Shown: positions 1 to 58,503 of the stretch, one piece after another
Numbering within the stretch: position 1 is the first letter of the stretch
Layout: each line of letters begins with the position of its first letter
From: Candidatus Omnitrophota bacterium
Lineage (GTDB): Bacteria; Omnitrophota; Gorgyraeia; Aquiviventales; Aquiviventaceae
DNA: 58,503 bases
Assembly (NCBI GenBank): GCA_016190215.1
Contig: JACPRA010000024.1
Coordinates: 1-58,503 of the forward strand
Direction of reading: 5' to 3'
The notes under the pieces: model-generated
The model's input: the letters and a program-made list of their open reading frames with translations, nothing else
The model's database searches: none
Told to the model about the DNA's origin: nothing
Translations under genes and position numbers: made by a program

Positions 1-597
1 CCAGAGGATCTGCCACCCGCCCGCGCCCAGCACCCGGGCCGCCTGCTCCTCGTCGGTGCCCTGCGCCTCCATCAGCGGGATCAGCTCGCGCGCCACAAAG
101 GGCACCGTCACGAAGATCGTCGCCAGCACGATGCCCGGCACCGCGAAGATGATCTTGATGTGGTGCTCGGCCAGCCAGGGCCCCCACCACCCGTGCAAGC
201 CGAAGAGCAGGACATAGAGGAGGCCGGACACCACCGGCGAGACGGAAAACGGTAAGTCAATCAACGTCGTCAGCAGCGATTTTCCGGGAAATTGGAACTT
301 GGCGATCGCCCACGCGGCAGCGATGCCGAAGACGACGTTCGCCGGCACCGCGATAGCGGTGACCAGCAGCGTCAGGCGGATCGCCGAGAGCGCCTCCGGC
401 TCCACCAAGGCCGCCAGGTAGGCCTGCCAGCCGCGCCTGAGGGCTTCCGTCGCCACCACCGCCAGCGGGACCACCAGGATGAGCCCCAGCCAGGCCACCA
501 CGAGGGCGATCAAGACGGCGCGGACCACCGTCGGCTCCGTCGAGCGGGATGCCGCGGCCTTCGCCGGCTCTGTGCTCAACCGCGTCGCGCCGGCCAT
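1..597 (-). CDS. cysW: Sulfate ABC transporter permease CysW (runs off window edge)
   Basis: Manual translation from ATG at 597 (TGATG overlap with cysT stop) gives hydrophobic helices and [15 protein letters not shown] / [19 protein letters not shown] motifs; follows sbp-cysT. Confidence 0.9.
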
Positions 598-1484
598 CAG
601 CCGCTCGCCCGCCGGGCGCTCCAGCGCTGCAGCCGGTTGATGAGCCACAGCAGCGTGAATGAGCTGACCAGCATGACCACCCCGATGGCGGTGGCACCCG
701 CGTAGTCGTATTGTTCGAGCTTGGTGATGATGAGCAAGGGGGCGATTTCCGTTTTCATGGGCATGTTGCCGGCAATGAACACCACGGAGCCGTATTCTCC
801 GACCGCGCGGGCGAAGGCCAGCGTCGTGCCGGTGAGCAATGCCGGCCAAACCTCAGGCAGCATCACCCGCGTCACCGTCTGCCAGCGGCCGGCTCCGAGG
901 CTGGCGGCGGCTTCTTCGATTTCCACGTCCAGGTCTTGCAGCACCGGCTGCACGGTGCGCACCACGAACGGCAGGCTGATGAACATCAGCGCGATGACCA
1001 CCCCAAGCGGGGTGAAGGCAGCGCGGATGCCCCAGGGGGCCAACCACTGCCCGATCCATCCGTTGGGCGCCAACACCGCCGTCAGCGTGATGCCGGCGAC
1101 GGCCGTGGGCAGCGCAAAGGGGAGATCCACCAAGGCATCCAGCAGGCGGCGGCCGGGAAACCGGTAGCGCACCAGCACCCATGCAATGAGCAGCCCGGCC
1201 GCCGCGTTCACAAGCGCGGCCAGGAACGAGGCGCCGAAGCTCAACCGGTAGGCCGCCAGCGCCCGCGGTTCCGTGGCGACTTGCCAGAAGCCGTCCCAGC
1301 CCAGCGCACTAGCTTTCAAAAACGCCGCGGAAATCGGCAGCAGCACCAGCAGGCTCAGGTAGGTGAGGGTAATCCCCATCGCCAACCCAAACCCCGGCAG
1401 CACGCTGTGCCGCCTGTGAAGGCGCGGCCGATGCCTGGCGCTTTCCTTATCAGGGTTGATAGATTTGGTCAAAGATTCCACCAT
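597..1484 (-). CDS. cysT: Sulfate ABC transporter permease CysT
   Basis: [28 protein letters not shown] (EAA loop), [17 protein letters not shown]; start trimmed to ATG 1484. Confidence 0.93.
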
Positions 1485-2463
1485 CGTTGAAGTGCGTCTG
1501 CTGCGCCTGCTCCCAACTCCCGAAGAGCTCATCGAGCGTGAAGAGCGCAATCGGCGGGAACTGCGCCGCATATGTCGCCGCCACCGATTTGAGCCGGGGA
1601 CGGTAATAATGCTTCGCGGCGATCTCCTGCCCTGCCTCGGAATAGAGGTAGTCCAGATAGGCTTGCGCCAGGGCGCGCGTCCCGCGCCGATCCACCACCG
1701 TGTCCACCAGCGCCACCGGCGGCTCCGCCAGGATGCTGACGGAGGGGGCGATCACGTCCACCCGCCCCTCGCCCAGCTCCCGCGCCGCAAGCAGCGCCTC
1801 GTTCTCCCACGCGATGAGGACGTCGCCGATCCCGCGCTCGACGAAGGTGACCGTGGCGCCCCGCGCCCCGGTGTCGAGCACCGGCACATTCCGGTACAGC
1901 GCCGTGACGAACGCGTTCGCCTTCGCCTCGTCCCGGCCGGATTGCTTCAGGGCATAGCCCCACGCCGCCAGGTAGTTCCACCGCGCCCCGCCGGAGGTCT
2001 TCGGGTTGGGCGTGATAACCGACACGCCGGGGCGCACCAGGTCGTTCCAGTCCTTGATCTGCTTTGGATTCCCTTTGCGGACAAGGAACACGATGGTGGA
2101 CGTGTACGGGGTGCTGTGGTCGGGAAGCCGGCGCTGCCACTCCTTCGGCAGCAGCCCCGATTTTTGGCTGATGGCATCAATGTCGGAGGCCAAGGCCAAG
2201 GTCACGACATCCGCCTCCAGCCCGTCAATGACGGCGCGCGCCTGCTTACCGGAGCCGCCGTGCGATTGATCCACCGTCACGTCCTCGCCGGTTTGGCTCT
2301 TCCAGTAGGCGGCGAAGGCGGCGTTATAGTCCTGGTAGAGCTCACGGGTCGGATCGTACGAGGCGTTCAAGAGCGCCCGGCCCGGCTTCGCCCACGCTGC
2401 CGATGCCATTCCAACGCTCATGGCGATGACGAGGCCGATGCGCGCCCACCGGTCAGATCGCAT
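1450..2463 (-). CDS. sbp: Sulfate-binding periplasmic protein
   Basis: Signal peptide, then [47 protein letters not shown]. Confidence 0.95.
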
Positions 2464-2920
2464 AGACGAGCACCTTCTTTTGCTCCTGCTGCAGGCGCTC
2501 GGTCCGGCGCAGCACATCCGCCAGGCTTTCGCGATCCAAGATCGCCGCGGTCGCATCCCGCACTTCCTTCATCACCGCGCGGATGCCGCAGGTGGCCTCA
2601 TCGTCGCACTCGTCGCATTTTTGGTACGACCGGTGGCTGACGCACGGCAGCGGGGCCAGCGGCCCATCCAGCGCCCGCATCACTTCCCCGAAGCTGATCG
2701 CCTCCGGCCGGCGCGCCAGGAAATAGCCCCCGCCTTTGCCCTTCTTGCTCTGCAGCAGGCCGGCATTCTTGAGCTCGAGCAGGATCATCTCCAAGAATTT
2801 CTTGGGGATCTGCTCCTGCTCGGCCAAGGCCGAGATCAAGACTGGGTGCGTGTCCTGATGCCTGGCCAACGCGAGGAGCGCCCGGAGCGCGTATTTGGAC
2901 TTCTTTGAAAGCATTTGCAT
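2453..2920 (-). CDS. Rrf2-family transcriptional regulator (CymR/IscR-like)
   Basis: [39 protein letters not shown] and a C-terminal Cys cluster ([17 protein letters not shown]); heads sbp-cysTW. Confidence 0.9.
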
Positions 2921-2924
2921 TGTC

Positions 2925-2974
2925 TATACTCCCTATAGGAATAGTAGTCTATACAACACAGCCTGCCCTGTCAA
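2925..2974 (-). promoter_or_regulatory. Sigma70 promoter of rrf2-sbp-cysTW with overlapping palindromic operator
   Basis: Minus strand TTGACA (2974-2969), 17 nt, TAGACT (2951-2946), followed by an imperfect palindrome centred on CCTATAGG (2932-2939). Confidence 0.75.
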
Positions 2975-2981
2975 GGGGGTT

Positions 2982-4658
2982 TTAGTGGGGTTTTACCAGA
3001 GCGCGAGAGAGAAGTTCGCGCGCATGCGCCAGCGCATCATCAAGCTGGCTGAAGACGCGCTCTTCCCCGATCTGCGAAAGCAGGCCGGATTTTTCCAGGG
3101 CGATCCTCGGCTGCGCCTGCACGTCGGACAAGAGAAACGGCACATGGTGCTTCAGGGAGCTGTGATGCTGTTCGCGCAGCACTTGCAGCCCGGTCGCATC
3201 CATGGCCGGCACCTGGCGCATCCGCAGGATGCGCACCTTGGGCGCCTGGCTGACGATGCTCATGGCCTCCTTGAACTTGTAGGAGGCGCCGAAGAAAAAC
3301 GGGCCGGTGATTTCGTAGACTTCCACCCCGGGCGGCACGCGGCGCGTGCCGATGGCGTTGGGATCGTCCACGTCCTCCTCATCCACGAACTCGCTGGTGA
3401 CGACTTCGACGTTCGTCACTTGCGCCATCCGCCACATGAAGAGGAACGCGGAGAGCACCATGCCCACCTGGATCGCCACCGTCAGGTCCACCAGCACCGT
3501 CAGGCCGAAGGTGGCCAGCAGCACCGCCACGTCGCTGCGCGGGCTCTTCAGCAGCGTGGCGAACGAATGCCATTCGCTCATGTTGTAGGCGACCACCAGC
3601 AGGATCGCGGCCAGACACGGCAGCGGGATCAAGACCACCCAGCGCCCGACGCACAGCAGGATCAGGAAGAGGACCAGCACGTGCACGATGCCGGCCACCG
3701 GCGTGCGGCCGCCGTTGTGCACGTTGGTGGCGGTGCGGGCGATCGCGCCGGTGGCCGGGATGCCCCCGAAGATCGGCGAGCAGATATTGGCCACGCCTTG
3801 CGCCACCAGCTCCATGTTGGAGCGGTGCTTCCCGCCGATCATGCCGTCCGACACCACCGCGGACAACAGCGCTTCAATCCCGGCCAAGAGCGCGATCGTC
3901 ATCGCGCTGGGCATCAACGCCCGGATCGCCCGCAAGCTCACGGGCGGAAGGGTTGGGGCCGGCAACAGATGGGGGATCGCCCCGAACCGGCTGCCGATCG
4001 TCTCCACCGGCAGATGCCACCACTGCACCACGACGGTCGCCACCACCAGCGCGACCAGCGGGCCGGGGACGCGGCGGGATACCCGCTTCCAGAGCAGGAT
4101 GAGCAGCAGCGAACCGAGCGTGACCGCCCCGGCCCAGGGATTCCAGTGCGCCAGCGCGTAGCGGTAGGCCCCCCATTGGGCGAGAAATTCCGCCGGCACG
4201 GACGCGAGCTGCAGCCCCAACGCGTCTTTGACCTGGCCGGAACCGATGATGAGCGCGATCCCGCTCGTGAACCCGACGATCACCGGGTACGGGATGAACT
4301 TGATCGCCGACCCGAAGCGGGCGATCCCCATGATCACGAGAATCACCCCCGCCATCAGCGTGGCGATTTGCAGCCCGACCAGGCCGTACTGCTGCACGAT
4401 GTGCGCCACGATCACGACGAACGCGCCGGTGGGCCCGCCGATCTGCACCCGGCTGCCGCCCAGGACGGAGATGATGAACCCGCCGATGATCGCGGTGAAA
4501 ATCCCCCGCTCGGGAGAGACGCCGGAGGCGATGGCAAACGCGATCGCCAGGGGCAAGGAGACGATGCCGACGATCAGCCCGGCCAGGAGGTCCGAAAAAA
4601 ATTGCTCGCGCGTGTAGCCGCGCAGGGTGGTGAAGAGTTTCGGTTTGAGGATAGGCAT
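2982..4658 (-). CDS. SulP-family anion (sulfate) permease with STAS domain
   Basis: [50 protein letters not shown]; C-terminal STAS (GPFFFGA..MDATG). Confidence 0.93.
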
Positions 4659-4727
4659 GTTGAAGGCGAGCCGGTCACACGTTCCGCGCGCTGGGAAGAG
4701 AGTTGGGTGGTTTCGGGTCCGAACGGT

Positions 4728-6521
<1,794 letters not shown>

Positions 6522-6532
6522 GGGAACTGATT

Positions 6533-6561
6533 AGTATACGCTTGGTTTTGCCGGTCGTCAA
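6533..6561 (-). promoter_or_regulatory. Sigma70 promoter for sulfite reductase/SulP
   Basis: TTGACG (6561-6556), 17 nt, TATACT (6538-6533); only 11 nt to the ATG and no SD sequence. Confidence 0.8.
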
Positions 6562-6587
6562 TCACTCAGCGACGGTGCTGTGGGCAG

Positions 6588-6726
6588 CGGGTCCTGCCGC
6601 TTCGCGACCTCCGCCGGGGGCGGCGGAGGCCTCCCGCTTCGCGTCACCCGCTACCTTAGCCCTGAACAAGAACAAGTACCAGGCACTTGACTGAAGCCGA
6701 CGGGCTGTCGCAGGCGGCAGGACCCG
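6588..6726. repeat. Nested inverted-repeat structured element (candidate ncRNA or REP-like unit)
   Basis: 13-bp perfect IR 6588-6600/6714-6726; inner 9-bp hairpin 6608-6629; small hairpin 6673-6689. Confidence 0.55.
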
Positions 6727-6735
6727 TGGCCAGAG

Positions 6736-7116
6736 TTAGAGTGAGGTGGGGATAGGAGGGACGGGGACGAAGCGGAGGTCTTGGGGGTCGGCGATCAGGA
6801 GAAAGGGCATGCCGAATTGCTGCAGGTCGGTGAGCTGCCAGGTGGCCTGGCGGCGTTCGGGCTGCAGGCGCAGGCCGGCGTCGCCTCCGCTCACCAAATG
6901 CACGACGCCTTCCCCGGAATCGTCCACCCGACGCGCTACCGCGGGAATACAGCGGCCGATGAGCGTCCACCCGGTGACGGCGTACCACTGCGGATGCCCG
7001 GGCGTATCATGCTCGAGCCGCACGTGCGTCACCGACTGCGGCGGCTCCAGGTCGTGGAAGACCCGCAGCTCCACCGCCTCGCAGTTCGGGTTGGGGGCAA
7101 TTTCCAGCGTCAGCAT
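6736..7116 (-). CDS. Hypothetical protein, last gene of the nrfHA unit
   Basis: Globular-looking ORF directly after nrfA (alternative TTG start at 7152 overlaps the nrfA stop); no recognised motif. Confidence 0.7.
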   Translation of the reverse strand: MLTLEIAPNPNCEAVELRVFHDLEPPQSVTHVRLEHDTPGHPQWYAVTGWTLIGRCIPAVARRVDDSGEGVVHLVSGGDAGLRLQPERRQATWQLTDLQQFGMPFLLIADPQDLRFVPVPPIPTSL

Positions 7117-7148
7117 CGGCTCTATCTTGCCGATGCGCGCCGGAGCTG

Positions 7149-8483
7149 TCAATCCGTTGGTTTCGCCTTCGGTGCGTCCTGCGCCGCCACCTGGCCCTGC
7201 CGGGCGTAATCAATGGCTTCCGCGAGAATGCGGGCCGACTCTTGGGGCGCGTGGAACCCCATCGAGTTTTCAGCCGAGACGAAATCCAGGCGGAATTGGG
7301 CCTTGCGCTGGAGTGCCAAGGCGGCCTCCAGGTCGCGCGTGTCCGCCCCGCGCGCCTTGGCGGCGGCAATCGCATCCAGCAAGTCGAGCAGTGCTGCCTC
7401 GCCGCGGTCCAGCAGGGCGCGGGTGCGGCCTTGAATGGTCTCGACCCGCTCCAGCATCTCCCCTTCGGTGGCGTGATGGCATTGCAGGCAGGCCCGCGAG
7501 AGGTTCAGCAAGGGGCTGCGGATGTGGTGATCCGTCACCTTCACCGCTCCCTGCCGGTAATAGGGCATGTGGCAGTCGGCGCAGGCCACCCCGCTCTTGG
7601 CATGGATGCCTTGGTTCCACATCTCGAACTCCGGGTGCTGCGCCTTCAGGACCCGCGCGCCGGTTTCCGCGTGCGTCCAGTCTGTGAAACCCTGCGCGTC
7701 GTAATAGGCCTCGATCTGCTCGACCTTCAGGCCGTTGTGCCAGGGATAGGTGAGCATCTTCTCCGCCCCTTTGAAGTAGTACTCGACGTGGCACTGGCCG
7801 CAGACGAACGTGCGCATTTCCTGGCGGGTCGCCATCGTGTTCGGATCGTAATTCCGAATGCCCTCGGCCGCCTTGACCAGCTTGATGGCGTTCAGGAACC
7901 CCGGCCGCGTCACGCGCAATTGCATCGTCTGCGGGTCATGGCAGTCCACGCAGGCAATGGGGGAGGAGGCATGCTGCCACGCCTCCTGCAGCGGCATCGC
8001 GTTGACCTTCGCGAATCCCGCCTGCAGATCGCCTTGCCCAAGCGTTTCGTAGACGTGCTTGATCCCGCCCGCGTGGCACTGCAAGCACGCCCCCGGCTGC
8101 TTGAACTGGCGGGTGCGCAAGGTGAGCTGCTGGTCCTCCAGCGAATAGGCATGCCCGCGCTCTTCGCGGTACTCCACGCCGAAGGCATAGCCGGCGAAAA
8201 TGCGCCGCCAGGCCGGATCGGCATCCAGCTTGGAAAACGCCTCGCTGCCGCCGTAGCGCGTGCGTTCGGTGTCCACGGTGCGGCGGTACCCGTCGTACTC
8301 GCGGGGAAAGTTCTTGCCCCACTCGGCCGGATCGGTGGTCGCCTCGGTCAGCTCGGCGAGCTTCACGACGCGCTGGCGGCCTTCCTGCTTGCGCTCCGCG
8401 ATGTTGAGGAGCAGCGCCGTGACTCCCGCCGTGGCCGCCGAGGTCAGCGCGATGATCGCCAAGTATACCCAGGGTTTCCGCAT
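7149..8483 (-). CDS. nrfA: Pentaheme ammonia-forming cytochrome c nitrite reductase, CxxCH-type first motif
   Basis: FAGYAFG..YREERGH, five CxxCH, CGQCHVEYYF, KAQHPEFE, AENSMGFHAP; next to nrfH. Confidence 0.93.
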   Translation of the reverse strand: MRKPWVYLAIIALTSAATAGVTALLLNIAERKQEGRQRVVKLAELTEATTDPAEWGKNFPREYDGYRRTVDTERTRYGGSEAFSKLDADPAWRRIFAGYAFGVEYREERGHAYSLEDQQLTLRTRQFKQPGACLQCHAGGIKHVYETLGQGDLQAGFAKVNAMPLQEAWQHASSPIACVDCHDPQTMQLRVTRPGFLNAIKLVKAAEGIRNYDPNTMATRQEMRTFVCGQCHVEYYFKGAEKMLTYPWHNGLKVEQIEAYYDAQGFTDWTHAETGARVLKAQHPEFEMWNQGIHAKSGVACADCHMPYYRQGAVKVTDHHIRSPLLNLSRACLQCHHATEGEMLERVETIQGRTRALLDRGEAALLDLLDAIAAAKARGADTRDLEAALALQRKAQFRLDFVSAENSMGFHAPQESARILAEAIDYARQGQVAAQDAPKAKPTD

Positions 8484-8498
8484 CCGCAACGACTCCTG

Positions 8499-8951
8499 TT
8501 AATCCAGCGCCATGTGGCCCACCGACCGGTGGCACTGCGTGCAGCGGGCTTCCCCGCGCTCCACATCGCGGTGGGCGGCGATGTCCTGCACCAGGGCCTG
8601 GTGGCACTCGACGCAGTTGTGCTGCAATGTCGCCAAGTTGCTCTGGCGGATCCGGATCGGCTCGCGGAAGTTCTGCAAGGTAAACGCCTTGGAATGGTGC
8701 CAGCCGTTGTCCATCTTCACCAGGTATTTATCCGGGAACACATGCGGCACGTGGCAATCGTTGCAGGTCGCCACCGTGTGATGGCTCGCTTTCACCCAGG
8801 AGTCGTACTGCTCCTGCATGATGTGGCAGTTCATGCACGCCGCGGGATCATTGCTCAGATAGGCCAGCCCATCCGCGTAGCGAAAGGTAAAGAGGCCCAC
8901 GCCCAGCCCGATCCCGACCGAGATGCACACCGCCCAGGGAACCCATCGCAT
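8499..8951 (-). CDS. nrfH: Tetraheme membrane-anchored nitrite reductase small subunit
   Basis: N-terminal TM helix, YLSNDPAACMNCHIM, four CxxCH, ends CTQCHRSVGH. Confidence 0.93.
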   Translation of the reverse strand: MRWVPWAVCISVGIGLGVGLFTFRYADGLAYLSNDPAACMNCHIMQEQYDSWVKASHHTVATCNDCHVPHVFPDKYLVKMDNGWHHSKAFTLQNFREPIRIRQSNLATLQHNCVECHQALVQDIAAHRDVERGEARCTQCHRSVGHMALD

Positions 8952-10195
8952 CAGCCGCAATCTTGTCCTTGCATCACCCGTTGTTTGGCCGCGTGATGAT
9001 GGCGCTCAAACGCCTCGGGATCGGCGGGGCGCAGCACCAACGGCAGCGCAAACCCGATCCAGCCGAGCGCCGCCGCCAGCCAACTGATCGACGCGGCGGC
9101 CAGCCACCCGAAAAATCGCGGCGGATCCAGATCCGCTCCCACGCGCATGGCCGCGGCGCCGAGGATGCCGACGGCGACCAACCGCACCACCCACAACGGC
9201 CGGCGCAAGCGCTGGGCCTGGCCGGTGTGGCTGAGCACGACCATGGTGGCCACGGCGAACGTCATCAAGCTCACCCCGCCCAGCAAGGTGACATGCAGCC
9301 AAGCCACGCGATAGCGCGGGAAGATGCCCGCCCCCCACAACCCGCCCATGAGGCACCAGAGCGCGATCCACACCAGCCACGCGTAGGTGTCGCGGACCGC
9401 CGGCGGGCGCCACGGCTGCGTGGTCATGCCCAGCTCGGCCGTCACCACGGCCGCGCGCAGCAGGTACGCCGGCCCGAGCCGCCCGAGACCTTCCATGATG
9501 AAACTGAACCCGAGCAGCGCGCCGGCCATGCCATGCCAGGCCAGCCGCTGCACCCGCCGGCGCGCCAGGCGCTGAGGATCCGTCAGCGCACCCGCCGACA
9601 CGAACGCGCCGCGGCCCAAGAGGCGCGGGATGAGAAACCCGCCCACCCCCATGATGACGGCCAAGAGCCATCCTTGCTGGGCCAGCGGCCGGCCGATCGC
9701 CGCCGCCCACGGGGGCGCCACGCCGGCCTGCGAAGCGGCCAGGCACCCCAGCCCGGCGATGCCGAGCCCCAAACCGATCGGCACCCAGACCAGCTCCATG
9801 GCCGGGGCCGGACGCCCGGCGCGGCGCAGGAGCCGGCGGCCTGCGAATACCAAGAGTAGCGCAAAGAGACCGATGAGGCAACCGGACGCCGCCGGCCACC
9901 ACCCCAGGCTCAACGCAACGGCCTGCGCGGCCAGCACGGCGAAGAGACCGCCCAGCTCCATCGTCGACGCCGGCGGCGCCTCCGTAAAGCGCGGCAAGGC
10001 CGTCATTAAAAACCCGGCCACGAAACAGCTCATGAACAGCCCGGTCTGCACGGAGGCGTGAAAGAAGGCGGAGGAGGCCTCGGACCAGTGCAGCGCGTAG
10101 CCCAGCCAATGCCCCACTCCCAGGCACCCCCACACGGCGCCGAGCGGGAACAACAGCCGGAACGGCTCCCGGCGGCAATCAGCCCAGCGGATCAT
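8951..10195 (-). CDS. nnrS: NnrS-family membrane protein (NO response)
   Basis: EPFRLLFPLG, GFLMTALPRF, HVTLLGG, VVLSHTG; multi-TM. Confidence 0.8.
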   Translation of the reverse strand: MIRWADCRREPFRLLFPLGAVWGCLGVGHWLGYALHWSEASSAFFHASVQTGLFMSCFVAGFLMTALPRFTEAPPASTMELGGLFAVLAAQAVALSLGWWPAASGCLIGLFALLLVFAGRRLLRRAGRPAPAMELVWVPIGLGLGIAGLGCLAASQAGVAPPWAAAIGRPLAQQGWLLAVIMGVGGFLIPRLLGRGAFVSAGALTDPQRLARRRVQRLAWHGMAGALLGFSFIMEGLGRLGPAYLLRAAVVTAELGMTTQPWRPPAVRDTYAWLVWIALWCLMGGLWGAGIFPRYRVAWLHVTLLGGVSLMTFAVATMVVLSHTGQAQRLRRPLWVVRLVAVGILGAAAMRVGADLDPPRFFGWLAAASISWLAAALGWIGFALPLVLRPADPEAFERHHHAAKQRVMQGQDCG

Positions 10196-11315
10196 CGAGC
10201 CGATTGGAGTCAGGCCCCCAGGCGCGAGGACGGTAGGCGCAGGCGGGATCCTCCGCGAGGTAATCGCCGGTGACGGCGTAGGCCCGCGCCCGGGACCCGC
10301 CGCAGACGCCGCGGAACTCGCACGCCCCGCAGCGGCCCTTCAACGCTCCAAGATCCCGAAGCTCGCGGAACACGGGCGCGTCCCGGTACACGTCGGCCAA
10401 GCGCGCCTGCCGAATGTTGCCGGCTGAGATCGGCAGGAACCCGCTGGGGCAGATGTCCCCGCGGCAGGACACAAACACGTGGCCCTTGCCGGCATTGACG
10501 GTCTGCGGCGCGGACTGGACGGATCGCGTGTGCGCGGCCGGGACCGGCGCGGCGGCATCGCCCTCCGAGGCGGCGCGCCGCTGTTGAAGAGCGTAGCGGC
10601 GGTAGGCCATGCCTTCGGTGATCTTGACGGTGAACGGGGCGCGGCGGGCCAGCGCATACACCTGGGCGAAGAGCTCTTCGCACTGCTGCGGGCTCAGGCC
10701 GGTGAGCGCGCTGCCCCGCCCGACCGGCACCAACACAAACACCTCCCAAAATACCACCCCCAGCCGCTCCACGCGCGCCATCAGGCTGGGGAAATCCTCA
10801 AAGAAATCCGCAGTCACCACGCTGTTGATCTGCAGCGGCAATCCGACCTGGTGGGCCCACTCCGCGGCCTGCATCACGAGATGGAAGGCGCCCGGCGCGC
10901 CGCGAAACCGGTCGTGCGCCTCCGGGGTGCCGGCATCGAGGCTGAGCGCCATCTGATCCAGGCCGGCGTCCTTCAAGCCGGCGACGGCATCGGCGGTCAG
11001 CCGCGGGGTGGCCGCCGGGATCGTGCCTACGCGCAGCCGCCGGGATTTGGCGTGCCGGATCAACGCGGGCAAATCGGGCCGCATGAGGGGATCGCCGCCG
11101 CTGAGCACCAACAGCGGCGCGCCCATGTCGGCGACCTGGTCCACAAGCTCCATACCCTCGGAGGTGGTCAGCTCATCGGGCAGCGGCAGCGGCTGCGCCG
11201 AGGCGCGGCAGTGCCCGCAAGCCAACGCGCATGCCCGCGTCGTTTCCCAAATGACGAGGAACGGCGTCCGGTCGAAATCCATCGCCCGCGGCATGCCGGG
11301 TCGGCCGTCAGTCAT
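10179..11315 (-). CDS. Radical SAM/SPASM protein, AhbD/NirJ2-like (heme b synthase-like)
   Basis: VIWETTRACALACGHCRASA, VNAGKGHVFVS..GDICPSGFLP, GRCGACEFRGVCGGSRARAYA..EDPAC. Confidence 0.8.
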   Translation of the reverse strand: MTDGRPGMPRAMDFDRTPFLVIWETTRACALACGHCRASAQPLPLPDELTTSEGMELVDQVADMGAPLLVLSGGDPLMRPDLPALIRHAKSRRLRVGTIPAATPRLTADAVAGLKDAGLDQMALSLDAGTPEAHDRFRGAPGAFHLVMQAAEWAHQVGLPLQINSVVTADFFEDFPSLMARVERLGVVFWEVFVLVPVGRGSALTGLSPQQCEELFAQVYALARRAPFTVKITEGMAYRRYALQQRRAASEGDAAAPVPAAHTRSVQSAPQTVNAGKGHVFVSCRGDICPSGFLPISAGNIRQARLADVYRDAPVFRELRDLGALKGRCGACEFRGVCGGSRARAYAVTGDYLAEDPACAYRPRAWGPDSNRLDDPLG

Positions 11316-11508
11316 CAAAGGGCCACCCCCCGCCGTTGCGTGTGAAAACGCAGCGGCGCTCGAAGCAGGGCGCGTGCTTATCCAAGCAGTTGACGATCTT
11401 CCAATCGCCGTTCGCCGGCTTGATGAGAATCGCCCACGCCTCTCTGTCGAAAAATCGGCAATGCTTGGGCAGGTATTTCGCGGCGGGTTGCGCGGATTGA
11501 TTCGGCAT
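11308..11508 (-). CDS. Small 4-Cys protein, paralog of 27195-27392
   Basis: 31/54 ungapped identities with the 27195-27392 product; 3' end overlaps the start of the downstream radical SAM gene; start 11508 or 11535. Confidence 0.8.
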   Translation of the reverse strand: MPNQSAQPAAKYLPKHCRFFDREAWAILIKPANGDWKIVNCLDKHAPCFERRCVFTRNGGGWPFDD

Positions 11509-11541
11509 CGGCGACGTGAGCGGCGGTGGAATCATGGGTGT

Positions 11542-11666
11542 GGTGTAGGGTGAAGGGTCAACGGTGAAGGGAAAACAGAATCGGTACGCATAAGGCGGCC
11601 TATGTTGTTCTTCAAACCTTCACCCTTCACCGAGAGCGCCATAGAGTCATTAGGATAGGCGCTCTC
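11542..11666. repeat. Heptamer-built inverted repeat plus hairpin
   Basis: GGTGTAG GGTGAAG GGTCAAC GGTGAAG (11542-11569) versus CCTTCACCCTTCACC (11617-11631); 9-bp stem GAGAGCGCC/GGCGCTCTC (11632-11666). Confidence 0.65.
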
Positions 11667-13428
11667 AGCAGGCCTCGGGCCTGCAGGCCGCCACCCAGTG
11701 GATCGGCGAGGCCTGCCTCGCCCACTTCCGCCGGCGCTGCCGCATCGGGGCATTGGCTTCATAAAACGTGGGCGGCTCGTAGGTCCATCCGGCCTTGAGG
11801 CGCTGCGCTTCCTGCCGAAGCTTCGACCACACGAACCGCCCGGCGAGGGGTGCCACCAGCCGGGCCCTGAATCCGACTTCCCGCGTAATCTCCTCCAACA
11901 ACTCGGAGAGCTTGTGAGCCAGCTCCGGGTTCTGTTCCCTGAACCATCGCCTCGCCGCCCAGAGCGTGGCGGGAAACGTGACGACCAAATCGCGGGCCTC
12001 CCAGGCGAAGCGGTTCCGCACGCACGGATCCGGGTGGTAGCGATAGCGCCGCCATCCCGCCAGGACGGTCCGCGCGATGCGCAGGACGCTGGGGCCGTTG
12101 ACCTCGAAATCCCGCCGAAACGCCCTCAAGATCAGCTCAGCCTCCTGCCCCGGCGGAATATGCGGGTGCAGGTGCCGAAACATGGCCTGCCCGTGGATGT
12201 CCCCTTCGTGATACGTCCGGGGGTCCCGAAGGGTGTTGTTGGCCAGATGCTCCGCGTAAAGCGCGGTGCCGGGAATAGGCGTGTAGAGCATGAACTGGTG
12301 AAAGTCCGTGCTGTGGCTGATCGCGTGCTCGATGACCTCATTGATGTTGTCGGGGGTATGTTCCTCGAGGCCGATGATGCTGGAGCCGAGGATCCGGATG
12401 CCGTGCGACTGGAGGGTGCGCACCAGGACGCGGGTATCAATGCCCTCCAGCTTGACGTACTGGCTGTTCTTGCCTTCCAACCCCATCCACACCCATGAGA
12501 TGCCCAACCGCACCAATTGCTCGATGGGATAGGACTGCACCACGCGCGCCGAGCTGAAGACGTAGAGCGACCACGCCTTGCCGTGCTCCTCCATCAGCTC
12601 CAACAACCGCAGGGCGCGCTTTTTATGCAGGAGGACGTTCTCATCCATCACGAAGAACGAGCGCACCCCCATGCGCCGCTCGATGCCGCGCATGACGTGG
12701 AAGAGCTCATCGCCGGTTTCATAAAAATTAATGAATTTGCCCTTCCCCCCGAACATCGCGGAGGTCGCGCAGAAATTGCACCCCATGGGACAGCCGACGG
12801 AGGGGATCAGGGTCGCGGCCGCTTCCCGCCCGCTGTTCTTGACCTCAATCCCCATCGTCCGCGTGCCGATGGCGGAGCAAATCAAGGGATGGCGGATCGG
12901 CAAGGTGGCGTCCTCCCCGAGAAACCGCTGAAACCACCGCACGCCCTCGCCGCGGACGACATGGTCCGCCCCCGCCTGCTCCCGGAGCTTCGGCACGTTG
13001 GCGACATGGCCGCCCACGACGATGGTGGCGCGCGGCAGGTGCTCCCGCACCAGGGCGCACATCGTCTTGACCTTCTCGACATTCGGCACGATCGCGCTGA
13101 TCCCCACGACGTCATACTCGTGGCTCTTCAGCTCGCTGATAAAGCGATCCAGGGTGGGAAAATCCAGCAGGGTGCAGGGCGCGTTGATGTTGGTCTGGAT
13201 CAGCATCAGGCCCCAAGAGCGGTGGAACATGCGCAACGAGAACGGCCCCTCCGCGCGCGTCACCTGGTTCTGATAGAGCTCCATCGGGTTGATGGCCCGG
13301 CTGCCGTACTCATCATCCCGGGCATACGGTCCGAACACGCTCGTCAGCAGGACCGTAGCGCGCGAACCCAGCGGATGGGTGGGCGCGGACGGCTCGGTGA
13401 CGACCTGGGTGTCAACATCAGGGCTCAT
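11665..13428 (-). CDS. Cobalamin-binding radical SAM protein
   Basis: DVVGISA..IVVGGHVA..VVRGEG (B12-binding fold), GCPMGCNFC, FFVMDEN, YTPIPGTALY. Confidence 0.85.
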   Translation of the reverse strand: MSPDVDTQVVTEPSAPTHPLGSRATVLLTSVFGPYARDDEYGSRAINPMELYQNQVTRAEGPFSLRMFHRSWGLMLIQTNINAPCTLLDFPTLDRFISELKSHEYDVVGISAIVPNVEKVKTMCALVREHLPRATIVVGGHVANVPKLREQAGADHVVRGEGVRWFQRFLGEDATLPIRHPLICSAIGTRTMGIEVKNSGREAAATLIPSVGCPMGCNFCATSAMFGGKGKFINFYETGDELFHVMRGIERRMGVRSFFVMDENVLLHKKRALRLLELMEEHGKAWSLYVFSSARVVQSYPIEQLVRLGISWVWMGLEGKNSQYVKLEGIDTRVLVRTLQSHGIRILGSSIIGLEEHTPDNINEVIEHAISHSTDFHQFMLYTPIPGTALYAEHLANNTLRDPRTYHEGDIHGQAMFRHLHPHIPPGQEAELILRAFRRDFEVNGPSVLRIARTVLAGWRRYRYHPDPCVRNRFAWEARDLVVTFPATLWAARRWFREQNPELAHKLSELLEEITREVGFRARLVAPLAGRFVWSKLRQEAQRLKAGWTYEPPTFYEANAPMRQRRRKWARQASPIHWVAACRPEAC

Positions 13429-15500
13429 GCCATCTCCTCAGTGGTGAAGCCCGCCCGCGCCAACAGCCTGCGGAGGAGCTGTGAAAAGAACACCGCGGCA
13501 AAGGTCGAAAACAACGCCAGCTCCTGGAGGCCGTGGAACACCAAGCCGCTGACATCCACGCGATCCAGGCGCCCCCACTTCAGGGCTTGCGCCGAGCGGC
13601 GCCAAAAACGCTGGAGCGACGCCCGGGACCAGGTCAGCGACTGCGCGCAGGGATTCCACCGCTGCAGCCACAGCCACAGGCGGGTCGGGACGGCAAGACG
13701 CACGCAGGGGAGCGCGTGCGGGACCGCATCCCGCAGCGCCTGCGCGGCGCGGCGGTACGCCTGCTGGAGCTCGGACGCGCGCATCCGCCGCCATCCCCGG
13801 ACGCTGGAGGGAATCTGCTTCAACTCCCCGATCACGCGCTGCTCCATCAGCGACCTCGGCCGGGTTTGCAGCCAGACCTCTTCCATCTCGAACGCCAGCC
13901 GCGGCCATAACACCAGGTAGCGGCGGAGATCGCCCAGCCGGCGCCTGGCGTACTGCCATCGCGTCTCGATCGGGAGCCCCGGCCGGCGCACCAGCCGCTC
14001 TTTGAGGCGCACAAACCCATGGACCATGGGGTGGCCGCGCTCAACCATCGTGGCGTTCTTGTACCAAATGAAATTGGCGAAGACCGACCAGTAGTTCTCG
14101 GCGCTGACCCGCCGCAAAATGCGCTTCATGTTCTCCACGTGATAGAACGACGCCCAGGCCGCCTCATAGGCGCCCGTCCACTCGCGGCGCGACATGCGCG
14201 GGTGGTCCGTGGTCGCATGGAACGAGTCGTACCGGTTGAGGTCCGGGTCCAACGGCGCGCCCTGCTGGAGGAGCTCCACGTGGTCGCGCGAACCCGGCAG
14301 CGGGGTCAGCATGAAAAAGGAGGCTTGTTCCGGGCCCAACTCATCCGTCAGGCGCTGGATATCCGCTGTGACCGACGCCGAGGTATCAAAGGGAAACCCG
14401 ATGATGTAGGCGACATGGGTATTGATGCCCGCCTCCCGGTACGCGCTGATCAGCGCCTGGAAATCCGCGATCCGGTTTTGGCGCTTGCCGGCGGCTTCCA
14501 AGTTCTGCGGATTCAGGCTTTCCAAGCCGATGAACACCTGCGCGCAGCCGGCAGCCCTGGCTTTGGCGATGAAATTGGGCAGCTTGTACGACTGGGTGTC
14601 CGCTTGCACCATGAAGCCGATCCGGATGCCTTCGTCCTGCCGCAGCCGGATGAGGCCGTCGAGAATCGCTTCCCAGTATTTGTTGCGGCAAAAATTATCA
14701 TCCGTAAAGAAGTAGGCGGAGATGCCGCGCCGGTAGTTCGCGCGGATCGTCTCGAGAATCCAGCCGACGTCGCGGAACCGCATCGCGCGGCCCTGGACAT
14801 TGATGACGGTGCAGAAGGAGCAGTTGAAGGGACAGCCCCGGCCGCAATCGAGCGTGCCGAAATTCGGCGCGACGAACCGCCGCAGATAGCCCGGGACGAC
14901 CCGCGGCATGGGGGCGGCCTGCAGCGCAGGCGGCTGCAGGAGAAAATCATAGACCGGCTGCAGCCGGCCCGCGACGGCGTCCTGCAGGATGCCCTCCCAC
15001 CGCGCTTCGATCTCGCCCGCCACCACGCTGACCCCGGCGTCGAGCAACCGCTGGATTTCCGGGGGGATGCCGGGCAGCATCGCCAGCGACCCGCTGACGT
15101 GGAAACCGCCGATGAGCACATCAATGCCGGCCGCCCGGCATGCCAGGGCCAGATCGCCGGCCCGCGCGAATTGATTGCTCTGCACCCCCACGAGGCACAC
15201 CAGCGCTTTCGTGCCGCGCCGGCGGCCGGCCCGCAGGATGCCGCGGAGGTTGACCCGCTGGACGGTCTCATCAATCAGTTCGACGCGCCACTGCAGCCGG
15301 CGTCCCAACACCCCGCGCTCCCGCACGTCTTCCGTCAACCCATAGAGGCAGGAGAGGGTATTGCTGGGAAGCACGCCCCGCCAATAGCGGATGACGTAGC
15401 CGTCCTCGTCATAATTCGACGGCTTGATCAGATAGATGACCAGGCGCGTGATGGGACGCCGGCCGGGCGCGCGGCGAGCGCCGTGCACAGGAGGCGTCAT
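13425..15500 (-). CDS. Cobalamin-binding-like radical SAM protein
   Basis: [41 protein letters not shown]; start 15500 gives an ATGA overlap with fabB. Confidence 0.85.
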
Positions 15501-16732
15501 GCGTCCGCTCCGCGCGCCGGATAGCGTTGAAACACCAGGCAGGCATTCGCGCCGCCGAACCCGAAGCTGTTCGACAGCACCGCCTGGAGGCGCGCATGGT
15601 CCTGACGCGCCGTCACAATCGGCATCCCCGACGCGCCGGGGTCCAACGTGTGGATATTGGCCGAGGCCGCGATGAAGTCGTGCTCGAGCATCAACAGACA
15701 ATAAATCGCTTCATGGACCCCTGCGGCGCCCAGCGAATGACCTGACAGCGACTTCGTGGAACTGATGGCCGGCACATCGCTGCCGAAGACTTCTGTGATC
15801 GCCCGCAGTTCGCACAGATCCCCAGCGGGCGTCCCGGTGCCGTGCGCGTTGATGTACTGCACCGGTCCCGTGACGGCGGCCAGCGCCTGCCGCATGCACC
15901 GCACCGCCCCGTCGCCTGATGGGGCCACCATGTCGCACCCATCCGAGGTGGCTCCATAGCCGATCAGCTCCGCAATGATCCGGGCCCCGCGGTTGCGGGC
16001 ATGCTCGAGCTCCTCCAACACCAGCGCCCCGCCGCCGCCGGCGATGACGAATCCGTCCCGGTGCGCGTCAAACGGACGCGAGGCGGTTGCCGGCGTCTCG
16101 TTGTGCGCGGAAGAGAGCGCGCCCATGGCATCGAAGAGCATGGCGAGCGTCCAGTGCTCCTCTTCCCCGCCCCCGGCGAACATGATGTCCTGCTGGCCCC
16201 ACTGGATATGCGCCATCGCGCTGCCGATGCAATGGGCGCTGGTCGCGCACGCGGAGCTGATCCCGTACCCCAGGCCTTGAATCTTGAATGCCGTGCTCAG
16301 ACACGCCGCCACGGTGCTGCTCATCGTGCGCGGGACCAAATAGGGGCTCACCCGCCGGATGCCGCCGCTCCGCAAGATGTCGGCCGCGCGCACGACATTC
16401 GCGGGAGACGCCCCGCCGGTGCCCATGATGAGGCCGGTGCGCGGATGGGACACGTCCTCAGCGCTCAAGCCGGCTTCCTCGATGGCCTGCCGCATGGCGA
16501 GATAGGCGAAGGCCGCGGCATCTCCCATGAACCGCCGGACCTTGCGATCAATCTGGGCTTCCACATCATCAATGTCCACGCTCCCGGCGACCTGGCTGCG
16601 CAGGCCATACTCGCGATACACGTCGTTAAAGCGGATCCCTGACCGGCCTTCTCGCAGCGACGCCAGCACCGTCGGCATGGTGTTGCCCAAGCAGGAGACG
16701 ATCCCCCGGCCGGTCACGACGACGCGTCTCAC
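15497..16732 (-). CDS. fabB: Beta-ketoacyl-ACP synthase I
   Basis: [54 protein letters not shown]; FabB-type signatures ([25 protein letters not shown]). Confidence 0.9.
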
Positions 16733-18174
16733 GACCGCTCCAGGACGGCGGCCCCGTCTCCGAGGAGGTACTGCACGACCTCCCGCGCCGTGTAGGAGGT
16801 CTTGCCGTCGTGGAGAAAATGACCCAGGCGCGTGACCTCATCTCCCGCCGTCACCAGCGGCCGCTCCACATAGCCGGTGCGCTGGCGCTGGGCCAAGCCG
16901 ATGGTCGCCAGGAGGCCGTTGCAGAGGCATTTACGGCCGATGGCGTCTTCCGGCTTGCCCCCTTTCTTGACATAGAGCTCCACCGGTTCCGCGGGACAAC
17001 GGTAGCCCAGCGAGCCGTCCGAGCGCTTGTACACGCTGCGCAGGTAGCCCAGGTCGCACAGCCGGGGCCGGTGGGCGTAGACGTCGGCCTCGGACAGCGT
17101 GCCCTCGACCGTCACCACCTTGAACGGAAACCCCGAGGCTGAGGCCAAGGGATCCGTGAAGACATCCACCTGCCCGCGGCGCGCCCGTTCCAGCACCGCC
17201 GCCTTCAGCTCCGGCGCCAGGCCGGATTCCTCGCTGAAGGCAAAGGCCGTGCCCACCTGGACCCCAGCCGCTCCCTTCGCCCGCGCGGCCCGAAGCCGGT
17301 CCGGATGGCCGTAGGAGCCTGCGAGCCAAAACGGCAGCCCCAGCGCGCGGATCTTCTCGAGATCCACGACGTCTTTGTCGCCGTAGACCGGCTCGCCCCG
17401 CGTATTAAGCTGCGGATCGCCGCGCGGCGGCGCATTGTGCCCTCCGGCCGTCGGCCCTTCGATGACGAAGCCATCCACGCGCCCCGTCGCCTTTTTCGCT
17501 AAGGTAAGGGCGAGGGTTGAGGAGGCGATGATCGCCAGGAACGCGGGCCGCCGCAGCGGAGGATGCGCAGCGGGCAGCACCAGCCTCGGGTCAAAGTGCA
17601 GCCGGTATTCATCGTCCCGACCGGCGCCTTCAACGTGCAGACGAATCGACACCGGCTCATGCCGCGCCAGCGAGTCCAGCGCTCCGGGAATCTCCCGCGG
17701 GATCCCCGCGCCCACCAAGACGTAGTCAACGCCGGCGAGTAACGCCCCGTAGAGGATGGGCAGCAGCGGCAGCTGAATCTTCTCAAGGAAGTTGATCCCC
17801 ACGAGGCCGGCGTGGCCTTCCTTCGCCAACCACACCTCCACGAACCCGGCGACCATGGCGAGTTCCTGTCGCGCGATGGTCGGCGAGGCGGTAAAGATGG
17901 GAACGCTCCGAAACGGCTGCTGCGGAGGCTTGCCGCCGGGCACGAAGTACGTCTCCAGCACGCGCGCGGCGGCCGCCGATGCCGGACAATGCGCCAAGGC
18001 CCGGCGCAGGTGGCCGGCGGGATCTCCGCACTGCAAGCGCCTGGCCAGGATGGCGTCCAAGGCCGTCCCCGAGACGACCCCCAACTGTCCCAGGCGAGAC
18101 ACCGCCCGGGCCAACGGCCAGCCTGAGACCCCGGCTCCCATCCCGCCCTGAATGATCAGCGGAGCGCCTCTCAT
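16729..18174 (-). CDS. Nitronate monooxygenase/FabK/FabX-superfamily FMN enzyme
   Basis: [38 protein letters not shown]; four C-terminal Cys. Confidence 0.8.
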
Positions 18175-19367
18175 GGCGTGCGTGCTATTTCCTCATTGGT
18201 GAGGTAACAGGCGGGGTCCGGCGCCCACACATCGCCGGTCGCCTGCAGCGCGCGGACCCGGAACGATCCGCCGCACAGCGGCTTCCATCGGCAGGTGCCG
18301 CAGCGGCCCTTCAGCAGCGGCAGGCGGTTGCGCAATCCGGCCAGCACCGGGTCGCGGCTATCCGTCCAGATCGCGCTGAAGGGCCGCTCGCGGATGCTGC
18401 CGAGGGTGTGCGTCTGCCAGAACTGATCCGGGTGGACGTTGCCGCAGGCGTCAATGTTCGCAATACCGACGCCGGAGGAATAGGCCCCGCCCCCGTTCCA
18501 TTCGAGCAGTTGCCGCGCCGCTTCAGCGCGCGCCGGGTCTTCTTGGAGCAGCTTCAAATAGAGGTAGGCGCCGTCCACGTGGTTATCCACGGTCAGGATT
18601 TCCACCGGGCGTCCGCGCGAGGCGAGGGCGCGCGCCCACGCGCAAATGCGATCCAGCACGGCGCGGGTCTCCGCATGCGTGAGGTCATCATTCGCCAGGC
18701 GGCTGCCGCGTCCGGAGTAGACCAAGTGATAGAAGCACACCCGATCAATCCCTTCGCGCTCGACCAGCTCGCAGATCTCCGGCAGCGCCTCGAAGTTGCG
18801 CCGCGTCAGGGTCAAACGCAGGCCGACTTTCTGGTGGACGGCTTTCAGGTGGCGCACGCCGTTCAAGGCCGCGTCAAAGGCGCCGAGTTTGCCCCGGAAC
18901 TGGTCGTTGACCTTGCCAAGTCCGTCAAACGAAATCCCCACATAGCTAAACCCCACCTGCTTGATCCGTTCCGCCGTCGGGCGGTCAATCAGCGTGCCGT
19001 TGGTGGAGAGCGTCAGCCGCAATCCGCGCTGCTTCGCATAGTCGGCGAAGTCAAACACGTGGGGATGGGCCAGCGGCTCGCCGCCGGAGAGCAGCAGCGC
19101 CGGGATCTGAAACTGCGCCAGGTCCTCGATCATGCGCTTGGCTTCCTCCAAGGTCAGCTCGCCGGGGTAGACGCGGTTTTCGGAATCGGAGTAACAGTGC
19201 ACGCAGTGGAGATTGCAGCGGCGGCTGATCGTCCACACGACGATGGGTTTGCGCTCGCTTGCTGATCGCGCGACCGGCAACCCGTCCCCTGCCCCCCGCG
19301 CGCGGCCGTAGCGCAACGCATCGCTGAGGCTGTCCTGTCCGTTGTAGAGTTTGGTGACGTTAATCAT
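18171..19367 (-). CDS. ahbC: Radical SAM/SPASM AhbC/NirJ1-like (Fe-coproporphyrin synthase)
   Basis: MINVTKLY..DALRYGR..KPIVVW..RRCNLHCVHCY, CFYHLVYSGRG, TVDNHVDG, VHPDQFW, APDPACYL. Confidence 0.82.
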   Translation of the reverse strand: MINVTKLYNGQDSLSDALRYGRARGAGDGLPVARSASERKPIVVWTISRRCNLHCVHCYSDSENRVYPGELTLEEAKRMIEDLAQFQIPALLLSGGEPLAHPHVFDFADYAKQRGLRLTLSTNGTLIDRPTAERIKQVGFSYVGISFDGLGKVNDQFRGKLGAFDAALNGVRHLKAVHQKVGLRLTLTRRNFEALPEICELVEREGIDRVCFYHLVYSGRGSRLANDDLTHAETRAVLDRICAWARALASRGRPVEILTVDNHVDGAYLYLKLLQEDPARAEAARQLLEWNGGGAYSSGVGIANIDACGNVHPDQFWQTHTLGSIRERPFSAIWTDSRDPVLAGLRNRLPLLKGRCGTCRWKPLCGGSFRVRALQATGDVWAPDPACYLTNEEIARTP

Positions 19368-19376
19368 GTTGAGAGG

Positions 19377-19601
19377 TCATCCTGAAGTTGCTGCCGGCTC
19401 GCCCGGACGATGCTGCGTCAAAAAATCGTCGATCGCTTTCAGCACGAGACGGCTTTTCGGAAAGGACTCCCCGCGTTCCCAACGATTCAGCGTGGAGTAG
19501 GTCACGCCAAGATGGTAGGCACACACCTCTTCGGACCACCCGAGTCTGCGCCGGACGGCCTTCAGTTGATCAATCTTCCCCTGGACCGCTGTCGTATCCA
19601 T
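19377..19601 (-). CDS. XRE-family helix-turn-helix protein
   Basis: LKAVRRRLGWSEEVCAYHLGVTYSTLNRWERGESFP. Confidence 0.8.
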   Translation of the reverse strand: MDTTAVQGKIDQLKAVRRRLGWSEEVCAYHLGVTYSTLNRWERGESFPKSRLVLKAIDDFLTQHRPGEPAATSG

Positions 19602-19639
19602 CTGTGTGTCATATCCTATAGCAGATGCTGTAGGCTGTA

Positions 19640-19657
19640 CTATGACGGGCGTCATAG
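19640..19657. promoter_or_regulatory. Crp/Fnr-type palindromic site 1
   Basis: CTATGAC-GGGC-GTCATAG; TAGGAT lies 21 nt downstream on the minus strand. Confidence 0.8.
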
Positions 19658-19684
19658 AGCCGCTCTTGGACGGGTGCGAGCCGC

Positions 19685-20410
19685 TTAGGAAGCGAGGCGG
19701 GGGGTCCGCCGCACAAAAATCTCTTGGCCGGCCTGGTCATCGAGGGCCAGCTCGGTCTCGCCCACCCGCACCACCAGCGCCGGGTGCGTTTGGCACAACC
19801 GGATGGGCCGGCCCGGCGCCAGGCCGAAGGCGCTGAGGCGCTGAAGGTAGGCGTGCCGCACGGTATGGATAAACACAATCTGCGCGGTTTCGCCCAGCGG
19901 CAAGCGGGCGACGGGAACGACGAGGGGTTCCACCGTCGCGCGCGAGGCCTGGCAACAGCGGCTCCGGGGAATGGCGCGGCCATGCGGGCAGCTGGGAGGA
20001 TGGCTCAAGAACAGGCAGACCGCTTCGGTCACCTCGGCATTGAGGATATGCTCGACTTGGCAGGCGGTGGATTCCAGGGAGGCATCCGAGACATCGAGCA
20101 GCACGTGGAGGAGCACCTCGGTCAGGCGGTGGCGCCGGACCACCTCCTGGGCCTTGAGCCTCCCCGCCTCGCTCAATCGAATATGCGGCCCCTCCGCCAG
20201 CAGCAGCCCGTGCTGCACCATGGCCTCAATGGTGTCCTGCTGGACGGCATGGTCCGGCTCAATGGGATGCGGCAAAAAACACCGCAGCTGGGTCGGCAAT
20301 CGGGCGCGATCCAAGGGCTCCAACCCGTCTTCGGCCGCGGTCCAGCAGAGTTCCAGCAATTCTTCGATTTGCTCGCGCGTGCTCGTCATCATCGTGGCCG
20401 GCAGGCGCAC
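19685..20410 (-). CDS. DtxR/MntR-family metal-dependent regulator with C-terminal FeoA domain
   Basis: EVVRRHRLTEVLL, ACQVEH, HPPSCPHGRAIP, LQRLSAFGLAPGRPI. Confidence 0.88.
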   Translation of the reverse strand: MRLPATMMTSTREQIEELLELCWTAAEDGLEPLDRARLPTQLRCFLPHPIEPDHAVQQDTIEAMVQHGLLLAEGPHIRLSEAGRLKAQEVVRRHRLTEVLLHVLLDVSDASLESTACQVEHILNAEVTEAVCLFLSHPPSCPHGRAIPRSRCCQASRATVEPLVVPVARLPLGETAQIVFIHTVRHAYLQRLSAFGLAPGRPIRLCQTHPALVVRVGETELALDDQAGQEIFVRRTPRLAS

Positions 20411-20577
20411 GCCTGCCAGCGCTCCTTAAACCAATTGACCAGGCGCGATTCCGGCGCCCACTCGTATCCGCACTGCGGGCAACGGGCCAGGCGGCACCCG
20501 GACGCGAGGGGACATTGCCGGCAGGCCCACACGGGCTCCGTCCGGTCCCACCACGCGCCGCACAGCGGACAGTTCAT
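20389..20577 (-). CDS. Small Cys-rich FeoB-associated protein
   Basis: MNCPLCG..ACRQCPLASGCRLARCPQCGYEW; ATGA-coupled to feoB. Confidence 0.8.
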   Translation of the reverse strand: MNCPLCGAWWDRTEPVWACRQCPLASGCRLARCPQCGYEWAPESRLVNWFKERWQACACRPR

Positions 20578-22532
20578 AGCGCCACCTTGAGGGCGGAGAG
20601 CACGCGAAACAGCAACCCGCCGACCAGAAACGCCACCCCGAACACAAACCCGGCCATGAGGTTGGCGAGCTTCCAGCCCCGTTCTTTGACCATCATGAAG
20701 TACTGGGCGATGCACGGAACGAAGAGCGTGATCGTGACGAGACTGACGACGATCTGGACCCCGTCCAACATCCCGTTCCGCTGCAGCATAAAGAGCCCTG
20801 CCGCGCCGAAATCCCGCCGGAGAAATCCCACCAGAAACGCGCCGGTGGCTTGGGCCGGCAACCCCAGCCACGACACGATCAGCGGCCGCCCCAGGCGTTC
20901 GAGCACCGCCAGGAGCCCGGAGGCATGGAGCAGAAACAACGCCAGCGTCCCGAGGAAAAACAGCGGGACCGCCTCTTTCACGTACCACTCCACCCGGCCC
21001 GCCGTCTTGATGAGGATGTTCGACGCTTTCGGCATGCGCAGCGGCGGGATCTCATAGAGAAACGGGCTGGCGTCGCCCGGCAGGAGCCGTGAAGCGGCTT
21101 GGCCGACCACCAGGATCACCGCGAACAAGACGCCGAGCCAGATGCCCAGCGCCAGCAGCGGGCGGCCGGCCAGCATCGCCATGATGACGCCTAATTGGGC
21201 GGAACAGGGGATGCCCAGCGCCAGCAGGAGCGTCACAATCACCCGCTCTCGCTCCGAATCGAGGATGCGAGAGGTCATCGTGGCCATCGTGTCGCATCCG
21301 AATCCCAGCACCAGCGGCAGGACCGCCTTGCCGTTCAAGCCAAGCAGCCGGCAGAACCGGTTGGCCATCACCGACAGCCGCGGAAGGTAGCCGACATCCT
21401 CGAGGAATCCGAAGCAGAGAAAAAACATCCCCACGATGGGCAGGATGATCGCAAAAGCATACGGAAGCGCCATCGTCAGCAATCCATATTCACCGACGAA
21501 GAGCGCCTGAAGCCACGGCCACGGGACCAGCCCGTGGACCATCCACTGGGCCGCGGGAATGAGGTAATGCCCGAACACTCGCTCCTCAAGGAAATCCACC
21601 CCGTGTTGGGCCGCGAGATCTCCAACCAGGACATACATGAGGGCCAACACGCCGGCCAGGATGGGCAGCCCCCAGAGCGGGTGCATGGCCAGATCACCCA
21701 ACGGCTTGAGCCGCGGCAGATGCGCCGACTCCTCAGCGGTCACAACGCGGTTCACGAGCCGCTGGGCCTCGCGAAGCCTGGCGTGGGCAATGAGCCTGCC
21801 CAACCGGCTTGAGACCTGCTCTTGAGCCTGCGCGGTGATGGCCTCGAGCGCTTCGACGCTCGCGGGGTCAAGCCGCGGCTTCAACTGCTCGAGGATGTTC
21901 CGATCCCCGGCCAGCCAGAGGAGCGCGAACGCCTTGCGGGCAGGCCACGCCTCCGGCAAGACGCGCAGCATCCGGGACACGGCGTCCTTGATGACGCTCG
22001 GGTAGCGCACGCTAGCCCGAGGCCGGCACGCGTCGGGAAGCGCCCGACGCAACCGCTCCAGGCCCCATCGCTGCGTCGCAATGGTCGCCGCGACGGGAAT
22101 CCCGAGCAGCCCGCGGAGCCCCTCGAGATCAATCGCCATCCGCCGTTCCCGAGCCTCATCCGCCATATTCAGGTCCAACACCATCCGGCATCCGGCCTCA
22201 GCCAACTCCAGCGTCAGCGTCAGGGCGCGCAGCAGGTTCTTGGCATCGGCAACCTGCAGGACGATGGCGTGGTCATCCAGCAGGAGATTGCGCGCCACGA
22301 GCTCGTCTTCTGAGGACACCTGGAGGCTGTTCAAGCCGGGGGTATCGCAGACGCGGAAGGTCCGGCCCTCCACGGAGGCCGAGCTTCGTGACACCGTGAC
22401 GGTCGTGCCGGGGTAATTTGAGACGGTGGCGTAGCAGCCGGTGAGCAATTGAAAGATGACGCTTTTCCCAACGTTGGGATTGCCGGTCACAATGAGGGTC
22501 GCGGCGTCCTCTACCGTGGCAGGAATCGTCAC
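20574..22532 (-). CDS. feoB: Ferrous iron transporter B
   Basis: GNPNVGKS, NYPGTTV, DTPG, NMADE, GFGC, IPCSAQLG. Confidence 0.95.
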   Translation of the reverse strand: MTIPATVEDAATLIVTGNPNVGKSVIFQLLTGCYATVSNYPGTTVTVSRSSASVEGRTFRVCDTPGLNSLQVSSEDELVARNLLLDDHAIVLQVADAKNLLRALTLTLELAEAGCRMVLDLNMADEARERRMAIDLEGLRGLLGIPVAATIATQRWGLERLRRALPDACRPRASVRYPSVIKDAVSRMLRVLPEAWPARKAFALLWLAGDRNILEQLKPRLDPASVEALEAITAQAQEQVSSRLGRLIAHARLREAQRLVNRVVTAEESAHLPRLKPLGDLAMHPLWGLPILAGVLALMYVLVGDLAAQHGVDFLEERVFGHYLIPAAQWMVHGLVPWPWLQALFVGEYGLLTMALPYAFAIILPIVGMFFLCFGFLEDVGYLPRLSVMANRFCRLLGLNGKAVLPLVLGFGCDTMATMTSRILDSERERVIVTLLLALGIPCSAQLGVIMAMLAGRPLLALGIWLGVLFAVILVVGQAASRLLPGDASPFLYEIPPLRMPKASNILIKTAGRVEWYVKEAVPLFFLGTLALFLLHASGLLAVLERLGRPLIVSWLGLPAQATGAFLVGFLRRDFGAAGLFMLQRNGMLDGVQIVVSLVTITLFVPCIAQYFMMVKERGWKLANLMAGFVFGVAFLVGGLLFRVLSALKVAL

Positions 22533-23743
22533 CTCGATCGCTCCGCCGCCCTCGCCAACGCCGCCGGCTTGCCTGCCCCGCGGGCCGTCAAACCCGGCAC
22601 GCGATCCGCCGCCGTCCGCAGCGCGGCGACACAGCAGTCAATCTCCTCAGGGCGCGTGAAATACCCGGGGCTGATTCGGATCGTTCCCTTGGGAAGCGTC
22701 CCGATGGCGTGATGCGCCCCCGGCGCGCAATGCAACCCGGCCCGCACCGCAATCTGGTGCGCCTCATCCAGCCACGCGGCCACGGCGCCGGGCTCGCAAC
22801 CCTCGACCGTCACCGACACGACGGCGACGCGGTCCGCCAACGCGGCAGGTCCGTAGACGATGAGGCGAGGGTCCGCCCGACACCCCTCCAGCAAGCGCGC
22901 CGTCAGCGACAGTTCATGCCGGCGAATCCACTCGACTCCATATTGGCCGATGAATTGGAGCGCGGCGCGCAAGCCGGCCAGCCCCAGCGTGTTCGGCGAG
23001 CCGGCTTCCATGGCATAGGGCCAGACCTCCGGCTGCAGCGGCAGCTCGGAGAGCACCCCGGTCCCCCCCTCGCGCCACGGGCGGAGCGCCGCCCGAGGCC
23101 CAACGTACAACCCCCCGGTCCCGGGCGGGCCGAGCAGCGCTTTATGGCCGGGGAATGCCAGCAGATCAATCCGGCTGCCCTGCACATCAATCGGGACCGC
23201 GCCGGCCGTTTGCGAGGCATCCACCAAGAACAGCCCCTCGCGCGCCCGCACGATGGCCCCGATGTCCGCAATCGGCTGCAGGGCTCCCGTCACGTTTGAG
23301 GCGTGGAGGACCGCGACCAATCTGGTCCGGACCGCCAAGGCCCGCCGGATCTCGTCCGGATCCACCACGCCTTCCGGGGACACCCCGACGCGCGTCACGC
23401 GGATCACCCCGTCCTGCTCAAGACGGTTGAGCGGGCGGGCCACCGAGTTGTGCTCCGCAACGGTCGTGACCACGTGATCGCCCGGCCGAACGCTGCCCTT
23501 AATCGCCATATTGAGGGCATCGGTCGCGTTCAACGTGAAGGCGATGCGCTCCGGCGCCTCGGCATGAAACAACTCGTTCAGCAGCCGGCGGGTTTCTTCC
23601 AGCAGCCCGTCGGCTTCGCGCGCCATCCGGTGGCTGCCCCGCCCCGGGCAGCCGCCATAGCGCTCCAGCGAGACGCGCAGCTGCTCATACACGCGAGCCG
23701 GTTTTGGAAACGAGGTGGCGGCGTTATCCAGATAGACGGCCAT
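22529..23743 (-). CDS. Class V PLP aminotransferase, cysteine desulfurase family
   Basis: YLDNAATSFPKP, EHNSV, HASNVTG, FPGHKALLGP, RAGLHCAP. Confidence 0.88.
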   Translation of the reverse strand: MAVYLDNAATSFPKPARVYEQLRVSLERYGGCPGRGSHRMAREADGLLEETRRLLNELFHAEAPERIAFTLNATDALNMAIKGSVRPGDHVVTTVAEHNSVARPLNRLEQDGVIRVTRVGVSPEGVVDPDEIRRALAVRTRLVAVLHASNVTGALQPIADIGAIVRAREGLFLVDASQTAGAVPIDVQGSRIDLLAFPGHKALLGPPGTGGLYVGPRAALRPWREGGTGVLSELPLQPEVWPYAMEAGSPNTLGLAGLRAALQFIGQYGVEWIRRHELSLTARLLEGCRADPRLIVYGPAALADRVAVVSVTVEGCEPGAVAAWLDEAHQIAVRAGLHCAPGAHHAIGTLPKGTIRISPGYFTRPEEIDCCVAALRTAADRVPGLTARGAGKPAALARAAERSR

Positions 23744-23970
23744 CAGTAGTAGCGCCGCGCCTCCCACAGCAACAGGGCCGCCGACAGCGCCAGGCATCCC
23801 AGTCCGACCCACAGGGTCACGGTCAGCGGCACGTCATAGGTTCCGATGCGCAGGGGGACGCGGACCACGAGCCGCGCCAGATGGAGCAGCCCCGCGATGC
23901 CGAAGAATCCGGAGAGCCATGTCGCCCACCAACATCGCGACCACATCCCGCCGCCCATCACGCGGCGCAC
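23743..23970 (-). CDS. Small two-TM membrane protein
   Basis: Two hydrophobic segments; stop overlaps the desulfurase ATG; start may be 23946. Confidence 0.65.
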   Translation of the reverse strand: MRRVMGGGMWSRCWWATWLSGFFGIAGLLHLARLVVRVPLRIGTYDVPLTVTLWVGLGCLALSAALLLWEARRYY

Positions 23971-25715
23971 TCCCCGGTCTCAGATGCCAACTGGAAGGGC
24001 TCGCTGGCGCCCAAATCCACGAAGAGCGACGCGTCGGAGGCGGCATCGCTCACGTCCGCCGTCTCACGAAGCAGGCGCCCGACCGCCTCAAGGCCGACCC
24101 GGTCCACCGCGGCGGAAAACGTTTCGCCGGGGCGCTTCTGCTCGTCGTACCACCGCACCAACCGCGTGAGGGCTTCCGGCGCTCGACGGGCCGGGACCCT
24201 GGCCAGCCGCTTGCCGAACGTTGCCGCGCCTTCCCCTGCCGACCCGCCGACCAGGATCTGATAGCCCGGAAGATACCGGCCGCCGACTTTGATGGCCGTG
24301 CCGAAGCATCCGATGTCGGCGATGAGGTGGTGGCCGCAGGAGTTCGGACATCCGGAAATCTTCACCGACACCGGCGCATCCGCCAGCGATGACAGGCCGT
24401 TGTGACAGAGCGCTTCAACGGCTTGCGCCAGGCCTTTCGGGTGCGTCATGGCCGACAGGCAGGTATCGGCGCCGGGACAACGCGTGACGTCCGCCAGCCG
24501 CCCGGCGGATGATTGCGCCAGCCCCATCCGATCCAGCGCCTCATACACCTGAGCGAACCGCGAGCCGGGCACGTCGCGGAGGAGGAGATTCTGGGTGGCC
24601 ATGCAGCGAACCCCTAAGGCGTGCTCTCTCGCGAGCTGCGCCACCCCGCGAAGCTGCGAAGCGGAGAGATCCCCGAGGGGGACCCGAACGATCACGCTGA
24701 GCCACCCGGCGCGCCGCTGCGGAACCACGTTCGTCAGCCGCCACTGAGGCGGGGCCCCGGCCGGAAGGGCTTCATCCGCGGCGTGGTCCCTCGACGTGGC
24801 TCGGGATGGTGAGCCTGCCGAACCACCGCCGGCTTCATCGTCCGCCGTCTCCACATCGGGAGGCAGCGCGCTGAGCATGCCGCCGGGCTGCGTGGCCCAC
24901 ACCAGCGATCGCTCCCGCACGACCGCGTCCTGGAACGCCTCCCACCCCAAACGCTCGACAAGGAATTTCAGCCTCGCGCGAGCCCGATGCGTCCGCTCGC
25001 CCAGCCGGTCAAACACCCGCAACGCCGCCTCGATGGTCGGCAGGAGCAGCGTCGCGTCCGTCCATGGCTCAAGCAGCCGGGCGGCGCGGGGCGCGGAGCC
25101 GAGGCCGCCGCCGAGGTAGATCCGGAACCCCCGGATGCCGTGTTGCCGCGCGGCCACCACCCCGATATCGTGAATCGCGGTCCGGGCATGGTCCGTCCGG
25201 CAGCCTTCAAAGGCGATCTTCACCTTGCGCGGAAGCAGCTGGGTGAGCGGATTGCGCAATAGATACTCGCTGACGGCGCGCGCATAGGGGGTGATGTCGA
25301 ATGGCTCCTCCCTCGACACGCCGGCCCAGGGGCAGCAGGTGACATTGCGCACGACGTTGCCGCTGGCCTCGCGGGTGGTCAACCCGGCACCCGCCAGCAT
25401 GCGCAGCAGCGCCGGCAAGCGCTGCCGTTGCACGCCGTAGAGCTGGACGCTCTGGCGTGTCGTCAGGTGGCAAGACCGCGTGGGTGTCAGGCTCTCGCAG
25501 ACGTCCGCCAAACCGTCCAGGTGCCTCGGCTGGAGGAGGCCCAGCGGAATGCGCACCCGCACCATGTGCGCGCTGGTGAACCCTCTCATCCGGTAGATGC
25601 CGTAGTGCAACCGCAGCGTCCTGAACACGTCGGCGTTGAGCCGGCCCTGCTCAAACCGAGCGAGCTGCCCGGCGAAGTGAAGGAATTCTGCGTCAACGAT
25701 CGCGCGCTCATCCAT
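23958..25715 (-). CDS. Second siroheme/[4Fe-4S] nitrite/sulfite reductase paralog
   Basis: HLTTRQSVQL, LPRKVKIA, RCPGADTCLSA, SGCPNSCGHH; same GECAA C-terminus as 4728-6521. Confidence 0.87.
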   Translation of the reverse strand: MDERAIVDAEFLHFAGQLARFEQGRLNADVFRTLRLHYGIYRMRGFTSAHMVRVRIPLGLLQPRHLDGLADVCESLTPTRSCHLTTRQSVQLYGVQRQRLPALLRMLAGAGLTTREASGNVVRNVTCCPWAGVSREEPFDITPYARAVSEYLLRNPLTQLLPRKVKIAFEGCRTDHARTAIHDIGVVAARQHGIRGFRIYLGGGLGSAPRAARLLEPWTDATLLLPTIEAALRVFDRLGERTHRARARLKFLVERLGWEAFQDAVVRERSLVWATQPGGMLSALPPDVETADDEAGGGSAGSPSRATSRDHAADEALPAGAPPQWRLTNVVPQRRAGWLSVIVRVPLGDLSASQLRGVAQLAREHALGVRCMATQNLLLRDVPGSRFAQVYEALDRMGLAQSSAGRLADVTRCPGADTCLSAMTHPKGLAQAVEALCHNGLSSLADAPVSVKISGCPNSCGHHLIADIGCFGTAIKVGGRYLPGYQILVGGSAGEGAATFGKRLARVPARRAPEALTRLVRWYDEQKRPGETFSAAVDRVGLEAVGRLLRETADVSDAASDASLFVDLGASEPFQLASETGECAA

Positions 25716-25908
25716 GAGCTGACGCTGGCTGGGGGGCTTGCTTGCGGCGCGCGCGCACGATGCGTTCCGCCTGGAGCCAATCCTCGACATCGCGGCCGTC
25801 CGTTCGCCCACGCTGTTCATACAAAGCGTGGGCGACACCGGCGATTTCATTGGCAAGGGAGTCCTGGCGCGGCTTCCGGCCCTGCGGTGATGATGCGGAA
25901 CGTGGCAT
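25708..25908 (-). CDS. DUF2934-like small protein
   Basis: IAGVAHALYEQRGRTDGRDVEDWLQAE; AGGAGG RBS. Confidence 0.8.
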   Translation of the reverse strand: MPRSASSPQGRKPRQDSLANEIAGVAHALYEQRGRTDGRDVEDWLQAERIVRARRKQAPQPASAHG

Positions 25909-25998
25909 CGAGCCTCCTGAGGTTACGGCGTCACCTGCGCGATCCAAGAATACAGCATAAGCCTTCGGAGGGAGCGTAGCGGTTTCGTGAGGCGGGCA

Positions 25999-26016
25999 CT
26001 ATGACCGGCGTCATAC
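25999..26016. promoter_or_regulatory. Crp/Fnr-type palindromic site 2
   Basis: CTATGAC-CGGC-GTCATAC; TACGCT lies 20 nt downstream on the minus strand. Confidence 0.8.
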
Positions 26017-26053
26017 AATCGTTCCCCGCCGGGTCATGGGAGAGGGGTGAAAG

Positions 26054-26083
26054 CCCGGCGAGGCCGAAGCCGGCCTCGCCGGG
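26054..26083 (-). terminator. Hairpin after nirK
   Basis: Perfect 13-bp stem CCCGGCGAGGCCG with a 4-nt loop, followed by CTTTC on the minus strand. Confidence 0.65.
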
Positions 26084-26092
26084 TGACACAAT

Positions 26093-27142
26093 CTAGGGAT
26101 GCACGAGACACCCGGCGCAGGTCGGCGCATCGTCCTGCGACAGGTAAATGTCATGCCGCGGTTTGCCGTCCACCTGCAGAAATCCCACGCCCCCTTTTTC
26201 CACCCGGAAGATGGCGTGGTCCACCAGCGTGTAGGTGCCAGGCACCTCCACGCCGAACTCGACGACGGTCGCTCCGCCGGCCGGCACGAGGGTCGTTTGG
26301 ATGCTGCGGGCGGGCGGGCTGATGAGATCGGCCTCGCGATAGACGCGGTCGAACACCTCCCCGATGACGTGGAAGGAGGAAATGAGGTTCGGCCCGACGT
26401 TGCCGAAGTAGATGCGCACCCGCTCGCCGGTCTTGGCCGTCAAGGCGCCTTCGCCCATCAAGGCGCCGACTTGGCCGTTGAACACGACGAACCGGGGGTG
26501 TTCCAGCGCCCCCTGTTCATGGGAAAACTCCAAGTGCGTCGCGCCCTCCGCCGGCTCCTTCGCGTAGAACTCGCTTTGCAGCACGTAGAACTCCCGGTCC
26601 ACCGGCGGCAATCCCGCCTTCGGCTCCACTAGGATCAATCCATACATGCCGTTGGCGATATGATCCATCACCGGCGGCGCGGCGCAGTGATACACGAACA
26701 ACCCGGGGTGCAGCAGCTTGAACCAGGCCACCCGCTCCTCGCCCTGGGTCACGGTGGTGACCGTCGCCCCTCCGCCGGGGCCGGTCACGGCGTGGAGATC
26801 CACGTTGTGCGGCATGCCGCTGCCGTCGCTGTTGGTGAGGTGGACTTCCAGGGTGTCGCCCTCGCGGGCTCGAATGAAGGGGCCCGGCACGTGATCGTTG
26901 AAGGTCCAAAAGGTGTAGGTGAGGTCGCTGGAGATGCTCGCCCTCTTCATTCCGGCATCCAACCGGACCCGCACCACCGCGGGTTGGCGCCGGGCGATCG
27001 GGGGAGGCACGGCCGGAGCAAACGTCAGGACCGCGTCCTCGGGCGACGGAGCGGGCTTCGATTTCGACTTCGCCAGCGCTGCCGGCAAGCCCAGCATGAC
27101 GGCCATCACGCCGATCAAGGCAATCAGGACGTACCGCCGCAT
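26093..27142 (-). CDS. nirK: Copper-containing nitrite reductase
   Basis: Signal peptide, PHNVDLHAVTG, YHCAAPPVMDHIANGMYG, SSFHVIG, LVDH; AGGAGG RBS. Confidence 0.93.
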   Translation of the reverse strand: MRRYVLIALIGVMAVMLGLPAALAKSKSKPAPSPEDAVLTFAPAVPPPIARRQPAVVRVRLDAGMKRASISSDLTYTFWTFNDHVPGPFIRAREGDTLEVHLTNSDGSGMPHNVDLHAVTGPGGGATVTTVTQGEERVAWFKLLHPGLFVYHCAAPPVMDHIANGMYGLILVEPKAGLPPVDREFYVLQSEFYAKEPAEGATHLEFSHEQGALEHPRFVVFNGQVGALMGEGALTAKTGERVRIYFGNVGPNLISSFHVIGEVFDRVYREADLISPPARSIQTTLVPAGGATVVEFGVEVPGTYTLVDHAIFRVEKGGVGFLQVDGKPRHDIYLSQDDAPTCAGCLVHP

Positions 27143-27194
27143 CGAGCCTCCTGGTTGAGTGACATGCCGCAGACGGGAAGACACCGGGGACGAA

Positions 27195-27392
27195 CTATGA
27201 CGCAAACGGCCAGCACCCGCCATCCATCGTGAACGCGCATTCCTTGCCGAAACAGTCGAGGTCCTTGTCCAGGCAGTTGACGATCTTCCAGGCGCCGTCG
27301 GGCGCCTTGGTCAAAATAGCCCATACCTCGCGCTGCATGAGCGCGCATCGGCACGGCTGGTATTTGACCTGCGTCGACTGGGACGCCTCCAT
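27195..27392 (-). CDS. Small 4-Cys protein, paralog of 11308-11508
   Basis: AAGGAGGG RBS; first gene after palindromic site 3; REVWAILTK..WKIVNCLDK..CF..CAFT..GGCWPF. Confidence 0.82.
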   Translation of the reverse strand: MEASQSTQVKYQPCRCALMQREVWAILTKAPDGAWKIVNCLDKDLDCFGKECAFTMDGGCWPFAS

Positions 27393-27440
27393 CGCTTCCC
27401 TCCTTGTTGAGGGCAGCATATCCCGCCGGCGGACGCGTGA

Positions 27441-27458
27441 CCATGACGGTGGTCATAT
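27441..27458. promoter_or_regulatory. Crp/Fnr-type palindromic site 3
   Basis: CCATGAC-GGTG-GTCATAT; TATGCT lies 20 nt downstream on the minus strand. Confidence 0.8.
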
Positions 27459-27470
27459 TGATGAGCGGAG

Positions 27471-29150
27471 TTAGCGGAGAGAGTTCCGGCGGGCGGACGC
27501 GATGGCGACCCACGCCATGAACGCGGCTTCGAAGACGAGAAAGCCGATCAGCAGCGGCGGCAGCGGCTTGGCATGGCCGCCCGCATAGCTGTGGAGGCCG
27601 ACCAGATAGAAGCTGACGCCATAGTACGTCATCAGCAGGAGGAAAAATCCGCCGATGGTCGCCAGCGCGAATGCCGTGCCGCGGATCCAGCCGGCGAACC
27701 GGCCGTGAAAGACGGCGAGAAACCACAGCAGCGTGATCAGCGCCCAGGTTTCTTTCGGGTCCCATCCCCAGTAGCGGCCCCAGGAGGCATTCGCCCACAC
27801 CGCGCCGAGCATGATGCCGCCGGCGAGCAGCACGACGCCGACCTGCAGCGTCCGATACAGAAAGGTCTCCAGGGATTGCCGCGTCTGCCGGGTCGCCCGC
27901 GAGCTGACAGCGGCCACCCCGTAGCAATGCGCCAGCACCGTCGCCAGCGCGAGCGCGCCGTAGCTGGCCACGATGGTCAGCACATGGATGGTCAGCCACA
28001 GGTTGCTGCGCAGCACCGCCACGACGGGAGAAATGCTGGAATCCAACGGCACCAGGTCGGCCAGCACCAGCGTGATCGCCGCCAGGATCGCAGCCGATAA
28101 CCCGAAGAACCCGGCCCGGTACATCCGCTCGAACACCACGGCGATGACCACCGCCACAAACGGCAGCCACAGCATCGTCTCAAAGAAATTCGACACCGGC
28201 GGGCGCCCGCCGAGCACGACCCGCAACAGAATGCCCGCCAGATGCACGCCCCCCCCAGCCCACAAGAGCGGAAGCGCCCATCGCCCGAATGCTCCCGCCT
28301 TGCCCCGGCTCGGCTTGACCTGAACGAGCTGCAGCAGAAAGCACAGCGCCGCCAGCGCATAAAGCAGCCGCGCGAGGTGGAACGGCTGAATCCGATTGTA
28401 GGCCACTTCCAATCGCAGGCGCCATTCCGTCGGGTAGGCCGCGGGATTGGCCGCGCGCAGTGTGGCGCGCAGCTCGCTTGCCGCCGCCTCCGCCTGCCCC
28501 GGCGCGCCGTCCCGCAGCGCGGCCACCAGGCCGGACCAGGCCTGGCCGATCCGGGCGCCCTCCTCCGGCGAATAGCCCTCCGGCTGCATGATGGACGTCC
28601 AGGCCTGCCCGGCCGGCGCGCCGTGCGGCGGCACCATGTCCAGGCGGTGCTCCAGCACGTTGCTGAACGCCACGAAGCGCCCGAAGAGATCCATCGTTTC
28701 CTGCTCGAGCATGGAGAGCTTCTCGTCCTGTTGCTGCTTGGCGATGATGGCCGGCAGCATCCGCATCAGCGCGCGGGTGGCGATGATTTCGTTATAGGAG
28801 AGATACGAAGCTTTGCGGTCCATCCCCAACGCCTCGCGCAGCGGCACGAACGGCACGGAGATCAGGCGGACGTCCTGCCACAGCTCCGGCTGCGAGAGGA
28901 TGCCGGCCGCCGTGTCCACCGGATCCTGGCCGCGCCAGCGGGCGGCGCCGGTGATCTCCCGGACGGTTTCCCGCGCGAAGCTGTCCCACGGCTTGAAGCG
29001 GCCGCCGTGCTGAATGGCTATCGTCCGCACGATCGAGGCCGCCGGCAGCGAGAGCCGCGCCGGCCCCCCGGCCGGCTCGTCGGCGCCCGCGCACATCGCG
29101 CCGGCGGCGAGCATCGCCGCCGACAACATTACCGTCCGGATGAGCTTCAT
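27471..29150 (-). CDS. ccsA: Cytochrome c biogenesis protein CcsA/ResC (system II)
   Basis: WWD domain LGAVWANASWGRYWGWDPKETWALIT, WLTIHV, GLHSYA. Confidence 0.92.
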   Translation of the reverse strand: MKLIRTVMLSAAMLAAGAMCAGADEPAGGPARLSLPAASIVRTIAIQHGGRFKPWDSFARETVREITGAARWRGQDPVDTAAGILSQPELWQDVRLISVPFVPLREALGMDRKASYLSYNEIIATRALMRMLPAIIAKQQQDEKLSMLEQETMDLFGRFVAFSNVLEHRLDMVPPHGAPAGQAWTSIMQPEGYSPEEGARIGQAWSGLVAALRDGAPGQAEAAASELRATLRAANPAAYPTEWRLRLEVAYNRIQPFHLARLLYALAALCFLLQLVQVKPSRGKAGAFGRWALPLLWAGGGVHLAGILLRVVLGGRPPVSNFFETMLWLPFVAVVIAVVFERMYRAGFFGLSAAILAAITLVLADLVPLDSSISPVVAVLRSNLWLTIHVLTIVASYGALALATVLAHCYGVAAVSSRATRQTRQSLETFLYRTLQVGVVLLAGGIMLGAVWANASWGRYWGWDPKETWALITLLWFLAVFHGRFAGWIRGTAFALATIGGFFLLLMTYYGVSFYLVGLHSYAGGHAKPLPPLLIGFLVFEAAFMAWVAIASARRNSLR

Positions 29151-30910
29151 GTGGTGGCTCCTGCGCGCCGGCGCCTGGGTCGAGGGGCGGCCTGGCGGTT
29201 GCGCATGGTGAACAAGCTGACGACCCCGCCGATGACGACGAGAAATCCCGCGTAGACCAGCGGCGTTCCCGGATCGTTGCGGACCGACAGCACCGTCGTT
29301 TCCACCGCTCCGGGAATAAAGCTGGACTGGTAAAAGCTATAGCCCCGGTACCGCAGCGGATTGTTCATGCTGATCTTGCGCATCAGCATGAGCCCGCGCT
29401 CCGGATCGCTGAGCTGGACATCGCTCTCGAATCCGGCGGCCATCTGGCTTCCCGGATACTCAATTTTTCGAAAATCCAGCAGCTTGATGCTCATCGGCAG
29501 ATCGCGCTGCTCCGGGCGATACTCCACCGTGATGGGTTCCTTGCCGAGGGGCAGTTGGGCGGAGCCGTGCAGCGCCAGCCACGCCTGGGCCGTGTCGCCG
29601 CCTTCTTGCGCCGTCACGTGGATCGCCTCCCGCCGCACATCGCTGCTGCGGTTGGAAAAGCTGGTCACGATCTGCGTGTGCGTGGCGATCTCAACGACCT
29701 CAATCTCATAGCCCAGCCAGGGGTGGGGATACCGCTCGCCGGCGCGAACCGCCCCCAGGCGCTTCCGCTCGCCGGCCGGGCCGGTCATCACCCCTTCCAG
29801 CTCGCCGGAGGGCAGGCGGAGGATGCCGAGGGCATTCGGCGGCAAGCTTCCGCCGCCGGCGGGATGGCTGTAGCTCACCTCAGCCGGGATGGTCTTCGAC
29901 CAGCCGTGCATGGAGGCGATTTCGGGATGGAACGCGAAAAGCAGGTGCGTGTCGGTGCCCTCCGGCCCGCTCAAGAGGAAGGCCACCGCCGGATTGTTGG
30001 GCTGCTCGGAGCGGCTGCGCGGCCCCTGGTCGGTCAGCGCGAAATCCGCGAAATAGTCTTTGAAGATCACCGTGTACGGCGTGCCGGAGAGCTTCACCGG
30101 CTCGCCCATCCGCTCCGGCACCGGCACCTCCACGGCGCGGGAAGGCGCGGGGAGGCGGATCGTCACGACGCCGCGGGAGGGCGCCGCCGGCGCGTCGCGG
30201 CCGAGCAGCTGGTCCGCCTGCGCCTGGGTCTGCGGCTCGAGAAACAGCAGATGCGCGTCCCCCCAGCGCACGCCGAAGCGCTCCGGATCGCGGGCCAGCA
30301 GCCACAGTGTCTCCGACTGCTCCGCATGGCGGACGGTCAGCCGCACCGCCGGGGCCTCCTCGCCGCCGCCGGCGACGACCTGCTCCTCAATCAGTGCGTC
30401 CGGGTAGTAGCGGTCCACCACGAGCGTCAGGTCGCGCCCGTCCAGCGGCACGCGGTAGAGCGCATGCGGCTCGTGCGCCCAGGCCCGGGTGTCGAACTCG
30501 GTGGGCAGCACATGGTGCGTGCCGGGGTTCGGTTGATGCACCACCAGCACGTTGGAGGGCAGCCGCATCGTTTTTTCCGACTCCCCTTCCGGAATCAGGA
30601 GCTGGCCGTCAATGCCGAACCGCCCGCCGATGATGCCGCCGACGAGAATGCAGATGATGCCCAGGTGGGCCAGCAGAAACGGCAGGTGCCGCCGCCGCCA
30701 GGGACGGCGCAACCAGGCCGCCATCGCCAGGTTGGCCGCCAGGAACGCCAGCAGCGACTGAAACCACCACGCCCGGTACACCACCCGCTGCACGGCGGCG
30801 GTGCCGAAGCGGGTTTCATAGATGGTCGCCCACGCCAGCACGGCCGCAATGGCCAACAGCAGCGTGACCGCGATGCGCAGCGAACCGAAGAAGCGTGTCA
30901 ACCGTTTCAT
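29147..30910 (-). CDS. Cytochrome c biogenesis protein ResB/CcsB-like
   Basis: FFGSLRIAVTLL, LAHLGII, ISMNNPLRYRGYSFYQSS, DPGTPLVYAG. Confidence 0.85.
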   Translation of the reverse strand: MKRLTRFFGSLRIAVTLLLAIAAVLAWATIYETRFGTAAVQRVVYRAWWFQSLLAFLAANLAMAAWLRRPWRRRHLPFLLAHLGIICILVGGIIGGRFGIDGQLLIPEGESEKTMRLPSNVLVVHQPNPGTHHVLPTEFDTRAWAHEPHALYRVPLDGRDLTLVVDRYYPDALIEEQVVAGGGEEAPAVRLTVRHAEQSETLWLLARDPERFGVRWGDAHLLFLEPQTQAQADQLLGRDAPAAPSRGVVTIRLPAPSRAVEVPVPERMGEPVKLSGTPYTVIFKDYFADFALTDQGPRSRSEQPNNPAVAFLLSGPEGTDTHLLFAFHPEIASMHGWSKTIPAEVSYSHPAGGGSLPPNALGILRLPSGELEGVMTGPAGERKRLGAVRAGERYPHPWLGYEIEVVEIATHTQIVTSFSNRSSDVRREAIHVTAQEGGDTAQAWLALHGSAQLPLGKEPITVEYRPEQRDLPMSIKLLDFRKIEYPGSQMAAGFESDVQLSDPERGLMLMRKISMNNPLRYRGYSFYQSSFIPGAVETTVLSVRNDPGTPLVYAGFLVVIGGVVSLFTMRNRQAAPRPRRRRAGATT

Positions 30911-30976
30911 GAACGTAGGGAGATGATAGCACATTGCGCCGGCGGCTCCCACACCGCTTTTGCCGTCGTCATCGCA

Positions 30977-32914
30977 TCACGCTCCTGTGCCGGACTCTTC
31001 AGGCGGCGGTGGCTCATGCGGATCCGCCCGCCGGTGCGTTTGGTCCGCACCCGAGGGCAGCCCCGTAACCCACGTCCACTTCATCGGATACTCGTCCGGA
31101 TCGAAGATGACGAAGTAGAAATGCCAGACGAGAATCGCCAAACACGCGAGGACCGCCTCGTAATAATGCACGGCAGTCACCACGTCGAAGAACCACTTCG
31201 GGAACACGCGCAACGTCCAGTCTTCCCACGTCATCATACCGCCGGTCACCGCCATGATGACCGAGCCCCAGACCAGCGCCCAGTACTCGGCCTTCTCGAT
31301 GTAGCTATAGCGGGCAAAGACCGGACGCTCGCGACGCCACCCGAGGTAATAGGCCAGCATCTGCCAGGGCTGCACCAGGTCAATCCGCCGCGGCAGCAGC
31401 GCGCGGACATGGTGCCGCCCCCGGGACGTCAACAGCACGTAGCCCAGGTGGTAGAGCGCGAGCCCGCAGAACACCACCGCCGCCGCCCGGTGGCCGAAAC
31501 TGCGCCAGTCCACGCGGCCGAGGAAGGGGCTGGCCCACCAGGCCTGCGGAGACGTGAGCGCAAACCCCGTATAGGCCAGGAGCAGGAAGGCGACGATCAG
31601 GACCACGTGCTGGACCCGCACGCTGAGGCTCATCCGCGGCCGGACGCGCGCGGCCGCCATCCGCGCGTAGTGGGCCCGGAATTTTTTCAGGAAATCCAGC
31701 AGGTTATGCAGCGCCATCCCGCCGATCACCAACACGATCAGGACCAGATAGAACCGGCGCACCACCGACACCGCGACGTGCTCGAGCCCCGGCCGGGTCC
31801 CGGAGTGGATTTGGCCCTTCGCCACCTGGGCGCTGACCCCGGCGTGGCACTGGCTGCAGGTCTTGGCCAAATTACCGGGATTGATGGAGGACTGGGGGTC
31901 GCCGGCGGGGAGAATATCGTGCGTCCCATGACAGGACGCGCAGTTGGCTGCCGTCACCGATCCCCCCTGCAAGGCCAGCCCGTGGAAGCTGTCCATGTAG
32001 GTCTCGACGACATGGGGAGACAGCTGGTACTTGGTCGTGATGCGCTCCGCCGCGTGGCACTGCCCGCAGGTCTCGGGGATTTGCGAGGGGAACACTTTGG
32101 CCGATACGGTCTTCACCGCCTCAATCGAATGCTCGCCGTGGCAGTCGGTGCAGACGGGCGCGTCCCGCTTCCCCGCCTGCATCGCCTTCCCGTGGACGCT
32201 GCGCAGATACGTGTCCTGGATATTCTCGTGGCACTTCCCGCACGTCGCAGCAATGCGCTGCCAGTGCAGCTTGGAGGCCGGGTTGGTCGCTTTGTGGAGG
32301 TCGTGAGAGCCGTGGCAATCGGTGCAGGCCGCGGCGGCGGCGTTGCCGGCCTTCAAGAGCGCGAGCCCGTGCACGCTCTGTTCATAGGACGCCACCGGCA
32401 ATCGCTGGCTCAGATGGAACTTCGCCATCTCCTCGGTCTTCCCATGGCAGCGGCCGCACGTGTCGGGGATATTGGCGTGGAAGACCGGCGAGGCCGGGTC
32501 GCGGGAATTGCGCAGCTCGTGGGGGCTGCCGTGGCAGTCCCGGCAGGAGGCGGCTTCGGACACCCCCCGTGTGAGGGCGAGGCCGTGGTCGCTCTTCAGG
32601 TAGACGTCGGCTTCGATCTGATGGCACGCCGCGCAGCTGACCGGTGCGGCCGGCACGTCGTGGGGGACTGCCGTGATGTCGGTGTGGCAGCTCGCGCACT
32701 GGTGGGCGCCGTGGATGGACGCCTCGAACCGCGCCGGATCCACGAAGCGCTCGGCGGAGGGATCGCCGTGGCAGGCGAGGCAGGTGGCGTTGTCGATCGC
32801 CTCCGGGGCCGGGGGTGCTGGCGCATCTTCCTGCGCGGCCGCGGCGGCCGAAAGAAGGAGCGTTCCAAGGACAATCAGGCACGGCCGGCGCATGCGGAAT
32901 GGGAGCGCGATCAT
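30977..32914 (-). CDS. Multiheme c (11 CxxCH) fused to a diheme b membrane domain, CbcL-like
   Basis: 11 CxxCH counted; C-terminal FdnI-type TM helices (RVQHVVL, GHRAAA, YIEKAEYWA, VHYYEA, VWHFY). Confidence 0.85.
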   Translation of the reverse strand: MIALPFRMRRPCLIVLGTLLLSAAAAAQEDAPAPPAPEAIDNATCLACHGDPSAERFVDPARFEASIHGAHQCASCHTDITAVPHDVPAAPVSCAACHQIEADVYLKSDHGLALTRGVSEAASCRDCHGSPHELRNSRDPASPVFHANIPDTCGRCHGKTEEMAKFHLSQRLPVASYEQSVHGLALLKAGNAAAAACTDCHGSHDLHKATNPASKLHWQRIAATCGKCHENIQDTYLRSVHGKAMQAGKRDAPVCTDCHGEHSIEAVKTVSAKVFPSQIPETCGQCHAAERITTKYQLSPHVVETYMDSFHGLALQGGSVTAANCASCHGTHDILPAGDPQSSINPGNLAKTCSQCHAGVSAQVAKGQIHSGTRPGLEHVAVSVVRRFYLVLIVLVIGGMALHNLLDFLKKFRAHYARMAAARVRPRMSLSVRVQHVVLIVAFLLLAYTGFALTSPQAWWASPFLGRVDWRSFGHRAAAVVFCGLALYHLGYVLLTSRGRHHVRALLPRRIDLVQPWQMLAYYLGWRRERPVFARYSYIEKAEYWALVWGSVIMAVTGGMMTWEDWTLRVFPKWFFDVVTAVHYYEAVLACLAILVWHFYFVIFDPDEYPMKWTWVTGLPSGADQTHRRADPHEPPPPEESGTGA

Positions 32915-32924
32915 GCCGGGCCGG

Positions 32925-34454
32925 CTAGAGCCCGCTGGTCCCGGTATGGCACTCGCTGCATTTGAATTCGGTGACATCCACCCCCACGTCCACCGGGTGG
33001 CGGAACGGCTGGGCCTCCAGCCGGGCCTGGGCGACCTCCTCCGGGGGGCCTTGAGCGAGGATGGTATGGCAGGCGGCGCAGTCTTTCGTGAGGACCGTGC
33101 CGTCGCGGCTCTTATGCAACCCATCGTGGCAGCGGAAACAGCCCTGCGCGTTCAGATGGCCGACGTGGTTGGGATGCACGCGCCAGTCGGTGCGCATCTC
33201 CGGAAAGAAATTCCTGGCGTAGATGCGTTGCAACTCGGCCGTCGCCTGTTGAATAGCCACCCCCTGCTCCCGAACGCGCTCCGGGTACTCGCGCTGGTAA
33301 AACTCCGCCAGCCCTTTCAACAGGGCGGCGGAGGCCTCCGCGTCCGACACATACTCCTGCGACAGCAACCGGATGGCTTCGCGCTTCAGGTACGGAAGGG
33401 AGCGGTCCAGCCGGCCAGCCTCGAACGCTTCCTCGACCGCGCGGTCCGGTGGGCGGAACACATGGGAGGGGCGGTTGTGGCAATCCAGGCAGTCCATCCG
33501 GCGCATGGTCGCCTTCGCCAACTGCTCCGGCGAGAGCGGCTGCTCGGTGGACATGTATTCCCTCACGTGCCCGTCGCGATCCGCGACGCGCACCCACGGA
33601 ATCGTCTCGCGCTGCTCGTCGGAGGCGACGTAGTAGATGTCGTTCTTGATGTTCATGTGCCAGTGGATGCCTGTGGGCGCGCCGACGGCCGGATCGCCGC
33701 CGCCGATCTTCAGGAGCATCTGGATCTGCCAGGGGCTGTTCTGCTCATCCGCCAGGTAGTGGGTGAAGGTCTTCTGCTGGGCGCCGAAGAACTTCGCGGG
33801 CCAATGGCACTGCTCGCAGGTTTCCTGGGCCGGGCGCAGGTTCTTGACCGGCGAGGGGATGGGCCGGGGATAGCGGCCCGTGGTCACGGCATAGACCTGA
33901 TAGAGGCCGCTGAGCTTGGAGCGCACGTACCAGCTCGCGCCCGGCCCCACGTGGCACTGGGTGCACGCCACGCGCGCATGCGGGGAGTGTTGGTAGGCCG
34001 TGTACTCCGGCTTCATCACCTGATGGCACACCAGGCCGCAAAACTGCACCGACTCGGTGAAGTGATAGGCGCGGTAGCCGGTGATGGACAGCAGCACGCC
34101 CATAACAATCAGCGCGCTCAACGCCCCGACCACCCCCACTTGATGCCGGGGGTTGTTCAGATCCACCCGGGGCCAGCGGTGCGCCGGCGCGTCGGGCCGG
34201 CGGCGACGGCGGGCGCGCTCCCAGAAGGCGCCCAGCACCAGCACCCCGACGCCGGCCATGGCCACCATGGGCAGCGTCAAATAAATCAGGATCCCCAGAT
34301 ACGGGTTGGTCCGATGGCTGAACAAGTCCGCCGCCATCAAGGGCAGGCCCACCGCCGTGCTGATGACGGCCACGGCGCCGCCGGCCAGGCTGATGGGATT
34401 GCGCAGGAGGCTGGGCGGACGCGGAGCGGCGGGCGGACGGGGGGTCTCACTCAT
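32925..34454 (-). CDS. NapC/NirT-family heptaheme cytochrome, ImcH-like
   Basis: Three N-terminal TM helices (RNPISLAG, NPYLGI), FCGLVCH plus six CxxCH, GIHWH, DCLDCHNRPSH. Confidence 0.82.
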   Translation of the reverse strand: MSETPRPPAAPRPPSLLRNPISLAGGAVAVISTAVGLPLMAADLFSHRTNPYLGILIYLTLPMVAMAGVGVLVLGAFWERARRRRRPDAPAHRWPRVDLNNPRHQVGVVGALSALIVMGVLLSITGYRAYHFTESVQFCGLVCHQVMKPEYTAYQHSPHARVACTQCHVGPGASWYVRSKLSGLYQVYAVTTGRYPRPIPSPVKNLRPAQETCEQCHWPAKFFGAQQKTFTHYLADEQNSPWQIQMLLKIGGGDPAVGAPTGIHWHMNIKNDIYYVASDEQRETIPWVRVADRDGHVREYMSTEQPLSPEQLAKATMRRMDCLDCHNRPSHVFRPPDRAVEEAFEAGRLDRSLPYLKREAIRLLSQEYVSDAEASAALLKGLAEFYQREYPERVREQGVAIQQATAELQRIYARNFFPEMRTDWRVHPNHVGHLNAQGCFRCHDGLHKSRDGTVLTKDCAACHTILAQGPPEEVAQARLEAQPFRHPVDVGVDVTEFKCSECHTGTSGL

Positions 34455-34516
34455 GGCGCTTCTCGGCTATCATAGCGGAAAATCACCACGCGCACGGTGA
34501 AAACTACCGGACACGC

Positions 34517-35818
34517 TTACGGGGATGCCGGCGGAGACGGGGGTGTGGGAGGTCGCGCAGCGTCTGAACGCTCAAGATCTCGAATCCACAACAGGAGCCC
34601 GGCGATCAACAACCCCAGGACAGCCAGGGTGATCCACAACCCCTCGCGGCGAAAGTGAAATTCATGGATGGCCGCGACGCCATGCTCCTCCGCGGCGCGC
34701 GCATGCCGCTGCCCCTCTTCGGCGATCGGCTGCAAGGCTGACGGGGAGAACGCATGGACGTACGCCCGCGTCTGCGTCAGCTTCGTCTCGGCCTCCCGCA
34801 GCTCAAACTCCGCTTCGCTGACGTCCATCCCCAGCCGGCCGGCTTGCTTGACCGTCGCCTCGGCGCCGGCGATCTGCGCCTTCACGCGCTCCACCGCTTC
34901 CCGCATCTGCTGCGCGCTTGCATACCCGGCCGATCCGGGCTCGTGGCAGCCGATGCAGACCGCGTCCGGACCGACCCCCAGCATCTCGTCCGTGGGCTTG
35001 CGGATCAAATGGTTCCCGTGGCAGACTTCGCATTCCGGCAGCCCCAGGGACTCATGCGCGGCCTTGTGCGGGCTGGCGGCAAACAGATCCCGCGTCAGCG
35101 CATGGCACTGGGCGCACACGTTGCCGACGGCAATCGCCCCCGGCCTCGCCGCCTCGTGCGAGCCGTGGCAGCTCGCGCAGTGGGGCGCGGCGCGGTCGCC
35201 GCGGAACAACAGCGCCTGGCCGTGGACGCTCTGCGAGTATTCCCAGTGCTGGTTCACCGGCAGGCCGTGCCGGTCCATCAGCTCGGCATCGGTATGACAG
35301 GACGCGCAAGTTCCGGGAATGTTCGTCGGGAACACCGGCGAGAGCGGGTCCTTTTTAGAGCGGATGCCGTGGACGCCGTGGCAGCTCGTGCAGACCGCCA
35401 CGTCGGCTTCCCCCTGGCCGAGCCTCTTCCCATGCTGGCTGGTGAGATATTTCGCGTATTGGTCGGTGGGGAGATTGGGGTTGTACTTGCGCATGTAGGC
35501 CGGGTCCGCGTGGCAGCGCGCGCAGAATTGCGGGGTCTCGGCGATCGTCGGCTTGCCCAGAAACCCCTGGGAGGGATCCATCGCAACCATGGGATCCGAA
35601 GAGGTCGGATCCCCGCCGTGGCAATCGGCGCAGGAGAGCCCGCGCTGGCCATGCACATCGCTCTCGAGAAACAGGGTGGCCGGGCCGCGCGTCTGTTCTT
35701 CCATCGCGTGGTGGCACTCAAGGCAACTATTCGGCGGCGGTTCGGCAGCCGATGCCGCCGTCATCCAAACGACGCACCCGAAGCCGAGATACCACCCGAA
35801 CCGCCGGCGGCAGGTCAT
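34517..35818 (-). CDS. Nonaheme c-type cytochrome with C-terminal membrane anchor
   Basis: Signal peptide, 9 CxxCH, coiled region, C-terminal TM; ATGA overlap with the cytochrome b gene. Confidence 0.87.
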   Translation of the reverse strand: MTCRRRFGWYLGFGCVVWMTAASAAEPPPNSCLECHHAMEEQTRGPATLFLESDVHGQRGLSCADCHGGDPTSSDPMVAMDPSQGFLGKPTIAETPQFCARCHADPAYMRKYNPNLPTDQYAKYLTSQHGKRLGQGEADVAVCTSCHGVHGIRSKKDPLSPVFPTNIPGTCASCHTDAELMDRHGLPVNQHWEYSQSVHGQALLFRGDRAAPHCASCHGSHEAARPGAIAVGNVCAQCHALTRDLFAASPHKAAHESLGLPECEVCHGNHLIRKPTDEMLGVGPDAVCIGCHEPGSAGYASAQQMREAVERVKAQIAGAEATVKQAGRLGMDVSEAEFELREAETKLTQTRAYVHAFSPSALQPIAEEGQRHARAAEEHGVAAIHEFHFRREGLWITLAVLGLLIAGLLLWIRDLERSDAARPPTPPSPPASP

Positions 35819-36888
35819 GGGTGCGCCGAGGTCCAAACGGCGTATCCCGTCGTGCCGATGACGTACGCCATCGCGAGCACCCCCGCCGCCCATACCATCC
35901 AATGCGACCGGCCCCGGCGAGCCGGCTGATCCAGCCACGGCACCAGCACCAGGAGCCCCGCCGCCGCGGTCGTAGACGCCACGGCGATCAGCTCGCCCTC
36001 GATGCCGAAGAGGTGCCCGGGGATGAGCTTGAGCGTTTGGAACATCCAGAGGAAATACCACTCCGGCTGGATGCCGACCGGCGTGGGCGCAAACGGATCG
36101 GCCTTGTCTCCCAGCGTCGCCGGCCAATAGACGGCCAACCCCAAGATCACCCCCAGCACGATGACCCAGACCAGCAGATCCCGAAGGAAAAAATTCGGGA
36201 AGAACGGTATGGAGCGCTCGTCTTTCACCGACAGCGGCTTGCTCATGCCTTGCAGCTGAATCATGAACAGGTGGAGGCCCATGAGGGCGAGCAAGCCGAC
36301 CGGCAGCACCGCGATATGCAGCCAAAAAAACCGGGTCAAGGTCAGATCGCCGACATCGCTGCCTCCCCGCAGCAACGTTTGGGTCAGCGGACCGACGTAC
36401 GGCACCACGCCGGCAATCTCGGTGCCCACCTTGGTGGCGAAGAACGCCAGCGTGTTCCAGGGCAAGAGATAGCCGGTGAACCCGAACCCCATCAAGAGGA
36501 ACAGCAAGCACACGCCGCTGACCCAGGTCAGCTCCCGCGGCGGACGGTAGGCCTTCAAGAAAAACGTGCTGGCCAAGTGGACCATGGCGGAAAAGATGGC
36601 CAGATTCGCCGCCCACGCGTGGACCGAACGCACCAGCCAGCCGAATTCCACCCGGGTCATGAGAAACCGCACCGACTCAAACGCGGTCTCCGCCGACGGA
36701 CGGTAGTACAACAGCAGCAGGAGACCGCTGGCGATCTGGACGCCGATGAGCAGCAGCGTCGCCCCGCCCCAGTAGTACCAGATGGTGTGCCGGTGGAGGG
36801 GGACGGTTTTATGCGAGGTGAATTCGATCAGGCCGCCGAGCTGATAGCGCGCGCGGAAGAACGCCGCGAGACGATCCTGAAGACGCAT
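35815..36888 (-). CDS. petB: Cytochrome b of a Rieske/cytochrome b complex
   Basis: WYYWGG, GWLVRSVHAW, GFTGYLLPW, RFFWLH, PEWY motif. Confidence 0.92.
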   Translation of the reverse strand: MRLQDRLAAFFRARYQLGGLIEFTSHKTVPLHRHTIWYYWGGATLLLIGVQIASGLLLLLYYRPSAETAFESVRFLMTRVEFGWLVRSVHAWAANLAIFSAMVHLASTFFLKAYRPPRELTWVSGVCLLFLLMGFGFTGYLLPWNTLAFFATKVGTEIAGVVPYVGPLTQTLLRGGSDVGDLTLTRFFWLHIAVLPVGLLALMGLHLFMIQLQGMSKPLSVKDERSIPFFPNFFLRDLLVWVIVLGVILGLAVYWPATLGDKADPFAPTPVGIQPEWYFLWMFQTLKLIPGHLFGIEGELIAVASTTAAAGLLVLVPWLDQPARRGRSHWMVWAAGVLAMAYVIGTTGYAVWTSAHP

Positions 36889-37328
36889 TACGACTTCGAA
36901 ACCACAATCTCGTCTCCCCGCACGTGCACTTGGTAGGCCTCAAGCGGCCTGGGGGGCGGTCCGGAGACGACCTGGCCGTTGAGGTCGAACTTGCCGTTGT
37001 GGCAGGCGCACCAGATGCCGCTCGCTTCCTCGTTGTACTGGACGGTGCAGTTCAGGTGGGTGCACACGGCGGAAAACGCCCGGAGATCGCCGTAGGGCGT
37101 ATTCACCAGGATCGCCGGGCGATTGCCGAACCGAAAGATCCGGGCGGTGTTGGTCGCCAGCTCCCCCACCTTGGCGGCCACGACGCTGGACACCGTCACC
37201 TCGCTGAGCCGCGGAGGAGCGAGATAGCGCGCCACCGGATAGAAGGCCGCCCCGAAGAGGGCCAGCACCCCACCCTTCAGCAGATACCGCAAAAATGCCC
37301 GCCGGCTGACGAATTCCTTGGGGCACAT
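36888..37328 (-). CDS. Rieske [2Fe-2S] subunit
   Basis: Tat signal SRRAFL, CTHLNC, WCACHNGKFD, GPPPRPL. Confidence 0.93.
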   Translation of the reverse strand: MCPKEFVSRRAFLRYLLKGGVLALFGAAFYPVARYLAPPRLSEVTVSSVVAAKVGELATNTARIFRFGNRPAILVNTPYGDLRAFSAVCTHLNCTVQYNEEASGIWCACHNGKFDLNGQVVSGPPPRPLEAYQVHVRGDEIVVSKS

Positions 37329-39430
37329 CAAAACTTCTGCGACACCTCAAACCAGAGGACGTGAGCGGTGTATTCGCCACCCTCGACGTTTTCATTCGGG
37401 TTATAGGTGTAGAGGTTGTACTCGGCCCCGACGGACGTATCCTGCAGCTTCACCGGCGACCATTTCACGCCGGTCGTGAGATCGAGCTTATGGAAGTCGG
37501 CCCCGTACGGCATCGCGGTATTGGCAAAGTCATTGAAGTTCTCCGCCCAGGAGTACTGCATGGTGCCGTTCAGCATCACGTTGGGCTTGAACGCATAGTC
37601 CGCGCCGAACATCCAGGTGTTCACATCCGCATTAAACGCCGGGATGGTGTACACCGGGAGGTTGCTCCCGGGATTCATCGACGTCAACCGCGCCGGCGTG
37701 GTCATCGAGGCGGTCTGCCGCGAAAACGTCGCCGTGGTCACCAGGTCGCGCGCCGGCTGCAGCATGACGTCGAACGTGTAGATATTGGAGAGCGACCCGG
37801 TTTTGGCGATGGACTGGCTTTCGGCTCGGGTCGCGTACGTGTCCGCCCGAAGCTGGTAGCGGAAGGACGGCCGAAACCACCGGCAGGGCTTGAGTGTGAT
37901 CCGCGTGGAGAACTCATCCGTGTGGGTGCTTTGCCCGTCGAAGAACGCCGAGCGGGCGCCGGAGGCTACGGTTTCCCGCTGATCGTCATAGTCGTTGTTA
38001 TGCACCCGATGCCGCACCTGGGAGGTGAGATCGAGGAACGGCCAGGGGTTCGTCCGCCCGCCCAACGTCCAGGCGCTGCGTTGCACATGCGTCACGGTCT
38101 CTCGCGTAAAGACCTCCGTCGCCACCGCATCGTTGCCGGTATCCGGGCCGTCCAGGCTCTGGCGATCCTCCCGCAGCAGCATGCGGGATTGCTCAAACTC
38201 CAATTCCGTGTACAGCGCTGTCCGCGGGACGCCGGTGAATCGCAGGGACAGCCCCTCCCCCCACCGCGCCGTTTTCGCATCCGCCAGCGTCACCTCTTGG
38301 TGATCCATCACTTGATCGAAGGCCTCGGGAGAAGACACATATTCCGAATACCACGGATAGACGGAATTGCCGTGGCGCGTGATGACCTCGGATTTGAGCT
38401 TGGCCCCGAAGCTGACCGTCTGCCACGGGTTGAAGGTGACGTGCTGCACCCAGGCGTGCGAGTCGTAGTCGTTGTCCGCCCGGGCGTTGATTTTGTTTTC
38501 GCCGCGCGAGAAGTTCGTAATGACGCCGGCCGCGTTCGTCTCCGTCATCGTTTCCGTCTCGCGGTTCTTCAGATGGTTGAAATGATAGCCCGACGACATC
38601 AGCACCTTGTCTTCCAGGAAGCTGCGCTCGCCTCCCAACGTGGTGGCCAAGAGGATGGCTTGCGGTCCTTGATTCTGCTGCCGGACCTTCGTGTCGGACG
38701 CCACCCCCGTGTTCGCCAGGTACCGCTCCTCCCGCAGGGTCTCGATGCGGGTAAATTCCCACCGCTGCTCCCCGTGCACGTTAAACCCGGCGAGGTCGTC
38801 TTTCTTCGCCTTCACGACAAAGGAGTCCACGGTCTCATTGACCTCCTGCCAGGACGGCCCGATGTTGCGCGCCTCGCCGACTTCCTTCACCGACGTCCAC
38901 GTCAGGCGCGATTTGGCGCCCTCTTTGAACTCCCGCTCATATTCCAACGCCAGCTCCGGCCAGCCCTCGAGCGTCAACCCCGTCTCAAACCCGAACTTCC
39001 CGATGTCCAATCGCAGGTCTTTATCCGTGGTGGGCAATTGGAAGGTCGCAAACCGGCGATGCGCGCCGGCGCCGTTATCGAAATACTTCCGGAATTCCGA
39101 GTAGCCGAAGTCGAAGAACCCCACGTCCTCTTTTTTGATGGCCAGCTCCGCCCCGAAATCATTGGCGCCGATGAGGGCGTGCCCTGCTCCGGACACTTCG
39201 ATGCCGTCCGGCGACGTGAAGTGCCCGGAAGCGTCCTTGATGCCGCCCGCATAGCCGTCATTCATCCAGTGATGGGCCCGAAACTTCCCGGCATCTCCGT
39301 CCACGGCGATGTACCGCATCGGCACCACTGTGATGGAGCCCTCGGCATCTGCGGCGTCGGCCGCGCGCCCTCCCGCGCACGCGCTCACGCCCAGGACGAC
39401 CGCCACTGCCCAGCACCTTGCGGCACGCAT
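37328..39430 (-). CDS. Large outer-membrane beta-barrel, MtrB/PioB-like porin
   Basis: Signal peptide, 700 aa of amphipathic beta-strand composition, C-terminal Phe; directly downstream of an MtrA-like cytochrome. Confidence 0.78.
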   Translation of the reverse strand: MRAARCWAVAVVLGVSACAGGRAADAADAEGSITVVPMRYIAVDGDAGKFRAHHWMNDGYAGGIKDASGHFTSPDGIEVSGAGHALIGANDFGAELAIKKEDVGFFDFGYSEFRKYFDNGAGAHRRFATFQLPTTDKDLRLDIGKFGFETGLTLEGWPELALEYEREFKEGAKSRLTWTSVKEVGEARNIGPSWQEVNETVDSFVVKAKKDDLAGFNVHGEQRWEFTRIETLREERYLANTGVASDTKVRQQNQGPQAILLATTLGGERSFLEDKVLMSSGYHFNHLKNRETETMTETNAAGVITNFSRGENKINARADNDYDSHAWVQHVTFNPWQTVSFGAKLKSEVITRHGNSVYPWYSEYVSSPEAFDQVMDHQEVTLADAKTARWGEGLSLRFTGVPRTALYTELEFEQSRMLLREDRQSLDGPDTGNDAVATEVFTRETVTHVQRSAWTLGGRTNPWPFLDLTSQVRHRVHNNDYDDQRETVASGARSAFFDGQSTHTDEFSTRITLKPCRWFRPSFRYQLRADTYATRAESQSIAKTGSLSNIYTFDVMLQPARDLVTTATFSRQTASMTTPARLTSMNPGSNLPVYTIPAFNADVNTWMFGADYAFKPNVMLNGTMQYSWAENFNDFANTAMPYGADFHKLDLTTGVKWSPVKLQDTSVGAEYNLYTYNPNENVEGGEYTAHVLWFEVSQKF

Positions 39431-39455
39431 TCAGGACCTCCTCTTCTGATGATGA

Positions 39456-40631
39456 TTAATAACGCAGGTGTTCGTCAAAATTCGAGCCGTGGACCGCCGT
39501 ATGACACCCGGCGCTGAAACAGGTGCCTTGATTCAATCGGCTGGCATGGCCGGACCCGCCGATCGTCGGGAAGTTGGTCTGCGTATGGCAGCGCAAACAC
39601 AGGTTGGCATCGCGCGCGAGCAGCATCTTTTCATGGATCGACCCGTGGACCTTGTGGCAGGTCGTGCAGCCCTCGCGCAGCGCCTCATGCTCATTCACGA
39701 ACGGGCCGCGCTGGTCCTTATGGCACTTGAAGCACGTTTCGTTGATGTCCTTGAGCGAGGTGGCGGACCAGGGACGCACGTCAGGCGAGTGCGGGCTGTG
39801 GCAATCCGTGCAGCTCATCTTGCCTTCCACGACCGGATGGTGGTGGGGGAGGCGGAATTCCGCCTTCTTGTCGAGATGGCAGGCAAAGCAGGTGCTGGGG
39901 TCCTTGCTGGGATTGATGATGCCGCCCACCCCGCGTCCGCCGCCGGCGTCCACGTGCAGGCTGCCGGGCCCATGACAGGTCTCGCAGCCTTGCGCCTTGA
40001 CGTCCTCACCCGGGATGCTGATTCTGGCGTGGGTGGATTGTTGAAATTCCTTGAACTGCTTGACATGGCAGGCCGCGCAGGTTTCCGTGCCGACATACTC
40101 GGCGGGCGCCTTCTCAGGCTCCTCGGCCTGGGCATCCGGCACCAGCCAGTCCTCCCAACGGGAGGACGGCTTGGGCGGTGCGTCGTCCGCGGCGGGGAGG
40201 GCCGGCTCGGGCACGGCGGGAGCGGACGCCTCGGGAGCGGCGGCAGGTTCGGCCGACGCCTGCGGCTGGCCGACCGGCCGAGAGTCGGGATCGCTGGGAT
40301 CCGTGCCGGCCTTCAGCTCCTCGCCGATCGGCGCGCCGTCCGCATCCGGATCGGCCTGCTCCGCCGCTCGCAGATCCTCGACCGTCAGCTTCTTGGCGCC
40401 GAGATCCGCCTTCCATTGTTGCAAGGCCCGACCATAGCCGTTGAGGTCGCCTCGCTTGCCGATGGCGCCCTGGTGGCAGATGGTGCAGGAGTACGCCTTC
40501 GGGTCTTTATCCGGATAGGCTTGCTTGTACGTTTTGAGGTTGTCAATCGTCGCCCAAGCGGATGGACTGAAGCTGAGCCAGCAGCCGGCCAGGAGGAGAC
40601 CGGCGACGCCGGCGCGATGGGATGATGCCAT
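39456..40631 (-). CDS. DmsE/MtrA/PioA-like periplasmic multiheme cytochrome with an extra N-terminal heme domain
   Basis: YVGTETCAACH, GCETCHGPGSLH, MSCTDCHSPH, RGPFVNEH, CHTAVHGSN; 8 CxxCH plus one Cx4CH. Confidence 0.85.
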   Translation of the reverse strand: MASSHRAGVAGLLLAGCWLSFSPSAWATIDNLKTYKQAYPDKDPKAYSCTICHQGAIGKRGDLNGYGRALQQWKADLGAKKLTVEDLRAAEQADPDADGAPIGEELKAGTDPSDPDSRPVGQPQASAEPAAAPEASAPAVPEPALPAADDAPPKPSSRWEDWLVPDAQAEEPEKAPAEYVGTETCAACHVKQFKEFQQSTHARISIPGEDVKAQGCETCHGPGSLHVDAGGGRGVGGIINPSKDPSTCFACHLDKKAEFRLPHHHPVVEGKMSCTDCHSPHSPDVRPWSATSLKDINETCFKCHKDQRGPFVNEHEALREGCTTCHKVHGSIHEKMLLARDANLCLRCHTQTNFPTIGGSGHASRLNQGTCFSAGCHTAVHGSNFDEHLRY

Positions 40632-40784
40632 TCAGCGAACTCCCTTCTGTGTGGACATGAGCGGTGTCTAGGCTTGCTTCTATGTGTTGAGGTTCTCAAT
40701 CGTCGCGGAGGCGGCGCGGGGACAGCTCAGCATCACGCAGAGTGCGGAGAGTGAAAAGAACGCGATCCGTGTAGCGGGAGGCAT
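40632..40784 (-). pseudogene. Degenerate copy of the N-terminus of the downstream cytochrome
   Basis: MPPATRIAFFSLSALCVMLSCPRAASATIENLNT*KQA* versus ..SAWATIDNLKTYKQAY. Confidence 0.65.
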
Positions 40785-40819
40785 GAAGATTTATATGTAT
40801 TGTAATGTAATCTTCATGC
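40781..40819. promoter_or_regulatory. AT-rich inverted repeat between the hemerythrin gene and the cytochrome operon
   Basis: GCATGAAGATT-N17-AATCTTCATGC. Confidence 0.55.
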
Positions 40820-41488
40820 TTTACAACTGTTTTTCAGCCCAATGTCGTCGGGGCCCAAGAACGCTTCGACCCCGGCCGCGCCCTCCAACCGCCGAAGCAG
40901 CGCCTCCGAGTCCAGCCCGTGGCGCCACGCCACTTCATCCAGGCAATCGCAGCCCTCATACGGCAGGCTGACGAACAGCTCGTCAAACACCGGCCGGGTG
41001 GTGGGAAACGCCCGGACGATCCGATTGACCGTCATCGCCTCATTCAGCGGGATGTCTGACGCCGGCGCGGACATGCCGCCGCTCTCCTTCAGCAACCGTT
41101 CCAGCAACGGAAACAATTCGGCCTCCTCGTCCGCCATATGGCGGCGCAGCCCGTCAATCACCTGGCGGAGCATCGCAGCGAGCTTCGGAAACGGGATAAC
41201 CTCCTCCTGCAGGAACAACCGGTGCAACTCCCGGAGCCGTTCCGGTTCGTCGCGATGCTCCACGTGCGAGCGGTCGAGCGCGGCGCGCTCGCCCGCCGTC
41301 AGCGTGCGGCAGCGAGCTACCAGCTCCTCCTCTCGCCTCAGGTGATCCCGTAATTGGCTGGCTAAAGAATGAACCATTTCGCGCAGGACAAACCACGTCC
41401 CTTCCCCCATCCGCAGGGCGACATCCATGACGTCCAATTTCGAGCGCAGCACCTGATGGTCGCGCCGCAGCCGTTCAATCGGCTCCAT
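40814..41488 (-). CDS. Hemerythrin-domain protein with C-terminal ScdA_N/DUF542-like domain (Ric-like)
   Basis: RRDH..DHLRREE..VEH..RHMADEEAELFP, then MTVNRIVRAFPTTRPVF..GCDCLDEVAWRHGLD. Confidence 0.75.
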   Translation of the reverse strand: MEPIERLRRDHQVLRSKLDVMDVALRMGEGTWFVLREMVHSLASQLRDHLRREEELVARCRTLTAGERAALDRSHVEHRDEPERLRELHRLFLQEEVIPFPKLAAMLRQVIDGLRRHMADEEAELFPLLERLLKESGGMSAPASDIPLNEAMTVNRIVRAFPTTRPVFDELFVSLPYEGCDCLDEVAWRHGLDSEALLRRLEGAAGVEAFLGPDDIGLKNSCKA

Positions 41489-41546
41489 CGGGAGGCTCCT
41501 TCACCTTGATGGCTGACCCAAGGCTAACACGGCACAATTCCGCGCT

Positions 41547-41564
41547 CCATGATGTGGATCATAG
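41547..41564. promoter_or_regulatory. Crp/Fnr-type palindromic site 4
   Basis: CCATGAT-GTGG-ATCATAG; TAGCCT (with extended TGn) lies 20 nt downstream on the minus strand. Confidence 0.78.
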
Positions 41565-41594
41565 AACTCTGAAGATGGAAGGGCGGTGGAAAGA

Positions 41595-42242
41595 TCAGGC
41601 TTCGGCGAGCTGCTCCAGCGCGGCAGGCTGGAGAATAGTCGTCGAACCGCGGGAGGAGGAGAGGATCTTGCGTTTTTTCAGATCGCTCAGCACGCGGATG
41701 GCGGTTTCCACCGTCGTGCCGGCCAATTCGGCCAGTTCGTGCTTGGTTAGGGGGATCGTCGTGCCGAACTTGCCGGACAGCGTCAGCAGCGCTTGCGCGA
41801 GGCGCCGCTCCACCGGATCGTAGAGCATGCAGCTTTTATGCTCCACCTGGCGGAGCCGCTCGCAGAACACGCCCAGCGCGTCCTCGAGGAACGTCGGGTT
41901 GCGCTGCAGGAGATCATGGAACGCGGCGATCGGAATCCGGAGGACGACCGTGTCCGTCGCCGCGATGGCATTGACGGGATAGGGTTGCCGATCCAGCGCG
42001 GGCAGGCAGCAGAAACTTTCGCGCGGCGTCATCACGCAGGTGGTGGCGGCCTGCCCCCCTTCCAAAAACTTCATCAGGTGCACGCGGCCGGTCCTGACGA
42101 CCCACACGGCGTCCGCCGGATCGCCGGCGCGGAAGACGGTTTGCCCCTTGGCAAAACGCTGCTCGCGGGACATGGCGGCGAGCCGCGTCCGTTCAGCCGG
42201 GGTAAGGCGCTTGAAGATCTCAACTCCTTCGAGCATGGGCAT
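41595..42242 (-). CDS. Crp/Fnr-family transcriptional regulator
   Basis: cNMP-binding fold (FAKGQTVFRAGDPADAVWVVRTGRV), VERRLAQALL, HTH LTKHELAELAGTTVETAIRVLSDL. Confidence 0.93.
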   Translation of the reverse strand: MPMLEGVEIFKRLTPAERTRLAAMSREQRFAKGQTVFRAGDPADAVWVVRTGRVHLMKFLEGGQAATTCVMTPRESFCCLPALDRQPYPVNAIAATDTVVLRIPIAAFHDLLQRNPTFLEDALGVFCERLRQVEHKSCMLYDPVERRLAQALLTLSGKFGTTIPLTKHELAELAGTTVETAIRVLSDLKKRKILSSSRGSTTILQPAALEQLAEA

Positions 42243-42547
42243 GCTCCAGCATAGCGTTCCTGATCGAGGCGGTCAAGCCAGCCGGCCACCACCAGGTCCG
42301 AATCCTGCGCGACGATCTCCACCCACCCGGCGCGGCTGAGGGCCTCCACCGCCATCATCACAAAAATGGCGGGATGCTCCAGCTCGCGGATGAGACACCG
42401 CAGGGTGGCCGATCCGTTCGCTTCCACCCACGCCAGGATTTCGCTTTCGACAGACCCCAACTCGCTCACGACCAGCTCGTGCCGCGCCCCGTTCTCGTCC
42501 GCCGCTGTGCCCCGCCGGTTCACGGAGCAGATCAGATCGCTCATCAT
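42074..42547 (-). CDS. Small winged-helix protein (DUF2582-like); reading frame runs into the Crp/Fnr gene
   Basis: ELGSVESEILAWVEANGSATLRCLIREL..VMMAVEALSRAGWVEI fills the pckG-crp gap; 3' end uncertain. Confidence 0.55.
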   Translation of the reverse strand: MMSDLICSVNRRGTAADENGARHELVVSELGSVESEILAWVEANGSATLRCLIRELEHPAIFVMMAVEALSRAGWVEIVAQDSDLVVAGWLDRLDQERYAGACPCSKELRSSSALPRLNGRGSPPCPASSVLPRGKPSSAPAIRRTPCGSSGPAACT

Positions 42548-42646
42548 CGCCGCCCCCCGCGTTGCGCCGGACATCCTGATGCGCCCGCACCGTCTCTCAG
42601 CGCCCGCCCTTGTGACGGAGTCTCGTCCTCCCTCCAATCCCCGCGC

Positions 42647-44404
42647 TTACCCGCTGCCTTTCAACCGATCCATCAACGCCTGCTGTTCTTCGCGAAGCGC
42701 GCCTGGAAGCCGCTCGCCGAATTTGGAAAAAAAGTCGGTTTGCCGCCGCGCCGCGTCCCGCCAGGCCGCGACGTCCACGTCCAAGAGCGTCTGAAGCCGC
42801 TCCGGCGGCAGGTCCAAACCCTCGGTGTCCAGCGCAGCCGGGGTGGGCAGGTAGCCGATGGGGGTGGCCGCCGCCTCCGCGCTGCCGTGGCAGCGGTCCA
42901 GAATCCACTTGAGCACCCGCATGTTGTCGCCGAAGCCGGGCCAGAGGCAGGCGCCCCGCGCATCCGTCCGGAACCAATTCACCCGGTAGATCCTCGGCGG
43001 CGACGCCAGCCGCGTCCCCATGTCCAGCCAATGGGCGAAATAGTCGGCCATGTTATAGCCGCAGAACGGCAGCATGGCCATGGGGTCCCGCCGCACCACG
43101 CCGGTGGCGCCGGCGGCGGCCGCCGTCGTTTCGGAGTTGAGCGTGGCCCCCAGGTAGACGCCGTGCCGCCACGTGAAGGCTTCATAGACGAGCGGCACCA
43201 GCGTGGACCGGCGGCACCCGAACAGGATCGCAGAGATCGGCACGCCCTCGGGGTCGTTCCAGGCCGGAGAGGTCACCGGGCACTGCGCTATCGGCGCGGT
43301 GAACCGGGCGTTGGGGTGCGCGGCCTTCTGGCCGCTCGCCGGATCCCAGGGCTTGCCCTGCCAATCCGCCATCCCGCGCACGTCGGCGGGACGATCCAAT
43401 CCTTCCCACCACACGGTCCGGTCGGCGGCCAAAGCCACGTTGGTGAAAATCGTGTTCGTGGCAATCGTCGCCATCATGTTGGGGTTCGTCTTCGCGCTCG
43501 TGCCCGGTGCTACCCCGAAGAACCCGGCTTCCGGGTTGACGGCATAGAGCCGCCCATCGCGCCCGACGCGCAGCCACGCGATGTCATCGCCGACGCACCA
43601 CACTTTGTAGCCGCTGAACCGCCCCGCGGGCTTGAGCATGGCCAGGTTGGTCTTGCCGCACGAGGATGGCAAGGCGCCGGCGACATAGGTGGTCCGCCCG
43701 TGGGGGTCTTCGATCCCCATCACGAACATGTGCTCGGCCAGCCACCCTTCCCGCCGGCCCTGCGCGCCGGCCAGCCGCAGCGCCACGCACTTTTTGCTCA
43801 GCAGCGCGTTGCCGCCGTAGCCGGAGTTGATGCTCCAGACGGCGGATTCCTGCGGAAAGTGGCAGATATAGCGCTGCTCCGGATCCAGCGTCCCGGTCGA
43901 ATGGACGCCCTTGAAAAACTCGGCGGAGGCGCCCAACTGCTCCAGGGCGACGGCGCCCATGCGGGTCATCAGGCGCATATTGACGGCGACGTAGACGCTG
44001 TCGGTCAGCTCGAAACCGACGCGGCTGAACGGCGAGCCGGGAGGCCCCAGGAGATACGGCACGACGTACATCGTCCGCCCGCGCATGGCCCCCTGGAACA
44101 GCCGCCGCAGCGTCGCGTGGGCGTCGTCCGGCGCCATCCAGTTGTTCGTCGGCCCGGCATCGTCGCGATGGGGCGTGCAGATGTAGGTGGATTGCTCGGT
44201 CCGCGCGACATCGCGGGGGTGGGAGCGATGCAGGTACGAGCCGGGGTGGCGCTGCGGGTGCAGCGGCAGCAACTGCCCCTGCGCCACGCCCTCAGCCAGC
44301 AACCGCCGGTATTCCTCGTCGGAACCCTGGAGCCACACGACCCGATCCGGCGCGGTCAGCCGCGCGGTGGCGTCAACCCATTGCCGCACTGCGGGATTGT
44401 TCAT
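42647..44404 (-). CDS. pckG: Phosphoenolpyruvate carboxykinase (GTP)
   Basis: DVARTE, SGYGGNALLSKKC, WLAEHM, PSSCGKTNLAM, VGDDIAW, HPNARF, RRDPMAMLPFCGY. Confidence 0.96.
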   Translation of the reverse strand: MNNPAVRQWVDATARLTAPDRVVWLQGSDEEYRRLLAEGVAQGQLLPLHPQRHPGSYLHRSHPRDVARTEQSTYICTPHRDDAGPTNNWMAPDDAHATLRRLFQGAMRGRTMYVVPYLLGPPGSPFSRVGFELTDSVYVAVNMRLMTRMGAVALEQLGASAEFFKGVHSTGTLDPEQRYICHFPQESAVWSINSGYGGNALLSKKCVALRLAGAQGRREGWLAEHMFVMGIEDPHGRTTYVAGALPSSCGKTNLAMLKPAGRFSGYKVWCVGDDIAWLRVGRDGRLYAVNPEAGFFGVAPGTSAKTNPNMMATIATNTIFTNVALAADRTVWWEGLDRPADVRGMADWQGKPWDPASGQKAAHPNARFTAPIAQCPVTSPAWNDPEGVPISAILFGCRRSTLVPLVYEAFTWRHGVYLGATLNSETTAAAAGATGVVRRDPMAMLPFCGYNMADYFAHWLDMGTRLASPPRIYRVNWFRTDARGACLWPGFGDNMRVLKWILDRCHGSAEAAATPIGYLPTPAALDTEGLDLPPERLQTLLDVDVAAWRDAARRQTDFFSKFGERLPGALREEQQALMDRLKGSG

Positions 44405-44436
44405 GCGCTCATTCTAGCACGGAGGCCTGGGGAGTT

Positions 44437-44454
44437 TCATGACGGGCATCATAG
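44437..44454. promoter_or_regulatory. Crp/Fnr-type palindromic site 5 with leaderless promoter
   Basis: TCATGAC-GGGC-ATCATAG; TAGAAT (with extended TGn) 20 nt downstream, then 6 nt to the pckG ATG. Confidence 0.8.
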
Positions 44455-44480
44455 CGCCGGGCGGGGGCGGCGCGGGGGTG

Positions 44481-44720
44481 TTAGCGCGCGGAACAGCGCG
44501 CCGCGCGGCAGCACTCGGCCCCGGCCCCGCAGTTGTCCACGCGGAGGGAGACGACGCACTCGCGGGCGTTGCGGCGCAGGGTCCACGCCGCGCCGCATCG
44601 GCGGCAGCGCCACCGGTTCCCCCGTCCGCGGGTCAGCGCAGAGGCGCAGAACAGGCAAAACCAGGCGGGCGGCCGGGCGCGGCGAGCTCGCCGCGGGCGC
44701 GCGGACGCCGGAGTCGTCAT
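44481..44720 (-). CDS. Small Cys-rich zinc-ribbon-like protein
   Basis: WFCLFCAS..RWRCRRCGAAW plus five more Cys; starts 3 nt after the rfbC stop and fills the gap. Confidence 0.55.
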   Translation of the reverse strand: MTTPASARPRRARRARPPAWFCLFCASALTRGRGNRWRCRRCGAAWTLRRNARECVVSLRVDNCGAGAECCRAARCSAR

Positions 44721-44723
44721 CGC

Positions 44724-45269
44724 TTACGCCGCCAGCGCATCGCGCAGGCGCGGGTGCGCCCGGTCCTTCTCCGACACGACATAGGGCGCGCCGACATCCG
44801 GCCAGGCGATGTTCAGGGTGGGATCGTTCCAGATGATGCCCCGGTCATGCTCGGGAGCATAAGGCCGCGTGACCTTGTAGAGCACCTCGGTATCGTCGCG
44901 CAGCGCCAGGAAGCCGTGCGCGAACCCCGGCGGGACGTACAGCATGCGCATGTTCTCAGCGGAGAGGATCTCGCTCAGCCACTGGCCGAAGGTCGGCGAG
45001 TCCGGGCGGATATCCACCACCACGTCGAAGATGTCGCCCCGGATGGCCCGCACCAGCTTCCCTTGCGCCGCCGGCTCGCGCTGGAAATGCAGCCCGCGGA
45101 GGGCGCCTTTGACCGAGCGGCTGTGATTGTCCTGGACGAACGCGTCCGGGATGCCGGCCGCGGCGAACCGCGCCTGGTTGTAGCTTTCCAAAAAAAACCC
45201 GCGGCCGTCGCGAAACACCTGGGGCGTGATGAGGAGGACTCCGGCAAGCTTGGCGGGTGAAAAGATCAT
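44724..45269 (-). CDS. rfbC: dTDP-4-dehydrorhamnose 3,5-epimerase
   Basis: FRDGRGFFLE, VQDNHSRS, LRGLHFQ, VPPGFAHGF, WNDP. Confidence 0.95.
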   Translation of the reverse strand: MIFSPAKLAGVLLITPQVFRDGRGFFLESYNQARFAAAGIPDAFVQDNHSRSVKGALRGLHFQREPAAQGKLVRAIRGDIFDVVVDIRPDSPTFGQWLSEILSAENMRMLYVPPGFAHGFLALRDDTEVLYKVTRPYAPEHDRGIIWNDPTLNIAWPDVGAPYVVSEKDRAHPRLRDALAA

Positions 45270-45616
45270 GGGCTTAAACGCAATTGGTAGGTTTGCGTGC
45301 CGTCGGTCAGGACCACCTGCTCCGCCGTGATCTCCGTCACGCGAAACCCTTCGATCTCATCCCCGACCGCCACCGCCGTCCCATTGACGACGGCCAGCGG
45401 GCGCGCCGCGTCCAAGAGAATGCCCGACAGGGTGAATCCGAGCGTGCTGTGTTGGGCCGTCGAGGCCTGCGCGAAGGGATCGCGGCGCCAGGAGAGCAAC
45501 TGGGCCCGCTCCAGCTGGGCCGCCCGCAGCTCCTCAGCCGTCTCGGCAGCCCCCGCGGCGAGCAGCGGGGCCGCGGCCAACAACCCCACGGCTATCCAGG
45601 CTGCCGCGCGTCGCAT
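45266..45616 (-). CDS. PilP/GspC-like accessory protein
   Basis: RRDPF..LSGIL..LAVVNG..VGDEIEGFRVTEITAEQVVL; follows pilO. Confidence 0.65.
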   Translation of the reverse strand: MRRAAAWIAVGLLAAAPLLAAGAAETAEELRAAQLERAQLLSWRRDPFAQASTAQHSTLGFTLSGILLDAARPLAVVNGTAVAVGDEIEGFRVTEITAEQVVLTDGTQTYQLRLSP

Positions 45617-45678
45617 TAAGTAGCCGAATACAAGTGTGTTATCAGCCGCATCATGATGACACCCCGTGGTTCGGCATA

Positions 45679-45796
45679 CGGTTTTCGGCTCTCGGTCACG
45701 TCATTCGTGACGGTTGTCGGCTGTCGTGAGACGTCACCTGACGAGAGCCGATGACCGATCACCGTGACGATCGGCGTGACCGATCTTCGACAGCCG
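45679..45796. repeat. Degenerate heptamer repeats in inverted arrangement (intergenic)
   Basis: TCGGCTCTCG 45685-45694 / CGAGAGCCGA 45742-45751; CGGCTGTCG 45718-45726 / CGACAGCCG 45788-45796. Confidence 0.55.
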
Positions 45797-45826
45797 TGGC
45801 CGAGGGAAGCACCGTTGTCCATGTAC

Positions 45827-46456
45827 TTAGGAGCCGCTCCGATCCGGCGACAACGCCTGCACGGCCCCGGCGCTTTCCGTCACGTACACCGACAGCACCA
45901 CGCGCGCTTCCAGTTGCGGGCTGCCGGCCGGAGCGCGCTTGAGCTCCAGCTCCCGCACCGAGGCCAAAAACGGCGCGTCAGGCAACTGGCCGAGAAATTC
46001 TCCGAGGTTCCGATACCGCCCCTGCAGCCGCAGCAGCACCGGCACTTCGCGCAGGGTCAGATCGGCGTTCAAGCGCAGGCGCTCCGGCTCCCGGCCGTCC
46101 ACGCCGGGCTGCATGCCGAGCACCTCCAGCTGCTGCTCCACCGCCTGCTGGTTCAGCGCCTCCAAGATGCGCCCGACAGACTGCTCATCCCCGATGCGGC
46201 TGCGAACCAGCTCATACCGCTCGCGGGTCTTCCGCAGCAGCGCATCTTGCCCTGCCAACTGGTCGCGCACCAGATGGGCGTCCGCCATCTTCACGTCCAG
46301 CTCCCGCAGGCGGGCCGCGCGCTGGCGGATGCCGCCCCAGAGGGGAATGTAGACAAACCGGAGCAGCAGGACCGCCGCCGTCACCCCGGTGGCCGCGACC
46401 AGCAGCAGTTGCTGGCGCGGAGCCAGCCGCTTCCACAGGTCCGCCCCGCGGCTCAT
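45827..46456 (-). CDS. pilO: Type IV pilus assembly protein PilO / GspM-like
   Basis: N-terminal TM, coiled coil, EVPVLLRLQGRYRNLGEFL motif. Confidence 0.78.
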   Translation of the reverse strand: MSRGADLWKRLAPRQQLLLVAATGVTAAVLLLRFVYIPLWGGIRQRAARLRELDVKMADAHLVRDQLAGQDALLRKTRERYELVRSRIGDEQSVGRILEALNQQAVEQQLEVLGMQPGVDGREPERLRLNADLTLREVPVLLRLQGRYRNLGEFLGQLPDAPFLASVRELELKRAPAGSPQLEARVVLSVYVTESAGAVQALSPDRSGS

Positions 46457-48183
46457 TCCAGCCTCCCGGTGATGTCAAACTGGATGCCCGCGCGATCGCC
46501 GCTGCGCGCGTCCGACCGCACCAGCGCCATATCGGAGAAAAACACCGCATCCTCCAGCGCCGTCACGTACTGCGCGATCAGCCCTTGTCCGCCAAACCGG
46601 TTGGAAGAAGACGCGGTGCCTTTGAGCGCCAGGCGCAGCCGCGCCGGACGGCCGGACGCGTCCTCCTTGGTGATCAACAACTCGTCCAATTGAATGCCGC
46701 CGGGGGTGGTTTCCCCAAGCTCTTTGAGCATGCCTTCCCATACGGGTTGGGCGTCCAAAAAGTGCTGGAGCTGTCCGATGGTCCCTTGCAGCGCATTCAC
46801 CGATCCGGACGTCTCGAGATATTGCTGATAAGACGGCTCCACCTGGCGCCAGGCGGATTCCACATGCCGGATCCGCGCGTCCAGCCAACCGGCATACGCA
46901 GCCAAACCCGCCGCCAGCGCCACGGCCGCAATCGTCCCCCAGCGCGCCGCGGCCTTCCCGGCGAGCGGAAACGCCATCCCCTGCGCGGCGGCAGCGGTCC
47001 GCCGCCGGGCGGCGGCCAGCACATTCAAGGCGGCGCCGTGGTTCACGGCCGCACCGATCGCCAGGGTCAGCCGCGGGCCGTCTTCGGCCACCGCCTCCGG
47101 CTCGGCAGACCGGGCGCGGTCCGGCATCCGCGCCAGCACGTTCAACCGCTCGACATTCAACCCCAACCCGCCGCTCAAAAACTCTCCCAACGATTTCAAA
47201 TTCGCCCCACCCCCGCACAGCAAGACGCCGGAGACGCCGGCGGCGTCCAATTGGACTTTATAAAAATCCAGCAGCCTCGCCAGCTCGGTTAGCAATTGCT
47301 CGAGCGCCGGGCGCATCAGGGAGGCTAAATAGACCAGCGGCACGCCGTCCTCGGTCTCGCCTTCCGCCGCGTCCGAAAGGACCCCGTAGCGGCGCTTGAG
47401 CGCCTCCGCTTTGGCGCGGTCAATAGCCACCTTGCCCTGCGCGCACACCGTTTCGCCGATGAGCGCTTCAGTCAGGCTGTCGCTGCCCACGGCCACGCTG
47501 CGCACCAGCCGGATCTGCCCGTCCTTGAGGATGACCACCTGCGTGTCCCACGCCCCGATATCCACGATGGCCACCGAGCCGCGGGTGCTTTGCGGCACGA
47601 ACGCCGTCACGCCTTTCCACAGCGCCACGGTGGCCGGGGTGACGCTGGCCACATGCGCGCCGCAGCGCTGCAGGAACGCCAGCAGCTCGTTGAGGGTCGG
47701 CGTGAACGCCGCGGCGACCAGCACGTCCTGCTTCTTGAGGTCCTTGTCCCAGATCTCGCCCAGCACTTCGACGCTCACCGAAGCTTCCTGGACCGGAAAC
47801 GGCAGATCCTCTTTCACCTGCCACTTCATGGCCTCGTCCAGCTCGGCCTTCGACATGAGCGGAGCCTTCTCGCGCCGGATCGCCACCGCCGTCCCCCCGA
47901 GCACCACATGGATGGGCCCGGCCTTCACTTCCCGCAAGGCCGCCTGCAGCCATTCGGCGCATTCCGGCCGGCGCCACGCGACCTCGGCCTGGGGTGTGTG
48001 CGCCTCGGGCAGCTCCTGGATCAGATACCGGATCAGCCGCATGCCGCCGCCGGAGGGCTCCAGCTCCGCCAGCTTGATGGCCCGGCCGCCGATATCCACC
48101 CCGATCCAGGCCGCCGCCTTGCCCCGGCTGAAGAGCGACGCCGGCCAGGCGCGCAGACGAGAGAGGAAATGAGCGGCTACCAT
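46453..48183 (-). CDS. pilM: PilM actin-like protein fused to a PilN domain
   Basis: IGVDIGGRAIKLAE, VDIGAWDT, LLCGGGANL, then LNVL, TM, coiled coil and WEGMLKEL..TPGGIQLDEL (PilN). Confidence 0.82.
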   Translation of the reverse strand: MVAAHFLSRLRAWPASLFSRGKAAAWIGVDIGGRAIKLAELEPSGGGMRLIRYLIQELPEAHTPQAEVAWRRPECAEWLQAALREVKAGPIHVVLGGTAVAIRREKAPLMSKAELDEAMKWQVKEDLPFPVQEASVSVEVLGEIWDKDLKKQDVLVAAAFTPTLNELLAFLQRCGAHVASVTPATVALWKGVTAFVPQSTRGSVAIVDIGAWDTQVVILKDGQIRLVRSVAVGSDSLTEALIGETVCAQGKVAIDRAKAEALKRRYGVLSDAAEGETEDGVPLVYLASLMRPALEQLLTELARLLDFYKVQLDAAGVSGVLLCGGGANLKSLGEFLSGGLGLNVERLNVLARMPDRARSAEPEAVAEDGPRLTLAIGAAVNHGAALNVLAAARRRTAAAAQGMAFPLAGKAAARWGTIAAVALAAGLAAYAGWLDARIRHVESAWRQVEPSYQQYLETSGSVNALQGTIGQLQHFLDAQPVWEGMLKELGETTPGGIQLDELLITKEDASGRPARLRLALKGTASSSNRFGGQGLIAQYVTALEDAVFFSDMALVRSDARSGDRAGIQFDITGRLE

Positions 48184-49016
48184 TGGGTCGTCACCTCGCC
48201 CCGCCCCAGCGCGGAGAGGCTGCTGTTGTACGCGCGCATTTCTTCCACAGACACCCGATTGCTTCCCGTCGCATCAAAGGTGGCGCGGATATAGCGGTGG
48301 GCCGCCGCGGTGAAGGTCGCCGTCCAGGTCTTGCCGGGATCTTCCAGCACCTGCGATCCGCTCGCAATGGTTGTCCACGTCGAATTATCGTCGGACCACT
48401 CCAGGGTCACGCCGTTATCGGCGACGTTCGCGTTTTCCCGGATGACGATTCTATTCAGGGTGGGGGGCGAGCCCCCAAAATTCATCTTCAGCCATTGCCC
48501 GTCCCCGGTGGTGCTGGCCCGCCAGAATGAGCCGGTGCTGTCGTCGTTGGCGTCGCTGGCCGGGTGATCGGCCTGCTCCGTGGACGCGCTGGCGGTCGCG
48601 GAGAGGGCCTGGTTGGTGCCGTTGGAGACCGTCACGTCGAGCTGCTCCTCCGTGATCTCCCGCTTCGCCGCCGGCGTGGATTGGTTCGGCACATAGGCCG
48701 CCGAGGTGATCGTATATTCATCGCCTCCTTCATCCACGATCGTCACGACATACTCCCCCGCCCCGAACGATTCCGTGTAGCTGTTGCCGGGCGAGGCCGC
48801 CGCCAGCCAGGTGCCGGCCATCACGGCCTGGCGGGCCCGCTGCCACCCGGCGACGGCCACGTAATACGCCTGGCGGTCCAACAGCGCGGCTTTGCCCATC
48901 ACCATGCTGTTGTGCGCCCAGGTCCCCACGGCGAGGGCCAGCCCCGCCAGCACCAGCATCAGCAGGAAAACCAGCAACAGCGCCATGCCCCGTTGCGAAT
49001 GGCCGGGCCGGCGCAT
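48177..49016 (-). CDS. PilX-like minor pilin with C-terminal discoidin (F5/8 type C) domain
   Basis: QRGMALLLV prepilin; NQALSATASAS..ANDDSTGSFW..QWLKMNF..WSDDNSTW..HRYIR. Confidence 0.75.
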   Translation of the reverse strand: MRRPGHSQRGMALLLVFLLMLVLAGLALAVGTWAHNSMVMGKAALLDRQAYYVAVAGWQRARQAVMAGTWLAAASPGNSYTESFGAGEYVVTIVDEGGDEYTITSAAYVPNQSTPAAKREITEEQLDVTVSNGTNQALSATASASTEQADHPASDANDDSTGSFWRASTTGDGQWLKMNFGGSPPTLNRIVIRENANVADNGVTLEWSDDNSTWTTIASGSQVLEDPGKTWTATFTAAAHRYIRATFDATGSNRVSVEEMRAYNSSLSALGRGEVTTQW

Positions 49017-49021
49017 TAACG

Positions 49022-49570
49022 TTAATACACCACCGGACAGGCGTCGTCACCCTCGCCGACCAGATTGCGAGTGAACACGGCCGCCGGCATGGAGACGCTC
49101 TCGGTCAATTTGGCGACCGTCGCCGTCACTTGGATGACGCGGATGGAATCTTCTTCCTCACTGCCGGAGACCGTGCCGGTGGTCGTCGTGCCGAAGCAGT
49201 CTACGTAATCGAAATCGAACGCGGTCACGTTGCGCAGGATGGTCCGCTGCGACGAATCGGCGTCATCGCGGGTCAGGACGTCGGCGGCGGCGTCGTATTC
49301 ATACTCCACGTTGTTGACGGCCGGCGTATCGAATTGCACGTGGTCGGTCTCCGCGACGTCCATGTTATCGGCAACGCCGGCATCTCGGATCACCCACTCC
49401 AACACGTGGGCCAATTGCTGCCGGATCTCCTCGCGCGTATTGACGGCGGCCGCCAGGCGCAGGCTCGAAATCACCGGGTCATACGCGCCGGCGATCAGCA
49501 GGCCCAGGACCACCATGGCCACCATCAGCTCGACCAGCGAAAACCCCTGGGTCCGCCGGGATCGGCTCAC
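49022..49570 (-). CDS. Minor pilin (PilW/GspJ-like)
   Basis: QGFSLVELMVAMVVLGLL N-methylation motif; GTGA overlap with the upstream gene. Confidence 0.8.
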   Translation of the reverse strand: MSRSRRTQGFSLVELMVAMVVLGLLIAGAYDPVISSLRLAAAVNTREEIRQQLAHVLEWVIRDAGVADNMDVAETDHVQFDTPAVNNVEYEYDAAADVLTRDDADSSQRTILRNVTAFDFDYVDCFGTTTTGTVSGSEEEDSIRVIQVTATVAKLTESVSMPAAVFTRNLVGEGDDACPVVY

Positions 49571-49929
49571 AGGTTCGACCGGTAGGTCCGCAGGCTGATG
49601 CTGGCATCGCCGCCGGAAGCCGGCCACGACACCGTGATCAGCACCTGCTTGAGGTTGGTGTACGGGGTGGTGACGGTCACCTGCCGGCTGAAGCGCGTGT
49701 ACCCGCTGGGGCTGCTGATGGAGGCGTTGGATTCGTCGGCCAGGCTGGCGTACGCGATGTTGCGCAATTGCTCCATCCGCCATTCGGCCAAATGGGTGGC
49801 CAGCAGCACGTTTTCACCTTGGGCGGCGGCAACTTGCGCGCGGTGCAGCAACTCGACAGCCCCCACCGTCCCTACAGCAAAAAGGACAAGCGCGATCATC
49901 AGCTCGAGGAGCGTGACTCCCCGGCGCAT
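49567..49929 (-). CDS. Minor pilin (PilV/GspI-like)
   Basis: RRGVTLLELMIALVLFAVG. Confidence 0.82.
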   Translation of the reverse strand: MRRGVTLLELMIALVLFAVGTVGAVELLHRAQVAAAQGENVLLATHLAEWRMEQLRNIAYASLADESNASISSPSGYTRFSRQVTVTTPYTNLKQVLITVSWPASGGDASISLRTYRSNL

Positions 49930-49933
49930 GAGG

Positions 49934-50374
49934 CTAAAACGTCCCGGTGCCGTTCGTCACGAAGATGTCGTCGTCGCTCGTGCCGGCCAGCGTCCCGTCC
50001 GTGTCGGCGCCGGTGATGTCGGCGGCGCGGTCCCGGCCGTAGGACCAGACCACATAGTAGACGCCGTTCGTGTCCTTGGCATAGCCGTAGTCGTTGCTGC
50101 CGGAGCGGAAGGGGTCGTCCGGCACCACGCTGATGATGCGCGGGGTCGCCGTGATCAGGGTGGTCAGGCTGGTCGGCAGCGTGTTGCTGTTATGGATGTA
50201 GTAGGACTCGATGGCGGTGGCCACCGTCCGCAGGTCCGCCCGCGCGCGGTTCTCGGCGGCCTCGTCTTGCGCGCCGCGGAAATGCGGCAAGAGCACGCCG
50301 ATCAGGGTGGCGATCACCACCATGACGATCATCATTTCAATCAAGGTAAAACCCCGACGGCGTCGCATCATCAC
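49934..50374 (-). CDS. Major pilin / GspG-like pseudopilin
   Basis: RRGFTLIEMMIVMVVIATL..P; DPF..YY..WSYGRD; strong AGGAGG RBS. Confidence 0.85.
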   Translation of the reverse strand: MMMRRRRGFTLIEMMIVMVVIATLIGVLLPHFRGAQDEAAENRARADLRTVATAIESYYIHNSNTLPTSLTTLITATPRIISVVPDDPFRSGSNDYGYAKDTNGVYYVVWSYGRDRAADITGADTDGTLAGTSDDDIFVTNGTGTF

Positions 50375-50415
50375 GCTCTCCTCCTCACAAAGAAGCCGTA
50401 AAATAAAGTGGGGCT

Positions 50416-50444
50416 AGTATCGCATACCGGCGGCGGGGCGACAA
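50416..50444 (-). promoter_or_regulatory. Internal sigma70-like promoter for the pilin genes
   Basis: TTGTCG, 17 nt, GATACT (extended TGn) upstream of the major pilin. Confidence 0.5.
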
Positions 50445-50449
50445 CTCCC

Positions 50450-51664
50450 TCATCGCACCACGTTCACCATCCCGAACAGCGGCAGCAGGATGCTGGCCAT
50501 GATGAACGCCACCATGCCGCCCATGAAGATGAGGAACACCGGCTCCACGAACGCCATCGCCCGTTTGATGCCGTGCATCACCAGCTCGTCATAATGCTCC
50601 GCGATCTGGGCCAGCATGTGGTCCAGCGTGCCGGACGCCTCTCCCACCGCGATCATCTGGACGACCATCGGCGGAAATTCCTTGCTGACCCGCAGCGGAT
50701 CCGCCAAGCTCCCGCCCTGCCGCACGCTGGTTTGAACGTTCTGCACGACGTCGCCGATGAGGACGTTGCCGCAGGCCTCCTGCACGATTGCCAGCGACTC
50801 CAGAATCGGCACCCCGCTCGACAAGAGGGTCTCCAGCACCCGGGCGAAGCGCGCCAGCGCCACCTTGCGCGCCAGCGGGCCGATGACCGGCAGGCGCAGG
50901 ATCAGTGTGTCGTACTGGCGCCGGCCCGGCGGGGTCTGCGCGTAGGCGCGCAGCGCCCAGATCACCCCCGCCGCGCCCCCGATCACCGCCGGCCACCACT
51001 GGCGCAGAAACTGGCTCACCTGATAGAGCACTTTGGTCGGCAGCGGCAGCGGGACCTCCGCCTCTAGAAAAATCTGCATGAACTTCGGGATCACCCCGCC
51101 TACCAGCACGCCGGCCACGACCACGCTCACCGCCAGCAAGAAGGCGGGATACGTGAGGGCGGTCTGCAGTTGGCGCCGGATGTCGGCCTGGCGCCGGGTG
51201 AATTCGGAGAGCCGGCGCAGCACTTCATCCAGCTTGCCGGAGGCTTCCCCCGCGCGCACCATGTTGATGAAAATTGTGGAGAAGATGCGGCGGTGCCGCG
51301 TCAGCGCCTCGGAAAATCCCAGGCCGCCTTCGACGCTGCGCGCCACGTCTTGCACGGCGCGGCGCAGCCCCGGCGCTTCGGTTTGCTGGACGAGCGTATC
51401 CAGCGCCGTCACCAGCGGAATGCCCACCTGGATCATCTTGGAGAGCTGCACGTTGAAGAGCACCAGGTCGTCATACCGCACCCGGCCGCCGCCCCGCGGC
51501 GCTCCAGCCGCAGCGGCGGCACCCGGGGGCAGCTCCCGCGCCTGGGTCACCAGGTAGCCCATGCGCTTGAGCTGGTCGGCCAGCGCCTCGTGCGTGGGGG
51601 CGGCCAGCGTGCCGGTGACAGACTTTCCCCGCTCATCGCGAGCAGTGTATCGATAGTTTGGCAT
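50450..51664 (-). CDS. pilC: PilC/GspF inner-membrane platform protein
   Basis: MPNYRYTARD..G, MVRAGEASGKLD, ALTYP, MIAVGEASGTLD, FVEP. Confidence 0.92.
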   Translation of the reverse strand: MPNYRYTARDERGKSVTGTLAAPTHEALADQLKRMGYLVTQARELPPGAAAAAGAPRGGGRVRYDDLVLFNVQLSKMIQVGIPLVTALDTLVQQTEAPGLRRAVQDVARSVEGGLGFSEALTRHRRIFSTIFINMVRAGEASGKLDEVLRRLSEFTRRQADIRRQLQTALTYPAFLLAVSVVVAGVLVGGVIPKFMQIFLEAEVPLPLPTKVLYQVSQFLRQWWPAVIGGAAGVIWALRAYAQTPPGRRQYDTLILRLPVIGPLARKVALARFARVLETLLSSGVPILESLAIVQEACGNVLIGDVVQNVQTSVRQGGSLADPLRVSKEFPPMVVQMIAVGEASGTLDHMLAQIAEHYDELVMHGIKRAMAFVEPVFLIFMGGMVAFIMASILLPLFGMVNVVR

Positions 51665-51671
51665 CGTCTTC

Positions 51672-52126
51672 GTCGCTCGTCGCTGGTTGCTTGTTGCTAG
51701 CACTACAGGGAGCTATTTGAGACAACGAATCAAGTTTGTGAGCATTTTGGATTCGTGCTGAATCAACTCTAAGAGGGTTTCCTTTGTGATCTCCTCCACA
51801 TACCCTAACGCACATGCGATCTCACACTGGGTTTCGAGTTCCGCACAGGAGCCTAAAGCCACGTAGAGCAGTTGCCGATACTCCTTGTTGTGTCTTCGGT
51901 TAAACCCTTCTGCAATATTCGAGGGAATGGACACCGCCGCCCGGCGCATCTGACCGGCCAGTCCGTACTCCTCACGTCTCGGGAATAATTCGGTCATCTC
52001 GTAGATTTTTCGGACAATCTCCATTCCATTCCTCCAGACATCCAAGTCCCGGAAGTCCTTGATCATCCTTGGCATCGCCTATCCTGTTCACCATCCACTA
52101 GCAACGAGCAACCAGCGACGAGCGAC
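51672..52126. mobile_element. Four-helix-bundle cassette bounded by 29-bp inverted repeats
   Basis: Arms 51672-51700 and 52098-52126 match at 28/29; interior is markedly lower in GC than the flanks. Confidence 0.6.
51713..52075 (-). CDS. Four helix bundle protein (23S rRNA IVS protein / bAvd-like family)
   Basis: FRDLDVW..FPRREEYGLAGQMRRAAVSIPSNIAEG..ALGSCAELETQ. Confidence 0.92.
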   Translation of the reverse strand: MPRMIKDFRDLDVWRNGMEIVRKIYEMTELFPRREEYGLAGQMRRAAVSIPSNIAEGFNRRHNKEYRQLLYVALGSCAELETQCEIACALGYVEEITKETLLELIQHESKMLTNLIRCLK

Positions 52127-52131
52127 TGCAT

Positions 52132-53793
52132 CTATTCTAATTGAGTGACGCGCAGCACTTCTTCCAAGGTGGTGACCCCGGCGCGCACTTTGGCCAGGCC
52201 GTCTTCGCGCAGGGTCCGCATGCCGCCGCGCCTGGCCGCCTCGCGGATGACATAGGCCGGCTGCTTGGCCACAATGGCGTTCTTGATCTCCTCGGTCACC
52301 CGCAGCAGCTCGAAGATGCCGATCCGGCCTTTGTAGCCGGTCTGGTGGCAGGCCGCGCATCCCGTGCCCCGCGAGAGCTTGGTCGCCCCGTCCAGCGGCG
52401 TGTCCCGCAGCACGTGGGAGGCCGGCTGGTAGGTTTCTTTGCATTTGGAGCAGATCACGCGCACCAAGCGCTGCGCGATGATCCCGGCCACGGAGGAGGC
52501 CACCAGGAACGATTCGAGGCCCATGTCGAGCAGCCGCGCGATCGCGCCGGGCGCGTCATTCGTGTGCAGGGTGGAAAAAATCAAATGGCCGGTTAAGGCG
52601 GCCTGGATGGCCACCTCCGCCGTCTCCCGGTCGCGGATCTCGCCCACCATGATGACGTCCGGGTCCTGCCGCAGGAACGAGCGCAGCGAGGAGGCGAAGG
52701 TCATATCCGCTTTCGGGTTGACCTGCACCTGGTTGACGCCGGGCAGCTGGTATTCCACCGGGTCTTCAATGGTGAGAATGTTGCGCGCGGGATCGTTGAT
52801 CAGATTCAGGGCGGCGTACAACGTGGTCGTTTTACCGGAGCCGGTGGGCCCGGTCACCAGCAGGATGCCGTGGGGCAGATGGATGAGCTGCTCCACCTGG
52901 GCCTGCAGCGCCGGGTCCAGCCCCAGCTGGGGCAGCGACAGCAGCATCTGCGAGGCGTTCAAGAGCCGCAGCACCACGGTTTCGCCGAACTGCGTGGGGA
53001 CGGTGGACACGCGCAGGTCCACCTCGTGCCCTTCCATCTTCAGGCGGAACCGCCCGTCCTGTGATTTGCGCTTTTCGGCGATGTCCAGCTTCGAGAGCAC
53101 TTTGATGCGCGAGACGATGGCGGAATGCAGCGGCAGCGGCGGGCCCTTCACTTCGCGCAGGATGCCGTCCACCCGGAAGCGCGTCCGCAGCACGCCGTCG
53201 CCGGGCTCCAGGTGAATGTCGCTCGCCTGGTCCCGCACCGCCTGCAGGATGAGCTGGTTCACCAGCCGGATCACCGGCGCATCCTCGGCCAGCGCCTCTT
53301 CCGCTTTAGGCAGGGCGGCTTCGTTGATGGCATGCGCGGCTTCCTCCACCCCCCGCGCGCCGTAATACTGGTCAATGGCCTGCCGGATGCCGGTGGCGGT
53401 GCTCAGCACGGTTTTCACGGCGCACTTGGTTCGCAACCGCAGTTCATCCAGCGCAAAGAAATTGAGCGGGTCGTCCATCGCCACGGTGAGCGTGTCGCCG
53501 ATCTTGAACACCGGCACGAGGGTGTGCTTGCGCGCCAAGGCTTCGGGCACGAGCTGCACGATTTCCGGGCGGATCAAATAGGTGGAGAGATCAATCGTGG
53601 TCATGCCCAGCTGCTCAGCCAACAGGTTGGTCAAATCCTGCTCGCTGATCACCCCTTGCTGGATGATGGCCTGCTTCAGGGAGATGCTGGATTTGGTGGC
53701 CTGTGCTTGGGCGGCTTGCACCTGGGCTGGCGTCAAGATGCCCTGGGACACCAGCAGCTCAGGCAACGGTTTCGCGCTTCGAATGAGGGCCAT
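52132..53793 (-). CDS. pilB: PilB/GspE assembly ATPase
   Basis: ASDIHLEP, QDGRF, GPTGSGKTTTLY, TIEDPVE, LRQDPDVIMVGEIRD, zinc-binding CxxC pairs. Confidence 0.93.
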   Translation of the reverse strand: MALIRSAKPLPELLVSQGILTPAQVQAAQAQATKSSISLKQAIIQQGVISEQDLTNLLAEQLGMTTIDLSTYLIRPEIVQLVPEALARKHTLVPVFKIGDTLTVAMDDPLNFFALDELRLRTKCAVKTVLSTATGIRQAIDQYYGARGVEEAAHAINEAALPKAEEALAEDAPVIRLVNQLILQAVRDQASDIHLEPGDGVLRTRFRVDGILREVKGPPLPLHSAIVSRIKVLSKLDIAEKRKSQDGRFRLKMEGHEVDLRVSTVPTQFGETVVLRLLNASQMLLSLPQLGLDPALQAQVEQLIHLPHGILLVTGPTGSGKTTTLYAALNLINDPARNILTIEDPVEYQLPGVNQVQVNPKADMTFASSLRSFLRQDPDVIMVGEIRDRETAEVAIQAALTGHLIFSTLHTNDAPGAIARLLDMGLESFLVASSVAGIIAQRLVRVICSKCKETYQPASHVLRDTPLDGATKLSRGTGCAACHQTGYKGRIGIFELLRVTEEIKNAIVAKQPAYVIREAARRGGMRTLREDGLAKVRAGVTTLEEVLRVTQLE

Positions 53794-53984
53794 TAGTGAG
53801 TCGGCTTCATCTGTTGGGCGACCCAGGAGTCCAGAATTGTCGGGCTAAATCGCCATTGGGAACCTACCTTAAACCCAGGCAGTATACCACGTTGCGCCAA
53901 CCGGTAGATGGTGGTCGAGTTGACGCGGAACCGCTGCGCGACTTCCTCGACAGACAGATAGGACGCGAAGTTTCGAGAGCGCAT
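53793..53984 (-). CDS. Excisionase-like (HTH_17) DNA-binding protein heading the pilus operon
   Basis: YLSVEEVAQRFRVNSTTIYRLAQRGILPGFKVGSQWRF; TAATG overlap with pilB. Confidence 0.85.
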   Translation of the reverse strand: MRSRNFASYLSVEEVAQRFRVNSTTIYRLAQRGILPGFKVGSQWRFSPTILDSWVAQQMKPTH

Positions 53985-53993
53985 GATACCTAA

Positions 53994-54023
53994 ACTATGC
54001 CTGATTTTCATGAAACGTGTCAA
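53994..54023 (-). promoter_or_regulatory. Pilus operon promoter with a palindrome in the spacer
   Basis: TTGACA, 18 nt, CATAGT; TTTCATGAAA at 54006-54015. Confidence 0.6.
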
Positions 54024-54119
54024 GGAAACCTAACGTCTGATAGCGCTGGCGAAGCCTGGCGAAGCGGCGCGGCTGGAGGTGAACTGCGCGGGATTCGGAA
54101 CCGGAAGAACGCGGAAGGC

Positions 54120-55466
54120 TTACGGGCGCAACGCGGCCGGATCGGACGCCAACTGCCCCAGGTGCTGGCGGCAGGCGACGCGCAGCTCGCGGCAGCGAAG
54201 CTCTTCGCACCACGGCACCGGCGCGGCATCGGGCCATTCATCCAAGACGGTCAAGGCTTGCCGCAACTGCTGCTGCGCCTGGGCCGCCTCCCCGCCATCC
54301 AGGTGCACGATGGCCAAGGCCAAGTAGACCAGCGGCTGCAACGGCTCCAAATAGCGGGCCCGCTCAAACGCGTGCAAGGCGGCGGGGCGCCGGCCGGTCT
54401 TGTGGTAGAGCAAGCCCAGCAGGTAGTGCGCGTTAGCGGATAAGGCGTCCGTTCGCACGATGTCCTGTAGCAGGCGGATGGCTTCTTCATGGCGCCCGGC
54501 ATCCGCCAGGCTCGAGGCGAGTCCGCACTGCGCCGCGGCATCCTGCCGGCGCGGTTCTTGGGCCGTCGGGAGCAGGCTGAGGGACGGCCGCGCGGCCCGG
54601 AGTCCGGCCGGGGCCGCGGAGGCCTTGCGATACACGACCGCCTCGGGAAACACCACCGGGGCAAACGCCGTAGACACGCCCCAGAGCGTCTCCGCGTGGC
54701 CGAGAAAGAGATAGCCCCCCTCCCCCAGCGCCTGGGCGAACTGCGCGATGATGCGCGCGGTCGCCGCCGGCGTGAAATAGATCGTCACATTGCGGCACCA
54801 GAGGAGGTGGACGTCCCGCATGTCCGGGAGGCCAAACGGATCGCGGGCCAGGTTGTGGGGCGCAAACCGCACGAGGCGCTTCACGCGGTCGCGCACGCGA
54901 TAGCCGTCCTGCTCGCTCAGGAAATATCGCTCGCGCCACGCCGCCGGCACGCCCCGCAGCGAGCGCGCGGGATACCATCCGCGCTCCGCGCGCGCCAGGC
55001 TGCCGCGATGCAGATCGGTCGCCAAGATCGTCACGGCCCAGGTCTCAGGCTGCGGCAGCGATTCCAACAGCGCCATGGCGATGGAGTAGGGCTCTTCCCC
55101 GGTGGAACAGCCAGCGGACCAGACCGCCAGGCGCCGGTCCGCCCCGCGCGCCTTCACGAGGTCGGGAATGAGGTGGCGAGTCAGCACGTCAAATTGCGCG
55201 CGGTAGCGAAACCACTGGGTCTCGCCGACGGTGACTTCCTGGAGCAGTGCTCGGATCTCCGCGCGCCCCTCCGGGGCGTCGGTCAGCAGGCGCGCATAGT
55301 CATCCACCGCGCTGAGCCGGCGCGCGTCCATCCGGGCGGCCAGGCCGGCGTGTAATACACTCTGCCGGGCGGGGTCCAAGGCCAACCCGCCTTCCCGTTC
55401 CAAGAGCAGGCGGAACCGCTCAAACTCCGCGCGGGTCACGTGTAAACGACTCGAGGAAGAGATCAT
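54120..55466 (-). CDS. cheR: CheR methyltransferase with C-terminal TPR
   Basis: TVGETQWFR, WSAGCSTGEEPYSIAM, CRNVTIYF, LFLGHAE; TPR tail. Confidence 0.9.
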   Translation of the reverse strand: MISSSSRLHVTRAEFERFRLLLEREGGLALDPARQSVLHAGLAARMDARRLSAVDDYARLLTDAPEGRAEIRALLQEVTVGETQWFRYRAQFDVLTRHLIPDLVKARGADRRLAVWSAGCSTGEEPYSIAMALLESLPQPETWAVTILATDLHRGSLARAERGWYPARSLRGVPAAWRERYFLSEQDGYRVRDRVKRLVRFAPHNLARDPFGLPDMRDVHLLWCRNVTIYFTPAATARIIAQFAQALGEGGYLFLGHAETLWGVSTAFAPVVFPEAVVYRKASAAPAGLRAARPSLSLLPTAQEPRRQDAAAQCGLASSLADAGRHEEAIRLLQDIVRTDALSANAHYLLGLLYHKTGRRPAALHAFERARYLEPLQPLVYLALAIVHLDGGEAAQAQQQLRQALTVLDEWPDAAPVPWCEELRCRELRVACRQHLGQLASDPAALRP

Positions 55467-55840
55467 GCCTTTTCGGCTCCCTCCAGGAGCTTCTTGGCGG
55501 TTTCGAGGATCCGGGACGGGTCGGCATCCTTGGTGCAATACTCGTCCGCCCCGGTCTGCTTGCTCAACCCCCGGGATTCGGCGTCTGTGCGGCCGGTGAG
55601 CATCAGCACTTTCGTGGCGCGAAACCGCTCGTCCCCCTTCAACATCTGGCAGACCTCAAACCCGTTCATTTTGGGCAGCATCAGGTCCAGGATCAGCAAA
55701 TCGGGGCGCGCTTTCCGGGCCAGGTTCAGCGCGGAGAGCCCGTCGCCGGCCGTCAGCACCTCGTGCCCTTCCGACTGGAAGAGCTGGGTGAACACGGTCG
55801 TAATGGTGGGGCTGTCGTCCACGATCAAGATTTTTGCCAT
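55463..55840 (-). CDS. Single-domain response regulator
   Basis: KILIVDD, LILDLMLPKMNGFEVC, LMLTG. Confidence 0.9.
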   Translation of the reverse strand: MAKILIVDDSPTITTVFTQLFQSEGHEVLTAGDGLSALNLARKARPDLLILDLMLPKMNGFEVCQMLKGDERFRATKVLMLTGRTDAESRGLSKQTGADEYCTKDADPSRILETAKKLLEGAEKA

Positions 55841-56646
55841 CAGGCCGCCGGACCTCGTAAGCCGCGCAGGGCCGCCTGGAGCTGTTGCAGCAGCTCCTGC
55901 GGCTCTTCGGATTTCGACACGTAAGACACCGCGCCCGCCTCAAACGCCCACAACTGGTCAATGGGCCGGTCCCGGTTGGACAGCATGACCACCGGGATGT
56001 GCTGGGTGGCCGGGTTTTGGCGCAACCGCAGGCACACTTGATAGCCGTCCAATTTCGGCAGCACGATATCGAGCAAGATCAGGTTCGGCCGGGCCTGCTC
56101 GGCCAGCTGCAAGGCGGTTTCGCCGGTCGAGGCCGTCAGCACCCGGTAGCCCCGGTCGCTCAGCAGCCGCTCCACGCTGGCCAAAATAGCCGGGCTGTCG
56201 TCCACCAACAAAATGGTCGTCTGGGGCGGGCTGACCCCCGGCCCGGCCGGCGCGGCCTGGCCATCCGGCGCGGTCGCGCGCAGCGCTTCGGCCACGCGCT
56301 GGATCAGGTCGGATTCGCTGCGAGGCTTGGTGAGGTAGAACAAGGCGCCCGCGAGCTTGCCTTCCAGCTCATCGCGCTCCGTGCCCCGCTGGGTGAGCAT
56401 GATCACCGGGATCGCGCGGGTCGCTTCATCTTCTTTGAGCCGCAGGCACACTTCATAGCCGTTCATGCCCGGCAGCATCACGTCGAGGATAATGGCATCG
56501 GGATGCGCCCGGCGGGCCTGCTCCAACCCCGCTTCCCCGGTCGCGGCCGTCAGCACCTCGTAGCCTTGCGTTTCCAAGATGGAGGCCGCCCGCAGCAGCA
56601 CGGTCGGGCTGTCATCCACGACGAGGACGCGCGGCCGGGCCGTCAT
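55840..56646 (-). CDS. Tandem REC-REC response regulator
   Basis: Two complete receiver domains (VVDDSP..LDVMLP; LVDDSP..LDIVLP) and no output domain. Confidence 0.9.
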   Translation of the reverse strand: MTARPRVLVVDDSPTVLLRAASILETQGYEVLTAATGEAGLEQARRAHPDAIILDVMLPGMNGYEVCLRLKEDEATRAIPVIMLTQRGTERDELEGKLAGALFYLTKPRSESDLIQRVAEALRATAPDGQAAPAGPGVSPPQTTILLVDDSPAILASVERLLSDRGYRVLTASTGETALQLAEQARPNLILLDIVLPKLDGYQVCLRLRQNPATQHIPVVMLSNRDRPIDQLWAFEAGAVSYVSKSEEPQELLQQLQAALRGLRGPAA

Positions 56647-57110
56647 GACCGCGCTCCGGTGATGGCCGAATCGCCGGCGAGAACGGCGCCCAACGCCAGG
56701 CTGTCGAGCAGCAGGAGGATGCGCCCCTGCAGCGGCACCATGCCCTGCACCACGCCGGGCTCCATCATGCCCAGGCCGTCCCGGGGAGCGGGTTGCACGG
56801 CATCCTGCGCGATCGTGATGACCTCCTCGACGCTCTCGACGAGCCAGCCCACCTCTTGATGCGGCCAGCGGACGATCAAAATGCGCTCCGCCGGCCGGTC
56901 GGCATCGTGCGGGCAGTGTACTCCCAAGCAGGCGGCCAGATCAAGCACCGGCACGATGCGGCCGCGCCAGACGATCACGCCGGCCACCGAGCGCCCGGAC
57001 GAGGGCACCGGCCGCAGCGGCTGCGCGGCGAGCACTTCCCGCACCTGCTCCAACGGCAGGGCATACCGCTCGCCGCCCACCCCGAACACCACCATCTGGC
57101 GCGCGCTCAT
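56643..57110 (-). CDS. cheW: CheW adaptor
   Basis: VVFGVGGERYALPLEQVREV, GVIVWRGRIVPVLDL. Confidence 0.9.
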   Translation of the reverse strand: MSARQMVVFGVGGERYALPLEQVREVLAAQPLRPVPSSGRSVAGVIVWRGRIVPVLDLAACLGVHCPHDADRPAERILIVRWPHQEVGWLVESVEEVITIAQDAVQPAPRDGLGMMEPGVVQGMVPLQGRILLLLDSLALGAVLAGDSAITGARS

Positions 57111-58192
57111 GACGAATGCCCGTTCCGGCGATGGCGCAGCGGCTGGGCCAGCCGCTGCATCACCGCGTCCGCAATCTCGTCAATCGGCAGCACCTGGTCC
57201 ACTACGCCCAGCTCGATGGCGGCTTTGGGCATGCCGAACACCACGCAGGTGCGCTCATCCTGCGCGATCACCGCGCCGCCGGCCGCTTTGAGCTGCTTGA
57301 GGCCGTCCGCTCCGTCGCTGCCCATCCCGCTGAGGATGACGCCGATGGCCCGCTCCTGATAGGCCGATGCCGCCGACGCGAACAAGAGGGTGCCGGAGGG
57401 CTTCTGCCCTCCGCAGGGCGGCTCGTCCGTCAGCCGCATCAGCCCCTGGCCGACGACGCGCAAATGCGCGTCGGTGGGGGCCACGTACACGACACCCGGC
57501 TCCAGGCGCGCCCCGTGGGCCGCGATGCGGACGGGACGCTGCGCTTCCTCTTCCAGCCACTCCACGAGCCCGCGGGTAAACCCGGCGGAAATATGCTGCA
57601 CCACCACGACCGCGCACGGCAGCGCCTTCGGCAGCATTTTGAGCAGCGCCAGCACGGCTTGCGGGCCGCCGGTGGACGCCGCCACGGTGATGATGCGCTC
57701 CTCCGACACCGACGCGGGCAGCGGCAGCTCGGCCGGCAGGCGAGGCGGGCGCTCCAACCGCGCGAGCGGATGCGTGATGACATGCATCTGCGCCAAGCTG
57801 TTGATGCGGCGCAGCAGCTCGCCTCCGACGACGCCCGGGCGTCCCGACACTTCCAGCGGCTCGCGCTCCAGCACGTCCAGCGCGCCGTACCCCAGCGCCT
57901 GGCAGGCCCGCTCCGCGCCGCGGTTGACGGCGGCGGAGCTGACGATGAGGATCGGGGTGGGATGATAAGCCATGATCTGCTTGGTCGCCTCAAACCCGTC
58001 CATCCGCGGCATGTTGATGTCCATGATCACCAGGTCGGGATGGAGCTTCGGCACCAGGTCCACCGCCTCAACGCCGTCATGGGCCATGCCGACGACGGCC
58101 AGGTGCGGATCGGTGTTGACCACCTGGGCCAGGCACTCGCGCATGAACGGCGAGTCGTCCACAATGAGGATGCGCTTGAGCTGCGGGAGCAT
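57107..58192 (-). CDS. cheB: CheB methylesterase with REC domain
   Basis: REC plus AASTGGP, VQHIS, KPSG, ILSGMGSDGA, VFGMP. Confidence 0.93.
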   Translation of the reverse strand: MLPQLKRILIVDDSPFMRECLAQVVNTDPHLAVVGMAHDGVEAVDLVPKLHPDLVIMDINMPRMDGFEATKQIMAYHPTPILIVSSAAVNRGAERACQALGYGALDVLEREPLEVSGRPGVVGGELLRRINSLAQMHVITHPLARLERPPRLPAELPLPASVSEERIITVAASTGGPQAVLALLKMLPKALPCAVVVVQHISAGFTRGLVEWLEEEAQRPVRIAAHGARLEPGVVYVAPTDAHLRVVGQGLMRLTDEPPCGGQKPSGTLLFASAASAYQERAIGVILSGMGSDGADGLKQLKAAGGAVIAQDERTCVVFGMPKAAIELGVVDQVLPIDEIADAVMQRLAQPLRHRRNGHSS

Positions 58193-58198
58193 ACCTGA

Positions 58199-58228
58199 AG
58201 TATGCCCGGCTGCCCAAGATCACGTCAA
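58199..58228 (-). promoter_or_regulatory. Leaderless sigma70 promoter for cheB
   Basis: TTGACG, 18 nt, CATACT, 6 nt, ATG. Confidence 0.6.
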
Positions 58229-58315
58229 GAGAACCTCAATGTTTATACAGGAAACGTATTTTTACTCAATGGCGAGGGCAGGCGCGGCGAATATGCCTTG
58301 CCTGCCCGAGTTTGC

Positions 58316-58503
58316 TTAGGGGAGCAAGCGTTCGATGGCGTTCAGGAGGGCGCGCTGATCGAACGCGCCTTTGACGATGTAGGCCTGCGCGCCGACTTCG
58401 ATGCCGCGGCGTTTTTCCGACTCGCGATTCATCGAGGTGACGAAGATCACCGGCAGCTCGCGCAGCTCCGGCTTCTTCCGCAGCGCCTGGCAGAGCTCAA
58501 ACC
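58316..58503 (-). CDS. C-terminal receiver domain, probably of a hybrid CheA (partial)
   Basis: FELCQALRKKPELRELPVIFVTSMNRESEKRRGIEVGAQAYIVKGAFDQRALLNAIERLLP*; directly upstream of cheB/cheW. Confidence 0.75.
   Translation of the reverse strand, partial: FELCQALRKKPELRELPVIFVTSMNRESEKRRGIEVGAQAYIVKGAFDQRALLNAIERLLP

Follow-up and report, generated by a model that had tools for sequence, protein, structure and literature searches.

A lineage-restricted family of small four-cysteine proteins in an Omnitrophota nitrite-respiration island and its possible link to radical SAM enzymes

The WhiB-like (Wbl) proteins found in Actinobacteria are small and cytoplasmic; three cysteines grouped together and a fourth at some distance hold an NO-sensitive [4Fe-4S] cluster. 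These proteins are helical, and their cysteines are spaced as C-xn-C-x2-C-x5-C. Another system that bears on the present locus is the haem enzyme AhbD, whose external electron acceptor is stated to be unidentified in one paper (PMC10452713). No paper dealing with AhbD together with NnrS was found in a keyword search of the literature.

The DNA analysed here, hereafter the window, is a stretch of 58,503 nucleotides from a groundwater Omnitrophota genome. It contains two small four-cysteine genes, both on the minus strand, in an island that encodes AhbD-like and other radical SAM enzymes together with enzymes of nitrite respiration.

Two small genes and their surroundings

The following features of the window are referred to below.

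7149-8960, minus strand: nrfH (8499-8960) and nrfA (7149-8489) (PF03264 and PF02335, E 7e-133)
8951-10195, minus strand: NnrS (PF05940, E 5.8e-33)
10179-11282, minus strand: radical SAM/SPASM enzyme of TIGR04053, AhbD-like (rS379), 25 nt past the stop of copy A; probable start MDFDRTPF at 11282, deduced from orthologues
11308-11508, minus strand: small four-cysteine gene, copy A (group I), 66 aa from the ATG at 11508; a longer ORF reaches the ATG at 11535
11665-13428, minus strand: B12-binding radical SAM enzyme (B12_587), most frequent among the 5' neighbours of group I; ~80% identity between genera
13425-15701, minus strand: large B12-rSAM-type radical SAM enzyme (rS758), which probably starts downstream of 15701, since orthologues align only from residues 58-88
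15497-18174, minus strand: FabB-type ketoacyl-ACP synthase (15497-16732) and NMO/FabK-like flavoprotein of 481 aa (16729-18174)
18171-19367, minus strand: AhbC/NirJ1-like radical SAM/SPASM enzyme (rS398); scores of 514.7 bits (NirJ1) and 490.9 bits (AhbC) fall short of the respective 650-bit cut-offs
19685-23812, minus strand: DtxR-FeoA regulator, FeoB and NifS-like cysteine desulfurase (TIGR01977)
23958-25856, minus strand: nitrite or sulfite reductase of the NirA family (sirohaem/[4Fe-4S]; 632 aa), with a further paralogue at 4728-6521
26093-27142, minus strand: copper nitrite reductase NirK (TIGR02376, 325.6 bits, cut-off 296.3), N-terminus MRRYVLIALIGVMAVMLGLPAALA
27195-27392, minus strand: small four-cysteine gene, copy B (group II), 65 aa from the ATG at 27392, with ribosome binding site AAGGAGGG; a longer ORF starts from 27419
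27438-27455, no strand assigned: inverted repeat without mismatches, TGACC-N8-GGTCA, in the gap that separates the ccsA stop (27471) from the copy B start; it does not correspond to a canonical FNR box
27471-30952, minus strand: System II cytochrome c maturation, CcsA (27471-29150) and ResB (29147-30952)

The coordinates given for the two ORFs in the preliminary description were confirmed by translation, which added the detail that both genes lie on the minus strand. Plus-strand translations of copies A and B are meaningless. Counting from the translations, it was found that the 54-residue cores of the two copies align without gaps at 31/54 identity, as had been claimed, and that the spacing C-x23-C-x6-C-x4-C and the motifs RExWAILxK, GxWKIVNCLDK and GGxWPF are all present in both. 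The longer ORFs were 50% identical (BLASTP, E 2e-24). The strong ribosome binding site noticed earlier for copy B could be located 5 nt ahead of its ATG, and orthologues of copy A begin ~8-10 residues ahead of a K/R-Y motif. Across the family, an SD-like motif with a start codon was observed 9-25 codons ahead of the first cysteine in 15/29 genes. The codon-usage scores of the two window ORFs (9.0 and 7.6) were positive and low in absolute terms. No signal peptide was seen in the translations of copies A and B.

Copy A leads into rS379 and then into NnrS, NrfH and NrfA, and nirK lies directly downstream of copy B, both in agreement with the preliminary description. The product of nirK has a Sec-type signal peptide, whose Met at 27142 is the likely start. 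With TIGR04053, rS379 scored 446.5 bits (cut-off 395); with the AhbD model TIGR04545 it reached 295.6 bits and the c13 type of the relatives 426 bits, both below the cut-off of 500. The alignment of rS379 to the sactipeptide maturase model StsB began only at model position 98, so that the N-terminal region of StsB, which we take to be its peptide-recognition element, is missing. A Crp/Fnr regulator, an Rrf2 regulator and NnrS lie within the same island.

A Crp/Fnr-type box had also been proposed, with the small protein as a possible Crp/Fnr partner. Neither proposal was borne out: in the region from 20 to 300 nt ahead of the first Cys codon, neither window gene has a TTGAT-N4-ATCAA with up to 2 mismatches, and nothing was obtained in favour of the partner role. 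The pattern of the inverted repeat ahead of copy B is not rarer in the window than chance: with up to 1 mismatch allowed it occurs 3 times, a number reached in 29 of 100 shuffles. The listing of sequencing runs showed 5 groundwater DNA runs from 2 studies and no RNA run among them.

Extent of the family, conserved cysteines and predicted fold

Both ORFs are genuine paralogous genes of a lineage-restricted, unnamed four-cysteine family of ~60-80 residues. An exhaustive HMMER search of 1.84 billion proteins with copy B gave 43 true representatives, after 3 of the 46 matches (P0020, P0044 and P0045) had been excluded as spurious, being long repeat proteins that matched only residues 13-54. No relative was retrieved with copy A in a word-indexed search of 5.8 billion proteins, the query being its single match. 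Members occur in only one Omnitrophota order, with matches in 6/401 genomes sampled across the phylum; within the order, 19 of 26 relatives gave a match at E ≤ 1e-10 without internal stops, and 7 had no small gene. The frame was open in all strong matches. Over 300 pairs of 25 orthologues the median pN/pS was 0.35, indicating purifying selection, and 50% of the differences fell at codon position 3. Two to three paralogue groups were distinguished, which occur in differing contexts, including ahead of NifS, NMO and nirK.

The absence of a recognised family, noted earlier, was upheld, since neither copy matched Pfam-A or NCBIfam at the curated cut-off. When all 45 members were scanned against Pfam and NCBIfam, only sub-threshold matches were obtained, to Gp49 (6/45, best E 6e-4), FAS_pseudo-KR (4) and Argos (3). 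A kinship to Gp49/HigB toxins was considered and rejected, because these matches were sub-threshold, involved only 6/45 members and did not include the cysteine motif. A sequence search of the PDB gave nothing below E 0.56. The top match in the protein atlas was the family's own Omnitrophota cluster, named 'hypothetical protein', and the remaining rows were unnamed or implausible. A keyword search of the literature, in which a sequence cannot be searched, gave no description of the family. Where the small gene is called at all, it is annotated only as hypothetical; an example is P0004, a family member of 81 aa with the NCBI name 'hypothetical protein', which precedes the AhbD-like gene in locus L039.

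The four cysteines are kept in the homologues: in the alignment of 45 sequences C49, C56 and C61 were invariant and C25 was present in at least 90%, one of the rows without C25 being an N-terminally truncated entry. In the 23 locus-derived sequences C17, C41, C48 and C53 were invariant. The conservation extends over the whole 54-residue core, in which the Cys-rich half follows the pattern C-L-D-K-x4-C-x4-C-x-F-T-x2-G-G-x-W-P-F/Y with its GGxWPF/Y tail kept.

The core was predicted to consist of an N-terminal beta-hairpin followed by the Cys-rich half, with the first cysteine at the end of strand 1. The hairpin appeared in both structure models. The prediction as a whole is not robust: of five AF2 models, a single one had a pLDDT of 89.2 and the other four 70-73, and the model of copy A from 23 sequences had a pLDDT of 58.9, with the Cys-rich half below 50. 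With these non-robust query models, Foldseek gave no match to solved folds at E ≤ 1e-3, and the best VIA-align Z among 48,161 chains was 2.7 (2.4 in a second look). A complex prediction of rS379 with copy A scored 0.00 and, being made without controls, is evidence neither for nor against an interaction.

Because the four cysteines are kept and a signal peptide is absent, a small cytoplasmic metal or Fe-S protein would be the natural reading of the sequences, with the four thiols most likely binding a single metal centre, either an Fe-S cluster or a mononuclear Fe or Zn site. Rubredoxin (PF00301) was not matched, and no CxxC knuckle was present in copies A and B or in the alignment of 45. The ferredoxin motif CxxCxxCxxxCP was likewise absent from all 45 aligned sequences, and Fer4 was not matched. 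Judged by its spacing, C-x23-C-x6-C-x4-C fits no known Fe-S, rubredoxin or zinc-ribbon signature, which counts against the metal or Fe-S partner role suggested below.

Neighbouring genes and redox carriers in related genomes

The neighbours in other genomes were labelled by BLAST likeness to window proteins together with codon-usage-scored gene calls. Among 30 distinct small genes, 18 had a radical SAM gene as their immediate downstream neighbour (a further one, across a 1.4-kb gap, would make 19), and in 10 of these 18 the downstream gene was AhbD-like. For 16 of the 30, the gene that follows at once was of the SPASM type (rS379, c13 or rS398). On the upstream side, the B12 radical SAM gene was found in 9/30 loci, a NirA-like gene in 6/30 and a hemerythrin/RIC-like gene in 3/30. 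NifS was the 3' neighbour in 2/30 loci and the 5' neighbour in 1. Within group I, 10/13 genes lie directly 5' of the AhbD-like gene, a tight coupling, and 9/13 lie 3' of B12_587.

The preliminary description had placed one such gene ahead of each nitrite reductase module. As a rule this did not survive, since a single gene of the 30, copy B of the window, precedes nirK; a looser tie to nirK did. A diverged third subtype follows nirK within ~20 nt on 3/4 metagenome contigs.

Co-occurrence was examined in the 26 relatives of the same order. The small gene was present in 16 of the 17 genomes with any of four radical SAM types and in 3 of the 9 without, counts that overstate the case because kin are not independent. 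It accompanied B12_587 in 12/12 genomes, rS758 in 8/8 and rS398 in 10/10. nirK is present in each of the 3 relatives that carry the small gene and lack all four radical SAM types, and 11 of the 19 small-gene relatives, whose genomes are incomplete, gave no nirK match. One relative (G007) has the AhbD-like gene and no small gene, so the enzyme can apparently do without the small protein.

The gene is part of a shuffled accessory island in one Omnitrophota order. This island comprises AhbC/AhbD-like SPASM enzymes of haem synthesis by the sirohaem route, two uncharacterised B12-type radical SAM enzymes, NifS and FeoB for the supply of sulfur and iron, NirA-like reductases, a set of NO-related genes (NnrS, the hemerythrin/RIC-like gene, Crp/Fnr and Rrf2), and also NirK, NrfHA and cytochrome c maturation. 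Since the immediate neighbours are heterogeneous (radical SAM, NifS, NMO, nirK and unknown genes), co-regulation fits them as well as partnership.

The host genome encodes SirC, HemC, SUMT-HemD, HemB and HemL, and a fused AhbA/B was found in 15/16 relatives within the taxonomic family versus 0/8 from other families of the class. Rubredoxin domains were detected in 0/19 genomes of the order versus 7/8 from other families of the class, and flavodoxin domains in 0/19 versus 6/8. The two absences amount to a single event at the level of the lineage. In genomes of the other families, flavodoxin domains occur mostly in ORFs of ~390-420 aa near rubredoxin genes and look like flavodiiron modules; with such a setting, the pattern may reflect lifestyle and not replacement.

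Possible role, alternatives and known systems

We tentatively suggest, from sequence and gene order, that the small protein is a cytoplasmic Cys4 metal or Fe-S protein that works with the island's radical SAM enzymes as a redox or metal partner, a reading that is quite possible though far from assured. Group I would then serve the AhbD-like enzyme, its tightly coupled neighbour, either by taking up, as the external acceptor, the electron that remains after oxidative decarboxylation or by supplying electrons for the cleavage of SAM, and group II would serve other Fe-S enzymes of the island. A bolder version, which we think unlikely, is that the family might consist of mini Fe-S (or Fe) electron carriers of a new class, with a fold of their own, as the physiological redox partner of AhbD-type and allied SPASM/B12 radical SAM enzymes, and that it would have replaced rubredoxin and flavodoxin in a genome-reduced, nitrite-respiring lineage. 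A copper chaperone for NirK was also considered and is improbable, because NirK is exported by the Sec route while the small protein has no signal peptide.

The nitrite side of the island would suit a different function, namely a protein of NO or redox stress, whether as labile Fe-S (or thiol) sensor, as decoy or as repair factor, that would be co-regulated with nirK, NnrS and the hemerythrin/RIC-like gene. The position of copy B at the head of nirK is consistent with this, as are the diverged subtype behind nirK, the hemerythrin/RIC-like 5' neighbours, the presence of NnrS and of Crp/Fnr and Rrf2 regulators in the island, and the nirK found in all three small-gene relatives that have no radical SAM partner. 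Nevertheless, 18 genes stand ahead of radical SAM genes versus one ahead of nirK, more than half of the small-gene relatives (incomplete genomes) gave no nirK match, and Pfam and NCBIfam revealed neither a DNA-binding nor a known sensor domain, so that a stress function seems to us a minor possibility. Four invariant cysteines in a very small domain could also hold a structural zinc, or act as a sulfur-relay adaptor in the assembly or stabilisation of the island's Fe-S enzymes, to which it might, for example, hand on persulfide sulfur or clusters from the NifS-like desulfurase, with no electron carried. NifS does adjoin some of the genes, and NifS, FeoB and DtxR occur within the same island. 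This adjacency is a minority pattern, though, and no Pfam or NCBIfam likeness to SufE, SufU, TusA, Nfu or A-type carriers was observed; either of these roles is rather improbable.

The small protein might instead be a substrate, that is, a ribosomal precursor modified by the adjacent SPASM and B12 radical SAM enzymes to a RiPP or to a PqqA/MftA-like peptide-derived cofactor. The layout, a Cys/Trp-rich small ORF with a SPASM gene right behind it, is classic for precursors, the tail is conserved as GGxWPF/Y, and the Cys-rich half was poorly predicted in one model. Against it stand the conservation of the entire core with no split into leader and core, the paralogue groups found before NifS, NMO and nirK, and the beta-hairpin of both structure models. 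The radical SAM neighbours resemble haem enzymes, rS379 has no N-terminal region of the peptide maturase models, no fused forms occurred among the 1.84 billion representatives, and no PqqD-like domain, peptidase or exporter was present among those neighbours that were annotated. A substrate role is thus less likely than a helper role and, in our estimation, quite doubtful. That the two ORFs arose by chance in a 67% G+C genome is of negligible probability. High-GC DNA is rich in long spurious ORFs, and low codon-usage scores were obtained, as short genes would give; the idea is already refuted by conservation, as shown by the open frame, the low pN/pS with third-position excess and the 43 true homologues with invariant cysteines, and the SD-like sites in 15/29 genes also speak against it.

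If the small protein does serve the AhbD-like enzyme as redox partner, the artificial reagents of in-vitro AhbD work would have a natural counterpart as electron acceptor or donor, and the known Cys4 metal-binding folds would gain a new one. On a more modest view, the family is a conserved, unannotated component of a haem-synthesis and nitrite-respiration island that sets one groundwater Omnitrophota order apart from the remaining phylum. Its reach is limited to that one uncultured order.

Compared with known systems, the family differs from the PqqA, MftA and SCIFF precursors in length and in pattern of conservation, being longer and conserved over the whole core, with paralogues outside radical SAM contexts and no recognition domain, peptidase or exporter among annotated neighbours; it shares with them a small ORF directly 5' of a SPASM gene and a conserved C-terminal aromatic/Gly motif. 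In contrast to the Wbl proteins, it is predicted to start with a beta-hairpin, has x6/x4 spacing and gives no Pfam Whib match. The resemblance to rubredoxin, small ferredoxins and HiPIP lies in the 50-80 aa, the four cysteines, the cytoplasmic location, the aromatics near the Cys-rich part and genes scattered beside redox enzymes. It differs from them in having its own spacing, without CxxC knuckles, CxxCxxCxxxCP or a Pfam match, in a best structural Z of 2.7, and in that its metal centre is putative. The neighbouring enzyme is not a certified AhbD by TIGR04545, and the window copy falls in TIGR04053; to our knowledge, no characterised AhbD system has such a partner gene. The likeness to the AhbD system is that group I is coupled to an AhbD-like SPASM enzyme (10/13) in a lineage that has the sirohaem branch and AhbA/B.

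Gene order and the two four-cysteine ORFs

Almost all of the about 50 genes called in the window were on the minus strand, and the only plus-strand calls were three short, low-scoring ORFs. Upstream of the series from ResB to Rrf2 were found multihaem cytochromes, Rieske/cytochrome b, hemerythrin and a Crp/Fnr regulator.

Table. Genes of the series in order of transcription
1, minus strand: ResB, CcsA, copy B (four-cysteine ORF), NirK (with a Sec signal peptide)
2, minus strand: NirA-family reductase, 75-aa membrane ORF, NifS-like desulfurase, FeoB, DtxR-FeoA
3, minus strand: rS398 (AhbC/NirJ1-like radical SAM/SPASM), NMO/FabK-like protein, FabB
4, minus strand: rS758 (758-aa radical SAM), B12_587 (B12-binding radical SAM), copy A (four-cysteine ORF)
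5, minus strand: rS379 (TIGR04053 AhbD-like radical SAM/SPASM), NnrS, NrfH, NrfA
6, minus strand: 138-aa unknown, second NirA-like reductase, sulfate permease, Rrf2

Table. Translations of the two four-cysteine ORFs
11535/11508 to 11308, minus strand: copy A
27419/27392 to 27195, minus strand: copy B

The preliminary description had placed the two ORFs correctly, at 11308-11508 and 27195-27392; both are read from the minus strand, and their plus-strand translations are meaningless. A direct count over the 54-residue cores (KY...WPF) reproduced the claimed 31/54 ungapped identity. Both copies likewise show C-x23-C-x6-C-x4-C spacing and carry RExWAILxK, GxWKIVNCLDK and GGxWPF, as described; by BLASTP the long ORFs shared 50% identity (E 2e-24). 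The ribosome-binding site noted for copy B was recovered as AAGGAGGG, 5 nt ahead of ATG 27392. The Crp/Fnr-type box reported with it was not found: no TTGAT-N4-ATCAA with up to two mismatches occurred upstream of either copy. A perfect TGACC-N8-GGTCA repeat at 27438-27455 belongs to a pattern no rarer than chance within the window.

In the intergenic region between B12_587 and copy A (11542-11666), GGTGAAG heptamer-type repeats at 11542-11571 and their complement at 11617-11632 form a long hairpin, and a separate 9-bp stem (11632-11640/11658-11666) directly follows the B12_587 stop. Because one arm of the hairpin abuts ATG 11535, copy A more probably starts at ATG 11508.

The 138-aa ORF (6736-7152, minus strand), which has no Pfam family, directly precedes the second NirA-like reductase; in 8 other loci a homologue (114-153 aa) stands ahead of a NirA-like gene, and the ORF may encode an unrecognised partner protein for the reductase. 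The 75-aa hydrophobic ORF between the NirA-like and NifS-like genes (23743-23970, minus strand) had a good codon score (24.2) and no Pfam family; it is kept in 4 other loci, in 2 of them immediately before the NifS-like gene. A 700-aa protein without a Pfam family (37328-39430, minus strand) lies between the Rieske protein and a multihaem cytochrome, and adjoins the same cytochrome in loci L029, L039 and L046. NirK ends in ...DDAPTCAGCLVHP (26093-26131), a short Cys-x2-Cys tail beyond the cupredoxin domains.

Conservation, distribution and predicted fold

Neither copy matched any Pfam or NCBIfam family, in agreement with the preliminary description. When 1.84 billion representatives were searched exhaustively with HMMER, 46 matches were returned, of which 43 were true members of 65-129 aa, none of them fused to another domain; the other three were repeat proteins and were dropped. 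One member is named "hypothetical protein" at NCBI. Loss of the cysteines in homologues had been put forward as evidence against the proposal, and it was observed that all four are kept: across 45 aligned sequences, C49, C56 and C61 were invariant and C25 was present in at least 90%, one of the rows that lack C25 being an N-terminally truncated entry. Among 25 orthologues (300 pairs; 4 of 29 sequences were omitted for differing core lengths) the median pN/pS was 0.35, with 50% of the differences at codon position 3, and an SD-like motif preceded a start codon in 15 of 29 family genes. Among RNA data sets, none was found to contain the locus. The small genes form a real gene family.

This family was narrowly distributed. 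Matches at E <= 1 occurred in 24 of 41 related genomes. At E <= 1e-10 they were found in 19 of 26 same-order relatives (17/24 in the family and 2/2 in sister families) and in 0 of 14 from the remaining families of the class; phylum-wide, only 6 of 401 sampled genomes had a match.

The best AF2 model from the 45-sequence alignment reached a pLDDT of 89.2 and a pTM of 0.68 (the other four, 70-73), with three strands (18-25, 30-38, 44-49) followed by a helix (54-59). Rerun for copy A from 23 sequences, the prediction reached only 58.9; the hairpin and short helix were retained, and the Cys-rich half fell below 50. Foldseek matched no solved structure at E <= 1e-3, and the best VIA-align Z among 48,161 chains was 2.7 (2.4 on second look). 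Since the model was unstable, the missing match does not demonstrate a new fold.

Association with radical SAM genes

The labels given to neighbouring genes came from our own gene calls and from tblastn with the proteins of the window; they cover 30 non-redundant loci, the window and 29 others, holding 30 distinct genes, one of them split over two contig ends.

Table. 3' neighbour of the small gene (genes of 30)
rS379: 8/30
rS379 beyond a 1.4-kb gap: 1/30
c13 (AhbD-like paralogue, TIGR04545 score 426 bits): 2/30
rS398: 4/30
rS758: 2/30
B12_587: 2/30
NifS: 2/30
NMO-FabB: 2/30
nirK (copy B of the window only): 1/30
138-aa unknown and NirA-like: 1/30
Unknown: 5/30

On the 5' side the neighbour was B12_587 in 9 loci, NirA-like in 6, hemerythrin/RIC-like in 3 and CcsA in 2. 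The core tree was weakly resolved (basal split support 71/53). Group I (13 genes, including copy A) stood directly before an AhbD-like gene in 10 of 13 cases, and group II (17 genes, including copy B) was found in mixed contexts.

It had been claimed that a small gene stands ahead of each nitrite reductase module. As a rule this failed, with 1 of 30 genes preceding nirK, but a looser tie was seen. A metagenome contig scan with four diverged members, a subtype without GGxWPF, yielded 4 loci, of which 3 show the diverged gene beginning ∼20 nt past nirK, so the tie, though not the rule, is not empty. In those 3 loci a canonical member follows the diverged gene directly or beyond a nitroreductase or methyltransferase gene.

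Among the 26 same-order relatives, which are kin rather than independent samples and are incomplete as MAGs, the small gene was present in 12/12 genomes with B12_587, 8/8 with rS758, 10/10 with rS398 and 13/14 with an AhbD-like gene; it occurred in 16/17 genomes with any of the four radical SAM types vs 3/9 without, and all 3 of the latter have nirK. Seven genomes lack the small gene; an AhbD-like gene occurs in one of these and a nirK fragment in one. What this co-occurrence shows is an island gained or lost as a whole rather than a statistical law.

Candidate role and related systems

The product of the small gene is a cytoplasmic Cys4 mini-protein; it is conserved, and its gene is linked to those for SPASM and B12 radical SAM enzymes within a haem/Fe-S/N-oxide island. 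SirC, HemC, SUMT-HemD, HemB and HemL are encoded elsewhere in the genome. Fused AhbA/B was found in 15/16 family relatives vs 0/8 in other families of the class, and was not found in the source genome, which is 79% complete. These genes together indicated that the island's lineage makes haem via the sirohaem route. Three family members (G001, G013 and G014) have the sirohaem decarboxylase AhbA/B in fused form, yet gave no radical SAM match of AhbC-like or AhbD-like type, for which MAG incompleteness may account in part; HemE is also present in G014.

The mini-protein would bind a metal centre and act as redox or metal partner to the SPASM/B12 radical SAM enzymes; in the best-motivated specific version its partner is the AhbD-like enzyme. 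To cleave SAM, AhbD requires an electron donor. The electron that remains after every oxidative decarboxylation must go to an acceptor outside the enzyme, whose identity the work on AhbD leaves open (PMC10452713). Neither rubredoxin nor a flavodoxin domain was found in the small gene's order (0/19 genomes each), whereas the sister families had rubredoxin in 7/8 and a flavodoxin domain in 6/8 genomes. This absence fits a carrier role. The support is weak because it is a single lineage-level contrast and the sister families carry flavodiiron-like modules: in sister-family genomes G027-G033, rubredoxin genes lie less than ∼2 kb from flavodoxin-domain ORFs of 390-420 aa (as in G033 C6, G028 C6, G029 C2 and G031 C40), and these pairs look like flavodiiron-rubredoxin modules. 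Alternatively, the mini-protein may be an Fe-S protein of NO or redox stress, a zinc or sulfur-relay adaptor, or itself a radical SAM substrate.

The family is real and unannotated, a set of probable small Cys4 accessory proteins bearing on an open question in AhbD enzymology, with a reach of one uncultured order. Keyword searches of the literature returned no description of it. The family matched no Pfam or NCBIfam entry and neither the rubredoxin nor the ferredoxin motif. Its likeness to the mini Fe-S carriers is one of architecture only, as is the looser one to Wbl proteins.

Follow-up and report, generated by a model that had tools for sequence, protein, structure and literature searches.

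Omnitrophota are bacteria without cultured members, for the most part ultra-small, and conclusions on their physiology are drawn from gene lists. Among the described Crp/Fnr systems, FNR of Escherichia coli and ANR of Pseudomonas are global anaerobic activators with the box TTGAT-N4-ATCAA, controlling genes for iron uptake, haem, molybdenum cofactor, pyruvate:ferredoxin oxidoreductase (PFOR) and nitrite and N2O reduction. FNR, ANR and DNR activate from sites at the class II position. In this family, binding specificity is known to depend on the base before TGA, and Ser212 of FNR has a role in the recognition helix. CRP reads TGTGA-N6-TCACA and contacts cAMP through E72, R82, S83, T127 and S128. 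CooA is a haem-based CO sensor with its cofactor in the effector domain, not in an N-terminal extension. NtcA has the box GTA-N8-TAC, unlike the Omnitrophota box described below.

HcpR, DNR and NnrR are NO-responsive members of the family and govern nirK, nosZ and genes of the dnrN/RIC type through boxes resembling that of FNR, with wyTTGACnnnnGTCAArw as the consensus of HcpR; these proteins are stated to have no cysteine motif (PMC1274295). Neither ATGAC-N4-GTCAT nor variants of it were found in our literature search, which did find TTGAC-N4-GTCAA for Pseudomonas ANR and returned nothing relevant on Omnitrophota with Fnr. The main text of an Omnitrophota survey (PMC10066038) mentions no Crp, Fnr or 'transcriptional regulator', and its supplements may list regulators.

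Palindromic boxes in the window and the assembly

The stretch of DNA analysed here, 58,503 nt and hereafter the window, belongs to a ~1 Mb MAG of Candidatus Omnitrophota, an uncultured groundwater bacterium (~79% complete; G000 in the comparisons). It contains five 18-mers on the minus strand, all intergenic according to the ORF and Pfam map and each followed by a putative -10 element. Box 5 (CTATGATGCCCGTCATGA, 44437..44454) lies upstream of the PEP carboxykinase (PEPCK) start, with TAGAAT at 44416..44411. Box 4 (CTATGATCCACATCATGG, 41547..41564; TAGCCT at 41526..41521) follows the stop of a Crp/Fnr-family regulator gene, box 3 (ATATGACCACCGTCATGG, 27441..27458; TATGCT at 27420..27415) begins 13 nt past the ccsA stop, box 2 (GTATGACGCCGGTCATAG, 25999..26016; TACGCT at 25978..25973) comes after the nirK stop and box 1 (CTATGACGCCCGTCATAG, 19640..19657; TAGGAT at 19618..19613) after the DtxR/FeoA stop. 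Letters and positions, the intergenic location and the distances to the hexamers (21 nt for box 1, 20 nt for the others) are exactly as the initial annotation had reported them.

The box consensus is yTATGAY-N4-RTCATAG. TATGAY-N4-RTCAT has seven strand matches in the window, which represent the five sites, two of which match on both strands owing to their symmetry; shuffling predicts 0.04 matches, and seven were reached in none of 100 shuffles. With a weight matrix whose training sites include these five, the boxes score 22.7-27.9 in gene orientation. The next-best match of the window (16.3) lies within coding sequence, and eight other intergenic gaps score 7.4 or less. There is no box upstream of NrfA, NnrS and the second NirA/Sir gene of the window, nor in the gaps before its 391-aa and 699-aa cytochromes.

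Genome-wide, ATGAY-N4-RTCAT occurs nine times, versus zero for the reversed control. Six of these nine palindromes have TAnnnT at 20/21 nt, only on the side facing the downstream gene, at a genomic background of 0.0020 per position; the other three, judged by reading their context, lie within coding sequence. The sixth promoter-type site (C32:4927) is located on another contig upstream of PFOR. A crude automatic gene mask called both this site and box 5 coding because spurious long ORFs overlap them. A match at 6314 inside nirA was rejected as a regulatory site, being a conserved coding motif that also occurs inside nirA of relatives. With a relaxed half-site pattern, six weaker candidates, chosen by low coding fraction or a site-like proximal half, were inspected in G000, none of which has a -10 element at the right distance. 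Canonical TTGAY-N4-RTCAA palindromes are present four times in the genome, none with class II spacing; they are coding or ordinary -35 elements.

Promoter geometry

Judged from the -10 elements, the box centres would lie ~41.5-42.5 bp upstream of the predicted starts, with the palindrome standing in for the -35 element, an arrangement in which the regulator would most likely be a class II activator, like FNR. The class II geometry near -41.5 proposed in the initial annotation follows from this spacing and finds support in the relatives. The 101 loci taken around all of their listed sites contain 115 palindromes, 84 of which have TAnnnT at 19-22 nt (65 hexamers at 20 nt, 16 at 21 nt) and 79 at 20/21 nt; 31 have no -10 element at 19-22 nt. 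At box 5 the ATG of PEPCK follows only 6 nt past TAGAAT, and its transcript is therefore probably leaderless. The sequencing runs containing the stretch are four DNA runs of one study, with no RNA run among them.

An overlap with the -35 position would also suit an operator at which RNA polymerase is blocked by a repressor, be it this Crp/Fnr protein or a different one, and a weak -35-like ATGAAA is indeed present at box 5, 18 nt upstream of TAGAAT. However, the -35 scan that detected it covered box 5 alone, and the ordinary promoters of the organism have a clear TTGACR -35. Fixed phasing to the -10 element is needed by a class II activator and not by an operator, and activation at this position has precedent in the family; repression is thus quite unlikely. 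The rigid spacing could further suggest that RTCATAG and TAnnnT form the two-part promoter of an alternative sigma factor, as could the promoter-proximal half with its AG flank, which is more conserved than the distal half (G in 19 of 20 sites). This reading is highly improbable: spacers of 20-21 nt exceed what sigma-70-family promoters use, the distal half-site too is conserved, in inverted-repeat form, and the motif tracks the regulator across genomes.

We regard it as likely that the palindromes are bound by the cluster's own Crp/Fnr-family regulator as a dimer (41595..42242, minus strand), which would serve as class II activator of at least six transcription units and receive an O2/NO signal via a thiol-ligated cofactor.

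Genes behind the boxes

All genes of the window listed here are on the minus strand. The putative unit behind box 5 is PEPCK of the GTP type (42647..44404; Pfam PEPCK_GTP, 537 bits), with possible read-through across a 105-aa ORF without Pfam family (42273..42590) into the regulator. The unit of box 4 would begin with a hemerythrin/RIC-like gene (40814..41488), the commonest recurring target in relatives, and continue into a multihaem and cytochrome c maturation cluster (27471..40631) of multihaem cytochromes, a family-less 700-aa protein, Rieske, NapC-like and cytochrome b fusion proteins, ResB and CcsA; co-transcription is only putative, as the pack holds box-free gaps of 183 and 272 nt. Box 3 is predicted to drive a unit (26093..27392) of a 65-aa Cys-rich ORF (27392..27195) and the copper nitrite reductase gene nirK (27223..26093; TIGR02376 at 325.6 bits, cut-off 296.3). 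Behind box 2 (19685..25908) lie a 66-aa ORF and genes for a NirA-like sirohaem reductase, a class V aminotransferase of the cysteine desulfurase type, FeoB and a DtxR-FeoA fusion, probably forming one unit. The tightly packed candidate unit of box 1 (11665..19601) comprises an XRE HTH gene (19601..19377), a NirJ/AhbC-like radical SAM gene, NMO/FabK-like and ketoacyl synthase genes and two more radical SAM genes. PFOR on the other contig would be the sixth unit.

The boxes in the window, together with the comparative evidence, uphold the assignment of PEPCK, nitrite reduction, iron, Fe-S and haem supply to the regulon. The regulon is not self-contained as the initial annotation had described it, given the PFOR site on contig C32, the ~79% completeness of the assembly and a wider regulon in relatives. 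Lipid remodelling and extracellular electron transfer, the latter proposed at the time as a possibility, are linked to the boxes of the window only through the packing of genes behind boxes 1 and 4; among the relatives, one multihaem, one ResB and one Rieske gene each follow a box of their own.

In content the regulon is of a similar kind to that of FNR/ANR, with feoB, hemA, moaA, PFOR and nitrite and N2O reduction. Targets of the DNR type are also found, with boxes before nirK and the hemerythrin/RIC-like gene and, in one locus of a relative (L036), before an XRE gene that is followed by nosZ and nosD. It differs from the HcpR, DNR and NnrR regulons in that it also takes in central carbon metabolism (PEPCK, PFOR). 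A conserved regulon shows the genes that the cell treats as one programme. Here this programme would combine the reduction of nitrite and N2O with the repair of NO damage, the uptake of ferrous iron, the supply of haem, Fe-S and molybdenum cofactor, the maturation of cytochrome c, multihaem cytochromes and the PEP/pyruvate node (PEPCK, PFOR). Such content speaks for bacteria that, with genomes of 1-2 Mb, change facultatively to an anaerobic state of N-oxide respiration.

The Crp/Fnr regulator

The regulator (P0001, 215 aa) matches PF00027 with 73 bits and PF13545 with 57.6 bits, both above the cut-offs. Its N-terminal cNMP-type beta-roll, long dimerisation helix and C-terminal HTH_Crp_2 domain, in this order, place it in the Crp/Fnr superfamily, sharing fold and domain order with FNR/ANR and the fold with CRP. 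The AlphaFold model (pLDDT 83) has the expected secondary structure, and its best fold matches are all Crp/Fnr proteins; a protein atlas search yielded generic Crp/Fnr clusters only. HTH_Crp_2 has five matches in the assembly, among which only the regulator gene exceeds the cut-off, and the cNMP domain has two, the other being a 762-aa frame on contig C27 away from all HTH_Crp_2 matches. The assembly hence encodes one Crp/Fnr regulator, inside the box cluster, in agreement with the single local regulator named initially. Specific models score far lower: NCBIfam Fnr (NF008365) 42.1 bits (cut-off 228), NCBIfam CRP 40 bits (cut-off 266) and NtcA (TIGR03697) 46.4 bits (cut-off 245). A DNR structure matches at E 1.6e-7 only, and no curated DNR, NnrR or HcpR model matches. 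Sequence identity to E. coli FNR is 24%.

Like FNR and ANR boxes, the Omnitrophota box is a palindrome of 14-16 bp with the Crp/Fnr core TGA-N6-TCA, centred near -41.5 (here from the predicted -10). It differs from the FNR and CRP boxes, as had been noted, by A before TGA, where FNR has T and CRP has G; in the sites compiled this base is never T. A looser search found C or G in place of A in four of 11 promoter-distal half-sites. Relative to the HcpR consensus one base per half-site is different, and position 3 is A in Omnitrophota and T in HcpR1 and DNR (PMC1274295).

The recognition helix (TTVETAIR) shares V-E-x-x-x-R with FNR/ANR, V178, E179, I182 and R183 aligning with V208, E209, S212 and R213 of FNR. 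Glu181 and Arg185 of CRP are conserved, and Arg180 of CRP is Val in the regulator. The altered helix claimed for this protein (VETAIR versus VETISR of FNR) holds in the alignment with the K-12 fnr product; VETxIR is not peculiar to it, as Ile occurs at this position in 93 of 127 related cluster representatives. A, instead of T or G, before TGA accompanies Ile at the place of FNR Ser212 and CRP Gly184. This link is a correlation only, because the Val at the CRP-180 position is the same in FNR and VETxIR helices are common. The Omnitrophota box would add to the Crp/Fnr family a third base, A, at a known specificity position, alongside a recognition-helix Ile.

The regulator gene is situated 2.2 kb downstream of box 5, behind PEPCK and the 105-aa ORF, and this part of the initial proposal of positive autoregulation stands. 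Autoregulation itself is not established, since the promoter scan revealed an own, box-independent sigma-70-type promoter (TTGACC-17-TATGCT, 42248..42276, minus strand), similar to promoters at eight of 18 regulator loci of relatives. Read-through from the box-5/PEPCK unit is possible, because in some relatives the regulator is the last gene of a box-PEPCK-...-VIT1 operon.

FNR proper senses O2 with a [4Fe-4S] cluster bound by Cys20, Cys23 and Cys29 of an N-terminal extension and by Cys122. The N-terminal Cys16/20/23/29 segment and Cys122 of E. coli K-12 FNR are all absent in the alignment: the regulator lacks an extension at its N-terminus, and Leu/Arg stands in the place of Cys122. In contrast, it belongs to a clade of at least 120 homologues (at least 66% identity, clustered at 90%) in which five other cysteines (Cys69, 78, 79, 127 and 138) and His55 are invariant (120 of 120); Cys124 is present in 118 of 120 homologues and absent from the G000 protein. 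Such a clade, with five invariant effector-domain cysteines and none of the FNR ligands, would be new to the field, and it differs in this from HcpR, DNR and NnrR, which lack a cysteine motif according to PMC1274295. Cys69, 78, 79 and 127 align with S62, G71, E72 and A121 of CRP, and the cAMP ligands E72, R82, S83, T127 and S128 with C79, P89, V90, V133 and E134.

The signal is probably the loss of O2 or the appearance of NO, sensed by a thiol-ligated cofactor. Judging from the alignments, this inferred cofactor would most likely be an Fe-S cluster, with haem as the alternative, held by those invariant cysteines that occupy the cAMP-pocket positions of CRP. Cys/His ligation as in CooA is conceivable (Cys78/79, His55); CooA itself matches weakly (E 1.3e-5), and CO-metabolism genes are absent among the Omnitrophota targets. 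More tentatively, and with rather more doubt than confidence, the protein may be a new kind of Crp/Fnr sensor, with an Fe-S cluster labile to redox change or NO, or some other metal centre with thiol ligands, in a CRP cAMP-type pocket (Cys69, Cys78/79, Cys127; Cys138 at the hinge) that couples O2/NO status to the C-helix; in relatives it might head an ANR-to-DNR-like cascade activating Cys-less paralogues with the same helix, and Ile182 might reset the specificity base from T/G to A.

Conservation in relatives

Across 35 genomes (34 family relatives and G000) the motif is about 10-fold more frequent than the reversed control (147 versus 15 strand matches). In most site counts the pattern fixes the core bases, and the logo is to this extent built in. 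Box-preceded homologues in relatives are hemerythrin/RIC-like (13), PEPCK-ATP (6), PEPCK-GTP (1), feoB (4), hemA (4), GltD-like (4), XRE (4), Crp/Fnr paralogues (4), nirA (3), NirJ/AhbC-like (3), GNAT/CoA-ligase (3) and moaA (2). The ATP and GTP forms of PEPCK are not homologous, and the same box upstream of both in different genomes argues for selection on function. Eight hemerythrin upstream regions, selected for carrying a site, share without exception only TGA, TCAT with a G, two bases of the -10 element and the ATG. Five of 13 hemerythrin homologues of the first locus set have no site directly upstream, some of them being second operon genes.

An orthologue of the regulator (E<=1e-50) was detected in 25 of 34 relatives. 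Promoter-type sites average 2.76 in these, versus 1.1 in the nine relatives without it; four genomes at least 90% complete and without an orthologue have 0, 0, 0 and 1. However, the palindrome could have another reader, be it the XRE protein of box 1 or a paralogous Crp/Fnr protein in relatives, and the Cys-rich regulator could be a mere neighbour. Boxes recur before the XRE gene itself (four relatives), whose product would bind some palindrome, many relatives encode one or two paralogues whose helix is likewise E-T/S-x-I-R, and five genomes without a detectable orthologue (G013, G018, G021, G022 and G046) retain one to four promoter-type sites each, G013 and G022 containing fragments of the regulator gene. 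Against this, the TGA-N6-TCA core at -41.5 is a Crp/Fnr signature, G000 has boxes and no paralogue in its assembled part, and site number tracks the presence of the orthologue; a different reader is unlikely. In the genomes with paralogues, these could read the same box, and the Cys-rich protein would not be a unique assignment there.

The boxes would accordingly mark a conserved regulon under an FNR-like class II activator, in which a new variant of the box is probably read by the Cys-rich FNR relative. The pair of box and regulator extends to other families of 45-59% GC: among seven genomes whose orthologue is at least 52% identical, five have a promoter-type box within 1.5 kb.

Box sites and predicted promoters

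In the window, seven strand matches to the pattern TATGAY-N4-RTCAT mark five places; chance predicts 0.04 matches, and no shuffled sequence out of 100 reaches seven. The five 18-mers of the initial annotation, located on the minus strand at 19640 (box 1), 25999 (box 2), 27441 (box 3), 41547 (box 4) and 44437 (box 5), were recovered letter for letter, as were the hexamers TAGGAT, TACGCT, TATGCT, TAGCCT and TAGAAT, which follow after 21, 20, 20, 20 and 20 nt. In the gene map all five boxes are intergenic, as proposed, each lying past the stop codon of one gene and ahead of the start of the next. The genomic background of TAnnnT is only 0.0020 per position, so five such hexamers at one fixed offset are not due to chance. 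If the hexamer, a predicted -10 element, occupies -12 to -7, the boxes would be centred at -41.5 (box 1 at -42.5). A weight matrix whose training sites include the window's own boxes scores these at 22.7-27.9 and nothing else in the window above 16.3; the maximum is 7.4 over eight other intergenic gaps, among them those before NrfA, NnrS, the second NirA/Sir and two cytochrome genes.

Distribution in the genome

The assembly comprises 0.98 Mb in 39 contigs (65.7% GC, ~79% complete), with the window as contig C19; related contigs are labelled Candidatus Omnitrophota and derive from groundwater MAGs. The shortened pattern ATGAY-N4-RTCAT occurs nine times in this assembly, its reversed control not once. 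Six of the nine palindromes, boxes 1-5 and C32:4927, possess a TAnnnT at 20 or 21 nt, in one orientation each. The remaining three (C18:14215, C19:50320 and C23:67688) are without a -10 and, by reading of their context, fall within coding sequence. Position was judged by eye and from Pfam-supported genes; a crude automatic gene mask scored C32:4927 and box 5 as coding, in error, as spurious long ORFs overlap both sites. Six intergenic versus three genic sites, in a genome that is ~89% coding by the same crude mask, represent a strong bias. The canonical pattern TTGAY-N4-RTCAA is found four times in the genome, either in coding sequence or as the -35 of ordinary TTGACR-17-TAnnnT promoters.

C32:4927 is located upstream of a 1252-aa pyruvate:ferredoxin oxidoreductase (PFOR). 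With this sixth promoter-type site outside the window, the regulon comprises at least six promoters and extends beyond the window, and the proposal that it is self-contained does not hold. The coding palindrome at 50320 lies within the N-terminal methylation segment of a pseudopilin, and a type IV pilus / type II secretion-like cluster (PilM/N/O, pseudopilins, T2SS F and E) occupies 45266-53793 (-), upstream of the regulon.

Genes behind the boxes

Genes were named from Pfam and NCBIfam profiles; those of relevance here are all encoded on the minus strand. Behind box 5 lie a GTP-type PEPCK (44404..42647), a 105-aa ORF without family and the Crp/Fnr regulator (42242..41595). The PEPCK start lies 6 nt past its -10 (44404-44416) and the regulator start 5 nt past its own (42242-42253), which makes leaderless mRNAs probable for both genes; in relatives, too, many ORFs driven by a box begin within ~15 nt of the -10.

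The regulator start follows the TATGCT of a TTGACC-17-TATGCT promoter at that distance of 5 nt, and a similar promoter, TTGAC[GC]-17/18-TAnnnT, precedes the regulator in 8 of 18 relatives' loci. In other relatives the gene stands directly behind VIT1, at the end of a box-PEPCK(ATP)-...-VIT1 string. The interval from box 5 to the regulator yielded no terminator-like site. Of the positive autoregulation suggested initially, possible read-through from box 5 is retained, but the gene has this promoter of its own; its expression would combine a basal promoter with, at most, possible box 5 read-through.

The first gene behind box 4 encodes a hemerythrin/RIC-like protein (41488..40814), followed down to 27471 by multihaem cytochromes, a 700-aa protein, Rieske, NapC-like, a cytochrome b fusion, ResB and CcsA. 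The 700-aa protein (37328-39430 (-)), inside the multihaem cytochrome cluster, is assigned to no family by Pfam and NCBIfam and is kept at the same position in two relatives (~55%). Box 3 precedes a 65-aa Cys-rich ORF and the copper nitrite reductase NirK (TIGR02376, 325.6 bits, cut-off 296.3). The 65-aa ORF (27195-27392 (-)) has no match in Pfam or NCBIfam; homologues occur in three relatives' loci (46-55% identity), once with a box of their own, and in two of the three their neighbours are hemerythrin or radical SAM genes. A GC-rich hairpin at 26050-26085 (-), immediately past the nirK stop and ahead of box 2, looks like a terminator separating the nirK unit from the box 2 unit.

Box 2 is followed by a 66-aa ORF and then by genes for a NirA-like reductase, a class V aminotransferase, FeoB and a DtxR-FeoA fusion. 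The 66-aa ORF (25708-25908 (-)) has a strong ribosome site, AGGAGG. The NirA-like protein is read in another frame, whose start is probably downstream of the listed TTG at 25856. Behind box 1 are an XRE HTH protein, a NirJ/AhbC-like radical SAM protein, NMO/FabK-like and ketoacyl synthase genes, and further radical SAM genes. The stretch 11665-18174 (-), with the NMO/FabK-like, ketoacyl synthase, 758-aa radical SAM and B12-binding radical SAM genes, continues without gaps behind the first box 1 genes and may encode a biosynthetic pathway, for lipids or another product. No box accompanies the genes at 4728-10195 (-) for NnrS, a pentahaem NrfA-type nitrite reductase (PF02335, 444 bits) and a second NirA/Sir-type reductase. 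Including NirK and the NirA-like protein, this assembly of ~1 Mb holds three to four nitrite-handling systems.

Conservation in relatives

Orthologues of the regulator (E<=1e-50) are present in 25 of the 34 other genomes of the family at 60-75% identity. Across 35 genomes, that of the window included, TATGAY-N4-RTCAT yields 147 strand matches versus 15 for the reversed control, with at least one match in 31 of the 34 relatives. Spacing was determined in 101 loci around all listed sites of relatives, comprising 115 distinct palindromes. For 84 palindromes a TAnnnT follows at 19-22 nt, in one orientation or both, and for 31 it is missing; the offsets are 20 nt (65 hexamers), 21 nt (16), 19 nt (5) and 22 nt (1), and 79 palindromes possess the hexamer at 20 or 21 nt.

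First downstream ORFs were clustered and representatives named by Pfam. Hemerythrin/RIC-like proteins are the most frequent targets (13 sites), followed by ATP-type PEPCK (6), then FeoB, glutamyl-tRNA reductase (HemA), GltD-like Fe-S flavoprotein, XRE proteins and paralogous Crp/Fnr regulators (4 each), NirA-like, NirJ/AhbC-like radical SAM, cNMP-only small proteins and GNAT/CoA-ligase proteins (3 each), MoaA (2) and GTP-type PEPCK (1); these counts leave out about two dozen singletons, unnamed or doubtful ORF calls. Among targets seen once are a POR subunit, a molybdopterin oxidoreductase, a multihaem cytochrome, ResB and a Rieske protein, and at locus L036 of one relative nosZ and nosD lie downstream of the XRE gene. 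The box before both PEPCK forms, which are non-homologous and occur in different genomes, is the clearest sign of a functional link rather than of inherited sequence. Eight hemerythrin upstream regions, picked for carrying a site, are invariant only at TGA, TCAT plus G, two -10 bases and the start codon. In the first set of loci a relaxed site is directly upstream of 8 of 13 hemerythrin homologues and absent for five.

Promoter-type sites average 2.76 in the 25 genomes with an orthologue (69 sites) versus 1.1 in the nine without (10 sites), among which the four at least 90% complete hold 0, 0, 0 and 1. The genomes are kin and not independent, and two of the 'absent' ones hold regulator gene fragments; this co-occurrence counts as support, not as a formal test. 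In a wider sample of the phylum, 10 of 250 further genomes contain a regulator match (E<=1e-30), seven of them at 52% identity or more. A promoter-type box lies within 1.5 kb in five of these seven, in loci of 45-69% GC, which indicates that the box-regulator pair is older than the family and that base composition is no requirement. G001 (92% complete), the one further genome in the window's genus, has no regulator at E<=1e-20 and zero motif matches, which suggests that the whole system has been lost or gained within a genus.

The regulator protein

HTH_Crp_2 has five matches in the assembly, of which only the window's gene passes the cut-off. The cNMP domain has two; the other one is in a 762-aa frame on contig C27, away from all five HTH_Crp_2 matches. 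The assembly thus holds one Crp/Fnr-type regulator. Every curated Crp/Fnr equivalog model scores it far under its cut-off (e.g. Fnr 42 vs 228, CRP 40 vs 266, NtcA 46 vs 245), and its identity to any solved structure is at most ~31%. An AlphaFold model using 34 homologues shows the expected fold (mean pLDDT 83). The catalogued protein P0002 has 192 aa, its called start being 23 codons later than that of the 215-aa form; the latter is more likely, since homologues align from residue 3.

Aligned to the E. coli K-12 crp and fnr products, the regulator reads TTVETAIR in the recognition helix, where FNR has LTVETISR and CRP CSRETVGR, and the helix is altered, as the initial annotation had it; TT[V]ET[T/A]IR is kept across all 120 homologues compared (66-81% identity). 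Unlike FNR, it lacks the N-terminal cysteine segment and has no cysteine at the Cys122 position. The CRP cAMP residues E72, R82, S83, T127 and S128 are replaced by C79, P89, V90, V133 and E134. Cys69, 78, 79, 127 and 138 and His55 are invariant among the 120 homologues; Cys124 is found in 118 of them, with Gly in the window's protein. Cys69, 78, 79 and 127 align with CRP S62, G71, E72 and A121, residues of the effector pocket and of the C-helix side that faces it. With five invariant effector-domain cysteines and no cAMP ligands, the most likely input would, tentatively, be a thiol-ligated Fe-S cluster that responds to O2 or NO, and a Cys/His-ligated haem would be the next candidate.

Comparison with known systems

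CRP (TGTGA-N6-TCACA), FNR (TTGAT-N4-ATCAA) and the present box have the core TGA-N6-TCA in common. The comparative study PMC1274295 gives the consensus sequences wyTTGACnnnnGTCAArw for HcpR, CTTGATnnnnATCAAG for DNR, ctTTGcgnnnncgCAAag for NnrR and GTAACnnnnGTTAC for HcpR2, and names position 3, before TGA, as the specificity base, G with Arg180 and T without it; in the present box position 3 is A. The box is non-canonical with respect to both FNR and CRP. A before TGA is given by construction in the 20 sites from the strict pattern. A looser search finds A in 7 of 11 distal half-sites and T in none, with TCAT in every proximal half. At the CRP-180 position the regulator has Val, and as FNR already has Val there, the A at position 3 more plausibly goes with Ile182 (FNR Ser212, CRP Gly184). 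FNR Ser212 contacts the base pair before TGA. The link to Ile182 calls for caution, VETxIR being widespread (Ile in 93 of 127 related cluster representatives). The promoter-proximal flank AG is better conserved than its distal mirror, which may reflect polymerase contacts.

Under the inducing condition, a regulator dimer would bind the box and recruit polymerase at promoters without a -35. Its predicted targets resemble an FNR/ANR-type set (iron uptake, synthesis of haem and molybdenum cofactor, PFOR, PEP node) joined to a DNR/NnrR-type set (nirK, nosZ, RIC-like repair protein). The literature searched, with supplements and RegPrecise-type collections outside its scope, describes neither the box nor Crp/Fnr regulation in Omnitrophota; on good comparative support, the predicted system is a variant of a well-known kind, with a box not described in that literature.

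Paralogous regulators

No paralogue of the regulator was found in the assembled part of the window's genome. Most relatives possess one or two Crp/Fnr paralogues beside the orthologue, at 35-44% identity (e.g. L036 7438-8040, L048 6694-7269). Their helices read RWETSIR or TTESAIR, and of the five cysteines only Cys78 is kept. Four paralogues have boxes of their own. Such boxes before Cys-less paralogues suggest, by analogy, a cascade like the regulatory cascade from ANR to DNR.
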